From an uncultured Clostridia bacterium (lineage in GTDB: Bacteria > Bacillota > Clostridia > RUG12999): a stretch of DNA of 64,000 nucleotides. Position numbers and translations under genes: made by a program. Shown here piece after piece: positions 1 to 64,000 of this stretch (positions are counted from its first letter, which is position 1; the number at the start of each line of letters is the position of its first letter). The DNA lies in contig CAMNSU010000001.1 of NCBI GenBank assembly GCA_946555455.1, positions 112,690 through 176,689 of the forward strand, written 5' to 3'. Below the pieces are notes generated by a model. The model saw only the letters and a program-made list of their open reading frames with translations, was not told where the DNA came from and did not search any database.

Positions 1-1
1 C

Positions 2-937
2 AAACGCCGCGCCTTTATAAATCAACGGTTCATAGGATTTATATACCGCCGTATACAAATTTTCTACCAGCGGATTGTCTACCACATTAAACACCGTTCC
101 GCCGGCAAAACTCAAGTTCAGGCTGATGGTGTTCATCAGCGCGTCGCCGTAACTATAGGTATAGGCAACGGTACCATGCTGAATAAAGGAACCGTCGTCA
201 TAGAATCCGTCGTCTTTCGTCACATATTCCAGCACCTCCAGCGTTGCCGCCAATGCGTCCTTCAGCCGCGCTTCATCTTCTTTCAAGGCGCTTTCAATGA
301 TAATGGAATAGCACACGTCCGTGCGGTTCGCGCCCGTACTGACGGAACCGCCGTTATTGTAGTTGTTCATGCGCGTATCCGGACAGAAATGCCGCACACC
401 GCGCAGATACCGTTCCACCTGCGCAGAGGTCAGATGGTCAAACATCACTGCCACAAGCTGCGCTGATTTTCGCGCATATCCGATTTCCCAACTCCACCAG
501 TTGCCGATTTCCGCCGTGGTTTCATTATATTGATTCAAATAGACAAATTCCATACCGCTGATGATATCGCCAAACAGCGAAGCATTGCCTTTCAGTTCCG
601 AACCGTCCATAACATAAGCCTTTGCCATGGTCGTCAGCCGGTCAAAGTTTGTCCCCACATCTTCATTGTCATCCCAAAGCTTTTGACTTGCCGCCGACTT
701 ATTCATAGTAGCAGACAATTCCTGCGTCTGTTTCACAAAATTTGCAACACGTTTGTCATACATTTGCTTGTTTTCCTCTGACGCGTTTGCATATTCCATA
801 TCCAACACATATTCTTTGATGTTGGCGCGCACTTTAGCAAACTCCGCTTTTAGATTTCCCTCCGCAGCGGCTGCCGTGAATCCAAAACAACCAATCAAAA
901 GCACTGCGGCACATAGAATCGCTATTCGTTTTCTCAT
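2..937 (-). CDS. Secreted polysaccharide lyase family 8 (hyaluronate/chondroitin/xanthan lyase type), N-terminal part; runs off the window edge
   Basis: Not in the ORF track; translated by hand from ATG at 937: signal peptide MRKRIAILCAAVLLIGCFGFTAAAA, then PL8 motifs GNWWSWEIG, STGANRTD, DGFYDDGSFIQH, AYTYSYG. Confidence 0.88.
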   Translation of the reverse strand, partial: MRKRIAILCAAVLLIGCFGFTAAAAEGNLKAEFAKVRANIKEYVLDMEYANASEENKQMYDKRVANFVKQTQELSATMNKSAASQKLWDDNEDVGTNFDRLTTMAKAYVMDGSELKGNASLFGDIISGMEFVYLNQYNETTAEIGNWWSWEIGYARKSAQLVAVMFDHLTSAQVERYLRGVRHFCPDTRMNNYNNGGSVSTGANRTDVCYSIIIESALKEDEARLKDALAATLEVLEYVTKDDGFYDDGSFIQHGTVAYTYSYGDALMNTISLNLSFAGGTVFNVVDNPLVENLYTAVYKSYEPLIYKGAAF

Positions 938-1061
938 TGCTGTTTCCGTCCTTTCCTTTTTTCAAATTTCCCAACCATACCATCCACGAACAAAGATAAA
1001 TACAGTTTTTAATATCAAACGCTTTGGGAAAGCGTTTCTCTGCTTTTACCACTCTAGCCTT

Positions 1062-1120
1062 ATTGTAAAAAAATTTCTTCTGCTTTGCAAGAAACAAAAA
1101 GTGAAAAAACATGCAAAACT
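1062..1120 (-). promoter_or_regulatory. Sigma-A promoter of the PL8 gene with candidate AraC operator
   Basis: TTGCAA (1090-1085), 17 nt, TACAAT (1067-1062); TTGTTTCTTG overlaps the -35 box, as at 59701 and 62299. Confidence 0.6.
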
Positions 1121-1156
1121 AATTTTCTCGCCATTTTCTTATATTTTGTATCACCG

Positions 1157-2737
1157 TCACCGTTTTTGATACCGCTGGTATTGTATCTGCCGAATCTCCA
1201 GCGCCCTCTCTATTCCGCGCTCCCGCAGTCCTTGCTGAAACAGTTCAAAACTCTCCAGCGGCTCCACACCCATGATATATTTCATTGTCATTTCTTTTCG
1301 GTAACGCCGCAGTTCATCGTCAATGGTACCGATTTCATAGCTTTCGCTTGCTGTCGCGCAGATATGTGGCACCATATGCTGCTGCGCCTGGTTCGCCGCC
1401 CATACCCGAACCGCCTCTTGCTGACAGGGCAACGTATAGAACATATCGGCATGTTCTTTTTCCTGCACAAACGGACCGCTATAAGACGACCGTGCATAAA
1501 ACGCCAATGCTTTTCCTGCACTGAATCCATCAGGATTATTTAATATTTTATCCGTATAAACCCTCTTGCCGTCCTTTATGACAAAACTTTCATGTTCAAT
1601 GCCAAAATTGTTCAATATTTTTCCCTGTTCGCTATAACCATAATCCAAAAATCGTGTGGCAAGCCGCGGTGATTTACAGGACGTTGTGATTGCGGCGCTG
1701 CTTTGGGACGTATAAATAGAATCCCTGTCTCCAAATTCCGGTATTTCCCCTTTTTCCTCTGCCGGAAACGGCGCTGCCACCAATAGAAAGGCAGGTTCCG
1801 TTTTTTGCATATCCCTGATATAACTCTCCATTGTGCTCGACAACCAGCCATAGGTTGCTCCGCCGCTGCCGCTATAGATAGCCGCCCGCATTTCCGTTTC
1901 CGAGGTTGTCGCAATATTTTTGTCTATCAGCCCTTCTTCGTACCACTGCCGCATCATTCGTAAATAGTCCAGATATTCCGGCTGCATGGGACCATACCTA
2001 ATTTGTCCATCTTCCAGATAATATTCCGGTTGTGTGCCGAATCCTCCTGTGAACACCTCTATATTGCTGGCGGCATATGGAATTTTGGCTCCCTTTTCAT
2101 CTCGAAATGCACGCAGCACCTGTGTCCATTCCTCTACGGTCTCCGGTACAAGCAGCCCTAATTCGGCAAGCCAATCGCTGCGCAGCATCAGCCCTTTTGA
2201 AACACACAGGCTCTCGTCGCCGCGAATGAACGGAAACACATAATAATGTCCTTCGTCCGTCTTTACCATTTTATCCACTTCCGGATGCTGCTCCAGATAG
2301 GATTTCAAATTAGGCGCTTCCTGCGCAATTAAATCATTCAGCGGCTGAATATATCCGCCGGAAATGGCGCTTTCCGGCCCGCCCAGCGTGTTATACCAAT
2401 CATATTGTATGATATCGGGCAGATTCCCTGACGCCAACAGCAAATTGAGTTCTTCTTTCTCCATCAATTGTGTTGGATGCAGAAATTCAATTTCTACGCC
2501 GGTCTCCTCCTGCAGTTTTTTCGCAAACGGCGTAGTCCCAAGTGAATCTGTGCTTTCACGCAAATTTCCACTCAATCCGGACCAATAGGTCAATTTTATG
2601 TCGCTTTTCACAGGATAGCCTTCAAAAGAAAATTCCTGCGTCGTTTCTGTTTTTTGTTTGCAACCGGTATTTGCTGCTGTCAAAACCACCATGAGCAGAC
2701 CGGCTGTGATATATGTAAAAGTTTTTCGTTTTTTCAC
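1157..2737 (-). CDS. Extracellular carbohydrate solute-binding lipoprotein (ABC family 1, LplA-like)
   Basis: GTG start with GGAGGAGG RBS, lipobox-like NTGC, motifs LLLASGNLPDII, PLNDLIAQEAPNL, LRSDWLAELGL. Confidence 0.88.
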   Translation of the reverse strand: MKKRKTFTYITAGLLMVVLTAANTGCKQKTETTQEFSFEGYPVKSDIKLTYWSGLSGNLRESTDSLGTTPFAKKLQEETGVEIEFLHPTQLMEKEELNLLLASGNLPDIIQYDWYNTLGGPESAISGGYIQPLNDLIAQEAPNLKSYLEQHPEVDKMVKTDEGHYYVFPFIRGDESLCVSKGLMLRSDWLAELGLLVPETVEEWTQVLRAFRDEKGAKIPYAASNIEVFTGGFGTQPEYYLEDGQIRYGPMQPEYLDYLRMMRQWYEEGLIDKNIATTSETEMRAAIYSGSGGATYGWLSSTMESYIRDMQKTEPAFLLVAAPFPAEEKGEIPEFGDRDSIYTSQSSAAITTSCKSPRLATRFLDYGYSEQGKILNNFGIEHESFVIKDGKRVYTDKILNNPDGFSAGKALAFYARSSYSGPFVQEKEHADMFYTLPCQQEAVRVWAANQAQQHMVPHICATASESYEIGTIDDELRRYRKEMTMKYIMGVEPLESFELFQQGLRERGIERALEIRQIQYQRYQKR

Positions 2738-2960
2738 CGCGCCTCCTCCTTTTATACAATTTTATTATACCATCTTGTTACCGCACAGTGCAAGAATTAA
2801 TATCTAAAATGCTGTATCAAAACCTGAAATCATTTTCATTTTTCCCTTATTTCATACGGGTTTACAGGCTTTTTCCCGCCAAACATTCCCATGGATTGCA
2901 ACTGGAAGCGCGTGCATAAAAAGGCAGAGCTGGAAACGTCTCTGTGCCGCAAAAAAAGAA

Positions 2961-2994
2961 CTAGGCATGAAAGATTTGACTCTCTCATGCCTAG
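2961..2994. repeat. CTAG-bounded short palindromic repeat, copy A; may also terminate the GGDEF transcript
   Basis: CTAGGCATGA-AAGATTTGACTCTC-TCATGCCTAG, followed by a T-run on the minus strand. Confidence 0.6.
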
Positions 2995-3002
2995 CCGGAT
3001 TA

Positions 3003-3947
3003 TCAATTGTCCGATTCAGAAAAAAATGTGAAGGAACTTCTTTTTATTTTAGAACGATAGAGTGCCGTATCAGCTTTTTGAAATAAATCCTCATAAGTGG
3101 TTGCATTCTGTGGATATATCGCAATACCAATACTTGTTGTGAGGGAATGCGCGCCGTTTTGAAACCGAACAATCGGTTTTAGTTTCTCGCATAGCCATGT
3201 CCTACCGGGAAAATCTCGAATAAAAATCATAAACTCATCTCCGCCGAATCGTCCCAAAACATCGGATGCTCTAAACGTTTTTTTGACTAAAGCCGCAAGT
3301 TCTTTAATCGCTTTATCCCCTTCATAATAACCGTAGGTATCATTATAGCTTTTGAAGTTGTCAATATCCAATAACACAAATGCATGATTGAGCTGTTCTT
3401 CCTGACATAAAAACTTTTTAATTCGTCTGATGGAATATTCTTTATTATACAAGCCCGTAAAAGCATCCATGGTAGCTTTCTGTTTTAATAAATCATTTTG
3501 ACTTTTCATGTGTGAAATATCTGTTATTACACCAATCATTTTAACAGGCTTACCTTCTTGTAAGACCGGCGTTACATCAATTTTACACCATATGAAATCA
3601 GAACCGCCGGCGCGCATTCGCGCTTCATAAGTGATAGACTTTCCGCTTAAAATGTGGTTAAACGCATCTTCAATCACAGTTTCGTCATCAGGATGGGAAA
3701 AGTAATTGGATACAGCCAATCGATACTCCTCCGGACTTAGCTTGCTGTAGGGTCGAACATCGTTTAAAATAACGTCATCCGAAACACCGAATATATCTTC
3801 TGCGTTTTCAAAAAAAGTATATAGCTGCCGCGCAAGGTCAACTTCAAACACACATATCTTTGCGGCTTTCAGCGCGATTGTTAATCGTTCTTTAAACAAA
3901 TTTATTTCATCCATATCGGCGGTATTCTGTAGCTGCATAAAATTCAC
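3003..3947 (-). CDS. PAS domain plus GGDEF diguanylate cyclase
   Basis: PAS/PAC-like N-terminus (HPDD, WCKIDVTPV..MIGVITDI); DAFTGLYN, LDIDNFKSYNDTYG, GRFGGDEF; AT-richer than its neighbours. Confidence 0.92.
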   Translation of the reverse strand: MNFMQLQNTADMDEINLFKERLTIALKAAKICVFEVDLARQLYTFFENAEDIFGVSDDVILNDVRPYSKLSPEEYRLAVSNYFSHPDDETVIEDAFNHILSGKSITYEARMRAGGSDFIWCKIDVTPVLQEGKPVKMIGVITDISHMKSQNDLLKQKATMDAFTGLYNKEYSIRRIKKFLCQEEQLNHAFVLLDIDNFKSYNDTYGYYEGDKAIKELAALVKKTFRASDVLGRFGGDEFMIFIRDFPGRTWLCEKLKPIVRFQNGAHSLTTSIGIAIYPQNATTYEDLFQKADTALYRSKIKRSSFTFFSESDN

Positions 3948-4026
3948 GCTCCTTAGAGATATCGTTTCAATATTCTTTTTTATCTGTCATCATCAACTGC
4001 AAATTTGCCATACTGCGGCTATACCA

Positions 4027-4569
4027 TCACTTGTCAAGAGAGGGTAGGGTTATCCAATAAATATCCATCATTTTTCCGTCTGTATAAGGCTTTGTTTCTG
4101 TCCATTTTGCACCGCACGCTTCCATTGTCCTTTTGGACGTCGTATTGTCGCAGTAACACCCCAGCATCACTTTTTCCAGCCCAATTTCCCTAGTGAACGC
4201 AAGCGCTTGCCGCAGCATTTGCACGGCATAACCTTTGCGCCGCTCGCCGGGACGGACAGCATACCCGATATGCCCGCCATATTGAGACAAAAACGGCTGC
4301 TTGATACTGTGACGGACATCAATGATACCAACAATTGCCCCATCGCTCTCCCGCACAGCAAAAAATGTACTGCTGACGACCCAATCGCTGCTTACTGTTC
4401 GGGGATTGTTATTGTTTCTTATATTCTTCAGCCATGGCAAATACTCCATTTGGTCGAGCAGTGCACTGCCGTTTATGATTGGTTCACCATGTTCCAAAAA
4501 TTCATTTTTAAATGCTTCTGCCGCCGCCTGATGTGCTTCTGTCGGCGTGACCAATTTCAATGTTTCCAT
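4027..4569 (-). CDS. GNAT family N-acetyltransferase
   Basis: Start METLKLV after a GGAGG RBS; GGHIGYAVRPGERRKGYA acetyl-CoA motif. Confidence 0.88.
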   Translation of the reverse strand: METLKLVTPTEAHQAAAEAFKNEFLEHGEPIINGSALLDQMEYLPWLKNIRNNNNPRTVSSDWVVSSTFFAVRESDGAIVGIIDVRHSIKQPFLSQYGGHIGYAVRPGERRKGYAVQMLRQALAFTREIGLEKVMLGCYCDNTTSKRTMEACGAKWTETKPYTDGKMMDIYWITLPSLDK

Positions 4570-4672
4570 AGCGGTTTCCTCCTGTATCATTCCATAAAAA
4601 TCTCCTCTGTTACCAGACACAGCACGCTGTTTACTCGGCAGGGAAAAGGCATCTGCAAACACGCGGACTGCC

Positions 4673-4701
4673 CTAGGCATGAGATTCAACTTTTGTTTGC
4701 C
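4673..4701. repeat. CTAG-bounded short repeat, copy B
   Basis: CTAGGCATGAGATTCAACTTTTGTTTGCC; 27/29 identical to 27567-27595. Confidence 0.75.
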
Positions 4702-4731
4702 GAACCGCTCTACCATGATATCATCAATGTG

Positions 4732-7083
4732 TTATTGTTTTTTGTTGTGTGTTTCCTTATAGATGCCCGGCGTGACGCCAACATATTTTTTAAACAGACG
4801 GCTGAAGGTAATACGACCGGAATATCCCACCTCCGCCGCAATCTGTTCCATATTTGCATCCGGCTGACTGCTCAGCAGTTCTTTTGCTTTTTCAATACGC
4901 ACATAATTGATATAGTCCAAAATGGATTGTCCTGCTTGTGCTTTAAACTGTTTCGATAAATAAGACGGCGCCATGGAAAACTGTTCGCCCAAATAGGTTA
5001 CATTTAAATTTACATCCATATAATGCTCCTGCACAAATTCCATAATTCCCGCTTGAATAGACTTCGTATTATTTTTATTTGCATCTTTCACATAAGTACA
5101 AATCGTTTGCAGCAACTTGTCCGTCTCTTCACGCAGATGATTCACGCTATTACATTCCAGCAACGCATAAACCGGCTTCATATCGCTGAAATCTTGCATA
5201 TTGTTATCACCGGCTGCCAGTTCGTTCACAGCGCGCATGATGGTACACACAATGTCTACCATAAAACATTTCACAACGCCAACGGTATATTGCGATTCCA
5301 CAAAATTGCTCTGGAACACTTTATCCAAAACATATTTTGCACGTTCATAGTCGCCGTCTTGAATGGCTTCAATCAAATTTTGTTCATCTTTCAAAGAATA
5401 TTGATATAGACGCGAATCGGGTGCATCACCAATATCCGCATAACAAGGATATCCGGGTGCGTCCATCACCTGTTTATATTCCATTGCTTCCAGCGCTTCA
5501 ATATAGGAGGTCTGGATTTGGTTCACATTTTGATATCCGGTTCCATAAGCGGCCGCTGTATACATATGAAAATGCTGCATCGTTGCCTCACAAACCGATG
5601 CTGTCAGAGCACGCGCCGTTTCTTTCCAGTCCCGCGGCGCATCTGGTGCAGTTTCCAGCAAGCAAACCACCATATCTTCAATTTCCGCCACATGACCTGC
5701 CGCCATTTGTCCGCTCAAGTCCTCTACGATATTGGAGAGAATATATTGTGATAAACGAAAACGTTCTTTTTCCGTGATGTCGGTATCCTCTATGAAAAGT
5801 TCTGAAATATCCTCGTTGCTAAATACAACTACGGTAAAAATACCATTTCCCAACAGGATTCCAACGTTTTTTAATTTTTGATATGCTTCCGCTGCATTTT
5901 CAAATTTGCCTTTCAGAAGTTTTATCAATGCTTCCGTTTTCATGTTATTCTTTTGCTGTCTTAATGTACTGGCAATATAGGTTTTTTCTTTCAGCAAGTC
6001 CTTCATGGTATCTTGAATATAATAATATTCATTTTTTGTCCCGCTATATTCTTCTCCGGAGTTTTCCGCAATGGAATGAATCAATTCTTTAATGGGATTA
6101 TAGCTGTTTTTCATGAAATAGTAGGCAATGATTAGCTGCAACAAAACCACTAAAGCTATCGACCAAATACTAATGTTGCGCAGTCTTGCCAGTTTGTTCC
6201 AAAAAATATTTGCACGCACGCAGGAAACCACTTTCCAGCCATGCACCCCAATATCTGCATAGGTTTCCACCATTTTTTTGCCTTCCACATTATGATAGAG
6301 CGTACCTTCCGGTTCTGTCATGTCGACATAACGGATTTGCTGCGGCAAGTTGCTTTGTCCGTATTGACAAATCAGTTTATCCCCTTCTCCCAACACATAG
6401 ATGGTTTCATGTTCGGCAATTTGGCTATCGTCCACATCCAGCAATATCTTTTCTTTTACCTGTACGCCCACTACTGCCGTCTTGTGATAACGGTTTGATA
6501 TAGGAAGCTGTTGTCCAAATTCCAATCGCGCCTGCGCGTCCGTTCTTTCCCGCCGATGAATTTGATATGCATTGTCACTTTCTTCCAGCAAGCTGTTCTT
6601 CCACTGTGCGAACGTTATTGTTCCATCTGCTATGTAACGTTCAAAAAAACGCGAAGCAGATAACGCTTCCTGCGGTGTTACCACCATGTCGCTGTTCCTG
6701 AAATATACAAACACGATATCTGTAAAATTAATACCGTTGACATAGTTTCTTATGTTATCCATAGCTTGCATCATTTGATAACTTTTTTCGCCTTCTATCG
6801 GGCCTTCTACTTCTAAAAACTTTAGTACCTGTGGGTCAAGCGATATTCCCACTAATATTTTGTCTATTGTATCAAGTTTTGCGCGCATACCTTTTTTTAA
6901 ACTGTTCAAATTCAACTGGGCATAGTGTGCAACCTCTGTTTCCACTTCTGTATAAATTTGCATATAGCTGATAGCACTAATACTAATTTGAACCACAATT
7001 AACAAAACATAGGACAATATCCAAGTGAACAAAATGCTTTTTTTCTGAAAAATTGCTTGAAATGAATACCGCTTTTTGTTCAT
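4732..7083 (-). CDS. Membrane-spanning AraC-family regulator (YesS-like; two TM helices around an extracellular sensor domain)
   Basis: TM1 ILFTWILSYVLLIVVQ, TM2 IWSIALVVLLQLIIAYY; C-terminal HTH YLSKQFK..YINYVRIEKAKELL..VGYSGRITFSRLFKKYVGVTPG; start MNKK after a GGAGG RBS. Confidence 0.88.
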   Translation of the reverse strand: MNKKRYSFQAIFQKKSILFTWILSYVLLIVVQISISAISYMQIYTEVETEVAHYAQLNLNSLKKGMRAKLDTIDKILVGISLDPQVLKFLEVEGPIEGEKSYQMMQAMDNIRNYVNGINFTDIVFVYFRNSDMVVTPQEALSASRFFERYIADGTITFAQWKNSLLEESDNAYQIHRRERTDAQARLEFGQQLPISNRYHKTAVVGVQVKEKILLDVDDSQIAEHETIYVLGEGDKLICQYGQSNLPQQIRYVDMTEPEGTLYHNVEGKKMVETYADIGVHGWKVVSCVRANIFWNKLARLRNISIWSIALVVLLQLIIAYYFMKNSYNPIKELIHSIAENSGEEYSGTKNEYYYIQDTMKDLLKEKTYIASTLRQQKNNMKTEALIKLLKGKFENAAEAYQKLKNVGILLGNGIFTVVVFSNEDISELFIEDTDITEKERFRLSQYILSNIVEDLSGQMAAGHVAEIEDMVVCLLETAPDAPRDWKETARALTASVCEATMQHFHMYTAAAYGTGYQNVNQIQTSYIEALEAMEYKQVMDAPGYPCYADIGDAPDSRLYQYSLKDEQNLIEAIQDGDYERAKYVLDKVFQSNFVESQYTVGVVKCFMVDIVCTIMRAVNELAAGDNNMQDFSDMKPVYALLECNSVNHLREETDKLLQTICTYVKDANKNNTKSIQAGIMEFVQEHYMDVNLNVTYLGEQFSMAPSYLSKQFKAQAGQSILDYINYVRIEKAKELLSSQPDANMEQIAAEVGYSGRITFSRLFKKYVGVTPGIYKETHNKKQ

Positions 7084-7322
7084 CTCTTTTCCTCCTGTTC
7101 TTATCACAAGATTACATATATTCCCCCACTGTTTTCACCCTCTGTTAAACAAAACAATCCTTTCCTATGATTCTTTCTTGCCGTGCAATGTCTCCTTTGC
7201 CTAATGGGCGGCTTTTTGGCAAATGCGGAAACGGACGCTCTTTTCCAAGGGAGATTTTTTCGATTATCCTATTGCCGCTGATACAGTCCCATATTACTAT
7301 TCTCGCGGCTGATGCTATTAAT

Positions 7323-7351
7323 AGTCTATCATAATCTATTCCCTCTGTCAA
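7323..7351 (-). promoter_or_regulatory. Sigma-A promoter of the AraC gene (about 230-nt 5' leader)
   Basis: TTGACA, 17 nt, TAGACT with extended TG. Confidence 0.55.
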
Positions 7352-7820
7352 TATTACAAAACTGTTCCAGCCGGCATCTTATTTATAATGCTACAACTTA
7401 TAAAATTACAACCCGACATCTATTGTAAACTATAATAACATTTTTTCAGTTCACATCACAAAGCCACATTTCACACCGGCAGATTCTTTTTTAATGTTTT
7501 CTTGATTCTCTTTTTATAGCATTCTGCTGCGACTTAAAGTCTGTTTCTCCTACGCTTATTTTTTATGGGCATGAAAAGAGCTGGATAATGTATGTATCTC
7601 CTGTCTCATATTACCCACCTCTTTGATGATCTGGTTTCACTTATCTATATAGCGATATAGGCAAATGCGGCAGATTGCATTTAGTATCTTGCTTTACTTG
7701 TCTATATCAGCATCAGCAAACCTGTCAAATCCGTTTTTCCATTTTCCTTTTCCATGGGTGAGCATATATACCTTTATAAGAGAAGGCGGCATATAGCAGA
7801 TAATTTTTATCTGATATAGC

Positions 7821-7853
7821 AAAAAAAGCTGCCGCAAAGCGGCAGCTTTTTTT
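7821..7853. terminator. Bidirectional rho-independent terminator of the S-layer gene
   Basis: AAAAAAAGCTGCCGC-AAA-GCGGCAGCTTTTTTT. Confidence 0.9.
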
Positions 7854-7878
7854 ATAATCATATGACAACTGTCATATC

Positions 7879-10800
7879 TTATTTTGTTTTAATGATAACA
7901 GCGTCTTTTGCGATATCTTCGATAACACGAACGAATACGTAGTCACCAGCAACATCGCCGCCTACTTCTCTATCGTAGTCCAGATCGCCCAGGTCACTTT
8001 CAACGATTCTCGGGTCTCTGCCTTCAAATTTGTCGAATACTGTAACATTTGCATTTCTGAATGTTACATCAATATAATCAGAGAAGCTTTCATCATCTGT
8101 GTCCGCAGCATCATTTTTCACCAGTTTTACAGAACTGTTGCGCAGATCTCTTGCATAACCGAAATAGAATTTAACGTTATCTTTATTCGGTGCTGTATCC
8201 AGCAATTTGTCTTCGCCTACAATGGAATCTGTGATATCCAAAGTAGCTGGCGTTTTGATGTTGTTGCTACCATCAAACTGATCTGCTACAGAGAAGATTT
8301 TTGCAATCGCTCTCAGTTCGTCGCCAGCGCCGCTCTGGTAAACCACAACGTCACCTTTTGCGAAGTTCGCAGATTTTACTACATTGCCTGCAGCATCCAG
8401 ACTGAATCTATCAGTGTCATCGCCAACCAATACGTTAACTTCTTCACCGTTCATCAGACCAGTCAGTCTTATTACGTTGTCGCCGTTTGCATTTGTTGTG
8501 CTAGATACACCTGTGATAACCATCATGTTGGAATTTGCAACCAATGCATTAACAAGGTTCTGACCAACAATCATTTTTGCCTGACTGTCATCGTCACAGT
8601 TAATTGCATATGCGCTAATTTCCTGACTGTCTACCAGTGCATCTTTCTTCATAACAGTGATATCGTTTTCGTCCAGAGCTGTTGTCAAATCGTCAACATC
8701 AATGCTGAACAACAGAGTTTTGTCAGTCATATAAACGCCCGCAGCAGCATCTGTATTCACATTATAGGTAGCTGCTTTAATCTGGAATGCAGTATATGCA
8801 TATCCGTCATCACGCAGTGTTTTAGAACGACGCGGTTCCAGATTCAGTTTGTAGATTTTGCCATCAGAGTTCAGGTCATAAGCTACCGGTGCATTTACAA
8901 TGTAGTTGCCAGTAGTATTTTCACCATTCATCTCCGGTACAATATCTTTCAAAGTAAATGTACCATCTTCGTTGGTATCTGCAGTGATATCCAATACATC
9001 ATAATCTGTCGGAACCAGACTATCAGATGTTGTAGAAGTATCAGCTTCGTTGATGGTTACTCTGTTTGCAAATTCATAAACTACGAATTCGCCTTCTTCG
9101 TTCATCATCTGAATCTGTTTTGTTGTGCTAATTCCGCTACCTTGACCAATCTTGGTTGCGAAACCAACTTTCATGTTGTTTACGATAGCGGATTTATCCA
9201 TGTAGAAGATATTTCCTCTAGCGTTGATATAGAATACAGCCGATGTATTTGTTCTCAGCTGATCAAAGCTAATTCCACCATTGTTGGTTTCAACTTTGTA
9301 AGATTTACCGTCAACAGTGATTTCTTTGTCAGAATCGCTGATTTCAGTGATTTTACCTTCAACTTTGTTGTCCATAACAACAACTTTACCAGTAATCATT
9401 TTGTTGTCTTCAACGATACCTTTTCTGATGCTCAAAACAGAACCTGTTTTGATATCTTCAAATTTAGCTTCTGTGCCGTCTGCATTTTCGATTGTGAAAG
9501 AAGCATTTCTTTCAGTCGGATCCAGATACAGTGCACCAGCATTGTTTTTGGATGTTACTCTGTAGGTGTTAGCATTCACCATATCAACAACCATGTCGGT
9601 GTAGAAATCAATGTATGCAACATCATATTCAGAATCTGTATCATTGTTCAGTAATTCTACATCAAAGCCCAGATCATTTTCCAAAGCTTCATCAATCAAT
9701 TTTGCAAATACATCCATTGCTTCGTCGCTAGAATCAATAGAAATGCCTTTCAAAATTGCTTCAACACTGGAACGACCGTTTGTAAAGCTGATATCGTTTA
9801 CATACAGAGAGAATTCTTTCGGATCCAGAGTTGCTCTTGTGTAAGAACTGCTGTTTTCAGCATTGTCATAGAAAGAAACTTCCGGAGTAGCTTTTGTCAT
9901 GTCAGTATATCTGGAATAGATATCTTCGCTTGCAAATTTTACTTCTTCAATTCTGCTTGTTTTTTCAACAATCGCTTTGATTACTACATCGTCATCATAA
10001 GCGCCTTCCAGATAAGCGATAACCGGTTTGTTCAGATAAGACTGAGCGTCGGTTGTGCCAACAGAAACTTTGTCTTCAACCCATGTCAGGTCAGAATAAG
10101 TTGTGCTAGCAGCCGGGTCGGAAATCATCAGTTTGCCATCATATGCAATGTAGTGTTTGTTGACACGCAGACGAACCTGGTCGGGCTGCAGAGCATTGCT
10201 GCTACCTGTGCTTCCCGGGATTTCCAGGATAGTAGCTTCAACTTTTGTCAGACCCAGAGAATCCAACAGGATTTTGTCGCCAGGCTGATACTGAACAGAA
10301 CCTGTTCCGTAGGAAACCTGTTCCATCAACGGTACATCCAAAGAGTTGTAAGCCAGTCTTGCAACAGTTCCACGGTTAGCGATTGCACCTGTTGCACCAG
10401 AAACACCTTTTGTGATGTTTGTCTGGGAAGCAACTGTTAAATAACCAACCGGATAACCCATGGATTCAGCCTGCGGGCCATAACCCAGAGCTGCAACTAC
10501 CATTTTAACTGCTTCTTCAAATTTTACGTTTTCTTCGGGCAGGAACAGACCGCCGCCGACACCATTGATGATGCCCTGCTGGGAAGCCATGTTAATATAT
10601 CCACTTGCCCAGGAATCAGCAGGAACGTCAGAGAAAATGGTTTGTCCTTTTGCACTGTTCGCTGCATCTTCCAATCCTTTGATACGGCATACAATTGCAG
10701 CAAATTCTGCTCTTGTAATGTTGCCTTCCGGTTTTACTGTTCCATCGTCATATCCTTTCAGGATACCCAGATCAGCCAATACCGATACTGCTTCTGCGTA

Positions 10801-10905
10801 GCTTGCAGTTTTGTCCAGATCAGAGAAAGAAGCCGCAAATGCGTTCGTTCCAATGATCATCGCAAAAGCAAGAACTACGGCAAGAACCTTTTTCAGATTC
10901 TTCAT
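7879..10905 (-). CDS. Probable major S-layer protein with N-terminal SLH domains
   Basis: Signal peptide MKNLKKVLAVVLAFAMIIGTNAFA; SLH motifs GILKGYDDG..ITRAEFA, FSDVPADSWASGYI, ANRGTVA; acidic body; strongly biased codons; AAGGAGG RBS, tandem promoters and its own terminator. Confidence 0.85.
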   Translation of the reverse strand: MKNLKKVLAVVLAFAMIIGTNAFAASFSDLDKTASYAEAVSVLADLGILKGYDDGTVKPEGNITRAEFAAIVCRIKGLEDAANSAKGQTIFSDVPADSWASGYINMASQQGIINGVGGGLFLPEENVKFEEAVKMVVAALGYGPQAESMGYPVGYLTVASQTNITKGVSGATGAIANRGTVARLAYNSLDVPLMEQVSYGTGSVQYQPGDKILLDSLGLTKVEATILEIPGSTGSSNALQPDQVRLRVNKHYIAYDGKLMISDPAASTTYSDLTWVEDKVSVGTTDAQSYLNKPVIAYLEGAYDDDVVIKAIVEKTSRIEEVKFASEDIYSRYTDMTKATPEVSFYDNAENSSSYTRATLDPKEFSLYVNDISFTNGRSSVEAILKGISIDSSDEAMDVFAKLIDEALENDLGFDVELLNNDTDSEYDVAYIDFYTDMVVDMVNANTYRVTSKNNAGALYLDPTERNASFTIENADGTEAKFEDIKTGSVLSIRKGIVEDNKMITGKVVVMDNKVEGKITEISDSDKEITVDGKSYKVETNNGGISFDQLRTNTSAVFYINARGNIFYMDKSAIVNNMKVGFATKIGQGSGISTTKQIQMMNEEGEFVVYEFANRVTINEADTSTTSDSLVPTDYDVLDITADTNEDGTFTLKDIVPEMNGENTTGNYIVNAPVAYDLNSDGKIYKLNLEPRRSKTLRDDGYAYTAFQIKAATYNVNTDAAAGVYMTDKTLLFSIDVDDLTTALDENDITVMKKDALVDSQEISAYAINCDDDSQAKMIVGQNLVNALVANSNMMVITGVSSTTNANGDNVIRLTGLMNGEEVNVLVGDDTDRFSLDAAGNVVKSANFAKGDVVVYQSGAGDELRAIAKIFSVADQFDGSNNIKTPATLDITDSIVGEDKLLDTAPNKDNVKFYFGYARDLRNSSVKLVKNDAADTDDESFSDYIDVTFRNANVTVFDKFEGRDPRIVESDLGDLDYDREVGGDVAGDYVFVRVIEDIAKDAVIIKTK

Positions 10906-10991
10906 TGTAAATTCCTCCTTATTGATAAAAAAATTCTCCACCTATGTAAAGGCGTTGGCATACAAGCTACCCGCCTAATGCCGATATGGTG

Positions 10992-11052
10992 ATTATACCA
11001 CTACAATGTCCATGCTGTCAAGTCTCTGGAGCACTTGTAATAAAAATGTAAC
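10992..11052 (-). promoter_or_regulatory. S-layer promoter P1 with upstream WalR-type direct repeat
   Basis: TTGACA (11021-11016), 18 nt, TATAAT (10997-10992) with extended TG; TGTAAT-AAAAA-TGTAAC at 11036-11052. Confidence 0.7.
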
Positions 11053-11201
11053 GTAACAGAACTTTATTTCCCTTGACATAACGCCGTTCTGCCTGTTTCT
11101 TTTCCTTTCAGGCGCCGCCGCGCACCTGACATTCGCATCTTATGTAGTGATATTTGCCGCTTACGCGGCATTTTTTGGATGAGAGTTCCAACTCTTGAAC
11201 C

Positions 11202-11230
11202 ATTATAACATATATTTTTTCTAAGGTCAA
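11202..11230 (-). promoter_or_regulatory. S-layer promoter P2
   Basis: TTGACC, 17 nt, TATAAT with extended TG. Confidence 0.65.
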
Positions 11231-11473
11231 TGGGAAATCTATCTTTTTTCAGTTTTGTATATCTTTGAAAGTTTTTCGCACCACTTTAAATTATAATTTG
11301 TTTATAATTCCTAAGAAATGCGTCTGAAAGACCTCCCAAGGTCGTTCCCCTCACTCATTACAGTTTGTTAGACGCGCCGTTTTTCAATTTGTTCCCGTTT
11401 TTTTTAATTTTTTTTATTTCCCAGGTAATTTTTTTATTTATCTCATCATCGCGGCGCGGCTATGATGTGGTTT

Positions 11474-11579
11474 CCGGCGTTGTACAGATGATATTCCCTC
11501 ACCGGTATTCCTCCACCGCCTTCGGCACAAATATCCCTGTGATTCGCTTCTCCCAAGGGAGACTAATCGGAAACGCCAG
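11474..11579 (-). ncRNA. Candidate structured RNA of unknown family
   Basis: Nested stems CTGGCGTT/AACGCCGG, TCTCCC/GGGAGA, ACAGG.GATATTT/GAATATC.TCTGT; TATAAT at 11601-11596. Confidence 0.35.
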
Positions 11580-11680
11580 TATGTTGAGTTTCTTCATTAT
11601 ATACCAGAAACCTTATCTATCAGAAACCTTTACCCATATATTAAAAAATCTTTTATTTAGGCATCTTTACCCGATTTTCC

Positions 11681-13285
<1,605 letters not shown>

Positions 13286-13408
13286 TCACGCCTCCTTTTT
13301 TCTAAAAAACAGGCTTCGACCTACTTCTTTCCTTTCAAAGTTTGTCTCAGCCATCTTATTATTTTCCATTTCTCTCCTATCATCAGATAGGCAACTACAT
13401 ACCTTATT

Positions 13409-13437
13409 ATTGTAATATGCATTTGGATTTGTGTCAA
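13409..13437 (-). promoter_or_regulatory. pyrG sigma-A promoter
   Basis: TTGACA, 17 nt, TACAAT. Confidence 0.65.
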
Positions 13438-13540
13438 GTATATTTTTCAACAAAAATTCCCACAGATGTTTTACCATTTCTTCTGATTGCCGTGCTATGG
13501 CGCGGCACACAAGCTGCAATATGATTTCGCCCCCGTTTCT

Positions 13541-13581
13541 TAAGCAAACAAAAGTCGAACCGCGTGTGGTCTTCGACTTTT
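13541..13581. repeat. Degenerate member of the CTAG-repeat family, copy C
   Basis: TAAGCAAACAAAAGTCGAA matches 21133-21151 at 18/19; followed by inverted TTCGACTTTT. Confidence 0.6.
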
Positions 13582-13722
13582 TATTTTTGAATGCAAGAAG
13601 TAAAAATTTTTGCAAAAAACGGCGTGCTTTTTGCCTGATTCGCCCAAAAATGAAATATTTTTTATTTATCTATTGCATTTTTCATAAATCTATTGTATAC
13701 TGTTACATGAACAAATGAATAA

Positions 13723-13829
13723 GTGCAGAGTAGGTTTTGATGCGTTAAGTGATAAAAAGACGGGAAGTTGCTTTTTATACGAAAAATCCATTTCGGTGGA
13801 TTTGCGGTATCAAGACCGCATTCCGCTGC
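13723..13829 (+). promoter_or_regulatory. Tetrahydrofolate (THF) riboswitch aptamer
   Basis: GCAGAGTAGG..GCGTTAAGTG..GGGAAGTTGC..ACGAAA..TGCGG..CCGCATTCCGCTGC fits the THF consensus; lies upstream of folT; promoter TTGCAT-17-TATACT at 13673-13701. Confidence 0.92.
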
Positions 13830-13884
13830 TGCTTTTGCAAAGATACTAGAATCAAATTCCCCCTTATGTGATTTGGTATAGATA

Positions 13885-13926
13885 AAAAAGGATAGCGGAA
13901 CCAATCTGGCTCCGCTATCCTTTTTT
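13885..13926 (+). terminator. Attenuator terminator of the THF riboswitch
   Basis: GGATAGCGGA..TCCGCTATCC followed by TTTTTT, between the aptamer and folT. Confidence 0.8.
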
Positions 13927-14041
13927 ATCTGCGGAATGACTTTCACTTCAGCAAAAAATAAGAATACGGCATCGTATTCATTTTTTGCTGAAACTGCGCC
14001 ATCGGCGCCGTTTGTATCTTTTTTATGATGAGGTGAAGGCA

Positions 14042-14626
14042 TTGCAAAACAAAAAAACTCTTTCCGTACGCGCCATTGTATTCATTGGCGTTTTTGCGGC
14101 GCTGGACATCGTATTAACGCGTCCGTTCCGTACACTCGGTGCACCCTTTAATTTTGGGTTCGTTGCCATTGCCACAGCAGGTACGTTTTTTGGTCCTGTC
14201 TATGGCGCTTTTACAGCACTCGTATCTGATATTTTGGGATATCTGCTGTTTCCGCAAACGAAACCATATTTTCCGGGCTACGCAATCACGGCGGTTTCAC
14301 GCGCACTGGTTTACGCATTCCTGTTTTACCGTAACCCCGTGATGCATCTGAGCAAAGACACCAAACTGTTTGCTTGGTGCAAGGCTGTCGCCCTCTGCGT
14401 AATTGCCAGCGGTCTTAACATCACTATCAACCTATTTACATTACCGCTTTGGCAAGTCATTACTTCCGGAACCTATCAATCCTATTGGTTTTTTGTTCTC
14501 AAACGGATTCCCAATTCCCTGCTGTTCTGGGGAATCCAAATTGTTACGTTGCCTCTGCTCATGCGGTATCTTGCGCCGCTGCGCGAAAAATATGCGCCGG
14601 AATCGATTCGATTGCGCAAGGTCTAA
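14042..14626 (+). CDS. folT: Folate ECF transporter S component
   Basis: Multi-TM protein with IGVFAALDIVL, FFGPVYG, SDILGYLLFP..YFPGY; TTG start after GAGGTG; downstream of a THF riboswitch. Confidence 0.88.
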   Translation: MQNKKTLSVRAIVFIGVFAALDIVLTRPFRTLGAPFNFGFVAIATAGTFFGPVYGAFTALVSDILGYLLFPQTKPYFPGYAITAVSRALVYAFLFYRNPVMHLSKDTKLFAWCKAVALCVIASGLNITINLFTLPLWQVITSGTYQSYWFFVLKRIPNSLLFWGIQIVTLPLLMRYLAPLREKYAPESIRLRKV

Positions 14627-14631
14627 GTGGG

Positions 14632-14663
14632 TAGGTATAAGAGAATCAACGCTCTTATGCCCA
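14632..14663. repeat. Degenerate CTAG-repeat-like palindrome, copy D
   Basis: TAGGTATAAGAG-AATCAACG-CTCTTATGCCCA, 5 nt after the folT stop. Confidence 0.4.
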
Positions 14664-14675
14664 ATATACACCATC

Positions 14676-14710
14676 AGACAGGAGAGGGAAATCCCTCTCC
14701 TGTCTTTTTT
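14676..14710 (+). terminator. folT terminator
   Basis: AGACAGGAGAGGGA-AA-TCCCTCTCCTGTCT plus T-run. Confidence 0.85.
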
Positions 14711-14842
14711 GGTAAATACCACTTTGAAATCATTTTTTCCTAAAAAATGTTATTCTAAATGAGAAGAATATGCTTTTACAGATTTTCCGTATACAGAAAG
14801 GGGCAGAGAAAAAGCGTTTTTTCTCTGCCCCTTGATATTTTT

Positions 14843-16144
14843 CTATAACTCTTTTTTTATGGTTTCTATCACGTCCAGCGCGCGGAGCGAAATCTGCAAA
14901 TTCCGTTCTCGTTTCTTTTTCACTTTCTTGTCCAGTCCGTCCATGATGCCGAATGTTACGTTCATGGGCTGAAATTTTGAAACTGCGCCGCCGGAAATAT
15001 AGTGTGCCAATGCGCCGGTTGCCGTCGTGCGTGGGAAAACCAAGTCCTCTTTCCCCTGCAAGCGGCGCGCCAGATTCACACCTGCCACAAAGCCGGAGGC
15101 AGTGGATTCTATGTAGCCCTCCACGCCTGTCATCTGTCCTGCAAAATAGACGCCGTTTCCATTTTTCAGCCGGTAGGTACGATCCAGCAAGGTGGGCGAA
15201 TTGATATAGGTATTGCGGTGCATGACGCCGTAGCGCACAAATTCCGCATTCTTCAGCGCCGGAATCATACCAAATACGCGTTTTTGTTCTCCCCATTTGA
15301 GGTGGGTCTGAAAACCAACAATATTATAGAGCGTTCCTTCACGGTTATCCTGCCGGAGCTGCACCACTGCATAGGGCTGTCCGCCGCCGCGCGGATCCTC
15401 CAATCCAACCGGTTTGAGCGGTCCGAACAACATGGTATCATGACCGCGGCGCGCCATGGTCTCAATTGGCATACACCCTTCAAACACCACTTCTCTGTCC
15501 GCTTCGCTGCGCGGCGCACGCTCTGCGTGCACCAACGCTTCCCAAAACGCTTCATATTCCTCGCGGTTCATGGGGCAATTGATATAATCCGCTTCGCCGC
15601 GGCCATAGCGCGACGCACGGAATGCACTTTCAAAATCAATAGATTCCAGCGTCACAATCGGCGCGGCAGCGTCGTAGAAATAAAGCTGCTGACCGCCGGT
15701 CAACGCCGCAATTTTCTCTGCCAGCGCGTCGCTGGTCAGCGGCCCTGTTGCCACCACCGCATTTTGTTCCGGCAGACTCGTCACTTCCTCGCGCACCAGC
15801 GTGATGTTCGGGTGCTGCTGCACCGCTTCCGTCACCGCACGCGAAAACAAATCCCTGTCCACTGCCACCGCGCCGCCCGCCGGAACAATGGTTTTATCGA
15901 TACAGCGCATAATCAGCGAATCCATGCGGCGCAGTTCTTCTTTCAGCAGTCCCACGGCATTTTCCAGTTGACCCGAGCGGAAGGAGTTGCTGCACACCAG
16001 TTCCGCCAACCCTTCGCTGTGGTGGGCGGGAGAAAATTTCTGCGGTTTCATTTCATAGAGCCGGACGGCGATACCGCGCTGCGCCAGTTGATAGGCGGCT
16101 TCACTGCCCGCCAGTCCGCCGCCGATAACAATTGCTTCTTCCAT
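14843..16144 (-). CDS. trmFO: Methylenetetrahydrofolate:tRNA (uracil-5)-methyltransferase
   Basis: [56 protein letters not shown]. Confidence 0.97.
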
Positions 16145-18265
16145 TTATTCGTTTCCTTCCGTCGGTTTCTTTTTCTCTTTCTTCGCATTATAGCTGCATT
16201 CCTCATCAATGCAGACAAAAGAATCCTTCATCAGTCTGCCGCGCATCGTCCGCTGCAACAGCATTTTGCCGCAGACCGGACATTTATCGTTGGTCGGCAG
16301 GTTCCAACTCATGAAATCGCAGTCCGGATGCTTTTCACAGCCATAGTATTTCACGCCTTTGCGGGATTTTTTCTCCAGCAGTTTCGCGCCGCATTTAGGG
16401 CAATCTACGCCGATTTCCGTTTGTATCGGGCGCGCGTTACGGCATTCCGGAAAGCCCGGGCACGCCAAAAATTTCCCATAGCGCCCGTCGCGTATCACCA
16501 TCATGCGTCCGCATTTTTCGCAGGGAATGTCCGTTTCCTCCGGTTTGATTTCCACATGCGGAATTTTGCTGTCCGCGTCTTGAATGACTTTTTCAAACGG
16601 CCCGTAGAAATCGCGGATAATCTCTTTCCAGTCGCGCCGTCCGTCCTCCACGTCGTCCAGTTTCTGTTCCATGTCCGCAGTAAATCCGCTGTCCACAATG
16701 CTTGTAAAATGTTCTTTCATCAAATTGGTCACAATTTCTCCCAGTTCCGTGGGTACCAGCGACCGTTTTTCTTTTATCACATAGTTGCGTGCCAAAATGG
16801 TTGCCACTGTCGGCGCATAGGTGCTCGGGCGTCCAATGCCCTGTTCCTCCATGGCGCGCACCAGCGTCGCTTCGGTATACCGTGCGGGCGGCTGCGTAAA
16901 ATGCTGCACCGGGTCGATTTTATTCACAGCGAGCTCGTCACCCGCTTCCATATCCGGCAGTTTCTGTTCCTTTTCCTTGCCTTTTTCTTCGTCTTTGCCT
17001 TCTTCATATAGTGTCAGGAAGCCAGGGAACAATACTGTGGAACCGGTTGCACGGAACAGATATGCGCCCGCGCTGATGTTCACTGTCATGGTTTCAATCT
17101 TCGCTTCCGCCATCTGGCTGGCGATGAATCGTTCCCAAATCAATTTATATAATTTGTTCTGGTCGCTGGTCAAGGACTCAGAAATCTGCTGCGGCGTATA
17201 GGAAACAACAGATGGTCGAATCGCTTCATGCGCGTCCTGTGCATTTTTTCCTTTTTTATAGGTACGCGGCGACGCGGGCAAAAAATTGTCGCCATAAGTC
17301 GCTTTGATATAGTCTTTTGCTGCCAATGCCGCTTCGTTTGCCACACGTGTCGAATCGGTACGCATATAGGTAATCAGTCCGACTGCGCCTTCCCCTTTGA
17401 GTTCCACGCCTTCATAGAGCTGCTGGGCAATACGCATGGTTTTCGACGGCGTAAAGCCGAGTTTGCGCGCCGCTTCCTGCTGCAAACTGCTGGTGATAAA
17501 CGGCGGCGCGGGCTGCCGTTTTTTCGGCGTCCGTTTTACGCTGTCAACCAAAAACGCCTGATGTTCCACCGCTTGCAGAATCTCTTTTGCCTGCGTCTCG
17601 TTTTTCACGTCAATTTTGCCTTTTTTGTCGCCATAGAATTTCGCTTTGAACTTTTTGCGCGTTTTTTTGTGCGTCAACGCCGCGTCAAGCGACCAATATT
17701 CCTCCGGCTCAAAATTCAAAATCTCATTTTCCCGTTCGCAAATCATGCGCAGCGCCACCGACTGCACGCGTCCTGCGGACAGACCTTTGCGCACTTTGCG
17801 CCACAAAATAGGGCTGATACTATAACCCACCACGCGGTCCAGCACACGCCGCGCCTGCTGTGCGTCTACCAAATTATAATCAATGTCGCGCGGGTTTTGA
17901 ATTGCTGTTTTTACAGCGTCTTTGGTAATCTCGTTAAACACCACGCGGCTCGTTTTTTTCTCATCCAATTCCAGCGCATTCATCAAATGCCACGAAATGG
18001 CTTCCCCTTCGCGGTCAGGGTCAGTCGCGAGAATGACGTCGTCGCTGGATTTTGCCGCTGTTTTCAATTTTTTAATCAGCGGCCCCTTGCCGCGGATATT
18101 CAAATATTTCGGTTCAAAATCATGTTCCAAATCAACACCCATTGTACTTTTGGGCAAATCACGCACATGTCCCATAGACGCTTCCACTTTATAGGTGCGT
18201 CCCAAATATTTCCCAATGGTTTTCGCCTTGGCGGGCGATTCCACAATCACTAAATGTTTTGCCAT
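16145..18265 (-). CDS. topA: DNA topoisomerase I
   Basis: LVIVESPAKAKTI, ATDPDREGEAI, SAGRVQS, ITYMRTDS, C-terminal zinc ribbons. Confidence 0.98.
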   Translation of the reverse strand: MAKHLVIVESPAKAKTIGKYLGRTYKVEASMGHVRDLPKSTMGVDLEHDFEPKYLNIRGKGPLIKKLKTAAKSSDDVILATDPDREGEAISWHLMNALELDEKKTSRVVFNEITKDAVKTAIQNPRDIDYNLVDAQQARRVLDRVVGYSISPILWRKVRKGLSAGRVQSVALRMICERENEILNFEPEEYWSLDAALTHKKTRKKFKAKFYGDKKGKIDVKNETQAKEILQAVEHQAFLVDSVKRTPKKRQPAPPFITSSLQQEAARKLGFTPSKTMRIAQQLYEGVELKGEGAVGLITYMRTDSTRVANEAALAAKDYIKATYGDNFLPASPRTYKKGKNAQDAHEAIRPSVVSYTPQQISESLTSDQNKLYKLIWERFIASQMAEAKIETMTVNISAGAYLFRATGSTVLFPGFLTLYEEGKDEEKGKEKEQKLPDMEAGDELAVNKIDPVQHFTQPPARYTEATLVRAMEEQGIGRPSTYAPTVATILARNYVIKEKRSLVPTELGEIVTNLMKEHFTSIVDSGFTADMEQKLDDVEDGRRDWKEIIRDFYGPFEKVIQDADSKIPHVEIKPEETDIPCEKCGRMMVIRDGRYGKFLACPGFPECRNARPIQTEIGVDCPKCGAKLLEKKSRKGVKYYGCEKHPDCDFMSWNLPTNDKCPVCGKMLLQRTMRGRLMKDSFVCIDEECSYNAKKEKKKPTEGNE

Positions 18266-18291
18266 AGTCTTTATTTACCTCCTATCCGCGT

Positions 18292-19398
18292 TTATTTCTG
18301 CAATCCGAAAAACTTGCCGGGCATGGTGTAAATCACCTGTTTCATTTCCAGCATTGTCATATGCATACCAAGTTCCGCCACATTCATTCCGGTAAGCTGG
18401 CACAGTTCTTCCAGTTGTCTTGGGCCATCGCCCAGCAACGCTAAAATCTTCTTTTCTTCTTCTGTTAATAATAACCTTGCCTGTTCTTTCTGCATTTCTA
18501 TTTCTTTATGCAATAAATGTCCATATACTGCTTCAAATTCTTCCACAACATCGTCCGCTGAAGTCACCAGTTTCGCTTCACCGCGTGCAATCAGCCGATT
18601 ACAAAGTTTAGAAGTTGCCTGATTGATATTTCCGGGCACGGCAAACATTTCGCGGCTCTGTTCATTCGCATGGTGAATCGTGATACTGGCGCCGCTTTTA
18701 TCGCCGCCTTCCACTGCAATCGCACCCAACGCCAGTCCGCTGACAATGCGGTTCTTGATTGGAAAATGTTCCGGATACGGCTTTGCGTCAAATGGAAATT
18801 CACTCACCACGCAGCCGTTATTCATAATATCCACCATCAAATCCTTATGAATGCTCGGATACGGCTTATTCACGCCGTTTCCTAAAACAGCAATGGTTTT
18901 CCCCTGCGCGTCCAGCGCGCCGCGGTGGGCGCAGCCGTCAATACCTTCCGCCATGCCGCTGATGATGGTAAAACCTGCCTTTGCCAAATCCCGCGCCAAA
19001 GTGAAGGCGCATTCCCTGCCATAGTCCGTACACTTTCTCGTACCGACAATGGCTATGGCAAGTTCCAGACAATCTTGAAAATGTTTACCGCGCCGGTATA
19101 ATACCAGCGGCGGATTGGGAATTTCCCGCAACTGTTCAGGATAGCGTTCGTCATCATAGGCAATCAGTTCCACGCGGTGTTGCGCGGCAAACTCCAATTC
19201 TCGCTCTACGCTGTCCATTCGTTTGTCGCTCAGCAAATCCAGCACCTTTTCATTGTCAAATCCTGCCGCCATATAGTCCTCACGTTTCATATGGTACAGA
19301 ATTTCTACATCTGGTTCCTCCTGCCAAATTCTATATTTCAGTTCGTGCCGCTCTTGCATTGCCATCACGAACCACAACCAATACCGAATATCTGTCAT
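18292..19398 (-). CDS. dprA: DNA-processing protein A
   Basis: AIVGTR, ISGMAEGIDGCAH, FPIKNRIVSGL; canonical dprA-topA-trmFO order. Confidence 0.95.
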   Translation of the reverse strand: MTDIRYWLWFVMAMQERHELKYRIWQEEPDVEILYHMKREDYMAAGFDNEKVLDLLSDKRMDSVERELEFAAQHRVELIAYDDERYPEQLREIPNPPLVLYRRGKHFQDCLELAIAIVGTRKCTDYGRECAFTLARDLAKAGFTIISGMAEGIDGCAHRGALDAQGKTIAVLGNGVNKPYPSIHKDLMVDIMNNGCVVSEFPFDAKPYPEHFPIKNRIVSGLALGAIAVEGGDKSGASITIHHANEQSREMFAVPGNINQATSKLCNRLIARGEAKLVTSADDVVEEFEAVYGHLLHKEIEMQKEQARLLLTEEEKKILALLGDGPRQLEELCQLTGMNVAELGMHMTMLEMKQVIYTMPGKFFGLQK

Positions 19399-19608
19399 AC
19401 TTTCACCGGCTTTTTCTGTAAAATCAGGGCGGAGAATACCAGTTTCCAGCGCCCTGTTCGTCGCATTCTTTTCCTCTTTGGGTTAAAATGTCGCAAGCTA
19501 AATGCGTGTGATTTTAGTTTACGCCATTCTGAGATACTGTTTTATACAATACTATAGGAAAGAATTTTTGTAAAGCGGCAAAAATAAAATTTATCTTCCA
19601 TTTTCTTC

Positions 19609-20391
19609 TTATTTCTCATTTATTCTCTGTCGGACTACCTCATACAACAGAACTGCTGCTGCACAAGCAACATTGAGTGATTCTGCCTGTCCCGGCATGG
19701 GAATTTCAACGTGATGACTACACTGTTCCAGCAAGTTTTTGGTCAGTCCGTTTGCCTCATTTCCCACGCATAACACGGTTTTTCCCTTGAAATCGGTTTC
19801 ATAAGGCGTTTCCTGCGCGCCAAGCGCCGCCGCACAGGTTAGAAACCCTTGTTCGTTCAACCATGCTGCCGTCCCCGCTGCGTCCCGCTGCACGGCTACA
19901 GGAATATGGTACAGAGACGACATGGTCGCGCGTACGGTTTTGGGATTATATAAATCCGCGCAGCCGCACAGCACTACGCCGTCTGCACCCGCCGCGTCCG
20001 CACAGCGCACCAGCGTTCCTAAGTTACCAGGGTCTGATACGTTTTCACACAGTAGCAGCAAGGCATTTTCTTTGTCCGCCATCGCTGCCAAATCCGCTTC
20101 CGGCATGTGCAGCGATGCAACGATTCCCTGCGGTGTAACGGTATCGCTGACAGCGCGCAGCACCTGGTCTGTTACCAAAACGCATTTTTCTTCCGGCAGA
20201 CCTTCTATGGTTCCCGCCAAATCCTTGCGCAAAAAGATAACGTCCACTGCCATACCGTCTGCGCACGCTTCTTTCACCATTTTTTCGCCTTCCACCACAA
20301 ACAATCCCATCTGCTGGCGATATTTTTTGTTTTGCATACATTTGCGCAACGCTTTGACTTTTCCATTTTGTGCGGATGTGATGTATTCCAT
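19609..20391 (-). CDS. TrmH/SpoU-family RNA 2'-O-methyltransferase
   Basis: FVVEGEKMV, SDPGNLGTLVR, GNEANGL, IPMPGQAESLNVA. Confidence 0.93.
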   Translation of the reverse strand: MEYITSAQNGKVKALRKCMQNKKYRQQMGLFVVEGEKMVKEACADGMAVDVIFLRKDLAGTIEGLPEEKCVLVTDQVLRAVSDTVTPQGIVASLHMPEADLAAMADKENALLLLCENVSDPGNLGTLVRCADAAGADGVVLCGCADLYNPKTVRATMSSLYHIPVAVQRDAAGTAAWLNEQGFLTCAAALGAQETPYETDFKGKTVLCVGNEANGLTKNLLEQCSHHVEIPMPGQAESLNVACAAAVLLYEVVRQRINEK

Positions 20392-20459
20392 ACATAACCC
20401 TCTCTTTTTTCTGCACGCGCAAAAAGCCAGAACGATATCTGGCTTTCCGGCAGCGAAAA

Positions 20460-21110
20460 CTATTTTTCTCTGATTTTATCAATATTCCGGTTATGTCCCA
20501 CCACAACCAAAATATCGTCCTCCTGAATTTTATAATCCGCTCGCGGCGACACCACAACATCTCGTCCTTCCTTCGCTGCCATGACGGTAACGCCATAGAC
20601 TTTACGCATATTAAGTTCGTCCAGCGTTTTGCCAATCCAACTGGGCAGCGGACGCACCTCCACAATGCTGTGATCCTCCGACAATTCAATCATATCCACA
20701 ATATGACTCGATGCAAGTGACTGAACAAACTTGATTCCCATGTCGCGCTCCGGCAGGACAACGCGGTCTGCGCCGACTTTTTTCAAAATCCTGCCATGCA
20801 GTTCCGTTGCCGCGCGCGCCACAATGAAATTCACGCCCAACTCCCGCAGCAGGACGGTGGACAAAATGCTGGTTTCAATTTTGCCGCCCACTGCCACAAT
20901 CGCACCGTCAAAATTGCGTGCGCCCACTGCTTTGAGCACGGATTCGTCCGTACAGTCTCCCACGATTGCATGAGTCACATGGTTCTGTATCTCATTGATG
21001 ATTTCTTCGTCTTCATCGATTGCCAGCACTTCATATCCTTTGGCATACAGCGATTTGCTGACCGCTTCACCAAACCGTCCCAGTCCCAGCACCATATAGG
21101 ATTCTTTCAT
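20460..21110 (-). CDS. ktrA: Ktr/Trk potassium uptake regulatory (RCK) subunit
   Basis: VLGLGRFG, GADRVVLPERDMG, TrkA_C domain. Confidence 0.9.
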   Translation of the reverse strand: MKESYMVLGLGRFGEAVSKSLYAKGYEVLAIDEDEEIINEIQNHVTHAIVGDCTDESVLKAVGARNFDGAIVAVGGKIETSILSTVLLRELGVNFIVARAATELHGRILKKVGADRVVLPERDMGIKFVQSLASSHIVDMIELSEDHSIVEVRPLPSWIGKTLDELNMRKVYGVTVMAAKEGRDVVVSPRADYKIQEDDILVVVGHNRNIDKIREK

Positions 21111-21131
21111 AATATCTTTCCTCGCTTTCCA

Positions 21132-21160
21132 CTAGGCAAACAAAAGTCGAATATACCTAG
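21132..21160. repeat. CTAG-bounded short repeat, copy E, between ktrB and ktrA
   Basis: CTAG-GCAAACAAAAGTCGAATATAC-CTAG; the right CTAG contains the ktrB TAG stop. Confidence 0.75.
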
Positions 21161-22548
21161 CCAACCATGAGCTGCGCTCGTGGATAACGTATTTTACTGT
21201 TATAATCATGTTGTTTTGCGGCAATCGCAAAACCAATCGTCAGCACGCCAACGCGTCCAAAGAACATGAGTATCATAATCACACCTTTACCGATACCGGT
21301 TAAATCGGGTGTGAGCGATTGCGTAAGCCCCACCGTACCAAATGCGGACACAGCTTCAAACATAATTCTTTGCAGTCCTGCCTGCTCTGAAAAAGACATA
21401 ACCAAAATGCTGACAAACAGCACTAAAATGGCAATCAAGATAATGCTGACCGCGCGCAGGATAATGCCATGTCCAATATGTTTTCCATGTACATTGACCG
21501 TTTTGGAGCCGCGGATAATGTTGTGCACTGTGATTAAAATGACTGCCAGCGTCACGGTTTTCACACCGCCCGCCGTAGAGCCGGGCGAGCCGCCAATGAA
21601 CATTAAAATCATGGAAACAAACTTGCTCATCTCTGTCATTGCGCCCTGGTCAATGGTATTAAACCCCGCCGTTCTGGTCGTGACCGACTGGAAAAAGGAC
21701 GCTAATATCTTGTGCGGCAAAGACATATACCCAATCGTTTCCGTGTTATGATATTCAAACACAAAAAACATCACCGCGCCAAACAGCGTCAATGCGGCAG
21801 TCATAAACAGCACCAGTCTGGTTTGCAGTTTTATTTGATAGCCTTCGCCCGGTCTGTAGCGGTATAAGTCCGCCCAGACAAAAAAGCCCAAACCGCCGAA
21901 CACCACCAGTCCCATAATGGTGACATTGATGACAAAATCGCCCGCATAGGGCGTGAGACTGGCAAATGCGCCGTATCTTCCCATCACATCAAAACCGGCA
22001 TTGCAAAATGCTGAAATTGCTGTGAAGACGCCGCGGTAAATGCCGCCCAGAAACCCAAATTCCGGAATCAGCCGCGCGGACAAAATCAATGCGCCGCTGC
22101 CTTCCACCATGAACGTTACCATCAGCACCCGCTTTGCCAGCCACACAATCCCCTGAATTTCCGACTGGTTAAACGATTCCACCATAATCAGCCGTTCCCG
22201 CAGCGATATTTTGCGACGCAGCAAAAAAGACACCAAACACGCCATGGTGATAAACCCCAGACCGCCAATTTGAATCAACGCCAAAATAATCAGTTGTCCG
22301 AATATGTTCCAATGCGCCGCCGTGTCCACCACCACCAACCCTGTTACGCAGGTGGCGCTGGTCGCCGTAAAAAGTGCGTCAAGAAACGGCGTTCCTACGC
22401 CGCTTTTTGTACAAAACGGCAGCGAAAGCAATATGGAACCTGTCAAAATCACTGCCATAAATCCAAAAATAATAATTTGTGTCGGCCGCAGCAGCGCAGA
22501 CAGGCTTCTGCGGTTTTGAATGAACTGTCTTATTTTGTTCAATCTCAT
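21157..22548 (-). CDS. ktrB: Ktr/TrkH potassium uptake membrane subunit
   Basis: FTATSATCVTGL, SAFCNAGF, TTRTAGFN, SPGSTAGGVK, SAFGTVGL. Confidence 0.92.
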   Translation of the reverse strand: MRLNKIRQFIQNRRSLSALLRPTQIIIFGFMAVILTGSILLSLPFCTKSGVGTPFLDALFTATSATCVTGLVVVDTAAHWNIFGQLIILALIQIGGLGFITMACLVSFLLRRKISLRERLIMVESFNQSEIQGIVWLAKRVLMVTFMVEGSGALILSARLIPEFGFLGGIYRGVFTAISAFCNAGFDVMGRYGAFASLTPYAGDFVINVTIMGLVVFGGLGFFVWADLYRYRPGEGYQIKLQTRLVLFMTAALTLFGAVMFFVFEYHNTETIGYMSLPHKILASFFQSVTTRTAGFNTIDQGAMTEMSKFVSMILMFIGGSPGSTAGGVKTVTLAVILITVHNIIRGSKTVNVHGKHIGHGIILRAVSIILIAILVLFVSILVMSFSEQAGLQRIMFEAVSAFGTVGLTQSLTPDLTGIGKGVIMILMFFGRVGVLTIGFAIAAKQHDYNSKIRYPRAQLMVG

Positions 22549-22772
22549 GTCCCCCGCTTTGTATCAATTCCGCAACTATTGTTTGCTCTCTTGCGTGGTT
22601 TTATCCATCTATCTCATATGATTGCAGCAAATGGGAATGATCTCCTGCTATTTCCATGCCGCTGTTTTTCACGCCATCGGGCTGCGAAAAGCAAACTCGC
22701 TTGACTTTGCAATGAATGGTATGACTGATAAAAGCCGCTTTCAAATTTTTTCATATCAAAAAAACGGTTCCA

Positions 22773-22800
22773 TCAAAGAAAGCCGCCCTACGGCGGCTTT
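22773..22800 (-). terminator. Terminator after the infC-rpmI-rplT operon
   Basis: AAAGCCGCC-GTAG-GGCGGCTTTCTTT. Confidence 0.7.
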
Positions 22801-22976
22801 ATCGCAAAGAGACGGTAGGCATAAAGCCTGCGCTCTTTGTTTTTCTCTTTCTTATCGCGTCCCTTGATTCCGGGACTGCTCCGCCGGCGCCAACGATAGA
22901 AAAGCCAACACCACACTTTGATTTTGCCTTTCCTATGCTGCTCCTTTGGAAAGAAAGTTTCCGTCCCAAATCTTTT

Positions 22977-23330
22977 TTACAGCGCTGCTTTTGCTTTTTC
23001 CACCAATACGGTGAATGCAGCAGGGTCTGCAATTGCGATTTCAGAAAGCATTTTACGGTTCATTTCAACGCCGGCTAATTTCAGACCGTGCATAAACGTG
23101 GAATAGTTCATGCCGTTCATTTTTGCCGCAGCGCTGATACGTGTAATCCACAGACGGCGGAAATCACGTTTACGCAGTTTTCTGCCGGTATATGCATATA
23201 CCAAAGATTTCATCACTGCCTGTTTCGCGGTTTTATATAATTTCGATTTTGCACCGAAATATCCTTTTGCCATTTTCAGAACTCTTTTATGTTTTTTTCT
23301 GGTTGCCAATGCACCTTTTACTCTTGCCAT
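22977..23330 (-). CDS. rplT: 50S ribosomal protein L20
   Basis: [27 protein letters not shown]. Confidence 0.98.
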
Positions 23331-23348
23331 GGTCAAACCCCTCCTTCT

Positions 23349-23546
23349 TTACTGATATGGTAATAATTTCTTAATTACTTTTGCGTTTGCTTCGCTGGCG
23401 TATCCTGTTTTTCTCAGGTTTCTTTTTCTTTTCGTGCTCTTTTTGTTCAGGATGTGGCTTTTGAATGCTTTCGCACGTTTGAATTTCCCATTTTTTGTAA
23501 CAGAGATTCTTTTGGCCGTGGCTCTGTGTGTTTTCAGTTTCGGCAT
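23349..23546 (-). CDS. rpmI: 50S ribosomal protein L35
   Basis: [29 protein letters not shown]. Confidence 0.98.
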
Positions 23547-23632
23547 AATATGTTAGCTCCTTTCAACCTCTTAAATTTTCTTGTATTATACTCTTTTCTC
23601 TTGGTATAAGTGAAAAGCAAGTATCAACTGTT

Positions 23633-24148
23633 TTATTTTCCGTTTACCGGCGTGAGGAACATGAACATGTTCCGTCCTTCCATTTTGGGCTGACGGTCAA
23701 CCGTTCCATATTCTTTCACCAGTTCAGCAAACCGTTCCAGCACCACTTTAGAGTTCTGCGCGTGACTGATTTCACGTCCGCGGAATCGCAGTGTCACTTT
23801 CACTTTGTTGCCCGCTTTCAAAAACTTCATGGCATTTTTGGCTTTGGTCTCGAAATCATGCGTATCAATGGACGGAGACAAACGGACTTCCTTCACTTCC
23901 ACCGTTTTTTGGTTCTTACGGTTTTCCTTTTCCCGTTTTGCCGCTTCAAATTTATATTTTCCATAATCCATGATTTTGCAAACGACAGGTTTTGCCTGCG
24001 GCGCAATTTCCACTAAGTCCATGTTTTTGTCCGCCGCGAGTTTCAGCGCCTGCGAAACACTCATGATACCCAGCTGCGACCCGTCTGAATCAACAACCCG
24101 CGCTTCTTTTTGTCTGATTTCTTCATTAATCAATAAATCCTTAGCTAT
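23633..24148 (-). CDS. infC: Translation initiation factor IF-3 (probable ATA start)
   Basis: INEEIR, DLVEIAP, CKIMDYGKYKF, LRFRGRE; GGAGGTG RBS 7 nt before an in-frame ATA at 24148. Confidence 0.96.
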   Translation of the reverse strand: MAKDLLINEEIRQKEARVVDSDGSQLGIMSVSQALKLAADKNMDLVEIAPQAKPVVCKIMDYGKYKFEAAKREKENRKNQKTVEVKEVRLSPSIDTHDFETKAKNAMKFLKAGNKVKVTLRFRGREISHAQNSKVVLERFAELVKEYGTVDRQPKMEGRNMFMFLTPVNGK

Positions 24149-24191
24149 GGTCGTACACCTCCAAAAACCAATTCCATTTTAAATTTTGACA

Positions 24192-24321
24192 TAAAAAAAT
24201 GAGTGTCAGAACGTTTCTCACACCCAAATATGCATTCTCCCTCCATGTGTATACCACCGGTGGGCAGCCTGCCTATTTGCCCTATACCTCTTGATATAAG
24301 GCGAGAAGAAACTTCTGCTTG
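24192..24321 (-). promoter_or_regulatory. Ribosomal protein L20 leader (autoregulatory RNA)
   Basis: AAGCAGAAG..TTCTCGCC...GGGTGTGAGAA..terminator plus T-run upstream of infC; promoter TTGACA-17-TACAAT at 24364-24336. Confidence 0.75.
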
Positions 24322-24502
24322 TTTTACAAATATGTATTGTACCACATTTTTATGCCGTTGTCAAGAAAAATCTTTGTTTATTTTTCTTTTGAAGCTATAT
24401 ATGCCAAAAGGGACGGAACCAAACGGTCCCGCCCCTTCCGGCAGAAATAGATTTATATTAGGAATAGTGATGGCTTAAGTAAAGGAGTGTCGCCCCCTGT
24501 GC

Positions 24503-25291
24503 TTATTGTTTCGGGATAGTGATGACATATTCAATATATTCCTCGTGGTCGTTTCGTTTGGCAGCCGCCTTCACACCTGCCTGTTTCATCACATCCACCG
24601 CCTGTTTGATGGTGTTGACAAAAATGCGGACGTCTTTAATCAAATACGTCTTTTTCTGCTTGTCCGGTTCCCTGTCCTCCAGCATTTTGTCAATCAATTT
24701 ATCTGTCATTTGTACATTATAGCCTTTATCAATCACGGTATACAGCGCTTTGCACTGCAATTGTTCGTCCGGCAGACGCAGCACCGCCCGCGCGTGGCGC
24801 TCCGTTAAGTTATATTCCGAAATCATTTGTTTAACCTTGGGCGGCAATTTCAGCAGCCGCAGTTTGTTGGCAATGGTCGATTGCTTCTTCCCAATACGCT
24901 CCGCCAATTCCTCCTGCGTCATGTGGTGCGTCTGAATCAGTGCCATATAGGCTTCCGCTTCCTCCATGAACGACAAATTCTCCCGCTGCAAATTTTCAAT
25001 CAAAGCGATTTCCGCCGCTTCATCTTCATCATATTGACTGACGATTGCCGGAATATATTTCAGTCCTGCCATTTTGGACGCGCGTAGCCGCCGTTCGCCC
25101 GCTACCAACTCATAACCCCTGTCGCTTTTGCGCACGGATACCGGCTGAATCACACCATAGCGGGCAATGGAACTGCTCAGTTCCCCCAACGCCTCTTCAT
25201 CAAAGGTTGTCCGCGGCTGATAGGGACTCGCGGTAATCTTGTCCACTTCAATATTCACAATCTTCTTTTTCGTATATATACATGGCATCAT
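24503..25291 (-). CDS. noc: ParB-family nucleoid occlusion protein
   Basis: PYQPRTTF, YELVAGERRLRA, LIENLQRENL, KKQSTIANKLRLLKL; Noc-type C-terminus KDVRIFVNTIKQAV..YVITIPK. Confidence 0.82.
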   Translation of the reverse strand: MMPCIYTKKKIVNIEVDKITASPYQPRTTFDEEALGELSSSIARYGVIQPVSVRKSDRGYELVAGERRLRASKMAGLKYIPAIVSQYDEDEAAEIALIENLQRENLSFMEEAEAYMALIQTHHMTQEELAERIGKKQSTIANKLRLLKLPPKVKQMISEYNLTERHARAVLRLPDEQLQCKALYTVIDKGYNVQMTDKLIDKMLEDREPDKQKKTYLIKDVRIFVNTIKQAVDVMKQAGVKAAAKRNDHEEYIEYVITIPKQ

Positions 25292-25594
25292 GGCAGTACC
25301 CCTCCGTTATCTTTTGTAGAATCATTTCCAATTATTTCCTGTATTTATAGTATACCATATTTTTACAATTTGAAAAGGGGGAATCAAGACAAAAATTTCG
25401 ACGAAATCCGCCGTCTGCGGTGCAAAGCGTTGTTTCATGCGGAGGGTTACACGCTGCTTGCCCCTATTTTTCAAAAACAACGCACCAAATTCCCGCGGCG
25501 GCATATAGTAGTAGTGTAAATATAATTCCTGGGAAATTCTCCATCTAGGCACACAATAACAAATACATACAATAATAGAACTACAAATATTATT

Positions 25595-25649
25595 GATACA
25601 AAAAAGATTCCCGAAATTGCAAAGCAATTTCGGGAATCTTTTTTGTATC
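25595..25649. terminator. Perfect 26-bp inverted repeat, probable bidirectional terminator
   Basis: GATACAAAAAAGATTCCCGAAATTGC-AAA-GCAATTTCGGGAATCTTTTTTGTATC at the nitroreductase stop. Confidence 0.8.
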
Positions 25650-26182
25650 TATCCATTCCAAACTTCAAACGAAACGATTTCTTCCATGGATTTACGCGGA
25701 CGCGCCGCGGGACTTTCTGCCGGAACGCCAAGCGGCGTGAGCGCGACCACACGCACCTCCGGCGGAATCTCCAGCAACCGCCGCACCGCGTCTTCATCAA
25801 ACGCGCCGACCCAGCAGGTACCCAATCCCAACGCATGTGCCGCCAAAACAAGCTGCTGCATGGAAATGCCGCAATCTGTCATGTAGTAAGGTTTGCCGGC
25901 GCGGTTGCCACTGTCCTCCGGAAGTGCACACAAAACAATGACGTAGGGCGCCGCCCGATATGCTGTCTCGTCCGGATTCATACCCACCGCTTCGCCCAGT
26001 GCCAGACGGCGCGCCGTATCTTCTACGACAATATATCGCCAGCACTGTTTATTTTTCCAAGACGGCGCAAGCCGCGCCGCTTCCAACACCTTCATCAGCG
26101 TTTCCCTGCCAACCGGCGCGTCCACATATTGACGGATACTGCGGCGGGAGGCTGCCGCTTCCAACAAATCCATTTTTATCAT
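25649..26182 (-). CDS. Nitroreductase family protein
   Basis: RRSIRQY, ARLAPSWKNKQCW, LAAHALGLGTCWVG. Confidence 0.92.
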   Translation of the reverse strand: MIKMDLLEAAASRRSIRQYVDAPVGRETLMKVLEAARLAPSWKNKQCWRYIVVEDTARRLALGEAVGMNPDETAYRAAPYVIVLCALPEDSGNRAGKPYYMTDCGISMQQLVLAAHALGLGTCWVGAFDEDAVRRLLEIPPEVRVVALTPLGVPAESPAARPRKSMEEIVSFEVWNG

Positions 26183-26209
26183 CAGTCCTTTTCCTGTTCA
26201 AATCACAAA

Positions 26210-27490
26210 TTAGTTTGCCAGCAATTTTTCCACGCTTGCCAGCCGCACACACAGAACAAACAATTCCATTGCCAATTCCAGTTCGCCCACCGACGGATAG
26301 GTCGGCGCAATACGGATATTGGCGTCGTCCGGATCCTTTTTATAGGGGAACGTTGCTCCCGCGCCGGTCAGCACCACGCCCGCTTCGCCGCACAGTTGTA
26401 CCACCCGTGCCGCACAGCCCGGTATGGTATCAAAGGAGATGAAATAGCCGCCTTTGGGGCTGCACCACGTACCAATCCCATACGGCGCGATTTCCTTGTC
26501 CAGCCAGCGCAGTACCACCTCAAATTTCGGACGAATGATATCCGCATGTTTTTTCATATGCTCCCGCACGCCCTGTGCATTCCGGAAAAACCGCACATGG
26601 CGCAGTTGGTTGAGTTTATCGTGTCCAATCGTTTGAATGGTCATTTGCTGCATAATGCTGTCGATATTTGTTTTGGATGCCGCCACCGCCGCCACACCGG
26701 AACCAGGGAAGCTGATTTTTGACGTGGAGCAAAATTCATATACAATATCAGGGTTGCCCGCCTTTTTGCATTCCTCCATGATGTTCAGCAGCGTGTCGCC
26801 GTCGTCATATAAATCATGCACCATATAGGCGTTGTCCCAAAAAATACGGAAATCTTCCGCCGCCGGTTTCAAACGTGCAAAACGGCGCACGGTTTCATCA
26901 GAATATGTAATGCCCTGCGGATTGGAATATTTGGGGACACACCAAATCCCTTTGATTAGCGCATCTTCGCTCACCAATTTTTCCACCATATCCATATCAG
27001 GACCGTTTTCCGACATGGGAACCGGAATCATTTCAATGCCAAAATATTCGGTGATGGCAAAATGGCGGTCATAGCCCGGCACGGGACACAGGAATTTCAC
27101 CTTGTCATATTGACACCACGGTTTGCTGCCCAGCACGCCGTGTGTCATCGCGCGAGACACGGAATCATACATTACGTTCAGGCTGGAATTGCCATAGATA
27201 ATAATTTCCTCGGGCGATACGTCCAGCAAATCCGCCAGCATTTGTTTCGCTTCCGGAATTCCGCTGAGCAGTCCATAGTTACGACAGTCGATTCCGCTTT
27301 GGCAGTGCAGTTCCTCGCCGCTGTGCAGCACATCCATCATGCCCATGGAAATATCCAGTTGTTCCGCGCCCGGTTTGCCGCGCGACATATCCAGCGACAA
27401 TCCGCGCGCCTTGAACGCGTCATATGCCGCTTGCAGTTTTTCTTTTTCTATTTTCAGTTGTTCTTCGCTCATCTCCCGATAGTTTGCCAT
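26210..27490 (-). CDS. PLP-dependent class I/II aminotransferase (Rv3722c-like aspartate aminotransferase group)
   Basis: LDMSRGKP, PVPGYDRHF, VPKYSNPQG, WDNAY, STSKISF, NIRIAPTYP. Confidence 0.88.
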   Translation of the reverse strand: MANYREMSEEQLKIEKEKLQAAYDAFKARGLSLDMSRGKPGAEQLDISMGMMDVLHSGEELHCQSGIDCRNYGLLSGIPEAKQMLADLLDVSPEEIIIYGNSSLNVMYDSVSRAMTHGVLGSKPWCQYDKVKFLCPVPGYDRHFAITEYFGIEMIPVPMSENGPDMDMVEKLVSEDALIKGIWCVPKYSNPQGITYSDETVRRFARLKPAAEDFRIFWDNAYMVHDLYDDGDTLLNIMEECKKAGNPDIVYEFCSTSKISFPGSGVAAVAASKTNIDSIMQQMTIQTIGHDKLNQLRHVRFFRNAQGVREHMKKHADIIRPKFEVVLRWLDKEIAPYGIGTWCSPKGGYFISFDTIPGCAARVVQLCGEAGVVLTGAGATFPYKKDPDDANIRIAPTYPSVGELELAMELFVLCVRLASVEKLLAN

Positions 27491-27566
27491 TGTTTCGTTT
27501 CCTCCCCTTTAGGCGCGGGGGAATCAACCCCATACGCCCTGTATATGATAAATTTTTGCCTTGTGC

Positions 27567-27597
27567 CTAGGCATAAGATTCGACTTTTGTTTGCCTA
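27567..27597. repeat. CTAG-bounded short repeat, copy F
   Basis: CTAGGCATAAGATTCGACTTTTGTTTGCCTA; the terminal CTA is the TAG stop of the flavin reductase gene. Confidence 0.75.
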
Positions 27598-28107
27598 TCC
27601 TTTCACCAATACGTCCTGAATTTCCGCAACGTACATGGCATGGTAATCATTGTTTGCATAGTTCGCGCCCACCAGCGACTCGTCGATAAACGATTCCGGC
27701 GTCATCTCCTGCCGGTACAGCTTGCGGCACACCAGCACCGTTTCCGCTTCTTCAAAATAGGGCGTTGCGCCGTCGTGCGCCACACTCAAGCCGGATTTTG
27801 CAATTTTATCTTCGTCCCGCCCCGAAACGGTTCCGAGATAGGACAATGTTTTTTTATAGTCCTGCGGCAGCACAGAAAGCGAAAACGTTTCCGCGTTGTC
27901 GATAAATTCTTTGGTATACCGCTGCGGACGGATAAATACATAGACCACATTGCGGTTCCACAGCACCCCAACGCCGCCCCAGCTTGCCGTCATGGTGTTT
28001 ACTTTCCCTTCTTTTTCCGCCGTGACCAGCATCCAGTCTTTCCCAATCATGTGAAACGGGTTGTTTCGGAGTTCCTCCGGACTGATTTTGTGAAATGTTT
28101 CCTGCAT
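27595..28107 (-). CDS. Flavin reductase-like protein
   Basis: WMLVTA, NTMTASWGG, IRPQRYT, GTVSGRDEDK. Confidence 0.88.
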   Translation of the reverse strand: MQETFHKISPEELRNNPFHMIGKDWMLVTAEKEGKVNTMTASWGGVGVLWNRNVVYVFIRPQRYTKEFIDNAETFSLSVLPQDYKKTLSYLGTVSGRDEDKIAKSGLSVAHDGATPYFEEAETVLVCRKLYRQEMTPESFIDESLVGANYANNDYHAMYVAEIQDVLVKG

Positions 28108-28188
28108 GTTTCTCAAGTCCTTTCTGCACAAATTTTTACCGTCGCGCTAAACGCGGCGGCAAAAAAACCGTTCTATATTATTCTATTC

Positions 28189-28452
28189 TCATTTGAGCAG
28201 TTTGTCAATAAGAATTGTGAGTTCTTGTATTTTCTCTTCCGTATCGCCCGTGCGGATAGCCTCCTGCACGCAGCTTTGCAAATGCGCCGTCAACACCTGT
28301 ACGCCCGCTTTTTTCAGCACCGCCTGCGCCGCCAAAAGCTGGTGGGAAATGTCCATGCAATATTGGTCTTCCTCCACCATTTTAATAATGCCGTCCACCT
28401 GTCCGCGCGCTGTTTTCAGCAGCCGCAGTACCGTTTGTTTATCTGCTTTCAC
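28189..28452 (-). CDS. csoR: Copper-sensing repressor CsoR
   Basis: [32 protein letters not shown] (C-H-C ligands); overlaps the copA stop. Confidence 0.88.
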
Positions 28453-30724
28453 CTTGCACGTCCCCTTTCCGGTATCTCGGACGGAACCGCCGCAGACGCA
28501 GCGCGTTCGTCACCACGCACACCGAACTCAAACTCATTGCCGCCGCCGCAAACATGGGACTGAGTTTCCAGCCCAGCATGTGATAGAACACGCCCGCCGC
28601 CAGCGGAATACCAATGCAATTATAGAAAAATGCCCAGAATAAATTTTCTTTGATGTTGCGCAATACGGCGCGTCCCAATTGCAGCGCCGCCGCCACGCCG
28701 CGCAAATCGTCCCGCATTAAAATCATGTCCGCCGATTCCGCCGCGATTTCCACACCGCCGCCCATAGCAATTCCCACGTCCGCACGCATGAGCGCCGGCG
28801 CGTCGTTTACGCCGTCGCCCGCCATGGCGACTTTTTCGCCGCCGCTTTGCAGTGCGCGCACTTTTTCTTCCTTATCCTGCGGCAGCACGCCCGCAAACAC
28901 TTCGTCCACACCGACCTGCCGCGCCACAGCGCGGGCGGTGCGTTCATTGTCGCCTGTCAGCATGACGGTCTTAACGCCCATATGCCGCAGGGTATCTATC
29001 GCCTGACGGCTGGTTTCCTTGACGGTATCCGCCGCCGCAATCAGTCCCAGCAGTGTTTTTTCTGTTCCGATATAAAGCGGCGTTTTGCCCTGTTCCGCCA
29101 ATTCTGCCGCTTTCGCTTCCATGGCGCCCATTGCAATGCCTTGCTGCTGCATGAGCGCCGCGTTGCCCGCGCTGATACGCCTGCCGTCCAGCACCGCCGT
29201 CACGCCCGCGCCCGCAACACTTTGAAATTCCTGCACTGCCGCGGGGGTGATACCGTTTTCTTTTGCTTTTTCCAGCACCGCCTCCGCCAGCGGGTGTTCG
29301 CTCTGCGCTTCCAGCGCCGCTGCCGCCGCCAGCACCTCCTGCTCTGCCGCAGCGGCGGCGGGTAAAATATCCGTCACTTTGGGGTGTCCCTCCGTGATGG
29401 TGCCTGTTTTATCCAACACCACTGTTTTCACAGCGTGCGCCGTTTCCAGCGCCTGCGCTGTTTTCACCAAAACGCCCTGCTCCGCGCCTTTGCCGGTACC
29501 CACCATGATAGCGGTCGGCGTAGCAAGCCCCAGCGCGCAGGGGCAGGATACCACCAGCACGGCAATGGCGGAGGAAATCGCAAAGGACACACCTGCGCCC
29601 AATACCAGCCACACCACCGCCGTCACCGCCGCAATGCTCATCACCACCGGCACAAACACGCCGCTCACCTTGTCCGCCAGCCGCGCAATGGGCGCTTTGG
29701 TTGCGCCCGCCTGTTCCACCAGTTTCACAATCTGCGAAAACGTGGTGTCCTGCCCGACCTTTTCCGCGCGGAACCGAAACGACCCGCTGCCGTTCATGGT
29801 CGCGCCCGTCACCGCGTCGCCCGGCTGTTTTTCCACCGGCATACTCTCACCCGTGATGACCGACTCGTCCACCGCCGAACTGCCCTCTGTCACCGTGCCG
29901 TCCACCGGAATTTTCCAGCCCGGTTTCACCACAAGAATGTCGCCCACAACAACGTTTTCCACGCCGATTTCCGTCTCCTGACCGTCCCGCACCACCACAG
30001 CGGTCTGCGGCGCCATTTTCATCAGCGATTTCAGCGCGTCCGCCGTTTTGTCCTTGGAGCGTGCTTCCAGAAATTTTCCCACCGTCACCAGCGTCAAAAT
30101 CATGGCGGCGGATTCAAAATAGACGTCGTGGCGGTATTGCTCCACCAACGCCATGTTTTGATGTCCTGCTCCGTATGCCACGGCAAACAGCGCCCACAGT
30201 CCATAGACCAGCGCCGCGCCGGAACCGACCGCAATGAGCGTGTCCATATTGGGCGCGCCTTTTATCAGCCGCCGGAAACCGTGTACAAAATAGCTGCGGT
30301 TCAGCACCAGCACAGGAAGCGTCAGCAAAAACTGCGTGAGCAATTGTACCGACGCGTTTTCCGCTCCCTCCAAAAAGAAGGGCTGCGGCAAGTGCAGCAT
30401 GTGTCCCATGCTGACATACATCAGCACTGCCAAAAACAGAACAGACCATATCAGCCGCGTTTTCACCGCCGTCTGACCGCCGTCCTCCGGCGCGGCGGCT
30501 TGGGTCTCCGCGCTTCCCTGCGCTTTGGCATGATATCCGCCTTTTTCCACTGCCTTGCAAATTTGCTTTTCTTTGACCGCGCCCTCGTCATAGTCCACCG
30601 TCATGGTGTTTTGCAATAAACTAACGGACACGTCCTGCACGCCGTCCAGCTTGCCCACGGCTTTTTCCACATAAGAACTGCACGCGCTGCACGTCATACC
30701 CGTTACGTCAAATGTTTGTTTCAT
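28439..30724 (-). CDS. copA: Cu(I)-exporting P1B-type ATPase
   Basis: [50 protein letters not shown]. Confidence 0.95.
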
Positions 30725-30735
30725 CTCATCAACCT

Positions 30736-30789
30736 CCCCACCCCCCTGGGGTGTATTTTCAGTATATCAAATTATGTTTAGTATGTCAA
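30736..30789 (-). promoter_or_regulatory. copA promoter with CsoR-type C/G-tract operator
   Basis: TTGACA-17-TATACT (30789-30761) followed by ATACACCCCAGGGGGGTG next to the RBS. Confidence 0.75.
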
Positions 30790-30910
30790 GTCTCTCCATT
30801 TTTTATTTGCGTTTTGGCAGCGAATATGCTATACTAGTTATCAAAGAAGGGATATACTATTTTTAGTATTCGACAGCAGAATTTCAGAAATGGAAAGAGA
30901 ATGAGGTCTT

Positions 30911-32812
30911 ATGGAAAAACAACAACAAACAGTGCCGCGCTGGGAAGCGGGCAGCTATGATATTGCGGTCATCGGTGGCGGACACGCGGGCTGTGAGGCG
31001 GCGCTTGCAAGCGCGCGGCTGGGCTGTTCCACGATTTTGTTCGCAATCAATCTGGACAGCATTGCCAACATGCCCTGCAACCCCAACATTGGCGGCACCG
31101 CCAAAGGGCATTTGGTGCGCGAAGTGGACGCGCTGGGCGGCGAAATGGGTAAAGTGGCGGACAGAACGCTGATTCAGTCCCGTATGCTCAATTCCGGCAA
31201 AGGCCCTGCCGTGCATTCCCTGCGCGCGCAGATTGACCGCCGCGCTTACGGACGCGAAATGAAACATGTGCTGGAAACGCAGCAGGGTTTGCACGTCCGC
31301 CAAGGCGAAGTGACGGATATTTTATTCGGTGAGGACGGCAGTGTACAGGGCGTGGCGCTGCAAACAGGCGCGGTGTTCCGCTGCCGCGCGGCGATTATTG
31401 CCAGCGGTACCTATCTGAAAGGAAAAATCATCATTGGCGAACTGCAATACAGCGGCGGGCCGGACGGCATGTTTCCGGCGGATTCTCTGTCCGCCTGTCT
31501 GCGGAACGCGGGAATTGAACTCATGCGTTTCAAGACCGGAACGCCCGCGCGCGTACGGCGCAGCAGTGTGGATTTTTCCGTCATGACCCCACAGGCGGGC
31601 GACGAGGAAATCGTCCCATTCTCTTTTGAAGATAAACAACCGCTGGAAAACAAGGTGTTGTGCTATTTGACGCATACCAATCCCGAAACGCACGACATCA
31701 TTCGCCGCAACTTAGACCGTTCGCCGCTCTATGCCGGCATGATTGAAGGAATCGGCCCGCGCTACTGCCCTTCCATTGAAGACAAAGTTGTGCGGTTTGC
31801 GGACAAGCAGCAGCATCAGGTGTTCATGGAACCCATGGGACTGGCGACGGAAGAAATTTATGTGCAGGGCATGTCCAGCAGTCTGCCGGAGGAAGTGCAG
31901 ATTGAAATGATGCGTTCCATGAAAGGGCTGGAACAGGTGGAAATCATGCGCCCTGCCTATGCGATTGAATATGACTGCTGCAACCCCTTGCAGCTACAGC
32001 CCACGCTGGAATTCAAACATAACAAGGGACTCTATGGCGCGGGGCAGTTCAACGGCACCTCCGGCTATGAAGAAGCCGCGGCGCAGGGGCTGATTGCGGG
32101 TATCAATGCCGCGCGGAACCTACAGGGAAAAGAACCCATTGTTTTGAAACGCTCCGACGCATATATCGGGACGCTGATTGACGATTTGGTGAACAAAGGC
32201 ACGCGCGAGCCGTACCGCATGATGACGTCGCGCAGCGAATACCGGCTGTTGCTGCGGCAGGATAACGCCGACGAACGGCTCACGCCGCTGGGACACGAAA
32301 TCGGGCTGATTAGCGAGCAGCGTTATCAAATATTTTTGGATAAATGGGCGCAGATTCGGGCGGAGGTGCAGCGGCTGAAAAAGACCACGCTTGCGCCAAG
32401 CGAATCCGTAAACGCCTATCTTGCCGAAAAAAATTCCACACCCATTTCCACCGGCATCAAGCTTGCCGATTTATTGCGCCGCCCTGAACTGGACTATGCG
32501 GATTTGACGCGCATGACGGATATGCCGCCGCTGCCCAAAGAGGTTTGGGAGGAAGCCGCGATTCAGGTGAAATATGAAGGGTATATCTCCCGTCAGGTGT
32601 CGCAGGTCGCGCAGTTTCAAAAGATGGAAAACAAAAAACTGCCGCCGGATATTGACTATACCACGCTCAAAGGTCTGCGGCTGGAGGCGCGCCAAAAATT
32701 GCAGGAGGTGCGTCCGCTGAATGTGGGACAGGCGTCCCGCATTTCCGGCGTATCCCCCGCCGACGTGACGGCTCTGCTGATTTATCTGGAGCAGGAAAAA
32801 GGCCGGGAATAG
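30911..32812 (+). CDS. mnmG: tRNA uridine 5-carboxymethylaminomethyl modification enzyme
   Basis: [55 protein letters not shown]. Confidence 0.98.
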
Positions 32813-32885
32813 AACTCCGTCAATGATTTGTCTACACATAAACGCAAGGAGCCGCCATAAACAGGCGGCTCTTTGCGTTTATATA

Positions 32886-33629
32886 TCACCAAATTTCGTA
32901 GAAAAAGAGAATTTCGTTCGTTTCTTCGTTCACTGCCAGACCGCGGGAAGAACCGTGGTTTCCAAACGGTGTGTCGCCGAGCAGGATAATTTCAAACGCG
33001 TCCGTCAATTCCCGTCCCTCCATGACGGAAATATCCGGCACCGTATAGTCCTGCCGGTACGCCTTTTGCTCTCCCGGCGGAATGACCGCCGCTGCCAGCG
33101 GTTCATATTTTTTACGGTATTTCGCAATGTCTTTTTCTGTGGTTTCATACATCAGAAACATACGAAAACCGCCTTGCAAAAACTGCGGATTTTCCCAAAA
33201 CGAAACGTTCTTCGCTTCTTTGGGGATTTCCTTCGGAAAATGGCACATGGATTTTGACGGATAACCGTTTTGCCACAGCATTGCTCTGTATTCTCCCACG
33301 TCTGACGTGCCTTCCAGATATGTGTCAAAACCGCCTTTGAAGGCATACATCGCGCCAAAAACAAAATTTAAAATGATAGCGACCACCAGTGCGGCGGCAA
33401 TAAGAATGTTCCACATGAGCGCCGTGCTTTTTTCCATTTTACCGCGCAGCCGCAGCGCATATACGCTTCCAAACAGCAGCAGCGGCAGCGCACAGACCAA
33501 TACATAAATCCACGGAATTTGCCGCATATATCGCAGGACAAAATATATTTTATGTATTAGAAAGACTGCCGAAAGCACCGTTATACCGAGACAAAACGGC
33601 ACTTTTTTTATTGCGGTTTTCACATTCAT
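32886..33629 (-). CDS. Hypothetical membrane protein (three N-terminal TM helices)
   Basis: 247-aa ORF with RBS; hydrophobic N-terminal third, soluble C-terminus. Confidence 0.7.
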   Translation of the reverse strand: MNVKTAIKKVPFCLGITVLSAVFLIHKIYFVLRYMRQIPWIYVLVCALPLLLFGSVYALRLRGKMEKSTALMWNILIAAALVVAIILNFVFGAMYAFKGGFDTYLEGTSDVGEYRAMLWQNGYPSKSMCHFPKEIPKEAKNVSFWENPQFLQGGFRMFLMYETTEKDIAKYRKKYEPLAAAVIPPGEQKAYRQDYTVPDISVMEGRELTDAFEIILLGDTPFGNHGSSRGLAVNEETNEILFFYEIW

Positions 33630-33647
33630 ACCGTCACCCTCTTTTGC

Positions 33648-35342
33648 CTAATATCCGCAATCGTCCAGCTTCCATGGTGCGTCCTTGCTTTCCCGCACCA
33701 AAATCCAATTCCAATCGGTATATCGCATGTTGCTGCTTAGCCCGCCCGGGGCGTTGTCCGCCGTATTAAAATGAGAGAACAACACAATGACGTTTTCCGG
33801 CTGCGCACCGTTATATGCGCCTCTGCCGGTTTGCATATAGCTTTCTATCACACGGTTTGACTGTTTTTCCTCATACCACAATTCTGTAAGCGTGCAATTT
33901 CCGAATCCTTTAAAACTCTCCAGCACGGTATTGATTGCCGCCTGAATTTCTTCTGCCGAAAATTTTTCTGAAGCGGAGACCGTCAGCGTTGCCTGCTCCG
34001 TATTTCCTGCCGCTCTTATCAGCGAAAACAGCGGCGCTGTTTCTGACGCACAAATATCTGTTATATATAGCGGCTGCCGTCCGTCTTGCCGCAGCGATTC
34101 ATCAGCAGGATAATAGAAAATATAGTTTCCGTGAATTTCCGCCGCGCCTGAAATACCGCTCAGCAGTTTCACTTGATATCCGTGCTGCAAATTGCACCGG
34201 TATAAATCGGCGGGACCCTCTTCCGGCGGCGTTTGATAAAACAAACGGCTGCCAACAATCCACAGTTCGGCTGCCCGCGCCGACCGGTATGCTTCCATTG
34301 ATTCATAGACCGCGGTTTTGCTGTCGTAGCAGCCAATGCCTAAATACCGCAGCGGCGTTCTTTCATTCTTATATTCCGACATACCGTAATAAACCTTTTG
34401 GTCTGATGAAATATCCAGACAGGTCGTATAACCATCATAGATTGTTTTCGTTTCCCCTGTTTCCATGGAATATTCCAACAGTTTGTTATTATGCATGTGA
34501 ATATAATAAATCTTATCGCCCATCACGCGGTAGTCGCCGCACGGACTTTCTATGACCAATGTTTCGCCGCTGCCATCCAGATTCGCCCGATATAAGCTAT
34601 GTGTGCGGTCGTTCTGTTTGCTGTAATAAACATGACCGCCCGCAACCGTCGCCACTCCTACCGGAACCGCCGTGACTTGCTGTTCTTCTCCTGTTTGTAT
34701 ATTTTCGCGGCACAAATAAAACGCACTGTTATGATAATAGAGGAATCCATCTTCTACCTGCAAAGAATTGGTATATGCATGTGGTTCTTCTTCATAAATG
34801 CCCTGTTCCATGGATATTTTTTTGCCATCTGTCCACATCATTGCGGTTCCCAGCATCGCAATATTCTGATACTGTCTCGGCGCCTGCGTCCTGTCAGGAT
34901 TCGGGTTTTCTATATACACCGTGTTGCTGTCGCCGTCCCAAAACACATCATAGCCCGCAGCTGCCGCAATAAAACGCAGCGGTACCATGGTTCTGTCCTG
35001 TACCATTTGCACCGGCACCGAAAGCTGCGCAGTGGCGCTGCCTAAATATGCCCGCGACGCGCCGACGTCAACTTTCACATACGCGCTGTCTTTCACAGCC
35101 GTCACCAGTTGCCTTTCCTCGTCCCAAGAAACTTCATAGTCCAGCGCTTCCATCACTTTTCGCAGCGGCACCATGGTTCTGTTTTCCATTAACATTGGCG
35201 GCACGTCAAACGAAATGGCTTCATTTTCCAGTTTCACTTGAATCGCGTCGCCGACAGGTTCCGCCGCCTTTGCCGGCGCAATACCGCCCACGGAAAACAG
35301 ACACATTGCCAACACCACTGCACTTCCGAACCATTTCTTCAT
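33648..35342 (-). CDS. Secreted protein: copper amine oxidase N-terminal (stalk) domain, DUF5050-like beta-propeller, DUF4829-like C-terminal domain
   Basis: Signal peptide; repeated RTMVPLR motifs; propeller repeats (LYRANLDGS); C-terminal SEKFSAEEI..WNWILVR..WKLDDCGY. Confidence 0.78.
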   Translation of the reverse strand: MKKWFGSAVVLAMCLFSVGGIAPAKAAEPVGDAIQVKLENEAISFDVPPMLMENRTMVPLRKVMEALDYEVSWDEERQLVTAVKDSAYVKVDVGASRAYLGSATAQLSVPVQMVQDRTMVPLRFIAAAAGYDVFWDGDSNTVYIENPNPDRTQAPRQYQNIAMLGTAMMWTDGKKISMEQGIYEEEPHAYTNSLQVEDGFLYYHNSAFYLCRENIQTGEEQQVTAVPVGVATVAGGHVYYSKQNDRTHSLYRANLDGSGETLVIESPCGDYRVMGDKIYYIHMHNNKLLEYSMETGETKTIYDGYTTCLDISSDQKVYYGMSEYKNERTPLRYLGIGCYDSKTAVYESMEAYRSARAAELWIVGSRLFYQTPPEEGPADLYRCNLQHGYQVKLLSGISGAAEIHGNYIFYYPADESLRQDGRQPLYITDICASETAPLFSLIRAAGNTEQATLTVSASEKFSAEEIQAAINTVLESFKGFGNCTLTELWYEEKQSNRVIESYMQTGRGAYNGAQPENVIVLFSHFNTADNAPGGLSSNMRYTDWNWILVRESKDAPWKLDDCGY

Positions 35343-35364
35343 TACCATCACTCCATTCGGATTT

Positions 35365-35796
35365 TTATTTTTCATTCCGTCCCAATAGTTCGTCCAATGT
35401 TACGTCAAATAAATCTGCAAGTTGGAGCAGCTTGTCCAGTTTGGGTTCATATTTGTTATATTCATATCCCTGATAAGTTGCTTTTCGGATTCCCAACTCA
35501 CTTGCCACTTCTGTTTGTGTTAATTGCTTTTTCTTGCGCAACTCCCGCAATCGCTGCGGAAACGGCGTTACCTCTTTATCAAATTCCACAGTAAGTGTTT
35601 CTCCGATTATTATATACTGAACACTCGTGTGCAAAATCTCCGCCAACAAAACAATCTTTTTTATAGATGGCTCCGTATGTTCATGTTCATAATTTGCATA
35701 CCCATTTTCCAATAAACCCAAAAGTCTGCTCATTTGCCTTTGCGAAATATTCTCATTTTCTCTTAAATTTTTTAAACGTTCTCCAATTCCTTTCAT
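35365..35796 (-). CDS. Tandem-HTH XRE-family transcriptional regulator
   Basis: Two Cro/C1-type HTHs: ERLKNLRE..YEHEHTEPS and QRLRELRK..YEYNKYEPK. Confidence 0.88.
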   Translation of the reverse strand: MKGIGERLKNLRENENISQRQMSRLLGLLENGYANYEHEHTEPSIKKIVLLAEILHTSVQYIIIGETLTVEFDKEVTPFPQRLRELRKKKQLTQTEVASELGIRKATYQGYEYNKYEPKLDKLLQLADLFDVTLDELLGRNEK

Positions 35797-35899
35797 TTTT
35801 TCACTTCCTATCTTAAATTTTTCCTGACAATAACCTTTAGTTATGTTATAGTATAGGTGTATTCATTTATCAGTCTTTTTTGAAAGGAATGATTTTATT

Positions 35900-36178
35900 A
35901 TGTATCAAACATTTGAGGATATGCTTCAAGAATATCTTACAGAGCTTGTGGAATTTCCCTATGCCGCATGGCATAATTCGCCGCAATATCAAGAAGCTCA
36001 ATTGCGCAGACGCCAAACCGAAAAAAGCATTCTTGAATTAATACCACCTAAACAGCAACAAGAAGCAGACATGCTTTTAGATGTTCTTGACTGTGACCGG
36101 TCGGCTGAATCCATTTTTTATTATCAATATGGCATTAAAGACGGTATCCGCATTTTAAAACTTCTAGGCGTACTATAA
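35900..36178 (+). CDS. Small acidic hypothetical protein (DUF6809-like)
   Basis: AAGGA RBS; C-terminal FYYQYGIKDGIRIL motif. Confidence 0.65.
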   Translation: MYQTFEDMLQEYLTELVEFPYAAWHNSPQYQEAQLRRRQTEKSILELIPPKQQQEADMLLDVLDCDRSAESIFYYQYGIKDGIRILKLLGVL

Positions 36179-36218
36179 AAGTAAAGGGAAGCATATGCAT
36201 GATATCTTATGCCCGCTC

Positions 36219-36403
36219 TATTTGCGCAAATCATTACCAGAGAAAAAATCAAAGGGGGGAGTAAATGGGGCAAAGAGCGAAGAATGTATTCTTCCAAGAA
36301 AAGTAAGAGGGGGAGACTTTGTGCAACGCACAAAGTCGGAGGACATTTTCAAGGAAGAATACATGCGGAGCGATACTTCGGCGGTAATGGATTTACGCAA
36401 ATA
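36219..36403. ncRNA. 185-nt rod-like hairpin; candidate 6S-like RNA or MITE
   Basis: TATTTGCG/CGCAAATA ends, ATTACC/GGTAAT, perfect 12-bp and 10-bp inner stems, asymmetric central bubble. Confidence 0.45.
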
Positions 36404-36443
36404 CGGGAAACAAGCATTTCCCGCTTGGCGCGCGTCCCTGCCT

Positions 36444-38132
36444 TTATTCCTTCACATATGCCTCGATTTCCGATTCCAATACATAGCTGCCTGGTTTCAA
36501 TGTGTGGCAAATGGCGGGCAGCGCGGTATACGGATATTTCAAGTTGGTGTTCGGTTCCACGTCAATCAGCATGGGTTCGCCCTGCGCAGACGCAATGCTG
36601 CTGACGGCATAGGGATTTTGCGCCGTCACGCGGTGCGCTTCCGTTTCCGATTCCAGCCGCTCCGCGTCAATGGAAAAGCCGCAGTCATATGCTACGCATT
36701 CCCGCTGCACGGTCACAACGTGTCTGCGTTTGTGTCCGTGCGCCGTGGGCGTGAGCGTGGTTTCCACCACAATTCCCTCTGCCGGCGACCATTTTGACCA
36801 AACCACACCCTCCTCTATTTTCGTTGCGCTGCATTCCTTGCGCACGCGTATTATGCCGTCCACTTCAAACGCCAGCATACTGTCCGGCGCGGCTTTGCGT
36901 ATCGTGTCATAGGACCGCGGTACGCTGAATCCAAAATAGGTGGAATAGGCAAATTTTGCATATTTTTCCGTTGCCTGCGCCGGATTGAAAAACGGGAACT
37001 TACCGGAGCGCAGCGCCGTCGTGTTATGCGGCTGATGCTGAAGCACCATGAACGCATGTTTCAAATATGCCACATCGTCCCGCGGCGGCATGGGCAGCGC
37101 TTTGGTACGCCAAAATTCATGTTCCTCCGGCAGCGCCAAAATGATAAACGCTTTGAGCGCCCAATAAGGCGACCCGGGCGCGTTATAGCCTTCCGCCATG
37201 TTCAAATTCGGATATTCATAGCCCACGGTCAAAATGCCCGCGTTGTCAAAAATCGGGCGGTTCAGCCAATGTTCCATATGCCGCGCAATGATTCCTTTCA
37301 TCACGCCCAATTCAAAGGGCTGTAAACCGGCAAACACACACGCGCCCCAGAACGAACACTGCGCAAACCGGTACGTCAAAGACCGCCCGAACGGAATGCT
37401 CACGCCATCCTCGTCGAACCAATGAATAAACGTCTGCGCAAACTGCATGGCGCGGTCTTTATATAATTTGCTGCGCGCCGGATCTTCGTTTTCCATCACC
37501 TTGGCATAAATCAGGCTATAGAAATGAATGGCGAACGAAATATAGTAGTCCGTGTTGGGCGTGAGTCCGTCGCGATACCAGCCGTCGCCCAGATAGAATT
37601 TTTCAAAACGCGCAAACGCATGATTCATTTTTTCCTGACAATAGGGCGCGCCCACCGCTTTGAGTCCCAAATTCGTCAGCACGTTAAAAAACTGCCAGTT
37701 GTTATCCACCAACTCCAGTTCGTTGATTTGATTCAGCCACTGCACCACGTTTTCTTTTTCCACATCACTCAGCGGGTCATAGATTTTATCCGCCGCCATC
37801 ACAAGCGCCAGTCCAATGGGCGCCATTTCCACCATACGCTGGTCGCACGGTTTAATTTTGCCCCAATATTCCGGATGGTCGGGATTTGTCCCGTTGCGCA
37901 GCCCTTCGCGGTAGATATGCGCAAAGATTTCGCCGCGTCCGCCGCCGCCCCAAAAAGGCGCCAGGCCCCACAACGGGCGTGCAAACGCTTCCATTTCAAT
38001 GATATCACGGTTATAAACCGCGCCGCACGGCCCCAGCCGCAGACGCGCGCCGCCTTCGCTATAGTAGGGTTTCAAAGGTCCCGTTAATTTTTCCAGTGCA
38101 AACACAAAATCCGCTCTTGTTTTCCATTCCAT
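36444..38132 (-). CDS. DUF2264 protein (related to GH154 beta-glucuronidases), cytoplasmic
   Basis: MEAFARPLWGLAP, DQRMVE, DNNWQFF, YLGDGWYRDG, DYYISFAIHFY, FGRSLTYRFA, YNAPGSPYWA. Confidence 0.82.
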   Translation of the reverse strand: MEWKTRADFVFALEKLTGPLKPYYSEGGARLRLGPCGAVYNRDIIEMEAFARPLWGLAPFWGGGGRGEIFAHIYREGLRNGTNPDHPEYWGKIKPCDQRMVEMAPIGLALVMAADKIYDPLSDVEKENVVQWLNQINELELVDNNWQFFNVLTNLGLKAVGAPYCQEKMNHAFARFEKFYLGDGWYRDGLTPNTDYYISFAIHFYSLIYAKVMENEDPARSKLYKDRAMQFAQTFIHWFDEDGVSIPFGRSLTYRFAQCSFWGACVFAGLQPFELGVMKGIIARHMEHWLNRPIFDNAGILTVGYEYPNLNMAEGYNAPGSPYWALKAFIILALPEEHEFWRTKALPMPPRDDVAYLKHAFMVLQHQPHNTTALRSGKFPFFNPAQATEKYAKFAYSTYFGFSVPRSYDTIRKAAPDSMLAFEVDGIIRVRKECSATKIEEGVVWSKWSPAEGIVVETTLTPTAHGHKRRHVVTVQRECVAYDCGFSIDAERLESETEAHRVTAQNPYAVSSIASAQGEPMLIDVEPNTNLKYPYTALPAICHTLKPGSYVLESEIEAYVKE

Positions 38133-38338
38133 TTGTTTCCTCTCCTTTTTCATACGCAAGCACAGGAACGTCAAATCCCATGTTTTTCCGCCAAATTTTT
38201 CTTTTCTTTAGTATAGCATAAAAGAGAGGTGTTTGCAACACGAATCACAGCAAACGCCCTCTCTTTTTCCTGTTTTTTACAAGTGGTTTTACTATATCAA
38301 ATCTGCCGCGCGGCACATGGGAGTCAACGCCCCTATGC

Positions 38339-40357
38339 TTATTGCAAGGTATCCCGCGGTGCACTGCAAGCGTGGTTTTCGCAAATATAATACTGCGGTT
38401 TGTCCTCCCGCACTGCATAAGCGCGTGTGAACGGCGCGGCGCGGTGCAGCGTCTCCTCGTTTTCCGGCGTTTTGAGCAGCGCCGACGTATGCGGGTGCTG
38501 CGCCGCCTGACGTAAACGCTGTTCCACCGCCGTGTCCGGCGACGTACAGATGATTTCCTTGGACGGATACAGTCCATACATCAGCGCAATCAGGAAAAAG
38601 CTATAACCCACAGGATAGTCCTCCATGTTTGCCGCAACAAATTGCAGTTGCTGCTGCGCAGTGTCCTCCAGCGCCACGTTGCCGGTCAATTTGGACAGGC
38701 GAATCAGCGCATATGCCATGACGGAATTTCCCGACGGCAGCGCGCCGTCATAGAGTTCTTTGGGTCGTCCAATCAACTGTTCTGCCTGACTGCTGTAGTA
38801 ATAAAACCCACCGCCGTCCGCGTCCCAAAACAGTTCCATGATTTGTTTTTCCAGTTCCACTGCCCGCTCTAAATAGCACGCGTCAAACGTTGCGCCGTAG
38901 AGTTCCAGTTGTGCCCACAGCAGATAGGCGTAGTCGTCCAGATTGCCCTGTCCTTTCGCTTCACCGTCCCGCCAGCGAACCCGCAGCCGTCCGGTTTCGT
39001 CCGTCAACTGTTTCGCCAAAAATTTGTCCGCCGCCTGCGCCGCTTGCAGATGTTTCTTGCTGCCCCAAACTTGATATGCCTGCGCAAGGGCGGCTATCAT
39101 CAGCGCATTCCAGCCGGTCAGCACTTTGTCGTCGCACGCGATCTGCGCCCGCTGACGGCGGTATCCGCGCAGTTTTTCCGCCAACTCGTCTATGCGCGTA
39201 TTTCGCTCCATAAAAAATTCGTTGTCCAACAAGTGCAGCACGGTTTTCCCTTCAAAATTTCCTTCTTCGCGCACGCCGAACCAATCGTTCCAGCAGCGTC
39301 CGTCCTCCTGCCCCAAAACCGCCAGGATTTCTTGTTTGGTGAACGTATAATATTTTCCCTCTTCGCCGTCGCTGTCCGCGTCCAGCGCCGTATAAAAACC
39401 GCCCGCCGCGTCCTGCATATCCCGCAGCACAAACTGAATGGTTTTTTCCGCCACTTCTCTGTAGAACCGGTTGCCGGTCTTGCGAAACGCCTGCACATAT
39501 GCCATAATCAGCAGCGCGTTGTCATAGAGCATTTTTTCAAAATGCGGCACCAGCCATTTTTCGTCCGTGCTGTATCTGGCAAATCCATAGCCAACGTGGT
39601 CAAACAACCCGCCGCGATACATTTGCTGCAACGTTTTTTCCGCCATGTGCAGCGCTTCCGCGTCCTGTTCAATCTCCGCATAGCGCAGCAAAAAAATAAG
39701 TTGGTGCGGCGAGGGAAATTTGGGTGCATTGCCAAAACCGCCGTAGTCCCTGTCAAACATCCAGGTGAACAGTGACGCCGCCTTTTGCAGCACGCCTTTT
39801 GTGACTTCTGCCACGCCCGCGCGCGTATAAGGCCGCCGCGCAAGCTGTGCCAGTTCTAAGCCCTGTTGTTCCAGCGCGTCCCTGTTTTCTTTCCAATGTT
39901 TTGCAGCTTCCTGTAAAATTTCCATCAGTCCCGGTCTGCCGTACCGGCGGCGTTTGGGAAAATAGGTGCCGACAAAAAACGGTCGCCGCTGCGGCGTCAT
40001 CAGAACGGTCAGCGGCCAGCCGCCTTGCCCTGTTGCCGCCTGACATACGTTCATATATACTGTGTCTATATCAGGACGTTCCTCGCGGTCTACTTTGATG
40101 GAAATAAATTCCTGATTCAGCAGCGCCGCCACTTCGCTGTCCTCAAAGGATTCGCGTTCCATGACATGGCACCAGTGGCAGGTGGAATAGCCAATGGACA
40201 AAAAGATGGGTTTATTCTCCCGCGCCGCGTCGGCAAACGCCTCTTTCCCCCATGGATACCAATTGACCGGATTGTTTTTGTGCTGCAAAAGATAGGGCGA
40301 TTTTTCCGTGCCCAAACGGTTATATTGATTTTGTATGGTCTCTCGCATGATTCCCAT
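38339..40357 (-). CDS. YyaL/SPATA20-type thioredoxin-domain protein
   Basis: [51 protein letters not shown]; start may be 40348. Confidence 0.93.
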
Positions 40358-40508
40358 TCCTTTTCAATCAGATTTTGTCTTTTTATTGTATCCTGTTTTG
40401 CACAAAAAAATCTGTTGTTTCCGGAATAGATTCGATATTTTTTGACCTTTTTGTATTAGTTTGCTTTTTTCACCCTGTATGTTCCGCATTTTCTTTCGCA
40501 TTCTGCTC

Positions 40509-40537
40509 TTGACAGTAGGTAAAATTTGTACTATAAT
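40509..40537 (+). promoter_or_regulatory. Perfect consensus sigma-A promoter with no downstream plus-strand gene
   Basis: TTGACA, 17 nt, TATAAT. Confidence 0.75.
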
Positions 40538-40543
40538 AAAATA

Positions 40544-40741
40544 AAGTCCAATCATTACCATAGTATTTTCTTTTTGGTACCAACTTTTTATCCGTTTACA
40601 TAAATTTTGCATAAAATGATGGATTCAATATACTGTGTTTTCAACTTTTCAAACCCCCGAAAAGTGTTACCCTCTTTCCATCATTTTATATATACATAAA
40701 GGGGCTGCCCACCGCTTCAGTGGGACAGCCCCTTTATGTAT
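40544..40741 (+). ncRNA. Candidate ~195-nt small RNA
   Basis: Lies between the orphan promoter and the hairpin at 40692-40741; 13-bp stem plus apical C-rich loop. Confidence 0.45.
40692..40741. terminator. Bidirectional terminator
   Basis: ATACATAAAGGGGCTG..CCAC/GTGG..CAGCCCCTTTATGTAT. Confidence 0.75.
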
Positions 40742-40793
40742 CTGTAGCATTCGGAACCAAAGTTCCCTTCCATAAAATTTTTCATGAAGGGAA

Positions 40794-41201
40794 CTAGGAT
40801 TCCTGTTTTAAGCGAAACACCGCGCCGTCCGGCACCGGTTCTTCTTTTCCCAATTTCACCGACGAGGATTTATCTTTTTGAAACACCAGCGTATCGCCGT
40901 CTACCCGAAACGTATAGCGGCGTTCTCCGTCCTCTGTCGTCAGCACCACATCGCTTCCTTTCACTTCATAGGTGCCCAGCGGGAGGTAGCTCATCATCGC
41001 CGAATACATCATTTGAAATTTTTGACCTTCTTCCAAAATGACATAGGGGGGCAGTGGTTCCTCAGACGATTCCATTTCATATTTTCCCAGCTGCACCTGC
41101 GCCGGCTGCTGCTGCACGTCCTCCGTCTGCTGCTGCGTACAGCCTGCAAACAACAGAAAAACGGTCAAAACAGCTAACAGAATACTTTGTTTTCGCATCA
41201 T
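40794..41201 (-). CDS. Small lipoprotein, unknown function
   Basis: Lipobox FAGC; GGAGG RBS. Confidence 0.78.
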   Translation of the reverse strand: MMRKQSILLAVLTVFLLFAGCTQQQTEDVQQQPAQVQLGKYEMESSEEPLPPYVILEEGQKFQMMYSAMMSYLPLGTYEVKGSDVVLTTEDGERRYTFRVDGDTLVFQKDKSSSVKLGKEEPVPDGAVFRLKQES

Positions 41202-41235
41202 AGTTCCTCCTCTCTCTTGCTGTGGGCATAAAGCA

Positions 41236-42276
41236 TTATTTCAGCGGAATCACCATGTTCCAGGTTTTAGTGGCATTTCCGAATCCGCCTCCGTTTTTTC
41301 CGTCGGAGGTTGCAAAAAACAGATGTGTCGGACGACCGTCCTCAAACAAAATGAAGGGGCGTTCCAAATTTCCCATTTCACGCACCTGTCCATCGTCCCA
41401 CAAAATGTTGCGGGAATAGAACTGGAAATCCCGTTTGACGTCCCAATGCACGCCGTCGCGGCTGGACGCATAAATACCGCCATATTTTTCGCCGCAGATT
41501 TTACCGTTCATATCTTTTGCCATCATGTTATAACCGTCTTCGTCTATCCAGATAAAGGGGTCTTCCACTTCCAGACCTTCTTCCTGAATCAACGGCACAT
41601 TGCTGCACGCCTCAAACGGCCCTTCAAAAGACGCCGCTTTTGACACGCCCAGTTCCATTTTGCCGTGCAGATATTCCGGATAGGGCCGGCTGGCATATTT
41701 TCTGGTTTTATATACCATCAGCACGCTGCCGTCCGGATTCAGGCAGGGCGCCGGATTGGAAACAAAGAAATTATCAAAATATTCCGGACGCGTTTTTTGC
41801 ACCGGTTCATCGCGGCGCTCCCACGGACCGTAGATGCTTTTGCTGGTTGCAATGCCGACACGTTTGTTGGCACGCGCCACAATCGTGCGGTAGCTGCTGT
41901 TGTCCAGTTTTTCACCGAGCGGAACGTCGGGAAATGGATGAGTTGACCCCATATAATAAAGCACATAAGTATCGCCGCATTTCATAATATGTGGATTGTG
42001 TGTGGAACGACCGTCCCAATACTCCGCGCCGCGCGCCGGTGTGACCACTTCTTTGAAGGTATAGGGCCCTTCCGGCGTCTCGGATTCCGCACGCACAATC
42101 TCCGATTCCATCAGCCAGCCCGGGTGCATCGGTAATGTGTTGCGCCAGCGTGATGCAAACATATGATATTTCCCGTCCGCTTTGATTACGCTTCCGCACC
42201 AAACCCAATAACCTTCCATGGCAAACCCTCCGCCTACCGGTGCGGGCAGCATTCTTTCTGACAATGTTCCTTTCAT
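41236..42276 (-). CDS. Cytoplasmic five-bladed beta-propeller glycoside hydrolase (GH43/62/32/68/117/130-like)
   Basis: WVWCGS, YHMFASRW, THNPHI, SNPAP, EDPFIW, LERPFI; start MKGT; no signal peptide. Confidence 0.82.
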   Translation of the reverse strand: MKGTLSERMLPAPVGGGFAMEGYWVWCGSVIKADGKYHMFASRWRNTLPMHPGWLMESEIVRAESETPEGPYTFKEVVTPARGAEYWDGRSTHNPHIMKCGDTYVLYYMGSTHPFPDVPLGEKLDNSSYRTIVARANKRVGIATSKSIYGPWERRDEPVQKTRPEYFDNFFVSNPAPCLNPDGSVLMVYKTRKYASRPYPEYLHGKMELGVSKAASFEGPFEACSNVPLIQEEGLEVEDPFIWIDEDGYNMMAKDMNGKICGEKYGGIYASSRDGVHWDVKRDFQFYSRNILWDDGQVREMGNLERPFILFEDGRPTHLFFATSDGKNGGGFGNATKTWNMVIPLK

Positions 42277-42415
42277 GAAATTCTCTCCTTTTGTCTCGTT
42301 ATATTTTCCTATTGTAGCACAAAGTATTTTCCTTTTCAAGCATTGTTTATTTTTTGTCATTTTCTGTGTTTTCAAATGAAAAACCACATTTCTATGAAAT
42401 AGGTTTATAGCAGCA

Positions 42416-42447
42416 AAAACAGGCGGGCATGTTTACCCGCCTGCTGT
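42416..42447 (-). terminator. Terminator of the SLH operon
   Basis: CAGGCGGG-TAAACATG-CCCGCCTG followed by TTTTT on the minus strand. Confidence 0.8.
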
Positions 42448-42464
42448 TCATTTTTCTGAACTGA

Positions 42465-45400
42465 TTATTTCAGCAACCGATAGACTGCAACAATCGCCTG
42501 TTCGCGCAAGGTGTTTTCCTTGGGTGCAAACGCGCCGTTTTCCATGCCGTTCAGCAGTCCCAATTCTTTTGCCTGCGCCACTGCCGTGCGCGCCCAATCT
42601 GAAATATCCGCTGCATCTGTGAAAGACGCATCGCCGCCCGCCGCACCGGCAGAAGCTGTTTTCAGTTCATATGCCCGCACCAGCATACATGCCATTTCTT
42701 CGCGGGTAACCGGTGCATTCGGGTTTGCGTTGCCGCCGCTGCCCTGCACCAATCCTTTTTCTTTCGCCGCTGCAAACACGCCGGCATACCAATCGTTTGC
42801 CGCAACATCAGCAAACTCGCCATGATATCCGGTCTGCGGCAAGCCCATTGCGCGCACCAGCAATGCCGTGAATTCCGCGCGGGTTGTGGTTTGTGACAAG
42901 CCCAGCGAATCCGCACTCACGCCGTTGACAATGCCATTTTCCACCATCTGAGCGATTTCCTGTCCTGCCCAGTGTCCTTGCAGTTCCGCTTTCATGCCGT
43001 CTGTCAGCTTTGACGTTGGCGTTGGAATAATGGAACCGCCCGCTCCGGGTGTACCCGCACCGCCGCCATGGCTGCCGCCGCCAATGCTGCCTCCGCCAAT
43101 GTTACTGCTGCCGCCACCGCCGTTACCGTGGCCGCCGTCCGGATTCACAGGACGCTGGCTCCCATCGCCGGGCTCCGGCAGTTTTGTATCGTCTCCCAAA
43201 AACGGCGTGCCGAAATAGATGTACGCACCCTCCTGTTGAAACGGAATATTTTCCACATTCGTGCCGTTTTCATCTGTATAGGTCACTTGCGTGATGTTTT
43301 TATCCGTATAAATCGCAATGTTTTTCCAAGTGCCGTCTCCGTTTTTCAGTCCGTCCGCCGCTGTGACATTGACAATATTTCCCTGCCACTGTACGCCCAA
43401 ATCCTTGATTTCGCCGTCCTGCACTTTGATTAAATATTTTTCGGCGGCGGTGTCCACAACGTTGTTGCCGCCGCGGAGAATTGCCTGATTATTTGCGGCT
43501 CCTTTTTTCTCCACCAACATCAAATCAGCGTCTGTTGTGTAGGTACCTGCCGCCCGCTGTACGTTATCGCCGCGGTTTGCATAATAGGTATAGTTTTCCG
43601 TGCTGCCGGTATCCTGATCCAGCACTGTCATTTGGAATGCATTGGCTGTTTCCTCCGGCACGTCCAGCGTGAGGTTCTGCGTTGTCACGCTCTTGCGTTC
43701 CCCTCCTTTGACAGGATAGAGCACGGTGTTAAACGTTGTTGCGCCGCTGAGTTTCTTTTCATAGGTCAAATATTTTGCGTCTACTTCCGTTCCGGCATTT
43801 GGCGCATACCAACCGTCCGTGAGCTGCGCTTTGTCGAAAGCGTGCGCTTGGTTCACGGGCGCCAAAATGAGGTTCGCGCCTTCAAAATGCGTTGTCGCGG
43901 TATTTGTCACCGGATCCAGCGTCAGTCCTGCGTTGGGCAGGAAATGCCAGTTTTGGTCATAGGTATTTTCTCTGCTGTTGTCCGGCTCCACATAGTCCGT
44001 CACAATGGCAAAACCGTTCTTTAAAAACAGAATATCGCGGTAGTTGGTGAAATTGCCGCCGACTGCGGAATTGTTTTTATAGTTCACGGTTTCCGCCCGC
44101 AGGAAGTTATACATGGTGTTAAACTCCCGATTTTCAGGGTGCATACTCCCCTGCTGTCCACCGTTTAAGTTGACAATGGGATTTCCGGCAGGGTCGCTGC
44201 CGCTGCCGCCCTGTCCGCCCTTTTGACTCACACCGTTGATTTCAATGGTGTTATGCGCACGGGTGGAATTCAAAAACAGGTTCATGGGAAGCGATGGGGT
44301 ATAGTTATGATACAGCGGGTCTACCAAGAAATGCTGTCCGTAGGCATAGAAATTCAGACCCAAATCATCATTTTGACCATGGGATTTCACGCCGCCGTCC
44401 GCGTTGATTTGCATGGCAATAGTATTGTTTGCGTTCATTCTGCCCCAATCGGAACGCAAAATCGCTTTTTGTCCAATGTCATAGACAATGGCGGTATATT
44501 CCGGTTTTTCTCCCTCCGCGCCGCCCGACGTTGCCCACATCAAATAGGGGTTTTTGGTGAGTTCATTCAGCGTGCCCCATTTGCCGGCATAGTTGCTGCC
44601 ATGTCCATAGGCGTGTCCCTGCTGCCAGTCGCCCCAAGTCGGCGTGCTGGCGTTCATCAGATACAACGCATATTTTTCCATGAATTCCAGTTCTGCCGCG
44701 CTGAACAGTTCCTTACCGTCCATGCCGACCATTTCCGCATTGTTAATGGAATTCAGGAAGGTACCCAAGTTGAGGTCGGCATAGCCCAGTCCCACCTCAA
44801 TGGAACTGCCGTCATCAAACAAATCTTTCATGACCTTATAGCCCAGACGGTGTTTTGCCGCCGCCAGCCAGCCGCCCTGCATAGACCCGGGCTTATTCGG
44901 GTCGGACAAACCGGTTGCCGGTTTGCCTGCATCGGCAAACTCCATGAAAGGAATCGTTAAGTTGAACAGTCCCTCCGCCTGCAGGGAACCGAAGTTATTC
45001 CCCTCCGAACTATTATTCCATTGTTTCACCAGATAGTCGTTTGTCATCCAAACGTTTTTTAGAATTGCCGTGAATACCTCCGGCGTCATATATTCGCTGG
45101 GCAGCAGCATATCAATCATTTCGGGATAGTATTTCGCCCGCTGTCCCAGATTGTGACAGCCGTCACAATTATAAATTGTGCCGATTGCCGCTTTTTGACG
45201 GACAATGGTGTTCATCAGCATACGGATTGCGTGATACGCATAGACCTCGCCGCCGCTTCTGCCCGTCTGTGTATAGTATAAATAGCATTTTGCAATGTTG
45301 GGCGCATACTGCCATTTGTTCATGTTGTCCGCCCAGGAAGGAATGGTGGTGCTCATGCTGGTCATGTGCGTCAAATGCGGCGCCATTTCGCCGTCATAGG

Positions 45401-46604
45401 AAAAGATATCAATGGTACGGTTCGACCAGTTGATTTCATTTTCCTTCCAGCCCAGTTCCTTGGATTCCCACAGCATAACGTCTTTGCTCACGCGTTCCTG
45501 CGGTGCGGCAGTGGGATTGTCGCTTTTCACCATTTTACCGTTTACCTTCAGCACCGCGCTGTCAATAGAATCTCCCGGTTTCAAATCGGAAAAATCAAAC
45601 AAAAGATAAGCGCGTTTGGTATACTCATCCGCTTCCGCCTGCGTGCCGATAGAACTATAGGATTCCTCCACGCGCAGCGTTTTTTCCGAACCATAGTTTT
45701 TCGTCCGGTTGCCGCCCGCCATAATGGTGGCGTCCGCAATGGGTCTGATGGTTCTGGTGTTGCCGTTGACCGTCAGTTCAATGCGCGGCCCTGTTTCGCC
45801 CGCTTCTCTGCTGTCGAACACAGCTTCATAGCCGTCTTTTTTCAGCGCAATGATGTTGAACGCTTTTTGCGTGGTGACAGCGCCGATTGCCGCTTCCACG
45901 TCTTTGCGCACATCTGCTTCAAAAACCTGTGTTTCCGCTGTCATGTTCCATTTTTCCACCGGTTCGCCATAGCCCCACAGTTTAATCAGGTTTTCAAAAG
46001 TTGCCTGTGCAACCAACCGTTTGCGTTTGTCGGAAACAGCGGCAAGACCGCGGCGGTGTGTTTTGAACGTATTGCGGTAGTATTCCAGAATTTCTTCCTT
46101 CGCCGCTTCATAGTCGCCGCGTTTGGCTGCCGCTTCCGTGGCTGCCAAATCAGAAGAATAGCTATAGTCAAAATAGGGTTGTTTCGTCCATGCGCTGCCG
46201 TCCCATACGCCGAAGAAATCTGCGTCCTGAATGACTTGCGGGTCTTGCATCAATTCGTCATATTGGTCGTATTGGTCAATGGTGGACTGAAAATATTCGT
46301 CCTGCGTCATTTCCTTCGTATCCGGCGCCACCAGCGAAGTCGCCTGAATTTGTTCCGCCACTTCCTGTGATTCCAATGTCATTTCTTCCTCCGATGCACC
46401 GTCTTCCTGCGGTAACACGCTGTTTTCCGTCTCCGGTTCCTGCGCAGCCGGCAGTGCCGCGTTTTCCAAAAGCTGCTGCATGGTCGTCTCCTGCTGCGCC
46501 TCCGGTGCGGGAGCAGTTTCCTGCTCCTGCGCACCGACAGCGCCCGCCGCGCTTACCATCATGCAACCGCTTAGCAATGCCGCTATCCATCTATGATTTT
46601 TCAT
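42465..46604 (-). CDS. SLH-anchored heparinase II/III-like (PL12-like) polysaccharide lyase with a DNRLRE/CBM96-like module
   Basis: Signal peptide; IADATI..NYGS..RAYLLFDFS; DDGSSIEVGLGY, LRSDW, HGQNDDLG, STRAHNTIEING, QNWHF; Gly-rich linker; three SLH (TTRAEF, VTREEMA, TLREQA). Confidence 0.8.
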   Translation of the reverse strand: MKNHRWIAALLSGCMMVSAAGAVGAQEQETAPAPEAQQETTMQQLLENAALPAAQEPETENSVLPQEDGASEEEMTLESQEVAEQIQATSLVAPDTKEMTQDEYFQSTIDQYDQYDELMQDPQVIQDADFFGVWDGSAWTKQPYFDYSYSSDLAATEAAAKRGDYEAAKEEILEYYRNTFKTHRRGLAAVSDKRKRLVAQATFENLIKLWGYGEPVEKWNMTAETQVFEADVRKDVEAAIGAVTTQKAFNIIALKKDGYEAVFDSREAGETGPRIELTVNGNTRTIRPIADATIMAGGNRTKNYGSEKTLRVEESYSSIGTQAEADEYTKRAYLLFDFSDLKPGDSIDSAVLKVNGKMVKSDNPTAAPQERVSKDVMLWESKELGWKENEINWSNRTIDIFSYDGEMAPHLTHMTSMSTTIPSWADNMNKWQYAPNIAKCYLYYTQTGRSGGEVYAYHAIRMLMNTIVRQKAAIGTIYNCDGCHNLGQRAKYYPEMIDMLLPSEYMTPEVFTAILKNVWMTNDYLVKQWNNSSEGNNFGSLQAEGLFNLTIPFMEFADAGKPATGLSDPNKPGSMQGGWLAAAKHRLGYKVMKDLFDDGSSIEVGLGYADLNLGTFLNSINNAEMVGMDGKELFSAAELEFMEKYALYLMNASTPTWGDWQQGHAYGHGSNYAGKWGTLNELTKNPYLMWATSGGAEGEKPEYTAIVYDIGQKAILRSDWGRMNANNTIAMQINADGGVKSHGQNDDLGLNFYAYGQHFLVDPLYHNYTPSLPMNLFLNSTRAHNTIEINGVSQKGGQGGSGSDPAGNPIVNLNGGQQGSMHPENREFNTMYNFLRAETVNYKNNSAVGGNFTNYRDILFLKNGFAIVTDYVEPDNSRENTYDQNWHFLPNAGLTLDPVTNTATTHFEGANLILAPVNQAHAFDKAQLTDGWYAPNAGTEVDAKYLTYEKKLSGATTFNTVLYPVKGGERKSVTTQNLTLDVPEETANAFQMTVLDQDTGSTENYTYYANRGDNVQRAAGTYTTDADLMLVEKKGAANNQAILRGGNNVVDTAAEKYLIKVQDGEIKDLGVQWQGNIVNVTAADGLKNGDGTWKNIAIYTDKNITQVTYTDENGTNVENIPFQQEGAYIYFGTPFLGDDTKLPEPGDGSQRPVNPDGGHGNGGGGSSNIGGGSIGGGSHGGGAGTPGAGGSIIPTPTSKLTDGMKAELQGHWAGQEIAQMVENGIVNGVSADSLGLSQTTTRAEFTALLVRAMGLPQTGYHGEFADVAANDWYAGVFAAAKEKGLVQGSGGNANPNAPVTREEMACMLVRAYELKTASAGAAGGDASFTDAADISDWARTAVAQAKELGLLNGMENGAFAPKENTLREQAIVAVYRLLK

Positions 46605-46617
46605 TGCTTTCCTCTCC

Positions 46618-49600
46618 TTATCTGCCTATCTTATCGAGCACCATGCAAATCACTTTTGCACCTTGTTCTCTTGTTGCAGTGTCTGCCGGCAGGAAATTGC
46701 CGTTTTCACCGTTTAAAATGCCCAGCGCTGCCAACTGCATAACCGCTTCCTGTGCATATGCGCTGATTTGTGCGCTATCGGCAAAAGTGACGTCCGCCGT
46801 ACCGTTCAAAATCTGCGCTCCGCTTTTCTCCAGCGCGCGGCATATCATGGTCGCCATATCTTCTCTGCTGACATATTCTCCTACGCCGAATTCCGTTTCG
46901 CTGATACCGCTGACAATGCCTGCCTGTGCCGCTGCCGCGATATAGGGGCTGTACCATTCGCCCGCCGCTACGTCGGCAAAATCTGTATTTTGTGTACTGG
47001 TGTCCAGTTTGAGCGCTGTAACCAGCAATTTCACAAGCTGCTCCCGCGTCAAATGACCTTCGGGGTCAAACGCGCCGCCACTGCCATTTACAATGCCTTG
47101 CTGCGCCAACCGTTCTATATAGGGATAAGACCAACGCTGCATTTCCACATCATAGAACCGCGTCTCTTGCGGCTGTGGCTGCGGACGAACCGTGTTTTCC
47201 GGCTGAATCACCGGCACCTGCATTCCTGCACCGCCGCTGCCGCCGGAGACGGAACCGCCGCCACCTCCACCGCCGCCGGGGCTCTGACCGGCAGCCGGTT
47301 TCGTTCCTTTGACCGTGTGGTATACCGTGACCGTTTCTGATTTATCACCGCTTCGGAAGGTTGCCGTCAGCGTCACATTTTGGTCATCGCTCTGCCGCGT
47401 TACATGCCCCTGCGCGTCCAGCGCCGCCGCGTTGTCGGACGACCATTCTATTGTACTGCCGAATTTTGTCGCCGTAGGCAGTACGATATCCGTCGTTACT
47501 ATTTTCGGATTGGTGTAGGTAAACGCTTTCACATCTGCCTGCACGCGTTCCTCGTCCGTTGGCATGGAATACAGTTCTATTTCATATATCTTCACAGGCA
47601 TTTCGTCCTGCTGCGTCATGCTAAGACGTACATAGCGTGCGCCGGTCAATGGGAAGCGAATTTCCTGTCCGAACGCCAAAGTATTCCACTGCGTCGCTTT
47701 TGTATAGTTTACATTATCGTTTGACACTTCCAAAACAGCGTTTCCGATATTGCCTTCCGCGTAAAGCACAGCATGTGTGAGCAATTTCTCACTGCCCAAG
47801 TCCAGTGTCACCGCCGCATTTTTCGCCGCCACAGTCCACGCGGTTTCATAGTTTTTGTCCGTCACTGCAACAATGCTGCCTTCCAGCGCCGCGACATTCG
47901 CAGAAGGACGCGCGTCTGCCGCCATGTTTTCCAGCAGGTCTCCCTCTGCCAAAACCGTGAACCGGAATGTCTTTTCCGCAGACAGTTCGCCGTTTTGGAA
48001 TTTCGCCGTCAGCGTCACAGGATGGTTTCTGCCTGCCGGACGCGTCACTACGCCTCCTGCCGACAGCACCGCCGCATCGCTGGTCGTCCAAGTCACCGTC
48101 GTCCCGTTCGGCAACGGTGAGGACGGCAGATTCAAGCTCTCTGTCAGCTTATCCGGCTCCTGCGCTGTTAATGCTTCATAGGTCACAAGCGCAACATCTT
48201 CCGTGAATCCAATCCGCGCGTCTCCTGTCCACAGGACAGTGAAATCAAAGGTCTTGGAAAGAGACAGTCCCGTCTCATCAATTTTCGCCGTGAGCCGTAC
48301 TGTTTTTTCTGCATCCTCCGGTCTTGTTATCGTTCCGTCTGTTCCTATCACGTCCGGCATATCGGATTCCCAATGAATGGGTACGCCGCAGGGCAATGCC
48401 GACGGAAGCGTGAGGTTTCCAGTTATCATTTCCGGTACTTGCTGCGTGAGGTCTGCCGCGCTCAATGCGCTGAATTCTGCCTCAATCTGCGCCGCATAGT
48501 CCGCGTCATATTCGTAGACTTTCATGCCTTTGGTAACGATATACGCGTCTTTGTCGCCTTCTTTTCCTTGATAACTCACCTGTACACCGCCGATACCGCT
48601 GCCATAGGACGGTTTATATGTTTTCTGGGAAGCAAGCTTGCCACCGCTGACATGCTGGAATGCCCCTGTCGCCGTGTCATAATAGATACCAATGGTTTCC
48701 TCTTTGCCATGCGTGTGGTTAATCTTTACTTCACTATCAATCCAGTTTCGACCGCTGCCATTGTTCGCCGCCAGTCCCAGCGTATTGCTGGAGCGGAAAA
48801 TGAACAAAGCTCCTTCGCCATTTGTGCTGTTTAGCACAATAACACGTGCTTCGCCTTTTTTCATATCCGCTTGCAGCGTCATTTCCACATAGTATTTTTT
48901 GCCCGGTTTGATTTTATCTACAAAATTCAGCCGCATATCGGGGCGGTTGTTACTTGGCACTTCATTGTTTGTCAGCTGACCGAACCGTACGCCGCCACCC
49001 TGCGCTGTAGAAGAAGAAACGCCGTCTGTAATCTGCGTAATCGCATAGGTGGACGCGCCGCGCGGGTCTTCCACTTTCACGTTTTCCACCAGTTTCCAAA
49101 TTGCCTTTTCGTCCGGTAAAACCGTGAAGGTGAAATCGCGCGTTTCTGTCGCTGCCGCCGCGCCCGCTTTGGTAAACGCCGCTTGCAGCGTCACTTGCTG
49201 CGCTTCCGTCTCCGGACGTGTCACCTTTCCGTTTGCCGCAATTGCCGTTCCGCTTTTCACGCTCCATGCCACGGTGGTACCACCTTGCAAGGGGCTGACC
49301 GGCAGATTCAAGCTCCATTGCACATGCTCTGCGTCCGGATTCGCGCCCAACAAATAGGCCTCCGTCACGCTTGCAATATCTTGCTGGAACCACTCTTCCG
49401 CCGGATTGCCGGATTCTTTTTTAACCGTGAAGGTAAAGGTTTTCTCCGTAGTATACGTATCGCCCGGACTGGTGAACACCGCTTTTAGCTGCACCGTCTG
49501 GTCTGCGCCGTCCGCTGCCGGACGCGTCACTTTCCCTTGATTGTTTATCCATTCGCCGCCGCTGACAACACTCCATACGACTTTCGTCCCTTTCGGCAGC

Positions 49601-51987
49601 GGTGAGGCGATCAACGTCAAATCGGAAACAACGTTCTGCGCATCGGTGTTCGTGCCCAGCAGCGACTGCTCTGTCACGCCCGCCACTTCCGCTTGAAATT
49701 CCGCTTCCGTTAAATCGCTGACGACCTGTTCTTCATATTCGTAGACTTTCAACCCTTTTACAATGATATAGGCGTTTTCATCACCTTCATTCCCCTGATA
49801 GCTGACCTGTACGCCGGAAATACCGGTGCCATAGGACGGTTTATATGCTTTCTCGGCTGCAATCGTTCTGCCACTGACAAACTGAAATGTATTTTGTACC
49901 GTGTCATAATAAATACCAATGGTTTCTTCGCTGCCGTGCGTGTGACTGATGGGTACTTCGCTTTGTACCCAATTTCGACCGCTTCCGTTATTCGCCGCCA
50001 GATTCAGCGTGTTCGATTTATTGAAGATGAACAGTGCTCCTTCGCCATTTGTGCTGTTTAGTACAACAACACGTGTTTCGCCCGCTTTCATATCCGCCTG
50101 CACAGTCATTTCCACATAGTATTTCTTGCCTGATTTGATTTTATCTGCAAAATTCAGCCGCATATCGGGACGGTTGTTGTCCGGCACCTGACTATTCGCC
50201 AGCTGTCCGAACCGCACGCCGCCGCCCTGCGCTGTGGCAGAGGATACGCCTTCCGTAATCTGCGTAATCGCATAAGTGGACGCGCCGCGCGGGTCTTCCA
50301 CTTTCACGTTTTCCACCAGTTTCCATTCCGCTGTTTCTTCCGGCAGAACGGTGAAGGTGAAATCGCGCGTTTCCGCCGCTGTCGACGCACCAAATTTGGT
50401 AAATGCCGCTTGCAGCGTCACTTGCTGCGCCGCGCTCGGGCGCGTCACGGTTCCGTCCGCCGCAATTGCCGTTCCGCTTTTCACGCTCCATGCCACGGTG
50501 GTACCGTTCGGGAGCGGGCTAATCGGCAGGTTCAAATCCCATTTCACATGTGCCGCGTCCGCGTTCGCGCCTAACAGATAGGCTTCCGTCACGATTGCCA
50601 AATCCTGCCGAAATTGCTCTTCTATCAATGCCGCATCTAATTTTAGAACGGTAAAGGTAAATGTTTTTTCTGCCGTATACGTGCCGCCCGGAGAAGCAAA
50701 CGTTGCTTTTAGCTGCACTTCTTGGTCTGCGCTGTCCGCTGCCGGACGCGTCACTTTTCCTTTGTTATCTATCCATTCACCGCCGCTGACAACTGACCAA
50801 GTCAGCCGCGTCCAATTTGGCAGCGGCGAGGCGGTCAACGTCAAATCTTCTGTGATATGCTGCGCGTCCGGATTGTCTCCCAACAAAGACACCTCTGTCA
50901 CGCTATTCACGTCCGCTTGAAATTCCGCTTCGTCCTCCACTTCTTCAAACGGCGCGCCCGCCAGACTGTCATATACCTCGAATTCCCAGATACTGGGGCC
51001 TTTTTCGCCCACTTCCACAATGCGGTAGCGGACATAAGCTGCTTTCACGCGGTCAAAGCTGATGTCATAGGTACGCATACTGCTGGGACAACTCTGCTGA
51101 TATTCTTTTTCCTGTACCGGCAGCTCCTGTCCGTCCTGTTTGACCGCTTTCCAGTTTTGCCCGTCATCTGATACTTCTATGATAAACTTGGTGACGCGCC
51201 CTTGGAATTCCTTAATCGTGACTTTATCAAACGCCGTCCGTTCCTCAAACCGAATGCCTGCCCATACGCCGGCGACCGCTCCGATTTCCAGTCCCCAGTT
51301 GGACGACCAGCGGGATTCGCCGGAAGTGCCGCCGTCATTCAATTTTGCTGCCGAAAAGCGTGCTTCTGTGGTAGACTTTTCCGGATCGGAAATACCTGTT
51401 CCTTTTGCCACTGCCAAATTGGTGTCCGCTGTGATAATGGATACGCAGTATACTTCAAATTCCCAGATGCTCGCGCCGGCTTTTTCTCCCACATTCACAA
51501 TATAGAGCCGGACAGCTTTTGCTTCCACCGCGTCAAATGTCACGGTATTGGCGACGGAATGCGCCGAATTCACTGTTTCTTTTGCCTCTTTTGTCTGATT
51601 CGCAAGCGCTGCGCCGTCCTTTTGCACCACGTTCCAGTTGCCTTCTGCGTCCATATATTCCACTTTATATTCCGTAATTCTGGAATCATATTCATAAAAA
51701 ACAATTTTATCTATTTTTGTCGGTACATCAAATTCCACGCCGCACCACTGACCAATATTGTTTGCCGCAACACTCCAGTCAGTCGTCCAACGCATATTGT
51801 TTGCGCCGGAGGTGATTCCATCATTTAGTTTTTCTTTGCCGTATCCCGAATTGAAGTCGCTTTTGGTAATCGCCGTTGCTCCTAATGCCAAATTCTCGTT
51901 CGCCGCGCTTCCTGCCTGCGGAACCGCTACAAGTCCAAGCGTCAGCATAAACGTCAATAGCAGTGCCCCTAACCGTTTCCTGTTCAT
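46618..51987 (-). CDS. Giant non-catalytic surface protein: F5/8 (CBM32-like) domains, Ig-like repeats, a duplicated unknown beta-domain, C-terminal SLH
   Basis: Signal peptide MNRKRLG; ENLALG..IWEFEVY twice; repeated LPxGTxVxWxS..GxVTRP..VTLTA modules; third discoidin; SLH LTREQL, VSREDMA, ATREQG. Confidence 0.82.
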   Translation of the reverse strand: MNRKRLGALLLTFMLTLGLVAVPQAGSAANENLALGATAITKSDFNSGYGKEKLNDGITSGANNMRWTTDWSVAANNIGQWCGVEFDVPTKIDKIVFYEYDSRITEYKVEYMDAEGNWNVVQKDGAALANQTKEAKETVNSAHSVANTVTFDAVEAKAVRLYIVNVGEKAGASIWEFEVYCVSIITADTNLAVAKGTGISDPEKSTTEARFSAAKLNDGGTSGESRWSSNWGLEIGAVAGVWAGIRFEERTAFDKVTIKEFQGRVTKFIIEVSDDGQNWKAVKQDGQELPVQEKEYQQSCPSSMRTYDISFDRVKAAYVRYRIVEVGEKGPSIWEFEVYDSLAGAPFEEVEDEAEFQADVNSVTEVSLLGDNPDAQHITEDLTLTASPLPNWTRLTWSVVSGGEWIDNKGKVTRPAADSADQEVQLKATFASPGGTYTAEKTFTFTVLKLDAALIEEQFRQDLAIVTEAYLLGANADAAHVKWDLNLPISPLPNGTTVAWSVKSGTAIAADGTVTRPSAAQQVTLQAAFTKFGASTAAETRDFTFTVLPEETAEWKLVENVKVEDPRGASTYAITQITEGVSSATAQGGGVRFGQLANSQVPDNNRPDMRLNFADKIKSGKKYYVEMTVQADMKAGETRVVVLNSTNGEGALFIFNKSNTLNLAANNGSGRNWVQSEVPISHTHGSEETIGIYYDTVQNTFQFVSGRTIAAEKAYKPSYGTGISGVQVSYQGNEGDENAYIIVKGLKVYEYEEQVVSDLTEAEFQAEVAGVTEQSLLGTNTDAQNVVSDLTLIASPLPKGTKVVWSVVSGGEWINNQGKVTRPAADGADQTVQLKAVFTSPGDTYTTEKTFTFTVKKESGNPAEEWFQQDIASVTEAYLLGANPDAEHVQWSLNLPVSPLQGGTTVAWSVKSGTAIAANGKVTRPETEAQQVTLQAAFTKAGAAAATETRDFTFTVLPDEKAIWKLVENVKVEDPRGASTYAITQITDGVSSSTAQGGGVRFGQLTNNEVPSNNRPDMRLNFVDKIKPGKKYYVEMTLQADMKKGEARVIVLNSTNGEGALFIFRSSNTLGLAANNGSGRNWIDSEVKINHTHGKEETIGIYYDTATGAFQHVSGGKLASQKTYKPSYGSGIGGVQVSYQGKEGDKDAYIVTKGMKVYEYDADYAAQIEAEFSALSAADLTQQVPEMITGNLTLPSALPCGVPIHWESDMPDVIGTDGTITRPEDAEKTVRLTAKIDETGLSLSKTFDFTVLWTGDARIGFTEDVALVTYEALTAQEPDKLTESLNLPSSPLPNGTTVTWTTSDAAVLSAGGVVTRPAGRNHPVTLTAKFQNGELSAEKTFRFTVLAEGDLLENMAADARPSANVAALEGSIVAVTDKNYETAWTVAAKNAAVTLDLGSEKLLTHAVLYAEGNIGNAVLEVSNDNVNYTKATQWNTLAFGQEIRFPLTGARYVRLSMTQQDEMPVKIYEIELYSMPTDEERVQADVKAFTYTNPKIVTTDIVLPTATKFGSTIEWSSDNAAALDAQGHVTRQSDDQNVTLTATFRSGDKSETVTVYHTVKGTKPAAGQSPGGGGGGGGSVSGGSGGAGMQVPVIQPENTVRPQPQPQETRFYDVEMQRWSYPYIERLAQQGIVNGSGGAFDPEGHLTREQLVKLLVTALKLDTSTQNTDFADVAAGEWYSPYIAAAAQAGIVSGISETEFGVGEYVSREDMATMICRALEKSGAQILNGTADVTFADSAQISAYAQEAVMQLAALGILNGENGNFLPADTATREQGAKVICMVLDKIGR
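48507..50931 (-). repeat. Intragenic tandem duplication of ~1.22 kb (about 408 aa)
   Basis: AAATTCCGCTTC at 50920 and 49696; CATATTCGTAGACTTTC at 49734 and 48507; near-identical peptide blocks. Confidence 0.92.
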
Positions 51988-52010
51988 TGTTTCCCCATCC
52001 TTTCTACGCG

Positions 52011-54674
52011 TCAGCGGACAATGACGCAAGCTTTCACGTCGTCATTCGGCATGATGATAAACAGCCGGTCTGCGCCGCTGCCGTCAGAACCTACCGGAAT
52101 CGCTTCCCGCAGCGCCGCCGGACGGATTTCCTTCGTTGCTTCTTCATAGAGGAAGGTTGGCGGAGTATTACGCTGCGCAATGCCAATCGCTTCACTGCTG
52201 CCGTCCAAATCAATGGTCGCTTTTATCACCAATATGTTTTTCATCACGTCAATTTCGTCAAAATCAAGACTCTGTAAATATCCGCTGATTTGTTCGTTAT
52301 CCGTTCCCTGATACCGGTAGAAAGTGCCGACGCCTTCGCCAAAGGAATAAATCTTTCTCACATTTTCAATTTTGTCCTGACCGTTTTTCACAAAATAAAT
52401 CAAGTCGCCTTTTTTCAAATCGGTGATGGCGCGGTTTTTGTCAATGATGTTGACCGTTTCATAGGTTTTTTCGCCGCTTTCTTCCACAATGGTCACTTTA
52501 TATTTTGTTTCCATGCTTTCGTCCGCATATTTGCGCAAATCTTTCACCATACCCAGTTTTGCCTTGTTGATGTCAACGTTGGACGCTTGGTTTGCATCCA
52601 TGGCTTCCGTCACCACCAGCAATTTCACTTTTTTGGTTATCGGGTCATATTCATAGCCCTGCGCATTAAATCGCCGTGAGCTGTCCGTGTTGTCGATACG
52701 CACCTGCACCATGTAATCCTCATCATTGTTCACCGTTTCCGGCAGGCAGATTACTTTCGTGTTTGCGTCAATGGCGAAACTCTGAATATTGGTGATACCG
52801 CCGAACACTTTATCGCGCACGTCATATTTGATTTTCTGTCCTATCTCGCCGCCGCGCAGCTCAGCCGATTCAATGGAACGGACTTTACCGTCCGCGCCCA
52901 AGGTATATTTCACTGCCAGTCCGCGGGTGGGGTCAATTTGCTGTGCCAAATTGCTTGCGCCAATGCTCCGCCCGTTAAACGAAACTTTGTCCGCCACGTC
53001 CAAGATTTCCACTTTTTCGTTTTCACACACCAAAACTTTGATTTCGTTTTTGTCGTCTTTATTTTGTTCGTTCTTTTCAATGTCTTCCTGAATCAGTTTT
53101 CCGGTTACCATTTTAATTTGCGTGTTTCCGAATCCGCCTTGCTGTCCAATCTGCGCAATGTAGCCATAGAGCATGGAAGAGGAAAGTTCCTTGGTCTGCG
53201 CCACTTCGCCGCGCCAATCCAGATATGCTGTGACGGAATCGCCGACTTTGACATCTGCTATCACCGCGTCGTCGGCTTCATAGAACGTCCCGCCAATCAC
53301 CATACCGTCCTCTGTGATTTCATCCACGGTTCCTTCCACCGTTTCGCGGCACACCACCAAGCTATACAGCGTTTTATATTCATCAACGGTGACGCTGATG
53401 ATGTCGTCCTTTTGAATATCTTTCACTTCCAGCGTTTTACCGTCTTTGTCTTTGATGTGATATTTCACGTCTTTGTTTTCTTTATCTACATTGATAAGAC
53501 GGCTGCCGTCCAATTCACTGCCCGGCATGAGATAAATCAAGTTTTCGCGCACTTCTTCTACCTGCACGTTTTGGTATTCGTCAATGAAAATCACGTCCGC
53601 CGCTTCGTCTCCGGAATTGTCAATCAAGGTGATGGAACCTTTTTCAAATTGCAGCGCGTTTTCCGTATAGATTTTAATGATCATGCCGTTTTTCACAATC
53701 ACCGGCTGCAGGGCAATGTCAAACCGTTCTTCCCGTTCATTTTCGCCATAATATTTTATCTGAGACATTGTGGTGCTTTTGATGTCATCCTCCCGTAGCG
53801 TGACAATGTGGTTGTTGCGCGTCGGTTTCACGCTCACCAGCGTATAGCGGTCGTCTTCGCCGCGCACGGCATAGAAATCCACTTCCTGTCCCAGCAGCGC
53901 CGCCGCATTTGTCCCGCCTACGCGGTAGATGATGCCGTCAATCATCACTTCGTTGTCTTTCATGTTTTGCACCGGCACGTCCAGCCAAGTATCCGCATTG
54001 GCGGATACGATACCTTTTGCTTTATAGGTTGTTTCATCACTGTTTTCTTTCATGTGGCGTCCGCGAATGGTTTCCCCTTTCGCCACTTCGTAAATCATCT
54101 GTCCGTCCTGTACAGACTGCACCATCAAATCCATATCCAGCGCATTATACAGCAGTTCCACCAAGTCGCCGCGGGTAAAACCGTTTTCCTGTGAAATATT
54201 TTTCAGCAGTCCGTTTTCCGCCGCAACCAGCATGTGCCCTGTCGGGTATCCGCCGCGTCCGTTTGCCACTGCGCCATATCCCAGCGACACCACTACGGTT
54301 TTCACTGCTTCTTCCAAGCTGATAGCATTGTCCGGTCCGAAGGTGCCGTCGCCATAGCCGTTCATCAAATCCATCTGCACGCCAAACGATACTGCGCGTG
54401 CATACCATGCGTCTGCGGGAACGTCTGTGAAATGTTTCTGCACATCCGCAATCTTCGCCGCTTCGTCATATTGCAAAAACTTCAGCAGCGCTTCCATAAA
54501 TTCCGCGCGCGTCAGCGGCGCATCCAATTTATAATCTCCGTTTTCATCTCCCTGAATAATGCCCAGCGAGGTGACGTCAAACAATGCTTTTTCTGTCGCT
54601 GCCTGTGCGAATCCTCCTACGCCGAGCAACATGCAAGCGGTCAGCGTCATCACAATCCATTTGATATGTTTCAT
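52011..54674 (-). CDS. S-layer protein paralog with N-terminal SLH domains
   Basis: Signal peptide; LTRAEF, FTDVPADAWY, FTRGDL; colinear similarity to 7879..10905 over its full length. Confidence 0.82.
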   Translation of the reverse strand: MKHIKWIVMTLTACMLLGVGGFAQAATEKALFDVTSLGIIQGDENGDYKLDAPLTRAEFMEALLKFLQYDEAAKIADVQKHFTDVPADAWYARAVSFGVQMDLMNGYGDGTFGPDNAISLEEAVKTVVVSLGYGAVANGRGGYPTGHMLVAAENGLLKNISQENGFTRGDLVELLYNALDMDLMVQSVQDGQMIYEVAKGETIRGRHMKENSDETTYKAKGIVSANADTWLDVPVQNMKDNEVMIDGIIYRVGGTNAAALLGQEVDFYAVRGEDDRYTLVSVKPTRNNHIVTLREDDIKSTTMSQIKYYGENEREERFDIALQPVIVKNGMIIKIYTENALQFEKGSITLIDNSGDEAADVIFIDEYQNVQVEEVRENLIYLMPGSELDGSRLINVDKENKDVKYHIKDKDGKTLEVKDIQKDDIISVTVDEYKTLYSLVVCRETVEGTVDEITEDGMVIGGTFYEADDAVIADVKVGDSVTAYLDWRGEVAQTKELSSSMLYGYIAQIGQQGGFGNTQIKMVTGKLIQEDIEKNEQNKDDKNEIKVLVCENEKVEILDVADKVSFNGRSIGASNLAQQIDPTRGLAVKYTLGADGKVRSIESAELRGGEIGQKIKYDVRDKVFGGITNIQSFAIDANTKVICLPETVNNDEDYMVQVRIDNTDSSRRFNAQGYEYDPITKKVKLLVVTEAMDANQASNVDINKAKLGMVKDLRKYADESMETKYKVTIVEESGEKTYETVNIIDKNRAITDLKKGDLIYFVKNGQDKIENVRKIYSFGEGVGTFYRYQGTDNEQISGYLQSLDFDEIDVMKNILVIKATIDLDGSSEAIGIAQRNTPPTFLYEEATKEIRPAALREAIPVGSDGSGADRLFIIMPNDDVKACVIVR

Positions 54675-54704
54675 AGTTTTAACCCTACCTTTCTCTCCCT
54701 TTTA

Positions 54705-57700
54705 TTACAGTATTGCCATCAAGCGGTAGAGTACCACCGCCGCCTGTTCCCGCAGCAATCCTGTCTGCGGCAAAAACTCTCCTGTTTCATACCCTTGTAT
54801 GAGTCCTAATTTCACCGCCTGCGCAACCGTTTCACGCGCCCAGCCGGAAATTGTCTCTTCGTCTGTAAACGCTGCACTTTCCTCTGTCTCCGGCAGTGTT
54901 TTTCCACGGTAGGCATAGGCTTTCACCACAATTTTTGCCATTTCTTCCCGCGTGATGAAGTCGTTGGGTCGGAGCAGCCCATCGCTGCCTTCCATCAGTC
55001 CCGCGTCCGCCGCCGCCAAAACAACGCCGGCATACCATGCGTCCGCCGGAACATCACCGAAGGTCGGACGATAGTCCGCCGCACTCAGTTGCAGCACCCG
55101 CGAAAGCATCGCGGCAAATTCGGCGCGCGTCACGCCGTCCGCCAGCCGCAGGGAAATACCGTCACCTTGTAAAATACCGCGGTCTACCATTTCTCCCAGT
55201 TCCGCCTGCGCCCAATGTCCGCTTAGTTCCGCTTTCATGTCCGGCGTGGGCAGCGGCACCGGTTTCACGTTGGTATCGCTAACGATAGGCACCTGCATAC
55301 CGATTCCACCTGTTCCGCCGGAGGAACCTCCGCCGCGGTTTCCACCGCCGCCGCTGCTGCCGCCCGTTCCGCCCGGTGTTCCGGTGCTGCCGCCGCCTGT
55401 TCCTTCAACGCCAACCGTATAGGCTCTCATGTCACTTGCCTGTTGATACTGTGCATCAACGCGCAAATTGATGACTTTTGTCTGTGCGCCGTATGTTGGT
55501 TTCAATATATATACATCGCCCTGCCGTTCCAGTTTCATTAAATCTGTGTTGCTGCTCGTCCAGGTGAGTTCTGAACCAAAGATACCGATTGCCGGCAACA
55601 CGTCCATGTCTATGAATGCCTGCATATACATTCCAATCACCGCTAAGTCTCCCTCCAGCACCTGTGCTGCTGTCGGTGCATAGCTTCCTGTGATTTCGGC
55701 AAACCCTGTGCTGCCTTTTTCAAATGCCTCTATCTTGATTTTAAGCTGTGTTGTCTCGCGCAAAGCGCAGGGCACCGTCAATTCTTCTCCGATTTCCGTA
55801 CCTTGTGCAATCTGTTCATAATCGCCGAGCTTGTTTTTCGCTTCTATGCTGAATTTCGTAATTTTTCCGGTGCTTTTCGGCGCTTCAAACAGCGTCAAAT
55901 GCGATACCACCGTTTCCTGCGGAAAATCAATGGTGATTTCATAGGGTTTTGTGCTTCTGGTAAGGTACGCGGTATCGATATCCTCATCCAGCAGGTTTTC
56001 TATTCCGCCGCCGGATACGCTTTTTCCGGTTGTTTCCACCGCCGCGCCCGTCAATAAGTTACCGCCGCCAAACATAATGCGGAAGGATTTTTCAAACACT
56101 TCACTGCCAAACGCCGCTGTCACGGTTAATGTTGTAATGCCGGACTGCGTCGTGTCTATCGCGCCCGTTTCGGGATCTACCCCCGCTTCGTTGCTGCTCT
56201 GCCACTGTGCCGGCGCGGCAAGCAAGGTCTTTGGCAGTGCAAGGTCTTTGGAGACGCACATGGGTTTTTCATCGGACAGTTTCGTAAAATCAAACTGTTC
56301 GTTTAACAATCCCACTGCAAGTTTGGGACTCATACGCACCTGCGCACTGTGGACGCTCAAACTGCCGCTATCTCCCGCCGCCCATATTTTGTCCAGCGCG
56401 GAAATGGTATTCATGCCTTTGACGTTATGTACTGCGGTTTTCCAGCCTGTTCCCTCATCTACCAGCGCATCCATTGTACCTGTCACGCGGTTGATTTCAA
56501 ACCGGAATTTCACATGCGCTCCCTGCGCAGGATAATTGCCTTCTTTGCGCCACAGCCGCATGGGCGAACCATATGCTATACTATAGGTATTTCCTGTGAA
56601 CTGAATCTGCGCAAACGGCGCATTTTCTTGTCCGAGGGATACCACCATGTTCTGCGCATTTTGTGCGGATACGTCCAGCTCTGCCGCCAAAGGCGCGTTC
56701 AAATCAAATCCGCTCTGTTGTTTCAAATCCGCTGTCCAAGGCTCTGTCTCTACCGTGACAGGCTCCTGCAACACTTCTAAAACCGGAATGTCATCTGCTG
56801 CCGCTTTGACCGTCACGGTGAAAGAAATTTCCACCGGCGGCACCTCTGCCATGCCCTGAATCGCCGCCCGCGCTGTAATCGTCACCGGCGTATCCTCCGC
56901 CTGCCGCGTCACTTCGCCGGTCTGCACATTTATCACATCAGGTTTGTCGCTTTCCCACGTCACATCTGCCGTCAAGTTTCCCGCTGTCGCGCTATCCGGC
57001 AGCGGCATATTCAAATTTCCGGTGATGGCATCGGTCGGTTGGTCTGTGAGCGCGGAGGCATTCACAAAATCCGCAAACTGATAATATTGCAAATAATCTC
57101 CCGCCGCGTTTGTACAATAGATTTCCAGTTCCCAAATGGTGGGGTGGTCGGTATATGTATAGACCTCCAGTTTGACATAGCGCACACAAGCCACAGGAAA
57201 CTCCAGCGTTGTGTTTTTATTGCCTCCCGAAAGCGTTCCGCTTTTCAGTTCATTCCAGTTTTCGCCGTCCACGGAACCCATGATTTTATAATCCTGAATA
57301 CGTGCCGACATTTCATATAGTTTCATTTGGTTAATGGGTTTCACCGCGCCAAGGTCAACGCGAACCCAACGGCAATCCAAATCCGGCGCGCCGTCCGAGG
57401 AAAAGGACGCCCAGCGGGTATCCATTTTGCCGTCCACTATTTTGGATACGTCATAGGTTGCGGAGTGTTCGCTGCTCGCTGTCACCGGACGTTTCAGCGC
57501 CAAATTATCCGTTGTTGTCATGGCTGCTTCCGTTCCGCCCGATACGGTGATTTCGTAAAAAGTGGGTTCCGCACTCCATTCCAATATATTGAACCGCACA
57601 TATCTCGCATCTACTTTTGAAAACGTAATCTCCTTATTCGTGCCCATGCTGTCGCCTTCCGCCGCAGTCGTCCAAACCAAATTGTCCGTCGATACTTCTA

Positions 57701-57995
57701 CGGAATATTTCAGCACGCGCGACTGATATTGTTGGAAGGTCATCTTGTTAATGGCTCGCGTTTGTTCCAAGTCCACTTGAATCCAATATTCCGTCTCGCC
57801 TGCTTTGGACGCCCAACGGGTGGAGGCATCGCCGTCAAACGCTGCGCCCGCACTCCATTTTGCATCGTTCCCATAGATGCTGTTTGTCGTCGCCGGTTTT
57901 CCCAGCGCATAGTTTTCCTCCGCCGCTGCCGCCGGCAGGAAAAACATTCCTGACAAAAGCGCTATGCATAAAATGAATCCAATCCCTTTTTTCAT
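54705..57995 (-). CDS. Non-catalytic surface protein: F5/8 (CBM32-like) domains, Ig-like modules, C-terminal SLH
   Basis: NYALGKP..AFDGDASTRWAS..WIQVDL; NLALKRPVTASS..DGKMDTRWAS; Gly-rich linker; VTRAEF, ITREEMA, LLREQA. Confidence 0.82.
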   Translation of the reverse strand: MKKGIGFILCIALLSGMFFLPAAAAEENYALGKPATTNSIYGNDAKWSAGAAFDGDASTRWASKAGETEYWIQVDLEQTRAINKMTFQQYQSRVLKYSVEVSTDNLVWTTAAEGDSMGTNKEITFSKVDARYVRFNILEWSAEPTFYEITVSGGTEAAMTTTDNLALKRPVTASSEHSATYDVSKIVDGKMDTRWASFSSDGAPDLDCRWVRVDLGAVKPINQMKLYEMSARIQDYKIMGSVDGENWNELKSGTLSGGNKNTTLEFPVACVRYVKLEVYTYTDHPTIWELEIYCTNAAGDYLQYYQFADFVNASALTDQPTDAITGNLNMPLPDSATAGNLTADVTWESDKPDVINVQTGEVTRQAEDTPVTITARAAIQGMAEVPPVEISFTVTVKAAADDIPVLEVLQEPVTVETEPWTADLKQQSGFDLNAPLAAELDVSAQNAQNMVVSLGQENAPFAQIQFTGNTYSIAYGSPMRLWRKEGNYPAQGAHVKFRFEINRVTGTMDALVDEGTGWKTAVHNVKGMNTISALDKIWAAGDSGSLSVHSAQVRMSPKLAVGLLNEQFDFTKLSDEKPMCVSKDLALPKTLLAAPAQWQSSNEAGVDPETGAIDTTQSGITTLTVTAAFGSEVFEKSFRIMFGGGNLLTGAAVETTGKSVSGGGIENLLDEDIDTAYLTRSTKPYEITIDFPQETVVSHLTLFEAPKSTGKITKFSIEAKNKLGDYEQIAQGTEIGEELTVPCALRETTQLKIKIEAFEKGSTGFAEITGSYAPTAAQVLEGDLAVIGMYMQAFIDMDVLPAIGIFGSELTWTSSNTDLMKLERQGDVYILKPTYGAQTKVINLRVDAQYQQASDMRAYTVGVEGTGGGSTGTPGGTGGSSGGGGNRGGGSSGGTGGIGMQVPIVSDTNVKPVPLPTPDMKAELSGHWAQAELGEMVDRGILQGDGISLRLADGVTRAEFAAMLSRVLQLSAADYRPTFGDVPADAWYAGVVLAAADAGLMEGSDGLLRPNDFITREEMAKIVVKAYAYRGKTLPETEESAAFTDEETISGWARETVAQAVKLGLIQGYETGEFLPQTGLLREQAAVVLYRLMAIL

Positions 57996-58035
57996 GTTCT
58001 GTTTCCCTCGCTTTCGGTTCGTTTCTTTTTTTTGC

Positions 58036-59634
58036 CTATTTCGCTTTATCTAACATATTCTGATAGATTTCTATATACCTTGCAAGCCCCAATTCATTCA
58101 GCCGTTCCACATAGGCGTTCCAATCTGTTTCCAGCGATTTTTCTCCGCTGACAAACGCCGCCATGGAGCGTTTCACTTCACTGTCGATTTGCAGTCTGAG
58201 CTGCGTAAACTCATTATATTGATCTGGTTCAAAAAAGGAATCCCGAACGCAATGGTCTATGCCATATGGTTCATAAAGTTCCTTGGTGACTTGATACATC
58301 GTCTGTTCCGTTTGTTCTCCCGTCGGTTCCACGATAATACCCAACCGGATTTTTTCATCCATATAATAAACGCCGATATTCATCCAGCATTTGTTTTGCA
58401 TCACGCCAAACGGCTGCAGCCGCGCCCAAATTGCCTGACCGCCGTCCAGCCCTATTTCGCCTTCTTTGGCATCTCGCCAGCCCACGCCTTCAAATCCGTT
58501 TTGTACCGTGAGCGTTCCTTCTTTGGAATAAAACCAGTCCAGCCACCGTATGGCGATTTCCGGCGTTTTACATGCTTTCGTGATGTTAGCAGACCATTCC
58601 ACCCGTCCATTGTTATACATTGGCGTCTGCCGCAAACCCGATGGTCCCATGAGCGGCGGAATTGCCGCATAGTCCTGATAACGGTTGCTGCCGCCCTCCA
58701 CGTCCGTGAAAATGCCGTACCACAAGGCAGGTACTGCGCCGACCGTTGCCGTTTCGCCCTCTTCTACCATGTTTTTCAGTCGTTTCCTGTCCATAATCGG
58801 GCTGTCTCTGTGCAGCAGCCCCTCGCTGTATAAACGGTTCAAATACCGCAGTCCCTCACGATAAGCAGGCTGATTTGCCGTAAAGATTGCGGTTCCGTTT
58901 TCCTGCATGACTTTGGAACCGTCATAATATAGAAACGCATTCATCAAAAATTCTTCATAACCGTTGGGTCCGACTTCACTCGTTGCCGCCATGGGAATTT
59001 CATCTTTCACGCCGTTTCCGTTGGGGTCGCCGTCCCGAAACGCAACCAACATCCGGTAGAATTCTTCCGTGGTCTGCGGCACGCTTAATCCCAGCTGTTC
59101 CAGCCACTGCCGGTTGACCCACATTTTGCTCGGATAGCGCGTATGATATACGTTATTGACTCTGGGCAATCCAAAAATTTCTCCGTCCGGCGTGGTAATA
59201 CCTTTGCGGATATCCTCTTGTTCCTGCAAAATTTGTTTCAGGTAAACGGAATGTTCTTCAATCAAGTCTTTCAAGTCCAGCAAAACGCCCTGTTTCCCGT
59301 AGACCGTTTGTTCCAATTTGCTGATACCGCTGTCCATCACGATATCAGGATAATCTCCCGACGCAAACATCAGGTTAATCGCCTGCGCTTGGTTGCCGCC
59401 CGCAATCTGCCAATCAATATGTACGCCCGTTTGCTGTTCATACCAAAGTGTGAATTCATTGGTGGACAAATCCTCTATATATTGCGGTTTTGGCAAATAC
59501 ACACTCATTGTCACCGGCTCTTTTGTGACAGGCGCCGGCGGCTGTCCGCCCGTTTCCTGTCCCGCTCCGGTGCAGGCAGTCAGCAGCCCTGCCATTGCCA
59601 CAGCAGCGGCAAGCCATTTTCCTCTTCTTTTCAT
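58036..59634 (-). CDS. Extracellular carbohydrate solute-binding lipoprotein
   Basis: Start MKRRG, lipobox LTAC, LMFASGDYPDI, WVNRQWLEQLGLSVPQTTEE, DPNGNGVKDEIP. Confidence 0.88.
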   Translation of the reverse strand: MKRRGKWLAAAVAMAGLLTACTGAGQETGGQPPAPVTKEPVTMSVYLPKPQYIEDLSTNEFTLWYEQQTGVHIDWQIAGGNQAQAINLMFASGDYPDIVMDSGISKLEQTVYGKQGVLLDLKDLIEEHSVYLKQILQEQEDIRKGITTPDGEIFGLPRVNNVYHTRYPSKMWVNRQWLEQLGLSVPQTTEEFYRMLVAFRDGDPNGNGVKDEIPMAATSEVGPNGYEEFLMNAFLYYDGSKVMQENGTAIFTANQPAYREGLRYLNRLYSEGLLHRDSPIMDRKRLKNMVEEGETATVGAVPALWYGIFTDVEGGSNRYQDYAAIPPLMGPSGLRQTPMYNNGRVEWSANITKACKTPEIAIRWLDWFYSKEGTLTVQNGFEGVGWRDAKEGEIGLDGGQAIWARLQPFGVMQNKCWMNIGVYYMDEKIRLGIIVEPTGEQTEQTMYQVTKELYEPYGIDHCVRDSFFEPDQYNEFTQLRLQIDSEVKRSMAAFVSGEKSLETDWNAYVERLNELGLARYIEIYQNMLDKAK

Positions 59635-59674
59635 GGTGTTCCCCTCCCGCTTTTCCGTTCTCTTCTTGTCTTTT

Positions 59675-59733
59675 ATTTTACTACATTCCCATACACCATA
59701 CAAGAAACAACTCTTTCCAAAACCGTACAAATC
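59675..59733 (-). promoter_or_regulatory. Promoter of the SBP-SLH operon with candidate AraC operator
   Basis: TTGTAT-17-TAAAAT; TTGTTTCTTG overlapping -35. Confidence 0.55.
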
Positions 59734-59830
59734 TTCATTTTTTCCGATATGCAAAAAAAGACCTGTTATGCTCAAAATCCGCACTCATAGGCATTTTAAG
59801 CACTTCAGGTCTTTTATATGGCAAATCATT

Positions 59831-62128
59831 TTAGGCTTTTGGCGCGCCATGATATCCGCTTGGGCTAACGCCCATTTTTTTCTTAAACGCACGCCGGAAT
59901 GTCACGTCGTTGGCATATCCCACCATGGCGGAAATTTCTCCGATTTTGTGCGCGCCCTCCTCAATCAACCGGCACGCCTGTTTAATGCGGAGCCCTTCCA
60001 AATAGGTGGAAAAGTTTTCTCCTGTTTCTTCCTTGAAACAGGTGGAAAGATATTTTTCGTTCAAATTAAATTCAACGGAAAGCTCCGTGAGCGACAGTTT
60101 GCTGTCATTATAGTGCTCGGCAATGTATTGCCGTACCCGCTCCATCACCACGGCGCTTTTGCTTTTCTTTTGCTGCGCCGCAGCGCTGCACAACTGTTTC
60201 AGAATTCCACCCATTTGTTCAAACACATCTGTGATAGACCGACCGTCGTCCGGCGCCGGAATATCAATTGCCGCTTCCGCACTGCCGCCAAGGTGTAGCG
60301 CGTCCTGCACTTTGATAATGGTGGACGTGATTTCCTGCGTGAGCTGTTCCACCATATCCGCCGACAGCGTTCTGCTTAGGAAATTTTCATGATAAATCTC
60401 GTCCAGTGTCTGCACCACTTCTTCATAGTTGCCGACAATGGCATAGTTATACAGCCGCGTTTCCAGTGCGAGCGGATAATAGAACACATTGCCCTCCTGC
60501 GGCAAATCGTCGTACCACAAAACGCTTTTCCTATGACCAATCGCATTGTATTCCACAACTTCGCGCGCCTGCCGGAATCCGTCTGCAATTTCAGTGAGCC
60601 GCTGTGCCGGTCGTCCCGCGCCGAATATCATGGGGATATCATAGGGATAACTCAGCGCAGTTTCAATATGCGATACCACCGCCGCCACCTGTGTTTTCGC
60701 CGCCTCTCCCGTTTCGTCAAGGGACAGCAGCACCGCCACGCCACGCGCGCCCGCGTCACAGATATAACAATAGTTTTCAATAATACTGTATAAATTGTCT
60801 TTCACAAATTCTTTGCCGCTGCGCCCGCCAATCTGCATACGGTATTCCTTGCCCAATCGAATCAGCAAAACGACCTGACATGCGCCGCCCAGCGTCATGT
60901 TGTTCTTTTCCAGCGCTGCGCGGGCTGCCGGTTCTTCTTTATATTCTCCATGCAAAAGTCCGTCAATCACTTTGGACTCAATATATCCCCGCTGCTCCTC
61001 AATTTGACTGCGGAAGGATTCGTTGGCGGAAATCAAGTCGGATACGCCCTCCTGCAACAAGGAAAACTCTGTTTGTTTCAAATTTTTCAGCGAAAATTTC
61101 TCTGTCAGCTTTTTTCCAATAGACCCCGCCAGCCGGTGGAACTCTTTGCTGCGTTTATAGGTGATATAGATACATACCGCCATACCTGCCAGCACAGTCA
61201 ATGTATAAATCAACAGCAGCAGTGCGTTAATGAACCGCACTTTTTCCAGCACCACTGCTTTGGGCACCAGCAATACCACCTGCCAGCCATTGCCCACGCT
61301 GGTCTGTTTCATCAGATACATGCTTTTACCGTCCACTTTGTATTCCGATTGCAAGGATTCTCCCTCTAGCTGCTGCAAATGTTCCAAAATAAAATCCCGA
61401 TGTTTTTGGTCGGAGGAAAGCAGCAATTCGTTTTTGTTGTCCAAAATATACAGCGCGCCCTGATTGCCGCCCAGCAGACTGTCGAACAAACTCATCAGTT
61501 CGCGGCTGTCAATAATAACATTCACCTGTCCGCGCATCACGCCGGAAGCGAGCAGCGGCGCCGATTGCGTATAGGTAATGGCATTGCAATTTTTGTCATT
61601 CACCAACATTTGCTGCGCCGGCTGGTATCCGCGCCGCCAATCGCCGCTTCGCAGCGCTGCCGCCCATGTTTCTTCCGTCACGCGGTCAATCACCAGTCCA
61701 TTGCCATAATAGGTATCTGCGCCGCGGTAAATTCCTGCTTTGTCAATCACAACGTCCAGCGGCTGATGGTATAGATAAATATTTTTCACCCAATTTTCAT
61801 CAAACGAATAGGAATTCAGCAGCCGCTGAATGTCCATCAGCTTTGTCACATTACCCGCGTCCCGATAGAAAAAATCCGCCATTTCCGCGTTCATCAACAT
61901 GCTGTCCACAACTTCTTCAATTTGGCTGAGCTGGTTGTCAATCAACTCCATGTTGTTTTGCAGCACAATTTCATAGGACCCCAGCGTTTCCTCCTTATAT
62001 TGGCGGACAATTGCCTGATTTGCTAAAAATACCGTGATAATCGGAATTAACATCACACCAAGATAGGGAATGATAAAACGGACAAACACTTGCAGAAAAT
62101 CCCGCGGAACACTTGTTTTTTGACGCAT
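59831..62128 (-). CDS. Membrane-spanning AraC-family regulator (YesS-like)
   Basis: Two TM helices (FIIPYLGVMLIPII; LLLLIYTLTVLAGMAVCIYI); C-terminal YLSTCFKEETG..LRIKQAC..VGYANDVTFRRAFKK; promoter TTGACA-17-TATAAT at 62203-62175. Confidence 0.88.
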   Translation of the reverse strand: MRQKTSVPRDFLQVFVRFIIPYLGVMLIPIITVFLANQAIVRQYKEETLGSYEIVLQNNMELIDNQLSQIEEVVDSMLMNAEMADFFYRDAGNVTKLMDIQRLLNSYSFDENWVKNIYLYHQPLDVVIDKAGIYRGADTYYGNGLVIDRVTEETWAAALRSGDWRRGYQPAQQMLVNDKNCNAITYTQSAPLLASGVMRGQVNVIIDSRELMSLFDSLLGGNQGALYILDNKNELLLSSDQKHRDFILEHLQQLEGESLQSEYKVDGKSMYLMKQTSVGNGWQVVLLVPKAVVLEKVRFINALLLLIYTLTVLAGMAVCIYITYKRSKEFHRLAGSIGKKLTEKFSLKNLKQTEFSLLQEGVSDLISANESFRSQIEEQRGYIESKVIDGLLHGEYKEEPAARAALEKNNMTLGGACQVVLLIRLGKEYRMQIGGRSGKEFVKDNLYSIIENYCYICDAGARGVAVLLSLDETGEAAKTQVAAVVSHIETALSYPYDIPMIFGAGRPAQRLTEIADGFRQAREVVEYNAIGHRKSVLWYDDLPQEGNVFYYPLALETRLYNYAIVGNYEEVVQTLDEIYHENFLSRTLSADMVEQLTQEITSTIIKVQDALHLGGSAEAAIDIPAPDDGRSITDVFEQMGGILKQLCSAAAQQKKSKSAVVMERVRQYIAEHYNDSKLSLTELSVEFNLNEKYLSTCFKEETGENFSTYLEGLRIKQACRLIEEGAHKIGEISAMVGYANDVTFRRAFKKKMGVSPSGYHGAPKA

Positions 62129-62254
62129 TTTCTCTCCCCTCCCTGTTTTGGCATTTCTTTTTTCATCTATCTCTATTATACTGTCTTGTACTTTTCCTGT
62201 CAAACATTTTGTAAAAATAACTGTATTTACCTTTGTCAAGTGATGGTTTATCTG

Positions 62255-62334
62255 CTTTTTGTTTGTTTTACCTTACTTTTTGTTTGTTTTTTTACGAATT
62301 GTATCTTGTGTTCCACTGCCTTTTTTTATATAAT
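62255..62334 (+). promoter_or_regulatory. Fucosidase promoter with 21-bp-spaced direct repeats
   Basis: CTTTTTGTTTGTTTT at 62255 and 62276; TTGTATCTTG at 62299; TTGTGT-17-TATAAT. Confidence 0.65.
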
Positions 62335-62390
62335 GAATTTTGTAATTAAATCTACGGAAACATCCGTTGATTTTTAGGAGGAAATATTTT

Positions 62391-63998
62391 ATGAAACAAA
62401 TTGATGAGCAACAAGCGGCTGCCAAAGCTGCCGCAGCGGGATTTTGGGCAAAATCCATGCAATCGCTGGACGACCGCCTTGCTTGGTGGCGTGATGCACG
62501 CTTCGGCATGTTTATCCACTGGGGCGTTTATTCCATTGCCGGCGGGCTTTGGAAAGATTGTCCGCCGGTCGGTTATGGCGAACATTTAATGCGCGCCTGC
62601 AAAATTCCCAAATCCGAGTATGTGGAAGAATTGGTGAAACCTTTTGACGCCTGCTGCTTTGACGCAGATGCATGGGCGGACGCCGCCGTGCAGGCAGGCA
62701 TGAAATATATGATTGTCACCGCGAAACACCATGACGGTTTTGCAATGTATCCCTCAGACGTCTATCCTTATGACATTCGCATGACAAAGTGCAAAGTCGA
62801 CCCCATGGCGCTGCTGAAAGACGCCTGTGCGAAACGCGGACTGAAATTCGGCTTCTACTATTCCCACGCCTTTGATTGGGAACATCCCGACGCGCCCGGC
62901 AACGACTGGGAATATGACAATCCGGGCGGTGACAAAAATTTGCACGCCAATCCGGGTGAACTCTGGTTCACCTCTCAGCCGGAACGGATTGCCAAGGCGG
63001 CGCGGTACGTTGACGAAAAGGCGATTCCGCAGATTCTGGAACTGATTCAAAGCTATCATCCCGATTTGCTGTGGTTTGATACGCCGCACAAGCTGCCGCC
63101 CTCGGAAAATCTGCGTATTTTAAAGGCGATTCGTGAGGCAGACGATAACATTATCGTCAACAGCCGTATCATCAATTGCCCTGACAAATCCTACCGTTCT
63201 TTTGCGGACTATCTCAACACGGCAGACCGCCCCGCGGAGTTGTTCCCCACCATTGGCGACTGGGAGGCAATTCCCACCACCAACGAATCCTATGGCTATT
63301 CCAAATTTGACCATTCCCATAAACCCGCGTCCCACTTTATTCGTCTGCTTGCTAAAATTGCCGCGCGCGGCGGCAATATGTTGATGAATATCGGTCCCAA
63401 AGGCGACGGCGCTTTCGACGCACCCGACGCCGCTATTTTGCGCGGTATCGGCGAGTGGCTGAAACAAAACGGCGAAAGTATCTATGCGACGCGGCGTTCC
63501 CCTTTGTTCTCTCAGGCTTGGGGCGAAACAACACTGCGCGGCAACACGTTGTATTTACATATTTTTGATGTTCCCGAAACCCGAAAACTGATTCTGGGCG
63601 GATTCGGCAACACGATTAAAAGTGCGCATCTGCTGACGGACGGGCGCGAGATTCCGGTGCAGCGGCTGAACTACTATGACCACGAATTTCTGCTGCCGGA
63701 AGGTGAACTAAATGCGGCGGATACCGTTGTGAAAGTGGAATTTGCAGGAGAAATCGTTGCCAAACCGGATTTTTTCCTGCCGGCAGACCGCCCCTTCCAT
63801 TTACGTTCTTTTGACGCGGCTATCAGCGCAGGACTGCGCTATGGCGACGGCAAAACCAACAGAGACTACGTTTTCCATTGGACAGATACCGCGCAGTTCG
63901 TGACATGGAATATCCGACTGCCACAGGCAATGCGCGTGAAAATTGATGTTTCCTATCTTGCCCTGCATACGCCGGGCGTCAGTGGAACTGCTGATATG
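62391..63998 (+). CDS. Alpha-L-fucosidase (GH29), runs off the window edge
   Basis: Not in the ORF track; ATG at 62391 after AGGAGG; WWRDARFGMFIHWGVYS, AGMKYMIVTAKHHDGF, LLWFD, GGNMLMNIGP; no signal peptide. Confidence 0.92.
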   Translation, partial: MKQIDEQQAAAKAAAAGFWAKSMQSLDDRLAWWRDARFGMFIHWGVYSIAGGLWKDCPPVGYGEHLMRACKIPKSEYVEELVKPFDACCFDADAWADAAVQAGMKYMIVTAKHHDGFAMYPSDVYPYDIRMTKCKVDPMALLKDACAKRGLKFGFYYSHAFDWEHPDAPGNDWEYDNPGGDKNLHANPGELWFTSQPERIAKAARYVDEKAIPQILELIQSYHPDLLWFDTPHKLPPSENLRILKAIREADDNIIVNSRIINCPDKSYRSFADYLNTADRPAELFPTIGDWEAIPTTNESYGYSKFDHSHKPASHFIRLLAKIAARGGNMLMNIGPKGDGAFDAPDAAILRGIGEWLKQNGESIYATRRSPLFSQAWGETTLRGNTLYLHIFDVPETRKLILGGFGNTIKSAHLLTDGREIPVQRLNYYDHEFLLPEGELNAADTVVKVEFAGEIVAKPDFFLPADRPFHLRSFDAAISAGLRYGDGKTNRDYVFHWTDTAQFVTWNIRLPQAMRVKIDVSYLALHTPGVSGTADM

Positions 63999-64000
63999 AC

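Follow-up and report, generated by a model that had tools for sequence, protein, structure and literature searches.

The six genes at positions 42465-62128 of the window, the 64,000-nucleotide stretch of DNA analysed here, are closely linked on one strand and on balance probably represent one of the copies of a module for polysaccharide degradation at the cell wall, which recurs and is restricted to the class. What the preliminary description observed of this locus is borne out overall in gene order, spacing and domains. Its interpretation is partly supported, in that synteny, S-layer paralogy and the single catalytic family hold up but the locus is no singular surface patch.

Organisation of the locus

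ORF analysis of the window, with each start taken as the earliest plausible one preceded by a Shine-Dalgarno-like GGAGG, gave a set of six co-oriented genes on the minus strand, listed here with the signals around them.

62175..62203, minus strand: sigma-70-type promoter, perfect consensus TTGACA-17 nt-TATAAT, 46 nt upstream of the araC start (promoter scan)
59831..62128, minus strand: membrane-bound AraC-family regulator, 765 aa (Pfam, ORF, hydrophobicity reading)
59638..59830, minus strand: araC-SBP spacer, 193 nt (promoter and terminator scans)
58036..59637, minus strand: lipoprotein solute-binding protein (SBP; SBP_bac_1), 533 aa, signal peptide ending in the lipobox LLTAC (Pfam)
54705..57995, minus strand: p1096, CBM32/Ig/SLH protein, 1096 aa (Pfam, tiles)
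52011..54674, minus strand: p887, S-layer-like protein with N-terminal SLH, 887 aa (Pfam, tiles, model)
46618..51987, minus strand: p1789, CBM32/Ig/SLH protein, 1789 aa (Pfam, tiles)
42465..46604, minus strand: SLH-anchored PL12-like (heparinase III-like) lyase, 1379 aa (Pfam, tiles, profile search)
42415..42443, minus strand: intrinsic terminator, hairpin 42443-42420 with an 8-bp stem (7 G-C), 8-nt loop and TTTTT, about 20 nt past the lyase stop

The last five genes are separated by 40 (SBP-p1096), 30 (p1096-p887), 23 (p887-p1789) and 13 nt (p1789-lyase), the tight spacing on which a five-gene unit had been proposed; the unit, however, is one of six genes, including araC at a distance of 193 nt. 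Weak RNA evidence comes from one library, whose short identical contigs fall on the lyase, p1789 and p887 genes, with none spanning a junction and DNA carry-over possible.

A single promoter had been placed upstream of the five genes. A perfect consensus does exist, the sole 12/12 sigma-70 site within 44001-64000 (62203-62175, minus strand), but it sits before araC rather than directly before the five. The terminator described at the other end is present, and the gene beyond it has its own promoter-like site (42339-42311). Since neither promoter-like sites in total (22, against 19.7 +/- 4.4 in shuffles) nor terminator-like sites (27, against 26.0 +/- 4.9) rise above chance, only the position and quality of this promoter and terminator carry weight. 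The scans found neither a sigma-70-like nor a terminator-like site on the minus strand of the araC-SBP spacer, which is compatible with read-through or with an activator-dependent promoter. The preliminary description took the locus to be inducible. The only strong promoter found for it is the constitutive-type one ahead of araC, and because its consensus is perfect it argues for constitutive, not induced, transcription of araC at least.

We called domains with Pfam on the six proteins and on 46 overlapping 220-aa tiles from the four SLH proteins. In line with the preliminary description, none of the six gave a Pfam match to a cohesin, a dockerin or an ABC permease, and the closest PF00528 match on the contig lies more than 100 kb from the locus. 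By Pfam and tiles the lyase alone has a recognisable catalytic family, again in agreement with the preliminary description.

A PL12-like lyase

The lyase matches the Pfam families CBM96, Hepar_II_III_N, Hepar_II_III_C and SLH, in a chain that runs from a Q/E-rich N-terminus through a CBM96/DNRLRE-type module (about 283-437), a toroid plus beta-sandwich (about 450-1000) and a Gly-rich linker to three SLH repeats (1209-1378). It had been called simply an SLH lyase, which it is, and heparinase III profile matches sharpen its class to PL12-like: a profile built from 16 paralogs and compared with solved structures matched the heparinase III chains 4mmh/4mmi (E 8e-58, with toroid and beta-sandwich aligned over about 476 profile positions), 5jmd (1.6e-49) and 4fnv (1e-32), and more weakly PL39 (3e-16) and PL15 (2e-6). 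The catalytic Asn/Tyr/His triad of 4MMH, as named in PMC12088678, maps onto N537, Y608 and H742 in the catalytic toroid and beta-sandwich. Across the 16 paralogs the Tyr and His are invariant and the Asn nearly so. Judged by its sequence, the protein belongs with the beta-eliminating lyases of PL12 type (heparinase III-like), and its triad is intact.

Known heparinase III/PL12 enzymes, such as those of Bacteroides thetaiotaomicron (BT4657, PDB 4MMH/4MMI) and Pedobacter heparinus (4FNV), come from Bacteroidota; they are periplasmic, consist of a single domain of about 650-700 aa and act on heparan sulfate. The locus lyase keeps their fold and triad, but it is 1379 aa long, has an SLH anchor at its C-terminus as well as the CBM96/DNRLRE-type module, and is one of 20 paralogs. 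To our knowledge, the substrate of the PL12 enzymes characterised to date is heparan sulfate, yet the genome has 4 sulfatase matches against 20 PL12-like genes, so that the substrate class is uncertain. The candidate substrate, itself uncertain, is a glycan that would be acidic, linked in an HS/heparosan-like way and probably mostly unsulfated. Ten GH88 matches in the genome, several of them adjoining PL12 loci, fit a downstream pathway.

The giant binders

By Pfam and tiles, p1096 contains three CBM32 (F5/8 type C) and two aBig_2 domains and SLH. A signal peptide is followed by CBM32 (33-148), CBM32 (170-289), aBig_2 (322-396), a unique domain of about 160 aa (401-560), an Ig-like domain (560-645), a CBM32-like domain (666-748), aBig_2 (about 800-863) and three SLH repeats (926-1093). 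A PDB sequence search with residues 381-670 gave no match, and the only relatives found for residues 395-655 were orthologs. The larger p1789 has three CBM32, seven aBig_2 and three SLH by the same analysis, in the order signal peptide, two CBM32, two blocks of aBig_2-aBig_2-X, two aBig_2, CBM32, aBig_2, Gly-rich linker and three SLH. Its two blocks are 74% identical, and X is about 220 aa long. A functional tie between binders and lyase is given by two loci paralogous to this one, where giant-binder modules and the lyase share a single ORF (2723 aa in C13, 1647 aa in C111).

Catalytic domains hidden in these two proteins, a concern of the preliminary description, did not appear as catalytic Pfam families at E <=0.01 in any p1096 or p1789 tile; the fold of X, however, is one common to CBMs and enzymes. 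X comes out as a ConA-like jelly roll in a low-confidence model (pLDDT 53, 3 sequences) that reaches Z 9.3-10.9 to GH16 enzymes and to PL7, PL14 and PL20 lyases, and equally to non-catalytic domains, with galectins, GH43 C-terminal sandwiches and sialidase CBMs in the same range. If X, in its two copies, or the unique p1096 domain were a small jelly-roll lyase or hydrolase, then the operon would be a multi-enzyme one. Atlas leads that include GH16-like and PelX_N clusters (all <0.9) point in that direction, as does the match to enzymes. We consider it improbable given the equal scores of the non-catalytic folds, the poor model, the tile searches, the failure of PDB sequence searches to return a match, and the variation of X between one and two copies among strains, which is typical of binding repeats. 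We treat p1096 and p1789 as probable binders.

Recurrence of the locus type

With crude ORF calling and home-made HMMs, the whole 3.1-Mb draft genome (181 contigs) yielded 40 p887-like ORFs, 20 PL12-like lyases and 124 SLH ORFs. A co-oriented SLH ORF directly adjoins 32 of the 40 p887-like ORFs, and the gap between p887-like and SLH neighbours has a median of 7.5 nt over 36 pairs. Co-oriented p887-like ORFs lie within 9 kb of 17 of the 20 PL12-like ORFs and of 12 of the 13 that bear SLH; 91 of the 124 SLH ORFs are p887-like or within 9 kb of one that is. The surface patch of the preliminary description is thus not singular but one of about 40 loci of the same construction in this genome.

The search for recurring synteny proposed in the preliminary description returned the identical six-gene order in a same-genus genome and the core of p887-like protein, giant CBM32-Ig-SLH protein and PL12-SLH lyase in three other families of the class. 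In a quick LG+G4 tree of the p887 family, which has several long branches, the proteins beside PL12 form a single clade (18 rows, SH-aLRT 99), within which proteins from three other families nest. The PL12-neighbour label changes 4 times against a shuffled mean of 13.9, with 0 of 500 shuffles as low.

Another way to view the p887-like paralogs is as interchangeable S-layer variants for surface variation (phage or immune evasion) that came to lie in the loci by accidents of duplication. They are indeed numerous, with 40 in this genome and 34 matches in G042, and they have diverged to 20-37% identity with p887. However, when two same-genus genomes are compared, no other protein of the six is as conserved as p887 (97.1%, the others 90-96%), the paralogs are old and retain their locus type across families, and the adjacency to SLH genes is as close as given above, so that we find this account hardly credible.

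p887 and the S-layer

In p887 a signal peptide and SLH domain (24-182) are followed by some 700 aa of all-beta body, a chain of small OB-like barrels. SLH is its sole Pfam family, and seven of its eight tiles had no family match of any kind. In a model with pLDDT 80.4 the SLH fold matches SpaA-SLH (Z 17.8) and Sap-SLH (Z 15.4). SLH domains of this type bind pyruvylated secondary cell-wall polymer, and the genome has one match for a CsaB-type pyruvyl transferase. Outside the operon the window holds a paralog:

7879..10905, minus strand: slp1020, candidate main S-layer protein, N-terminal SLH plus body (paralog of p887)

Likely the main S-layer protein, slp1020 is encoded behind two strong promoter-like sites, and a terminator follows its gene. 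The S-layer paralogy claimed for p887 stands, in that p887 is 25% identical to slp1020, the best S-layer candidate, over 620 aa (E 2e-36), a homology that extends past the SLH domain. Using codon adaptation as a proxy for abundance, slp1020 ranks 6 and p887 31 among 1776, and the other five operon genes rank 163-969.

The body of p887 gave no match to solved S-layer assembly domains, only to generic OB-like barrels at Z <=8.2 (residues 702-778, 444-499 and 215-355, Z 6.6-8.2), and a binding role therefore fits it as well as a structural one. Hence p887 and its relatives could be substrate-class-specific surface glycan-binding proteins, akin to SusD/E/F, whose barrels bind glycan or oligosaccharides and require no protein complex; the OB fold class includes oligosaccharide binders, and the members sort by the enzyme class of their locus, as expected if they track substrate. 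Against this stand the homology to slp1020, which has the hallmarks of a main S-layer gene in its rank, its strong tandem promoter-like sites and its monocistronic layout, the lack of any CBM or lectin family in seven of the eight p887 tiles, the CBM32 modules already abundant in the loci, and a codon adaptation above that of its neighbours that fits a high-copy structural part. Thus, we regard the glycan-binding alternative as rather unlikely and prefer a structural role for p887.

Regulator and solute-binding protein

Hydrophobic segments of the AraC protein (18-36 and about 292-322) flank an extracytoplasmic part of about 255 aa, and its C-terminal part has a GGDEF_2-like region followed by an HTH_18/HTH_AraC domain. 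The absence of a permease had been noted in the preliminary description. Among 23 judgeable SBP genes of the same type in the genome, each lying over 3 kb inside its contig, 16 adjoin two permease genes, so that the missing permease is a minority variant and not a design principle.

The same count makes the SBP family primarily a transporter part, and the SBP may well serve plain uptake, docking on ABC permeases whose genes lie outside the locus, rather than act as a sensor partner of the membrane AraC, although we lean slightly the other way. The focal SBP is among the 7 of 23 without permeases, and 4 of these 7 have a long membrane AraC no more than 4 kb away. Precedent exists in the orphan SBP CuaD, which is reported to cooperate with a signalling system in Ruminiclostridium cellulolyticum (PMC10384115). 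As in that three-component sensing and in Gram-positive PULs, regulator, SBP and CAZymes are clustered here with the orphan SBP adjoining the regulator; CuaD, however, is reported to work with a two-component system, whereas the locus has a one-component membrane AraC, and unlike Gram-positive PULs it lacks a permease and has SLH-anchored enzymes. The uptake and sensor roles of the SBP are mutually compatible.

Comparison with known systems and proposed mechanism

SLH-anchored glycoside hydrolases and lyases occur in Gram-positives such as Caldicellulosiruptor, Thermoanaerobacterium, Paenibacillus and Monoglobus pectinilyticus. Like them, the locus lyase is multidomain with CBMs, and three SLH repeats at the C-terminus fasten it to the wall with no part played by cohesin or dockerin. 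We know of no locus-specific S-layer-like partner gene in those systems, whereas in the present loci no other element is as constant. In its signal peptide, SLH domain and all-beta body of about 700 aa, p887 resembles Bacillus anthracis Sap/EA1 and Paenibacillus alvei SpaA, but its body has no detectable similarity to solved assembly domains, and where those bacteria have a lattice protein or two, this genome has 40 paralogs, every one linked to a locus for degradation. With Bacteroidota PULs (SusC/SusD plus surface glycan-binding proteins) the locus shares a regulator, surface binders, a surface enzyme and a paralogous marker family, one member per locus, diversified with substrate. It differs in lacking an outer membrane and, by Pfam on the six proteins, any SusC/D homolog, in SLH anchoring to wall polymer, and in uptake by ABC systems where present.

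We propose that the membrane AraC, on its own or together with the lipoprotein SBP, would detect oligosaccharide as it is released and switch on the genes. Anchored by their C-terminal SLH domains, p1096 and p1789 would use Ig stalks to project their CBM32 and jelly-roll modules, retaining a uronic-acid-containing glycan at the surface, from where it may pass to the likewise SLH-anchored lyase for cleavage. The SBP would bind the unsaturated products, for import by permeases encoded elsewhere or for signalling only. Fixed through its N-terminal SLH and perhaps incorporated into the S-layer, p887 would be the locus-specific S-layer-type structural partner, which may make space in the wall or S-layer for the proteins on stalks or retain them there.

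Organisation of the locus

Six co-oriented minus-strand ORFs make up the locus, with each start taken as the first one behind a GGAGG-type ribosome-binding site. The five closely spaced genes of the preliminary description were confirmed, and araC makes a sixth; the gaps in gene order are 193 nt between araC and SBP and then 40, 30, 23 and 13 nt.

Genes of the locus, in gene order
59831-62128, minus strand: araC, membrane regulator (765 aa)
58036-59637, minus strand: SBP, signal peptide terminating in the lipobox LLTAC (533 aa)
54705-57995, minus strand: p1096, CBM32/Ig/SLH protein (1096 aa)
52011-54674, minus strand: p887, N-terminal SLH (887 aa)
46618-51987, minus strand: p1789, CBM32/Ig/SLH protein (1789 aa)
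42465-46604, minus strand: lyase, PL12-like with SLH (1379 aa)

A complete match (12/12) to the sigma-70 consensus lies at 62203-62175, 46 nt 5' of the araC start, and is the sole 12/12 match in 44001-64000, while a same-strand scan of the araC-SBP spacer gave no sigma-70-like or terminator-like site. A hairpin (42443-42420; 8 pairs, 7 of them G-C) with TTTTT behind it lies about 20 nt past the end of the lyase gene, and the gene downstream of this terminator has a promoter-like site of its own. Because the totals of promoter-like and terminator-like sites showed no excess over shuffled sequence, we place weight only on the placement and quality of the araC promoter and the lyase terminator.

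Divergent from araC, a GH29 alpha-L-fucosidase gene (62367-63998, plus strand) extends past the window end. Past the terminator are four further genes, tied to the operon by position alone, which may process imported products.

Downstream set, 36444-42276, minus strand
Cytoplasmic protein with its own promoter and a weak, sub-threshold GH43 match
Putative lipoprotein of 135 aa
DUF255/thioredoxin-like protein with a weak epimerase-like part
DUF2264 protein

Binders, and the question of hidden catalysis

Pfam searches with the whole proteins and with 46 overlapping 220-aa tiles bore out the domain make-up proposed earlier, including the absence of any ABC permease, cohesin or dockerin match in the six proteins. 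All four SLH proteins carry a three-repeat SLH domain scoring above the Pfam cut-off, and the source genome has one match to the CsaB-type pyruvyl transferase family (PF04230, E 5e-35, contig C51), both in keeping with SLH anchoring to a pyruvylated secondary cell-wall polymer. The order of domains in p1096 is CBM32, CBM32, aBig_2 (an Ig-like Pfam domain), a unique domain of ~160 aa (401-560), Ig-like, CBM32-like, aBig_2 and three SLH repeats. In p1789 it is two CBM32, two blocks of [aBig_2-aBig_2-X], two aBig_2, CBM32, aBig_2 and three SLH repeats, where X denotes a domain of ~220 aa. The F5/8 type C (CBM32) family is above the Pfam threshold in both, at 172 bits over three stretches in p1096 and 118 bits over three stretches in p1789.

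The two blocks of p1789 form a tandem duplication (48424-50698) and are 74% identical, with the two X copies 75% identical. The p1789 ortholog in the same-genus genome G003 (1396 aa) has one X copy, and in sequencing run X2 a relative's contig skips 1311 nt of p1789 (49386 to 50698), so block copy number differs between strains.

The segments without a recognised family are where a catalytic domain might be hidden. Tiles of p1789 gave no Pfam match for X, and PDB sequence searches at E <0.01 were empty for residues 551-965 of p1789 and 381-670 of p1096; a word-index homolog search with p1096 residues 395-655 returned 7 proteins, all orthologs. The structure model of X, built on three sequences, has a pLDDT of 53, so that its fold can be assigned to fold class only, and at that level it resembles ConA-like jelly rolls (Z 9.3-10.9). 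Its structural matches are in part non-catalytic (GH43 C-terminal domains, galectins and sialidase CBMs) and in part catalytic (GH16, PL7, PL14 and PL20 enzymes); atlas searches with X gave leads only, all <0.9. We read X as probably a binding repeat, a catalytic role being less likely.

Two ORFs elsewhere in the source genome, C13:1150-9321 (2723 aa) and C111:2677-7620 (1647 aa), combine the Ig modules of the giant binders with a PL12 lyase in one reading frame, a gene-fusion link from binder to enzyme.

The lyase

The lyase comprises a CBM96/DNRLRE-type module, Hepar_II_III_N, Hepar_II_III_C and SLH, with both Hepar_II_III families above the Pfam cut-off. A single-sequence search of the PDB returned SLH matches only. 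A profile made from the catalytic regions of 16 paralogs matched heparinase III structures most strongly.

PDB matches of the lyase profile
4mmh and 4mmi, heparinase III (PL12): E 8e-58
5jmd, heparinase III (PL12): E 1.6e-49
4fnv, heparinase III (PL12): E 1e-32
6jpn, PL39 alginate lyase: E 3e-16
3a0o, PL15: E 2e-6

The homology extends over the (alpha/alpha) toroid and beta-sandwich region on which PL12 membership is judged. The catalytic residues given for 4MMH, Asn240, Tyr294 and His424 (PMC12088678), correspond in the profile alignment to N537, Y608 and H742 of the lyase, and across the 16 sequences the Tyr and His are invariant and the Asn is at least 90% conserved. From the homology to heparinase III and the retained triad, the lyase is PL12-like and probably active. 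A segment labelled lyaseC was tried as a docking domain and dropped, being the end of the PL12 beta-sandwich and a Gly-rich linker.

The CBM96 match (PF24517) reaches 58.4 bits against a cut-off of 26 and is partial, covering profile positions 2-95 of 164; the NCBIfam DNRLRE domain scores 40.8 bits. CBM96 was originally defined as an alginate-binding module (PMC9971899).

The source genome contains, in 3.1 Mb, 20 PL12-like genes, 10 GH88 matches, several of which adjoin PL12 loci, and 4 sulfatase matches above cut-off. To our knowledge, PL12 is known only for the cleavage of heparan sulfate, and such an expansion is unusual for a heparan-sulfate family. Set against 4 sulfatase matches, 20 PL12-like paralogs point beyond heparan sulfate and suggest other or unsulfated substrates.

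p887 and the S-layer

SLH is the sole family found in p887, and seven of its eight tiles gave no family match at all. By BLASTP it aligns with slp1020, an SLH protein of 1008 aa encoded at 7879-10905, at 25% identity over 620 aa (E 2e-36), an alignment that extends far beyond the SLH domain. The slp1020 region (7879-11230) encodes an N-terminal SLH domain; its two strong promoter-like sites (12/12 and 11/12) include an extended -10 element, and a terminator follows the gene directly. We ranked 1776 ORFs by codon adaptation, using as reference the 17 ORFs of the ribosomal-protein cluster: slp1020 came 6th and p887 31st, followed by the lyase (163), p1789 (269), p1096 (362), araC (634) and SBP (969). 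Judged by codon-adaptation rank, promoters and architecture, slp1020 is likely to be the main S-layer protein of the organism. Its partner in the tree described below is a paralog of 1301 aa (C9:12639-16544), and both lack an SLH neighbour.

An AlphaFold model of p887 made with 29 family sequences has a pLDDT of 80.4. Over residues 24-182 the model resembles SpaA-SLH (Z 17.8, rmsd 2.6, 153 aligned) and Sap-SLH (Z 15.4), and the body is all-beta, with OB-type barrels as its sole structural matches (Z <=8.2). Neither a solved S-layer assembly domain nor a catalytic fold was among the matches listed for the whole-chain p887 search, which is weak for single domains. Foldseek matches to DDB1 and bS1 (TM <0.12) were discarded as repeat-of-barrels noise, leaving SLH as the sole real match. 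With the p887 body, atlas searches gave leads only, all <0.9, and a word-index search found 15 homologs, the genome searches being more informative. p887 may be either a structural tile or a binder.

Recurrence across the source genome

The locus has many counterparts in the source genome. From this draft of 3,125,272 bases (181 contigs, 97.6% complete) we extracted ORFs encoding 80 aa or more and queried them with HMMs made from the window's own domains.

Domain counts in the source genome
SLH-containing ORFs: 124
ORFs carrying a p887 body: 40
PL12-like catalytic regions: 20
SBPs of the focal type: 39
AraC proteins of at least 600 aa: 25

A co-oriented SLH ORF lies within 150 nt of 32 of the 40 p887-like ORFs, and the median ORF-to-ORF gap in the 36 p887-like/SLH pairs is 7.5 nt. 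Conversely, 91 of the 124 SLH ORFs either are p887-like or lie within 9 kb of one that is. Co-oriented p887-like ORFs occur within 9 kb of 17/20 PL12-like ORFs and, among PL12-like ORFs that bear SLH, of 12/13, the thirteenth having only 1159 nt of contig upstream. Many of the misses are at contig ends, so these linkage counts are lower bounds.

By Pfam, 20 neighbours of p887-like genes are mostly CBM32/Ig/SLH giants without a catalytic family, and include two PL8 lyases, a GDSL esterase (with CBM32 and SLH), a Hepar_II_III_C/DUF4962 protein and a metallophosphoesterase. The small partners (530-579 aa) of p887-like genes have a C-terminal SLH domain alone in 7/7 cases. There are also two-gene cassettes, such as C2:74802-78967, C6:8683-13012 and C8:5894-10228, in which a gene for a 480-580-aa SLH protein with no recognisable N-terminal domain has a p887-like gene directly 3', the genes often overlapping by a few bases.

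Just beyond the window, C1:103238-110751 encodes a further p887-like protein and a 1603-aa Ig/CBM32/SLH giant. At 2-7107 on the minus strand the window holds a second locus of similar style, likewise without permeases.

Second locus
4732-7107, minus strand: membrane AraC
4027-4716, minus strand: GNAT
3003-3947, minus strand: PAS-GGDEF protein
1157-2737, minus strand: SBP
2-937, minus strand: PL8 lyase, running off the window

The source genome as a whole has four dockerin-type matches above cut-off (C87, C174, C132 and C9) and two cohesin-like matches below cut-off in very large SLH ORFs (C142 and C63), and may have a small cohesin-dockerin set elsewhere.

Phylogeny, synteny and range

We built a tree of 37 p887-like bodies from the source genome and 4 from other genomes (IQ-TREE quick search, LG+G4), which contains several long branches. 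Seventeen PL12-adjacent p887-like proteins, together with one from a 3.9-kb contig, form a single clade (SH-aLRT 99). The PL12 label requires 4 changes on the tree, against a mean of 13.9 when shuffled, and none of 500 shuffles was as low. The p887-like proteins of G042, G120 and G036, genomes from three other families, are nested within this PL12 clade, and their loci share parts of the same order.

Synteny in relatives
G003, same genus: six-gene order identical
G042, other family: araC and SBP, then after a 2-kb gap p887-like, CBM32 protein, giant of 1918 aa and lyase
G120, other family: araC and SBP, then after a gap a binder of 1330 aa, p887-like and lyase
G036, other family: p887-like, giant of 1537 aa and lyase

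Lyase orthologs (82-95% identity) were present in all four same-genus genomes. When the six proteins of the source genome are compared with those of G003, conservation is highest for p887 (97.1%), followed by araC (96.3%), SBP (94.4%), the lyase (93.1%) and p1096 (92.1%), with p1789 at 90.1% in its C-terminal part and 69.0% in its N-terminal part. The p887 body was matched in 52 of 200 sampled genomes of the class, representing 36 of 134 genera. G042 alone gave 34 matches, G036 9 and G120 2. When 201 genomes drawn from the whole phylum were searched (E <=1e-8), it was found only in the source genome and one other genome of the same class.

Transport, sensing and expression

AraC has hydrophobic segments at 18-36 and ~292-322, and the ~255 aa between them are predicted to lie outside. 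The source genome has 56 matches to the permease family PF00528, none of them within 100 kb of the locus on its contig. Restricting the count to SBP genes over 3 kb away from any contig end leaves 23, of which 16 are accompanied by two permease matches within 3 kb and 7, the focal SBP included, by none. Thus, the absence of a permease at the locus is real, but it is a minority variant among the paralogous SBPs. SLH ORFs occur within 8 kb of every one of the 7 permease-less SBP genes, and for 4 of the 7 a long AraC is encoded no more than 4 kb away. An orphan SBP working with a signalling system is described for Ruminiclostridium cellulolyticum (PMC10384115).

Sequencing run X1, recorded as RNA, contains short contigs that fall on the lyase, p1789 and p887 genes and are identical to the window; the aligned pieces listed fall in 43008-52609, with 12/15 at 99% identity or above. 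No X1 contig spans a gene junction, and stretches of the window that X1 leaves uncovered carry no information. These contigs give a weak hint of expression, DNA carry-over being possible. Runs X2 and X3, whose contigs align at 90-95% identity, are probably DNA of relatives.

Relation to known systems and significance

SLH-anchored CAZymes and Gram-positive PULs are already known. As in a Gram-positive PUL (regulator, ABC transporter and CAZymes), a regulator and an SBP are clustered here with CAZyme genes; however, ABC permease genes are part of that definition and the locus lacks them. Unlike a cellulosome, with its cohesin and dockerin modules, the six proteins carry neither, and the SusC/SusD pair of a Bacteroidota PUL has no counterpart among their Pfam matches.

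The preliminary description envisaged a non-cellulosomal, SLH-anchored apparatus for capture and cleavage of an acidic glycan with its own S-layer-like protein. It was right in kind; its scope was too narrow, since the system is modular and extends across the genome and the class. The p887 family is the most constant marker of this modular glycan system in the class. The literature searched, mainly the main text of open-access papers, covered SLH proteins combined with CBM32 and a lyase, SLH or S-layer paralogs in PULs, PL12 of Firmicutes, SLH proteins in gpPULs, and SLH or S-layer proteins of Monoglobus; in it we found no account of the present arrangement, nor of an S-layer-like family with one member per degradative locus that is diversified with enzyme class and conserved across several families of uncultured Clostridia.

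A bolder and rather unlikely possibility, which we offer tentatively, is that the S-layer of the class is a mosaic. Each PUL would have its own p887-family tile, co-assembling with its SLH-anchored stalked binders and enzymes into patches or ports of the lattice, each devoted to degrading a specific substrate. If so, the p887 family would mark Gram-positive PULs as SusC/SusD does in Bacteroidota, and would provide a means of finding and classifying such loci in uncultured Clostridia. Should the family prove to be a structural partner, it would show how an S-layer accommodates large stalked enzymes and would serve as a marker gene for polysaccharide loci. The 20-fold PL12-like expansion alongside few sulfatases in 3.1 Mb points to PL12 substrates other than heparan sulfate, and the orphan SBP paired with a membrane AraC suggests a one-component form of three-component sugar sensing that is open to experimental test.

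Follow-up and report, generated by a model that had tools for sequence, protein, structure and literature searches.

An S-layer-family paralog within a glycan operon points to a possible structural partner of SLH-anchored surface machinery in gut Clostridia

Anchoring scaffoldins of cellulosomes that bear SLH domains are non-catalytic SLH-anchored proteins that organize surface enzymes. How enzymes of 1000–2300 residues are fitted into the lattice-covered surface of monoderm gut bacteria is poorly understood, and several described systems, as excerpts of the literature present them, each share part of what is encoded at the locus treated here. In Bacillus anthracis, one genome encodes two full-length S-layer paralogs with an N-terminal SLH trimer, Sap and EA1, which are expressed under different conditions and also affect the positions of other SLH proteins, whose deposition sites are governed by the S-layer proteins (PMC9802277, PMC8056022). 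The BSLs of Bacillus and the CWPs of Clostridioides difficile are minor proteins attached to the wall by the anchor that the S-layer protein itself uses (PMC8056022). In Paenibacillus sp. JDR-2, the SLH-anchored CAZyme system combines a regulator, a solute-binding protein and very large CBM-bearing, SLH-anchored surface enzymes (PMC4765114), and Lb1325 of Lactobacillus brevis is an S-layer protein that is highly transcribed on arabinoxylan and binds plant polysaccharide (PMC9026416).

The window (the whole stretch of 64,000 nt analyzed, from an uncultured Clostridia bacterium) encodes at 52011..54674 on the minus strand, stop codon included, an 887-aa protein, P0001, that we identify from its open reading frame and translation as an S-layer-family paralog. 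It carries a predicted signal peptide read from the translation (residues 1–25, 54600..54674, with AQA before the likely cleavage site), followed by an SLH trimer (residues 26–186, 54117..54599; Pfam SLH, E 3.5e-16) with the three motifs TRAE (55–58), SLEE (119–122) and TRGD (167–170), and thus has the sequence features of an SLH-anchored protein, with the motif residues conserved: across a P0001-type alignment of 21 sequences, T55, R56 and E58 are invariant, and A57 and R168 nearly so. Wall-polymer binding by SLH domains requires a TRAE-type arginine and a GIIxG-type glycine, with pyruvylated polymer as the ligand (excerpt of PMC6081394). The remainder (residues 187–887, 52014..54116) is an all-beta body, according to DSSP on an AF2 model with a mean pLDDT of 80. 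Pfam assigns P0001 the SLH domain alone, with no catalytic or known binding domain, and NCBIfam gives no match, so that beyond its anchor the body belongs to a family unnamed in either collection.

The first-pass annotation had proposed that P0001 is a full-length paralog of the protein encoded at 7879..10905 (P0002, 1008 aa from its ATG), citing nine pairs of colinear motifs, and this was borne out from end to end. BLASTP aligned residues 1–523 of P0001 with 1–601 of P0002 at 25% identity over 620 columns (E 1e-36), and once the SLH regions were removed (P0001 from 187, P0002 from 198) still aligned 338–523 with 409–601 (E 9.7e-9). Profile–profile comparison (hhalign) of subfamily alignments of 21 (P0001) and 25 (P0002) sequences extended the match to 820 columns, 3–883 against 4–997, with probability 100 and E 2.1e-98. 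Outside the SLH region the similarity remained significant, as had been claimed, at E 1.4e-46 for the bodies alone (631 columns), E 4.1e-35 for the middle parts, E 1.1e-18 for the C-terminal 362 and 405 residues of P0001 and P0002, and E 2.8e-12 for the last 188 and 219. All nine motif pairs align with each other in the BLASTP and/or profile alignments, with the VGGTNAAALLGQEVDFY pair matched in the profile alignment and absent from the BLASTP one. At the level of these alignments, the two proteins are confirmed as true paralogs that share their whole body, beyond the common SLH anchor.

Structurally, the AF2 models of P0001 and P0002 have a common architecture in which SLH helices precede a body made of beta strands, and P0001 retains every part of P0002, from the signal peptide and N-terminal SLH trimer to a body of ~700 aa. 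Foldseek related the P0001 model to SpaA-SLH (TM 0.71–0.76) and the SLH part to SpaA-SLH and Sap SLH (TM 0.7–0.8; both normalized to target), and in whole-chain searches of both models against the PDB the SLH part alone matched. Matches of the body in these searches, DDB1 and bS1 among them, had TM below 0.12 and were discarded as noise. The two bodies, homologous to each other, thus had no solved or named characterized relative in our searches, and for P0001 neither sequence nor Foldseek searches against the PDB returned a known S-layer assembly domain. An ESM Atlas search with the P0001 body gave no score ≥0.9 and no named family, no significant internal repeats were detected in either body, and no longer fused forms of the P0001 body were found, which is weak evidence by the nature of the search. 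Since no solved structure is related to the body, the label "S-layer-like" for P0001 depends on its homology to P0002, itself a putative S-layer protein. A body-only search recovered 2180 representative proteins at E ≤1e-3, of which 161 reached E ≤1e-30, and the P0001-type family comprises at least 160 sequence clusters by this search.

The comparison partner is itself best described as a probable housekeeping S-layer protein, on the strength of its sequence, homology and AF2 model. The P0002 gene, also on the minus strand, adjoins pyrG and is preceded by a promoter read from the sequence at 10992..11021 (TTGACA, 18 nt, TGgTATAAT; 12/12 consensus matches) and by a Shine-Dalgarno AAGGAGG 8 nt before the ATG, with a terminator read directly 3' of the gene (7831..7846). 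Its relatives in housekeeping contexts share an M[KR]NLKKVLA start, and one relative is named "Surface layer protein precursor" by automatic annotation. From these expression signals and the gene position, we infer that P0002 is plausibly the highly expressed, major S-layer protein. Codon usage is a partly convincing sign of such expression: P0002 has extreme codon bias with a GC3 of 0.367, in the same direction as rplT (0.40) and rpmI (0.43), but its codon correlation with a small ribosomal/infC set (0.75) is below that of P0001 (0.83), and the neighboring AraC1 and GGDEF genes are low in GC3 as well, so that a low-GC island would be an equally good reading.

P0001 lies in a very different setting, a carbohydrate operon, as the first-pass annotation had recognized. 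On the minus strand, an 802-aa AraC-type regulator with a C-terminal HTH_18 domain (59831..62239; Pfam) adjoins, in order, a 582-aa solute-binding protein (SBP_bac_1, 58036..59784; Pfam), a 1096-aa protein with two F5/8C (CBM32-type) domains, aBig_2 and a C-terminal SLH region (54705..57995; Pfam, with PDB phmmer matches to CBM32 modules), P0001, a 1789-aa protein with three F5/8C and seven aBig_2 domains and a C-terminal SLH region (46618..51987; Pfam, PDB phmmer), and a 1379-aa putative uronate-polysaccharide lyase that joins CBM96 to heparinase II/III-like N and C domains and a C-terminal SLH region (42465..46604; Pfam). H742 and Y755 are among the invariant residues of the lyase-like protein in an eight-sequence alignment. 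The unit closes with an intrinsic terminator read from the sequence at 42415..42445 on the minus strand (hairpin CAGGCGGG..CCCGCCTG, then TTTTTG). In the terminator scan, this hairpin was scored on the plus strand. Gaps of 30 nt and 23 nt separate P0001 from its flanking genes, each of which has its own ribosome-binding site (that of the 1789-aa neighbor, with its ATG at 51987, was read from the sequence). Neither gap holds a promoter-like site, no minus-strand terminator-like site lies nearby, and consensus promoter matches inside the coding sequences of the unit occur at the frequency expected from shuffling. These features support co-transcription of P0001 with very large SLH-anchored proteins, behind the regulator and the solute-binding protein, and from these two neighbors we suggest that its expression may be substrate-induced. 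The locus has several parts of a polysaccharide utilization locus (regulator, solute-binding protein, putative lyase and CBM32 proteins); ABC permease genes are absent from the window locus and present in relatives L014–L016.

Is this arrangement particular to one genome? In a scan by peptide patterns drawn from P0001-type sequences, and hence in a sample biased toward that type, with gene-context labels set after the Pfam tables were viewed, all 15 P0001-type copies elsewhere (28–97% identity) directly adjoin aBig_2/F5-8C giants or a CBM96-heparinase II/III-like gene, a placement relative to glycan loci that is not random, in line with the original proposal. The putative lyase lies at most two genes downstream in nine of the 15, and the other six contigs end earlier. 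P0001 belongs invariably to a cassette in which giant SLH-anchored CBM32/aBig_2 binders accompany a CBM96-heparinase II/III-like putative lyase, and it is also the best conserved protein of the locus, at 97.1% between the window and the relative L001 against 88.6–96.3% for seven other proteins. More distant family members adjoin other SLH-anchored enzymes (Pectate_lyase_2, GH5, heparinase-like and GH123-like).

Evolutionarily, 13 P0001-type rows form one clade (SH-aLRT 100) whose traits, a length of ~860–920 aa, a best body score on the P0001-type profile and the lack of an M[KR]NLKKVLA start, are all found in P0001; that start occurs in none of the 174 fetched proteins above 250 bits on this profile. 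The P0001-type thus appears in the tree as an old, dedicated branch of the S-layer-protein family, and an AU test did not reject a single clade of all 19 glycan-context rows (p 0.23). Terminal groups are common to the lyase and P0001-type trees, and their deep branches are incongruent or poorly supported. Each of three MAGs holds two diverged P0001-type cassettes (36% identity) with the same neighbors for both. Because the coupling to particular partner families persists at 28–36% identity, it speaks for a specific partnership more than for a modifier of the lattice in general, and leans against the generic "minor lattice subunit" that had been envisaged for P0001. That P0001 might enter the lattice, alter its pore size or dock the enzymes, as the first-pass annotation had envisaged, is a hypothesis.

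Thus, we tentatively posit, with a confidence just short of even, that P0001 serves the SLH-anchored glycan machinery as a dedicated structural partner and not as an enzyme; the evidence for its association with the enzymes is synteny. In such a scheme, the operon would be turned on via the AraC-type regulator and the solute-binding protein encoded next to it, and P0001, made at roughly enzyme-level rather than bulk output, would be exported and anchored by its SLH trimer on the wall polymer that also holds the enzymes, a pyruvylated secondary cell-wall polymer. Its S-layer-like body, by itself or in continuity with the main lattice, could then assemble into a local layer or platform that would allow the C-terminally anchored giants to be inserted, spaced and kept surface-exposed. 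More speculatively, and in our view doubtfully, the S-layer of a broad group of gut Clostridia might be a programmable mosaic, in which each glycan cassette brings its own S-layer-family subunit to form substrate-induced, enzyme-bearing patches that lie within the housekeeping lattice or take its place. If true, monoderms would possess, in lattice form, an equivalent of the Sus-like complexes of the outer membrane, whose dedicated subunits would span at least 160 sequence clusters.

A role in the capture of polysaccharide itself is the alternative that best survives the evidence, though we hold it to be improbable: P0001 would bind glycans at the surface as a Gram-positive analog of the SusE/F-type binders, its body having been recruited for binding as its lattice function was lost. 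That CBM-rich proteins flank it in a glycan locus fits this role, as does a family relative, P0052 (cluster of 45 sequences), in which a CBM_4_9 module is fused N-terminal to the SLH region, and the S-layer protein of Lactobacillus brevis, according to an excerpt of PMC9026416, binds xylan or cellulose. Residues Y617 and F624 are conserved specifically in the P0001-type, joined by C550 and C643 in a closer set, which likewise speaks for this role. However, neither Pfam nor NCBIfam identifies a known CBM in P0001, five CBM32-type (F5/8C) domains and a CBM96 are already at hand in its neighbors, and conservation with P0002 spans the whole body instead of a single domain.

The full-length paralogy could also mean that P0001 replaces P0002 under inducing conditions as an alternative S-layer protein of the whole cell, after the manner of the Sap/EA1 exchange in B. 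anthracis; mutually exclusive paralogous S-layers have this precedent (excerpt of PMC9802277), and several S-layer genes per genome are reported (excerpts of PMC4902306 and PMC9277125). We consider such a replacement distinctly unlikely. P0001 has no promoter or terminator of its own and uses bulk-like codons (GC3 0.575; r 0.94 with bulk genes), proxies by which lattice-scale, very high expression would not be expected and enzyme-like output would. The three MAGs with two different P0001-type cassettes, each with its own enzyme set, are likewise easier to reconcile with a partner specific to its cassette than with a global replacement. Conserved synteny and the strong conservation of P0001 relative to its neighbors would serve equally for a factor that exports, anchors or protects the giant SLH proteins, perhaps by holding wall-polymer sites or shielding the giants from proteases with no ordered array, yet nothing points specifically to such a role, for which a retained full S-layer-like body would be unneeded, and we give it little credence. 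A hitch-hiking accident, functionally unlinked to the operon, might be imagined where SLH proteins are as numerous as in Paenibacillus sp. JDR-2 (77; excerpt of PMC4765114), and is highly improbable given the same kinds of neighbors in 15/15 copies at 28–97% identity, the single P0001-type clade with support of 100, and an intact gene that is the best conserved of its locus.

S-layer paralogs and SLH-anchored CAZymes are each already known; their pairing within one operon appears new, and our literature searches found no description of an S-layer-family paralog within a glycan-lyase operon. This pairing, recurrent in related bacteria, suggests a previously undescribed structural helper for polysaccharide digestion at the cell surface, and a conserved S-layer-family gene wired into enzyme cassettes is a candidate for the missing structural link between large enzymes and a lattice-covered surface. 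In genomes of uncultured Oscillospiraceae-like Clostridia of animal and human guts, P0001-type genes might further be used as a marker of glycan systems bound to the cell surface.

P0001 differs from each of the described systems. The cohesin and dockerin of cellulosomes are lacking here by Pfam, both in P0001 and in its neighbors, and the partner enzymes own their SLH anchors, so P0001 is not an anchoring scaffoldin of the cellulosome kind. Lb1325, compared by description, differs in anchoring type and family, and the excerpt of PMC9026416 reports no operon link to enzymes. BSLs and CWPs have the anchor alone in common with the S-layer protein and add enzymatic or adhesive domains, whereas P0001 shares its whole body with P0002 and carries no such domain, and is thus no S-layer-associated protein of the SLAP/BSL type. 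The operon fits the pattern of the JDR-2-type systems in its other components, and no S-layer-protein paralog is described as a part of them in the excerpt of PMC4765114. Sap resembles P0001 and P0002 in the SLH part only, by sequence or predicted fold, and its lattice has been demonstrated, whereas one formed by P0001 or P0002 is hypothetical. Finally, Sap and EA1 are exchanged by a growth-phase switch, whereas P0001 sits in a glycan operon together with particular enzyme families.

P0001, an S-layer-family protein of 887 aa, is encoded by an intact open reading frame (52011..54674, minus strand) in which SLH is the sole Pfam match (E 3.5e-16), and its hydrophobic leader ending in AQA is, in our reading, a predicted signal peptide. 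Its SLH repeat motifs, read from the translation, are TRAE (55–58), SLEE (119–122), and TRGD (167–170), with T55, R56, and E58 invariant and A57 and R168 nearly so across 21 relatives. This set resembles TRAE/TVEE/TRAQ of SpaA, the S-layer protein of Paenibacillus alvei, whose arginines touch the pyruvylated wall polymer, according to the accessible text of that study (PMC6081394). The nearest SLH region is that of P0002, a 1008-aa protein encoded at 7879..10905 (minus strand), with 38% identity and an E-value of 2e-35, those of the operon neighbors being less similar. The first-pass annotation had proposed that the two proteins match over their full length, well beyond the SLH domains, and BLASTP, profile–profile, and trimmed-profile comparisons all agree that this similarity is real. 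By BLASTP, residues 1–523 of P0001 matched residues 1–601 of P0002 (25% identity, E 1e-36), and significance persisted after the SLH regions were cut from both (E 9.7e-9). Profiles of the P0001 (n = 21 sequences) and P0002 (n = 25) subfamilies aligned over 820 columns (3–883 versus 4–997; probability 100, E 2.1e-98), and also when trimmed to the body C-terminal to the SLH region (E 1.4e-46), the middle part (E 4.1e-35), the C-terminal 362 versus 405 residues (E 1.1e-18), or the last 188 versus 219 residues (E 2.8e-12). All nine motif pairs initially quoted were mutually aligned, one of them in the profile alignment only. P0001 is a true full-length paralog of P0002. An AlphaFold2 model of P0001 from the 21-sequence alignment (mean pLDDT 80.0, pTM 0.47) placed SLH helices up to residue ~180, followed by an all-beta body; the P0002 model (pLDDT 83.2, pTM 0.62) had the same layout, and significant internal repeats were found in neither body.

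P0002 itself is plausibly the housekeeping S-layer protein, judging from its gene signals and setting. Its promoter matches the consensus at 12/12 positions with an extended −10 element, it has an AAGGAGG Shine–Dalgarno sequence and its own terminator, and it lies directly 3′ of pyrG, as do its relatives at loci L018 and L019, with other relatives located among sporulation and isoprenoid genes. The N-terminus M[KR]NLKKVLA is invariant throughout the P0002 subfamily, and among the fetched proteins this start was found in 43 of the P0002 type versus 0/174 strong P0001-type proteins. Among the P0002 relatives found, none had a solved or named characterized body; the best non-self relatives were 87% and 86% identical. 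Codon bias in P0002 is extreme (GC3 0.367 versus 0.56–0.60 in bulk genes), with GTG, GCG, and ACG nearly absent, and its codon correlation with a small ribosomal/infC set is only 0.75. Since GC is low throughout 2001–10000 (0.385–0.43 versus ~0.49 for the whole window) and the neighboring AraC regulator and PAS-GGDEF protein also have low GC3 (0.413 and 0.346), a low-GC island would explain the bias equally well; the stretch may be a variable island or an acquired one, or, in the case of P0002, the bias may be tied to expression. Directly downstream of P0002 lies a second glycan-type cluster (2–7107, minus strand), encoding a 791-aa AraC regulator, a GNAT protein, the PAS-GGDEF protein, a solute-binding protein, and, truncated at the end of the window, the N-terminal domain of a PL8 lyase. 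The putative housekeeping gene thus neighbors glycan genes too, yet has its own promoter and terminator. Elsewhere in the window, a THF (tetrahydrofolate) riboswitch at 13724–13830 (plus strand; 88.6 bits, gathering score 36) precedes an ORF of 213 aa (13985–14626, plus strand).

The carbohydrate operon to which P0001 had been assigned was borne out by short gaps, 30 nt to the preceding gene and 23 nt to the ATG of the following one, and by its glycan-binder and lyase-like neighbors. In transcription order, all on the minus strand, it opens with an AraC-type regulator of 802 aa (59831..62239) and a solute-binding protein (58036..59784). Next come a 1096-aa protein carrying two F5/8C domains, aBig_2, and C-terminal SLH, then P0001, and then a protein of 1789 aa (46618–51987) in which three F5/8C domains and seven aBig_2 are combined with C-terminal SLH. 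The last is a lyase-like protein of 1379 aa (42465..46604) that joins CBM96 to the N and C domains of heparinase II/III and likewise has SLH at its C-terminus. For the 1789-aa protein, ATG 51987 is the more likely start than TTG 52029, which would give 1803 aa. The F5/8C domains of the 1096-aa and 1789-aa proteins matched solved CBM32 modules, and the founding CBM96 member is an alginate-specific module, as stated in the available portion of its report (PMC9971899). P0001 and the following gene each have a separate ribosome-binding site; the two gaps flanking P0001 contained no promoter-like sites, and no minus-strand terminator-like sites were found near them. Nearby promoter-like matches were weak (9/12), within coding sequences, and as frequent as expected from shuffling, and a hairpin plus T-run terminator lies 3′ of the lyase-like gene. 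The expression signals of P0001 are ordinary, not lattice-scale. Beyond the terminator, a GH43-like gene appears to have a promoter of its own. At 42276–42387 (minus strand), the GH43-like ORF taken from its GTG start runs across a promoter-like sequence (TTGAAA, 17 nt, TGcTACAAT), and the ATG at 42276, with ribosome-binding site AAAGGAGAG, is the more likely start. Downstream of the GH43-like gene, an ORF of 135 aa begins like a lipoprotein (LFAGC; 40794–41201, minus strand). The 880-bp gap between the DUF255 and GH43-like genes holds a 12/12 consensus promoter (40509–40537, plus strand), with only short ORFs of 30–85 aa downstream on that strand. The operon flanks (36444–40357, minus strand; 62367–63998, plus strand) encode a DUF2264 protein, a DUF255/thioredoxin-like protein showing weak similarity to N-acylglucosamine-2-epimerase, and a GH29-type alpha-L-fucosidase that is syntenic in L001 too.

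This arrangement recurs in other genomes. Scanning species-representative genomes with P0001 aligned to six relatives returned 75 loci, a sample that favors the P0001 type since the scan patterns were drawn from those sequences. Fifteen P0001-type copies were recognized (L001, L002, L003+L005, L004+L006, and L007–L017), some split across two contigs. The nearest (97%) is in a MAG labeled Clostridia bacterium, and the other carrier MAGs are labeled Clostridia or Oscillospiraceae. These paralogs are tied to glycan loci, an association that the first-pass annotation had proposed to check: 15/15 adjoin an aBig_2 and/or F5/8C gene or a CBM96 plus heparinase II/III gene, with most genes directly beside them encoding C-terminal SLH. 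The CBM96-heparinase-like gene lies at most two genes downstream in nine copies, the contig ending before that point in the other six. SLH-anchored glycan binders and a lyase-like protein thus form cassettes in which the P0001-type gene has a fixed place. Loci with longer flanks also hold AraC regulators, solute-binding proteins, ABC permeases, PL8, GH88, GH3, and a GDSL esterase; this gene content points to a uronic-acid-containing polysaccharide as the probable target. Comparison of the window with L001 puts P0001 first in conservation among the proteins of the locus (97.1%, versus 96.3, 94.4, 93.1, 92.1, about 90, and 88.6% among seven neighbors spanning 88.6–96.3%). The aBig_2/F5-8C giant has 1789 aa and seven aBig_2 in the window, versus 1396 aa and five in L001 (13169–17359), and ~90% identity in the shared part marks the length difference as repeat-number variation.

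Evolutionarily, P0001 belongs to a large distinct clade. A fast maximum-likelihood tree was built from 28 family rows, leaving out fragments and one row matching in SLH alone; in it, the 13 P0001-type rows formed one clade (SH-aLRT 100), and six housekeeping-context rows including P0002 grouped weakly (support 83). Three MAGs each carry two cassettes with the same neighbors and P0001-type proteins only ~36% identical, and one MAG's two cassettes belong to separate subclades, which makes the duplication an old one. For one set of eight loci, the tree of the lyase-like proteins and that of the P0001-type proteins agree in their terminal groups but differ in deep branching. Distant family members occur in housekeeping contexts (L018, L019, L020, L022, L028, and L059) and in glycan loci (L024, L025, L031, L035, L042, L056, and L070), the latter beside SLH-anchored enzymes such as Pectate_lyase_2, GH5, heparinase-like, or GH123-like; these labels were given after the domain tables were seen, with L034 ambiguous and L022 also adjoining a SASA esterase. 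An AU test did not reject a single clade of all 19 glycan-context rows (p 0.23), so recruitment into glycan loci possibly occurred once or several times. Tandem pairs of family members were seen in L018 (10001–16306) and L019 (1–6310), both straight after pyrG, and in L056 (9783–15853). At E ≤ 1e-3, a body-only search (residues 187–887) of 1.84 billion cluster representatives matched 2180 proteins, of which 1016 remained at 1e-10 and 161 at 1e-30; the best 150 of the 2180 were mostly 860–920 aa, with matches starting near residue 190.

Functionally, we posit that P0001 is structural, and would form a local S-layer-like platform or patch that permits insertion and display of the giant enzymes, anchored on the same wall polymer as those enzymes and controlled with its operon by the AraC/solute-binding protein pair. 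The main rival reading is that P0001 itself binds glycan. This is favored by a CBM fusion in a relative, P0052 (from a cluster of 45 sequences), whose CBM_4_9 module (residues 27–156) lies N-terminal to the SLH region, and by an L. brevis precedent in the available part of its report (PMC9026416). Other relatives have C-terminal CHB_HEX_C_1, cadherin-like, or Flg_new domains, and much longer fused forms of the P0001 body were not found in a search rated weak evidence by the tool itself. The expression signals of P0001 and the occurrence of two cassettes per genome agree less well with a global switch of the Sap/EA1 kind. The structural role is a reasonable one by analogy with B. anthracis, in which S-layer proteins set the deposition site of an SLH enzyme, going by the accessible text of two studies (PMC8056022, PMC9802277). 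S-layer paralogs (PMC9802277) and SLH-anchored CAZyme systems (PMC4765114) are each known already; among the titles and partial abstracts searched, which covered few subscription journals, we found no description of an S-layer-protein paralog as a conserved glycan-locus component.
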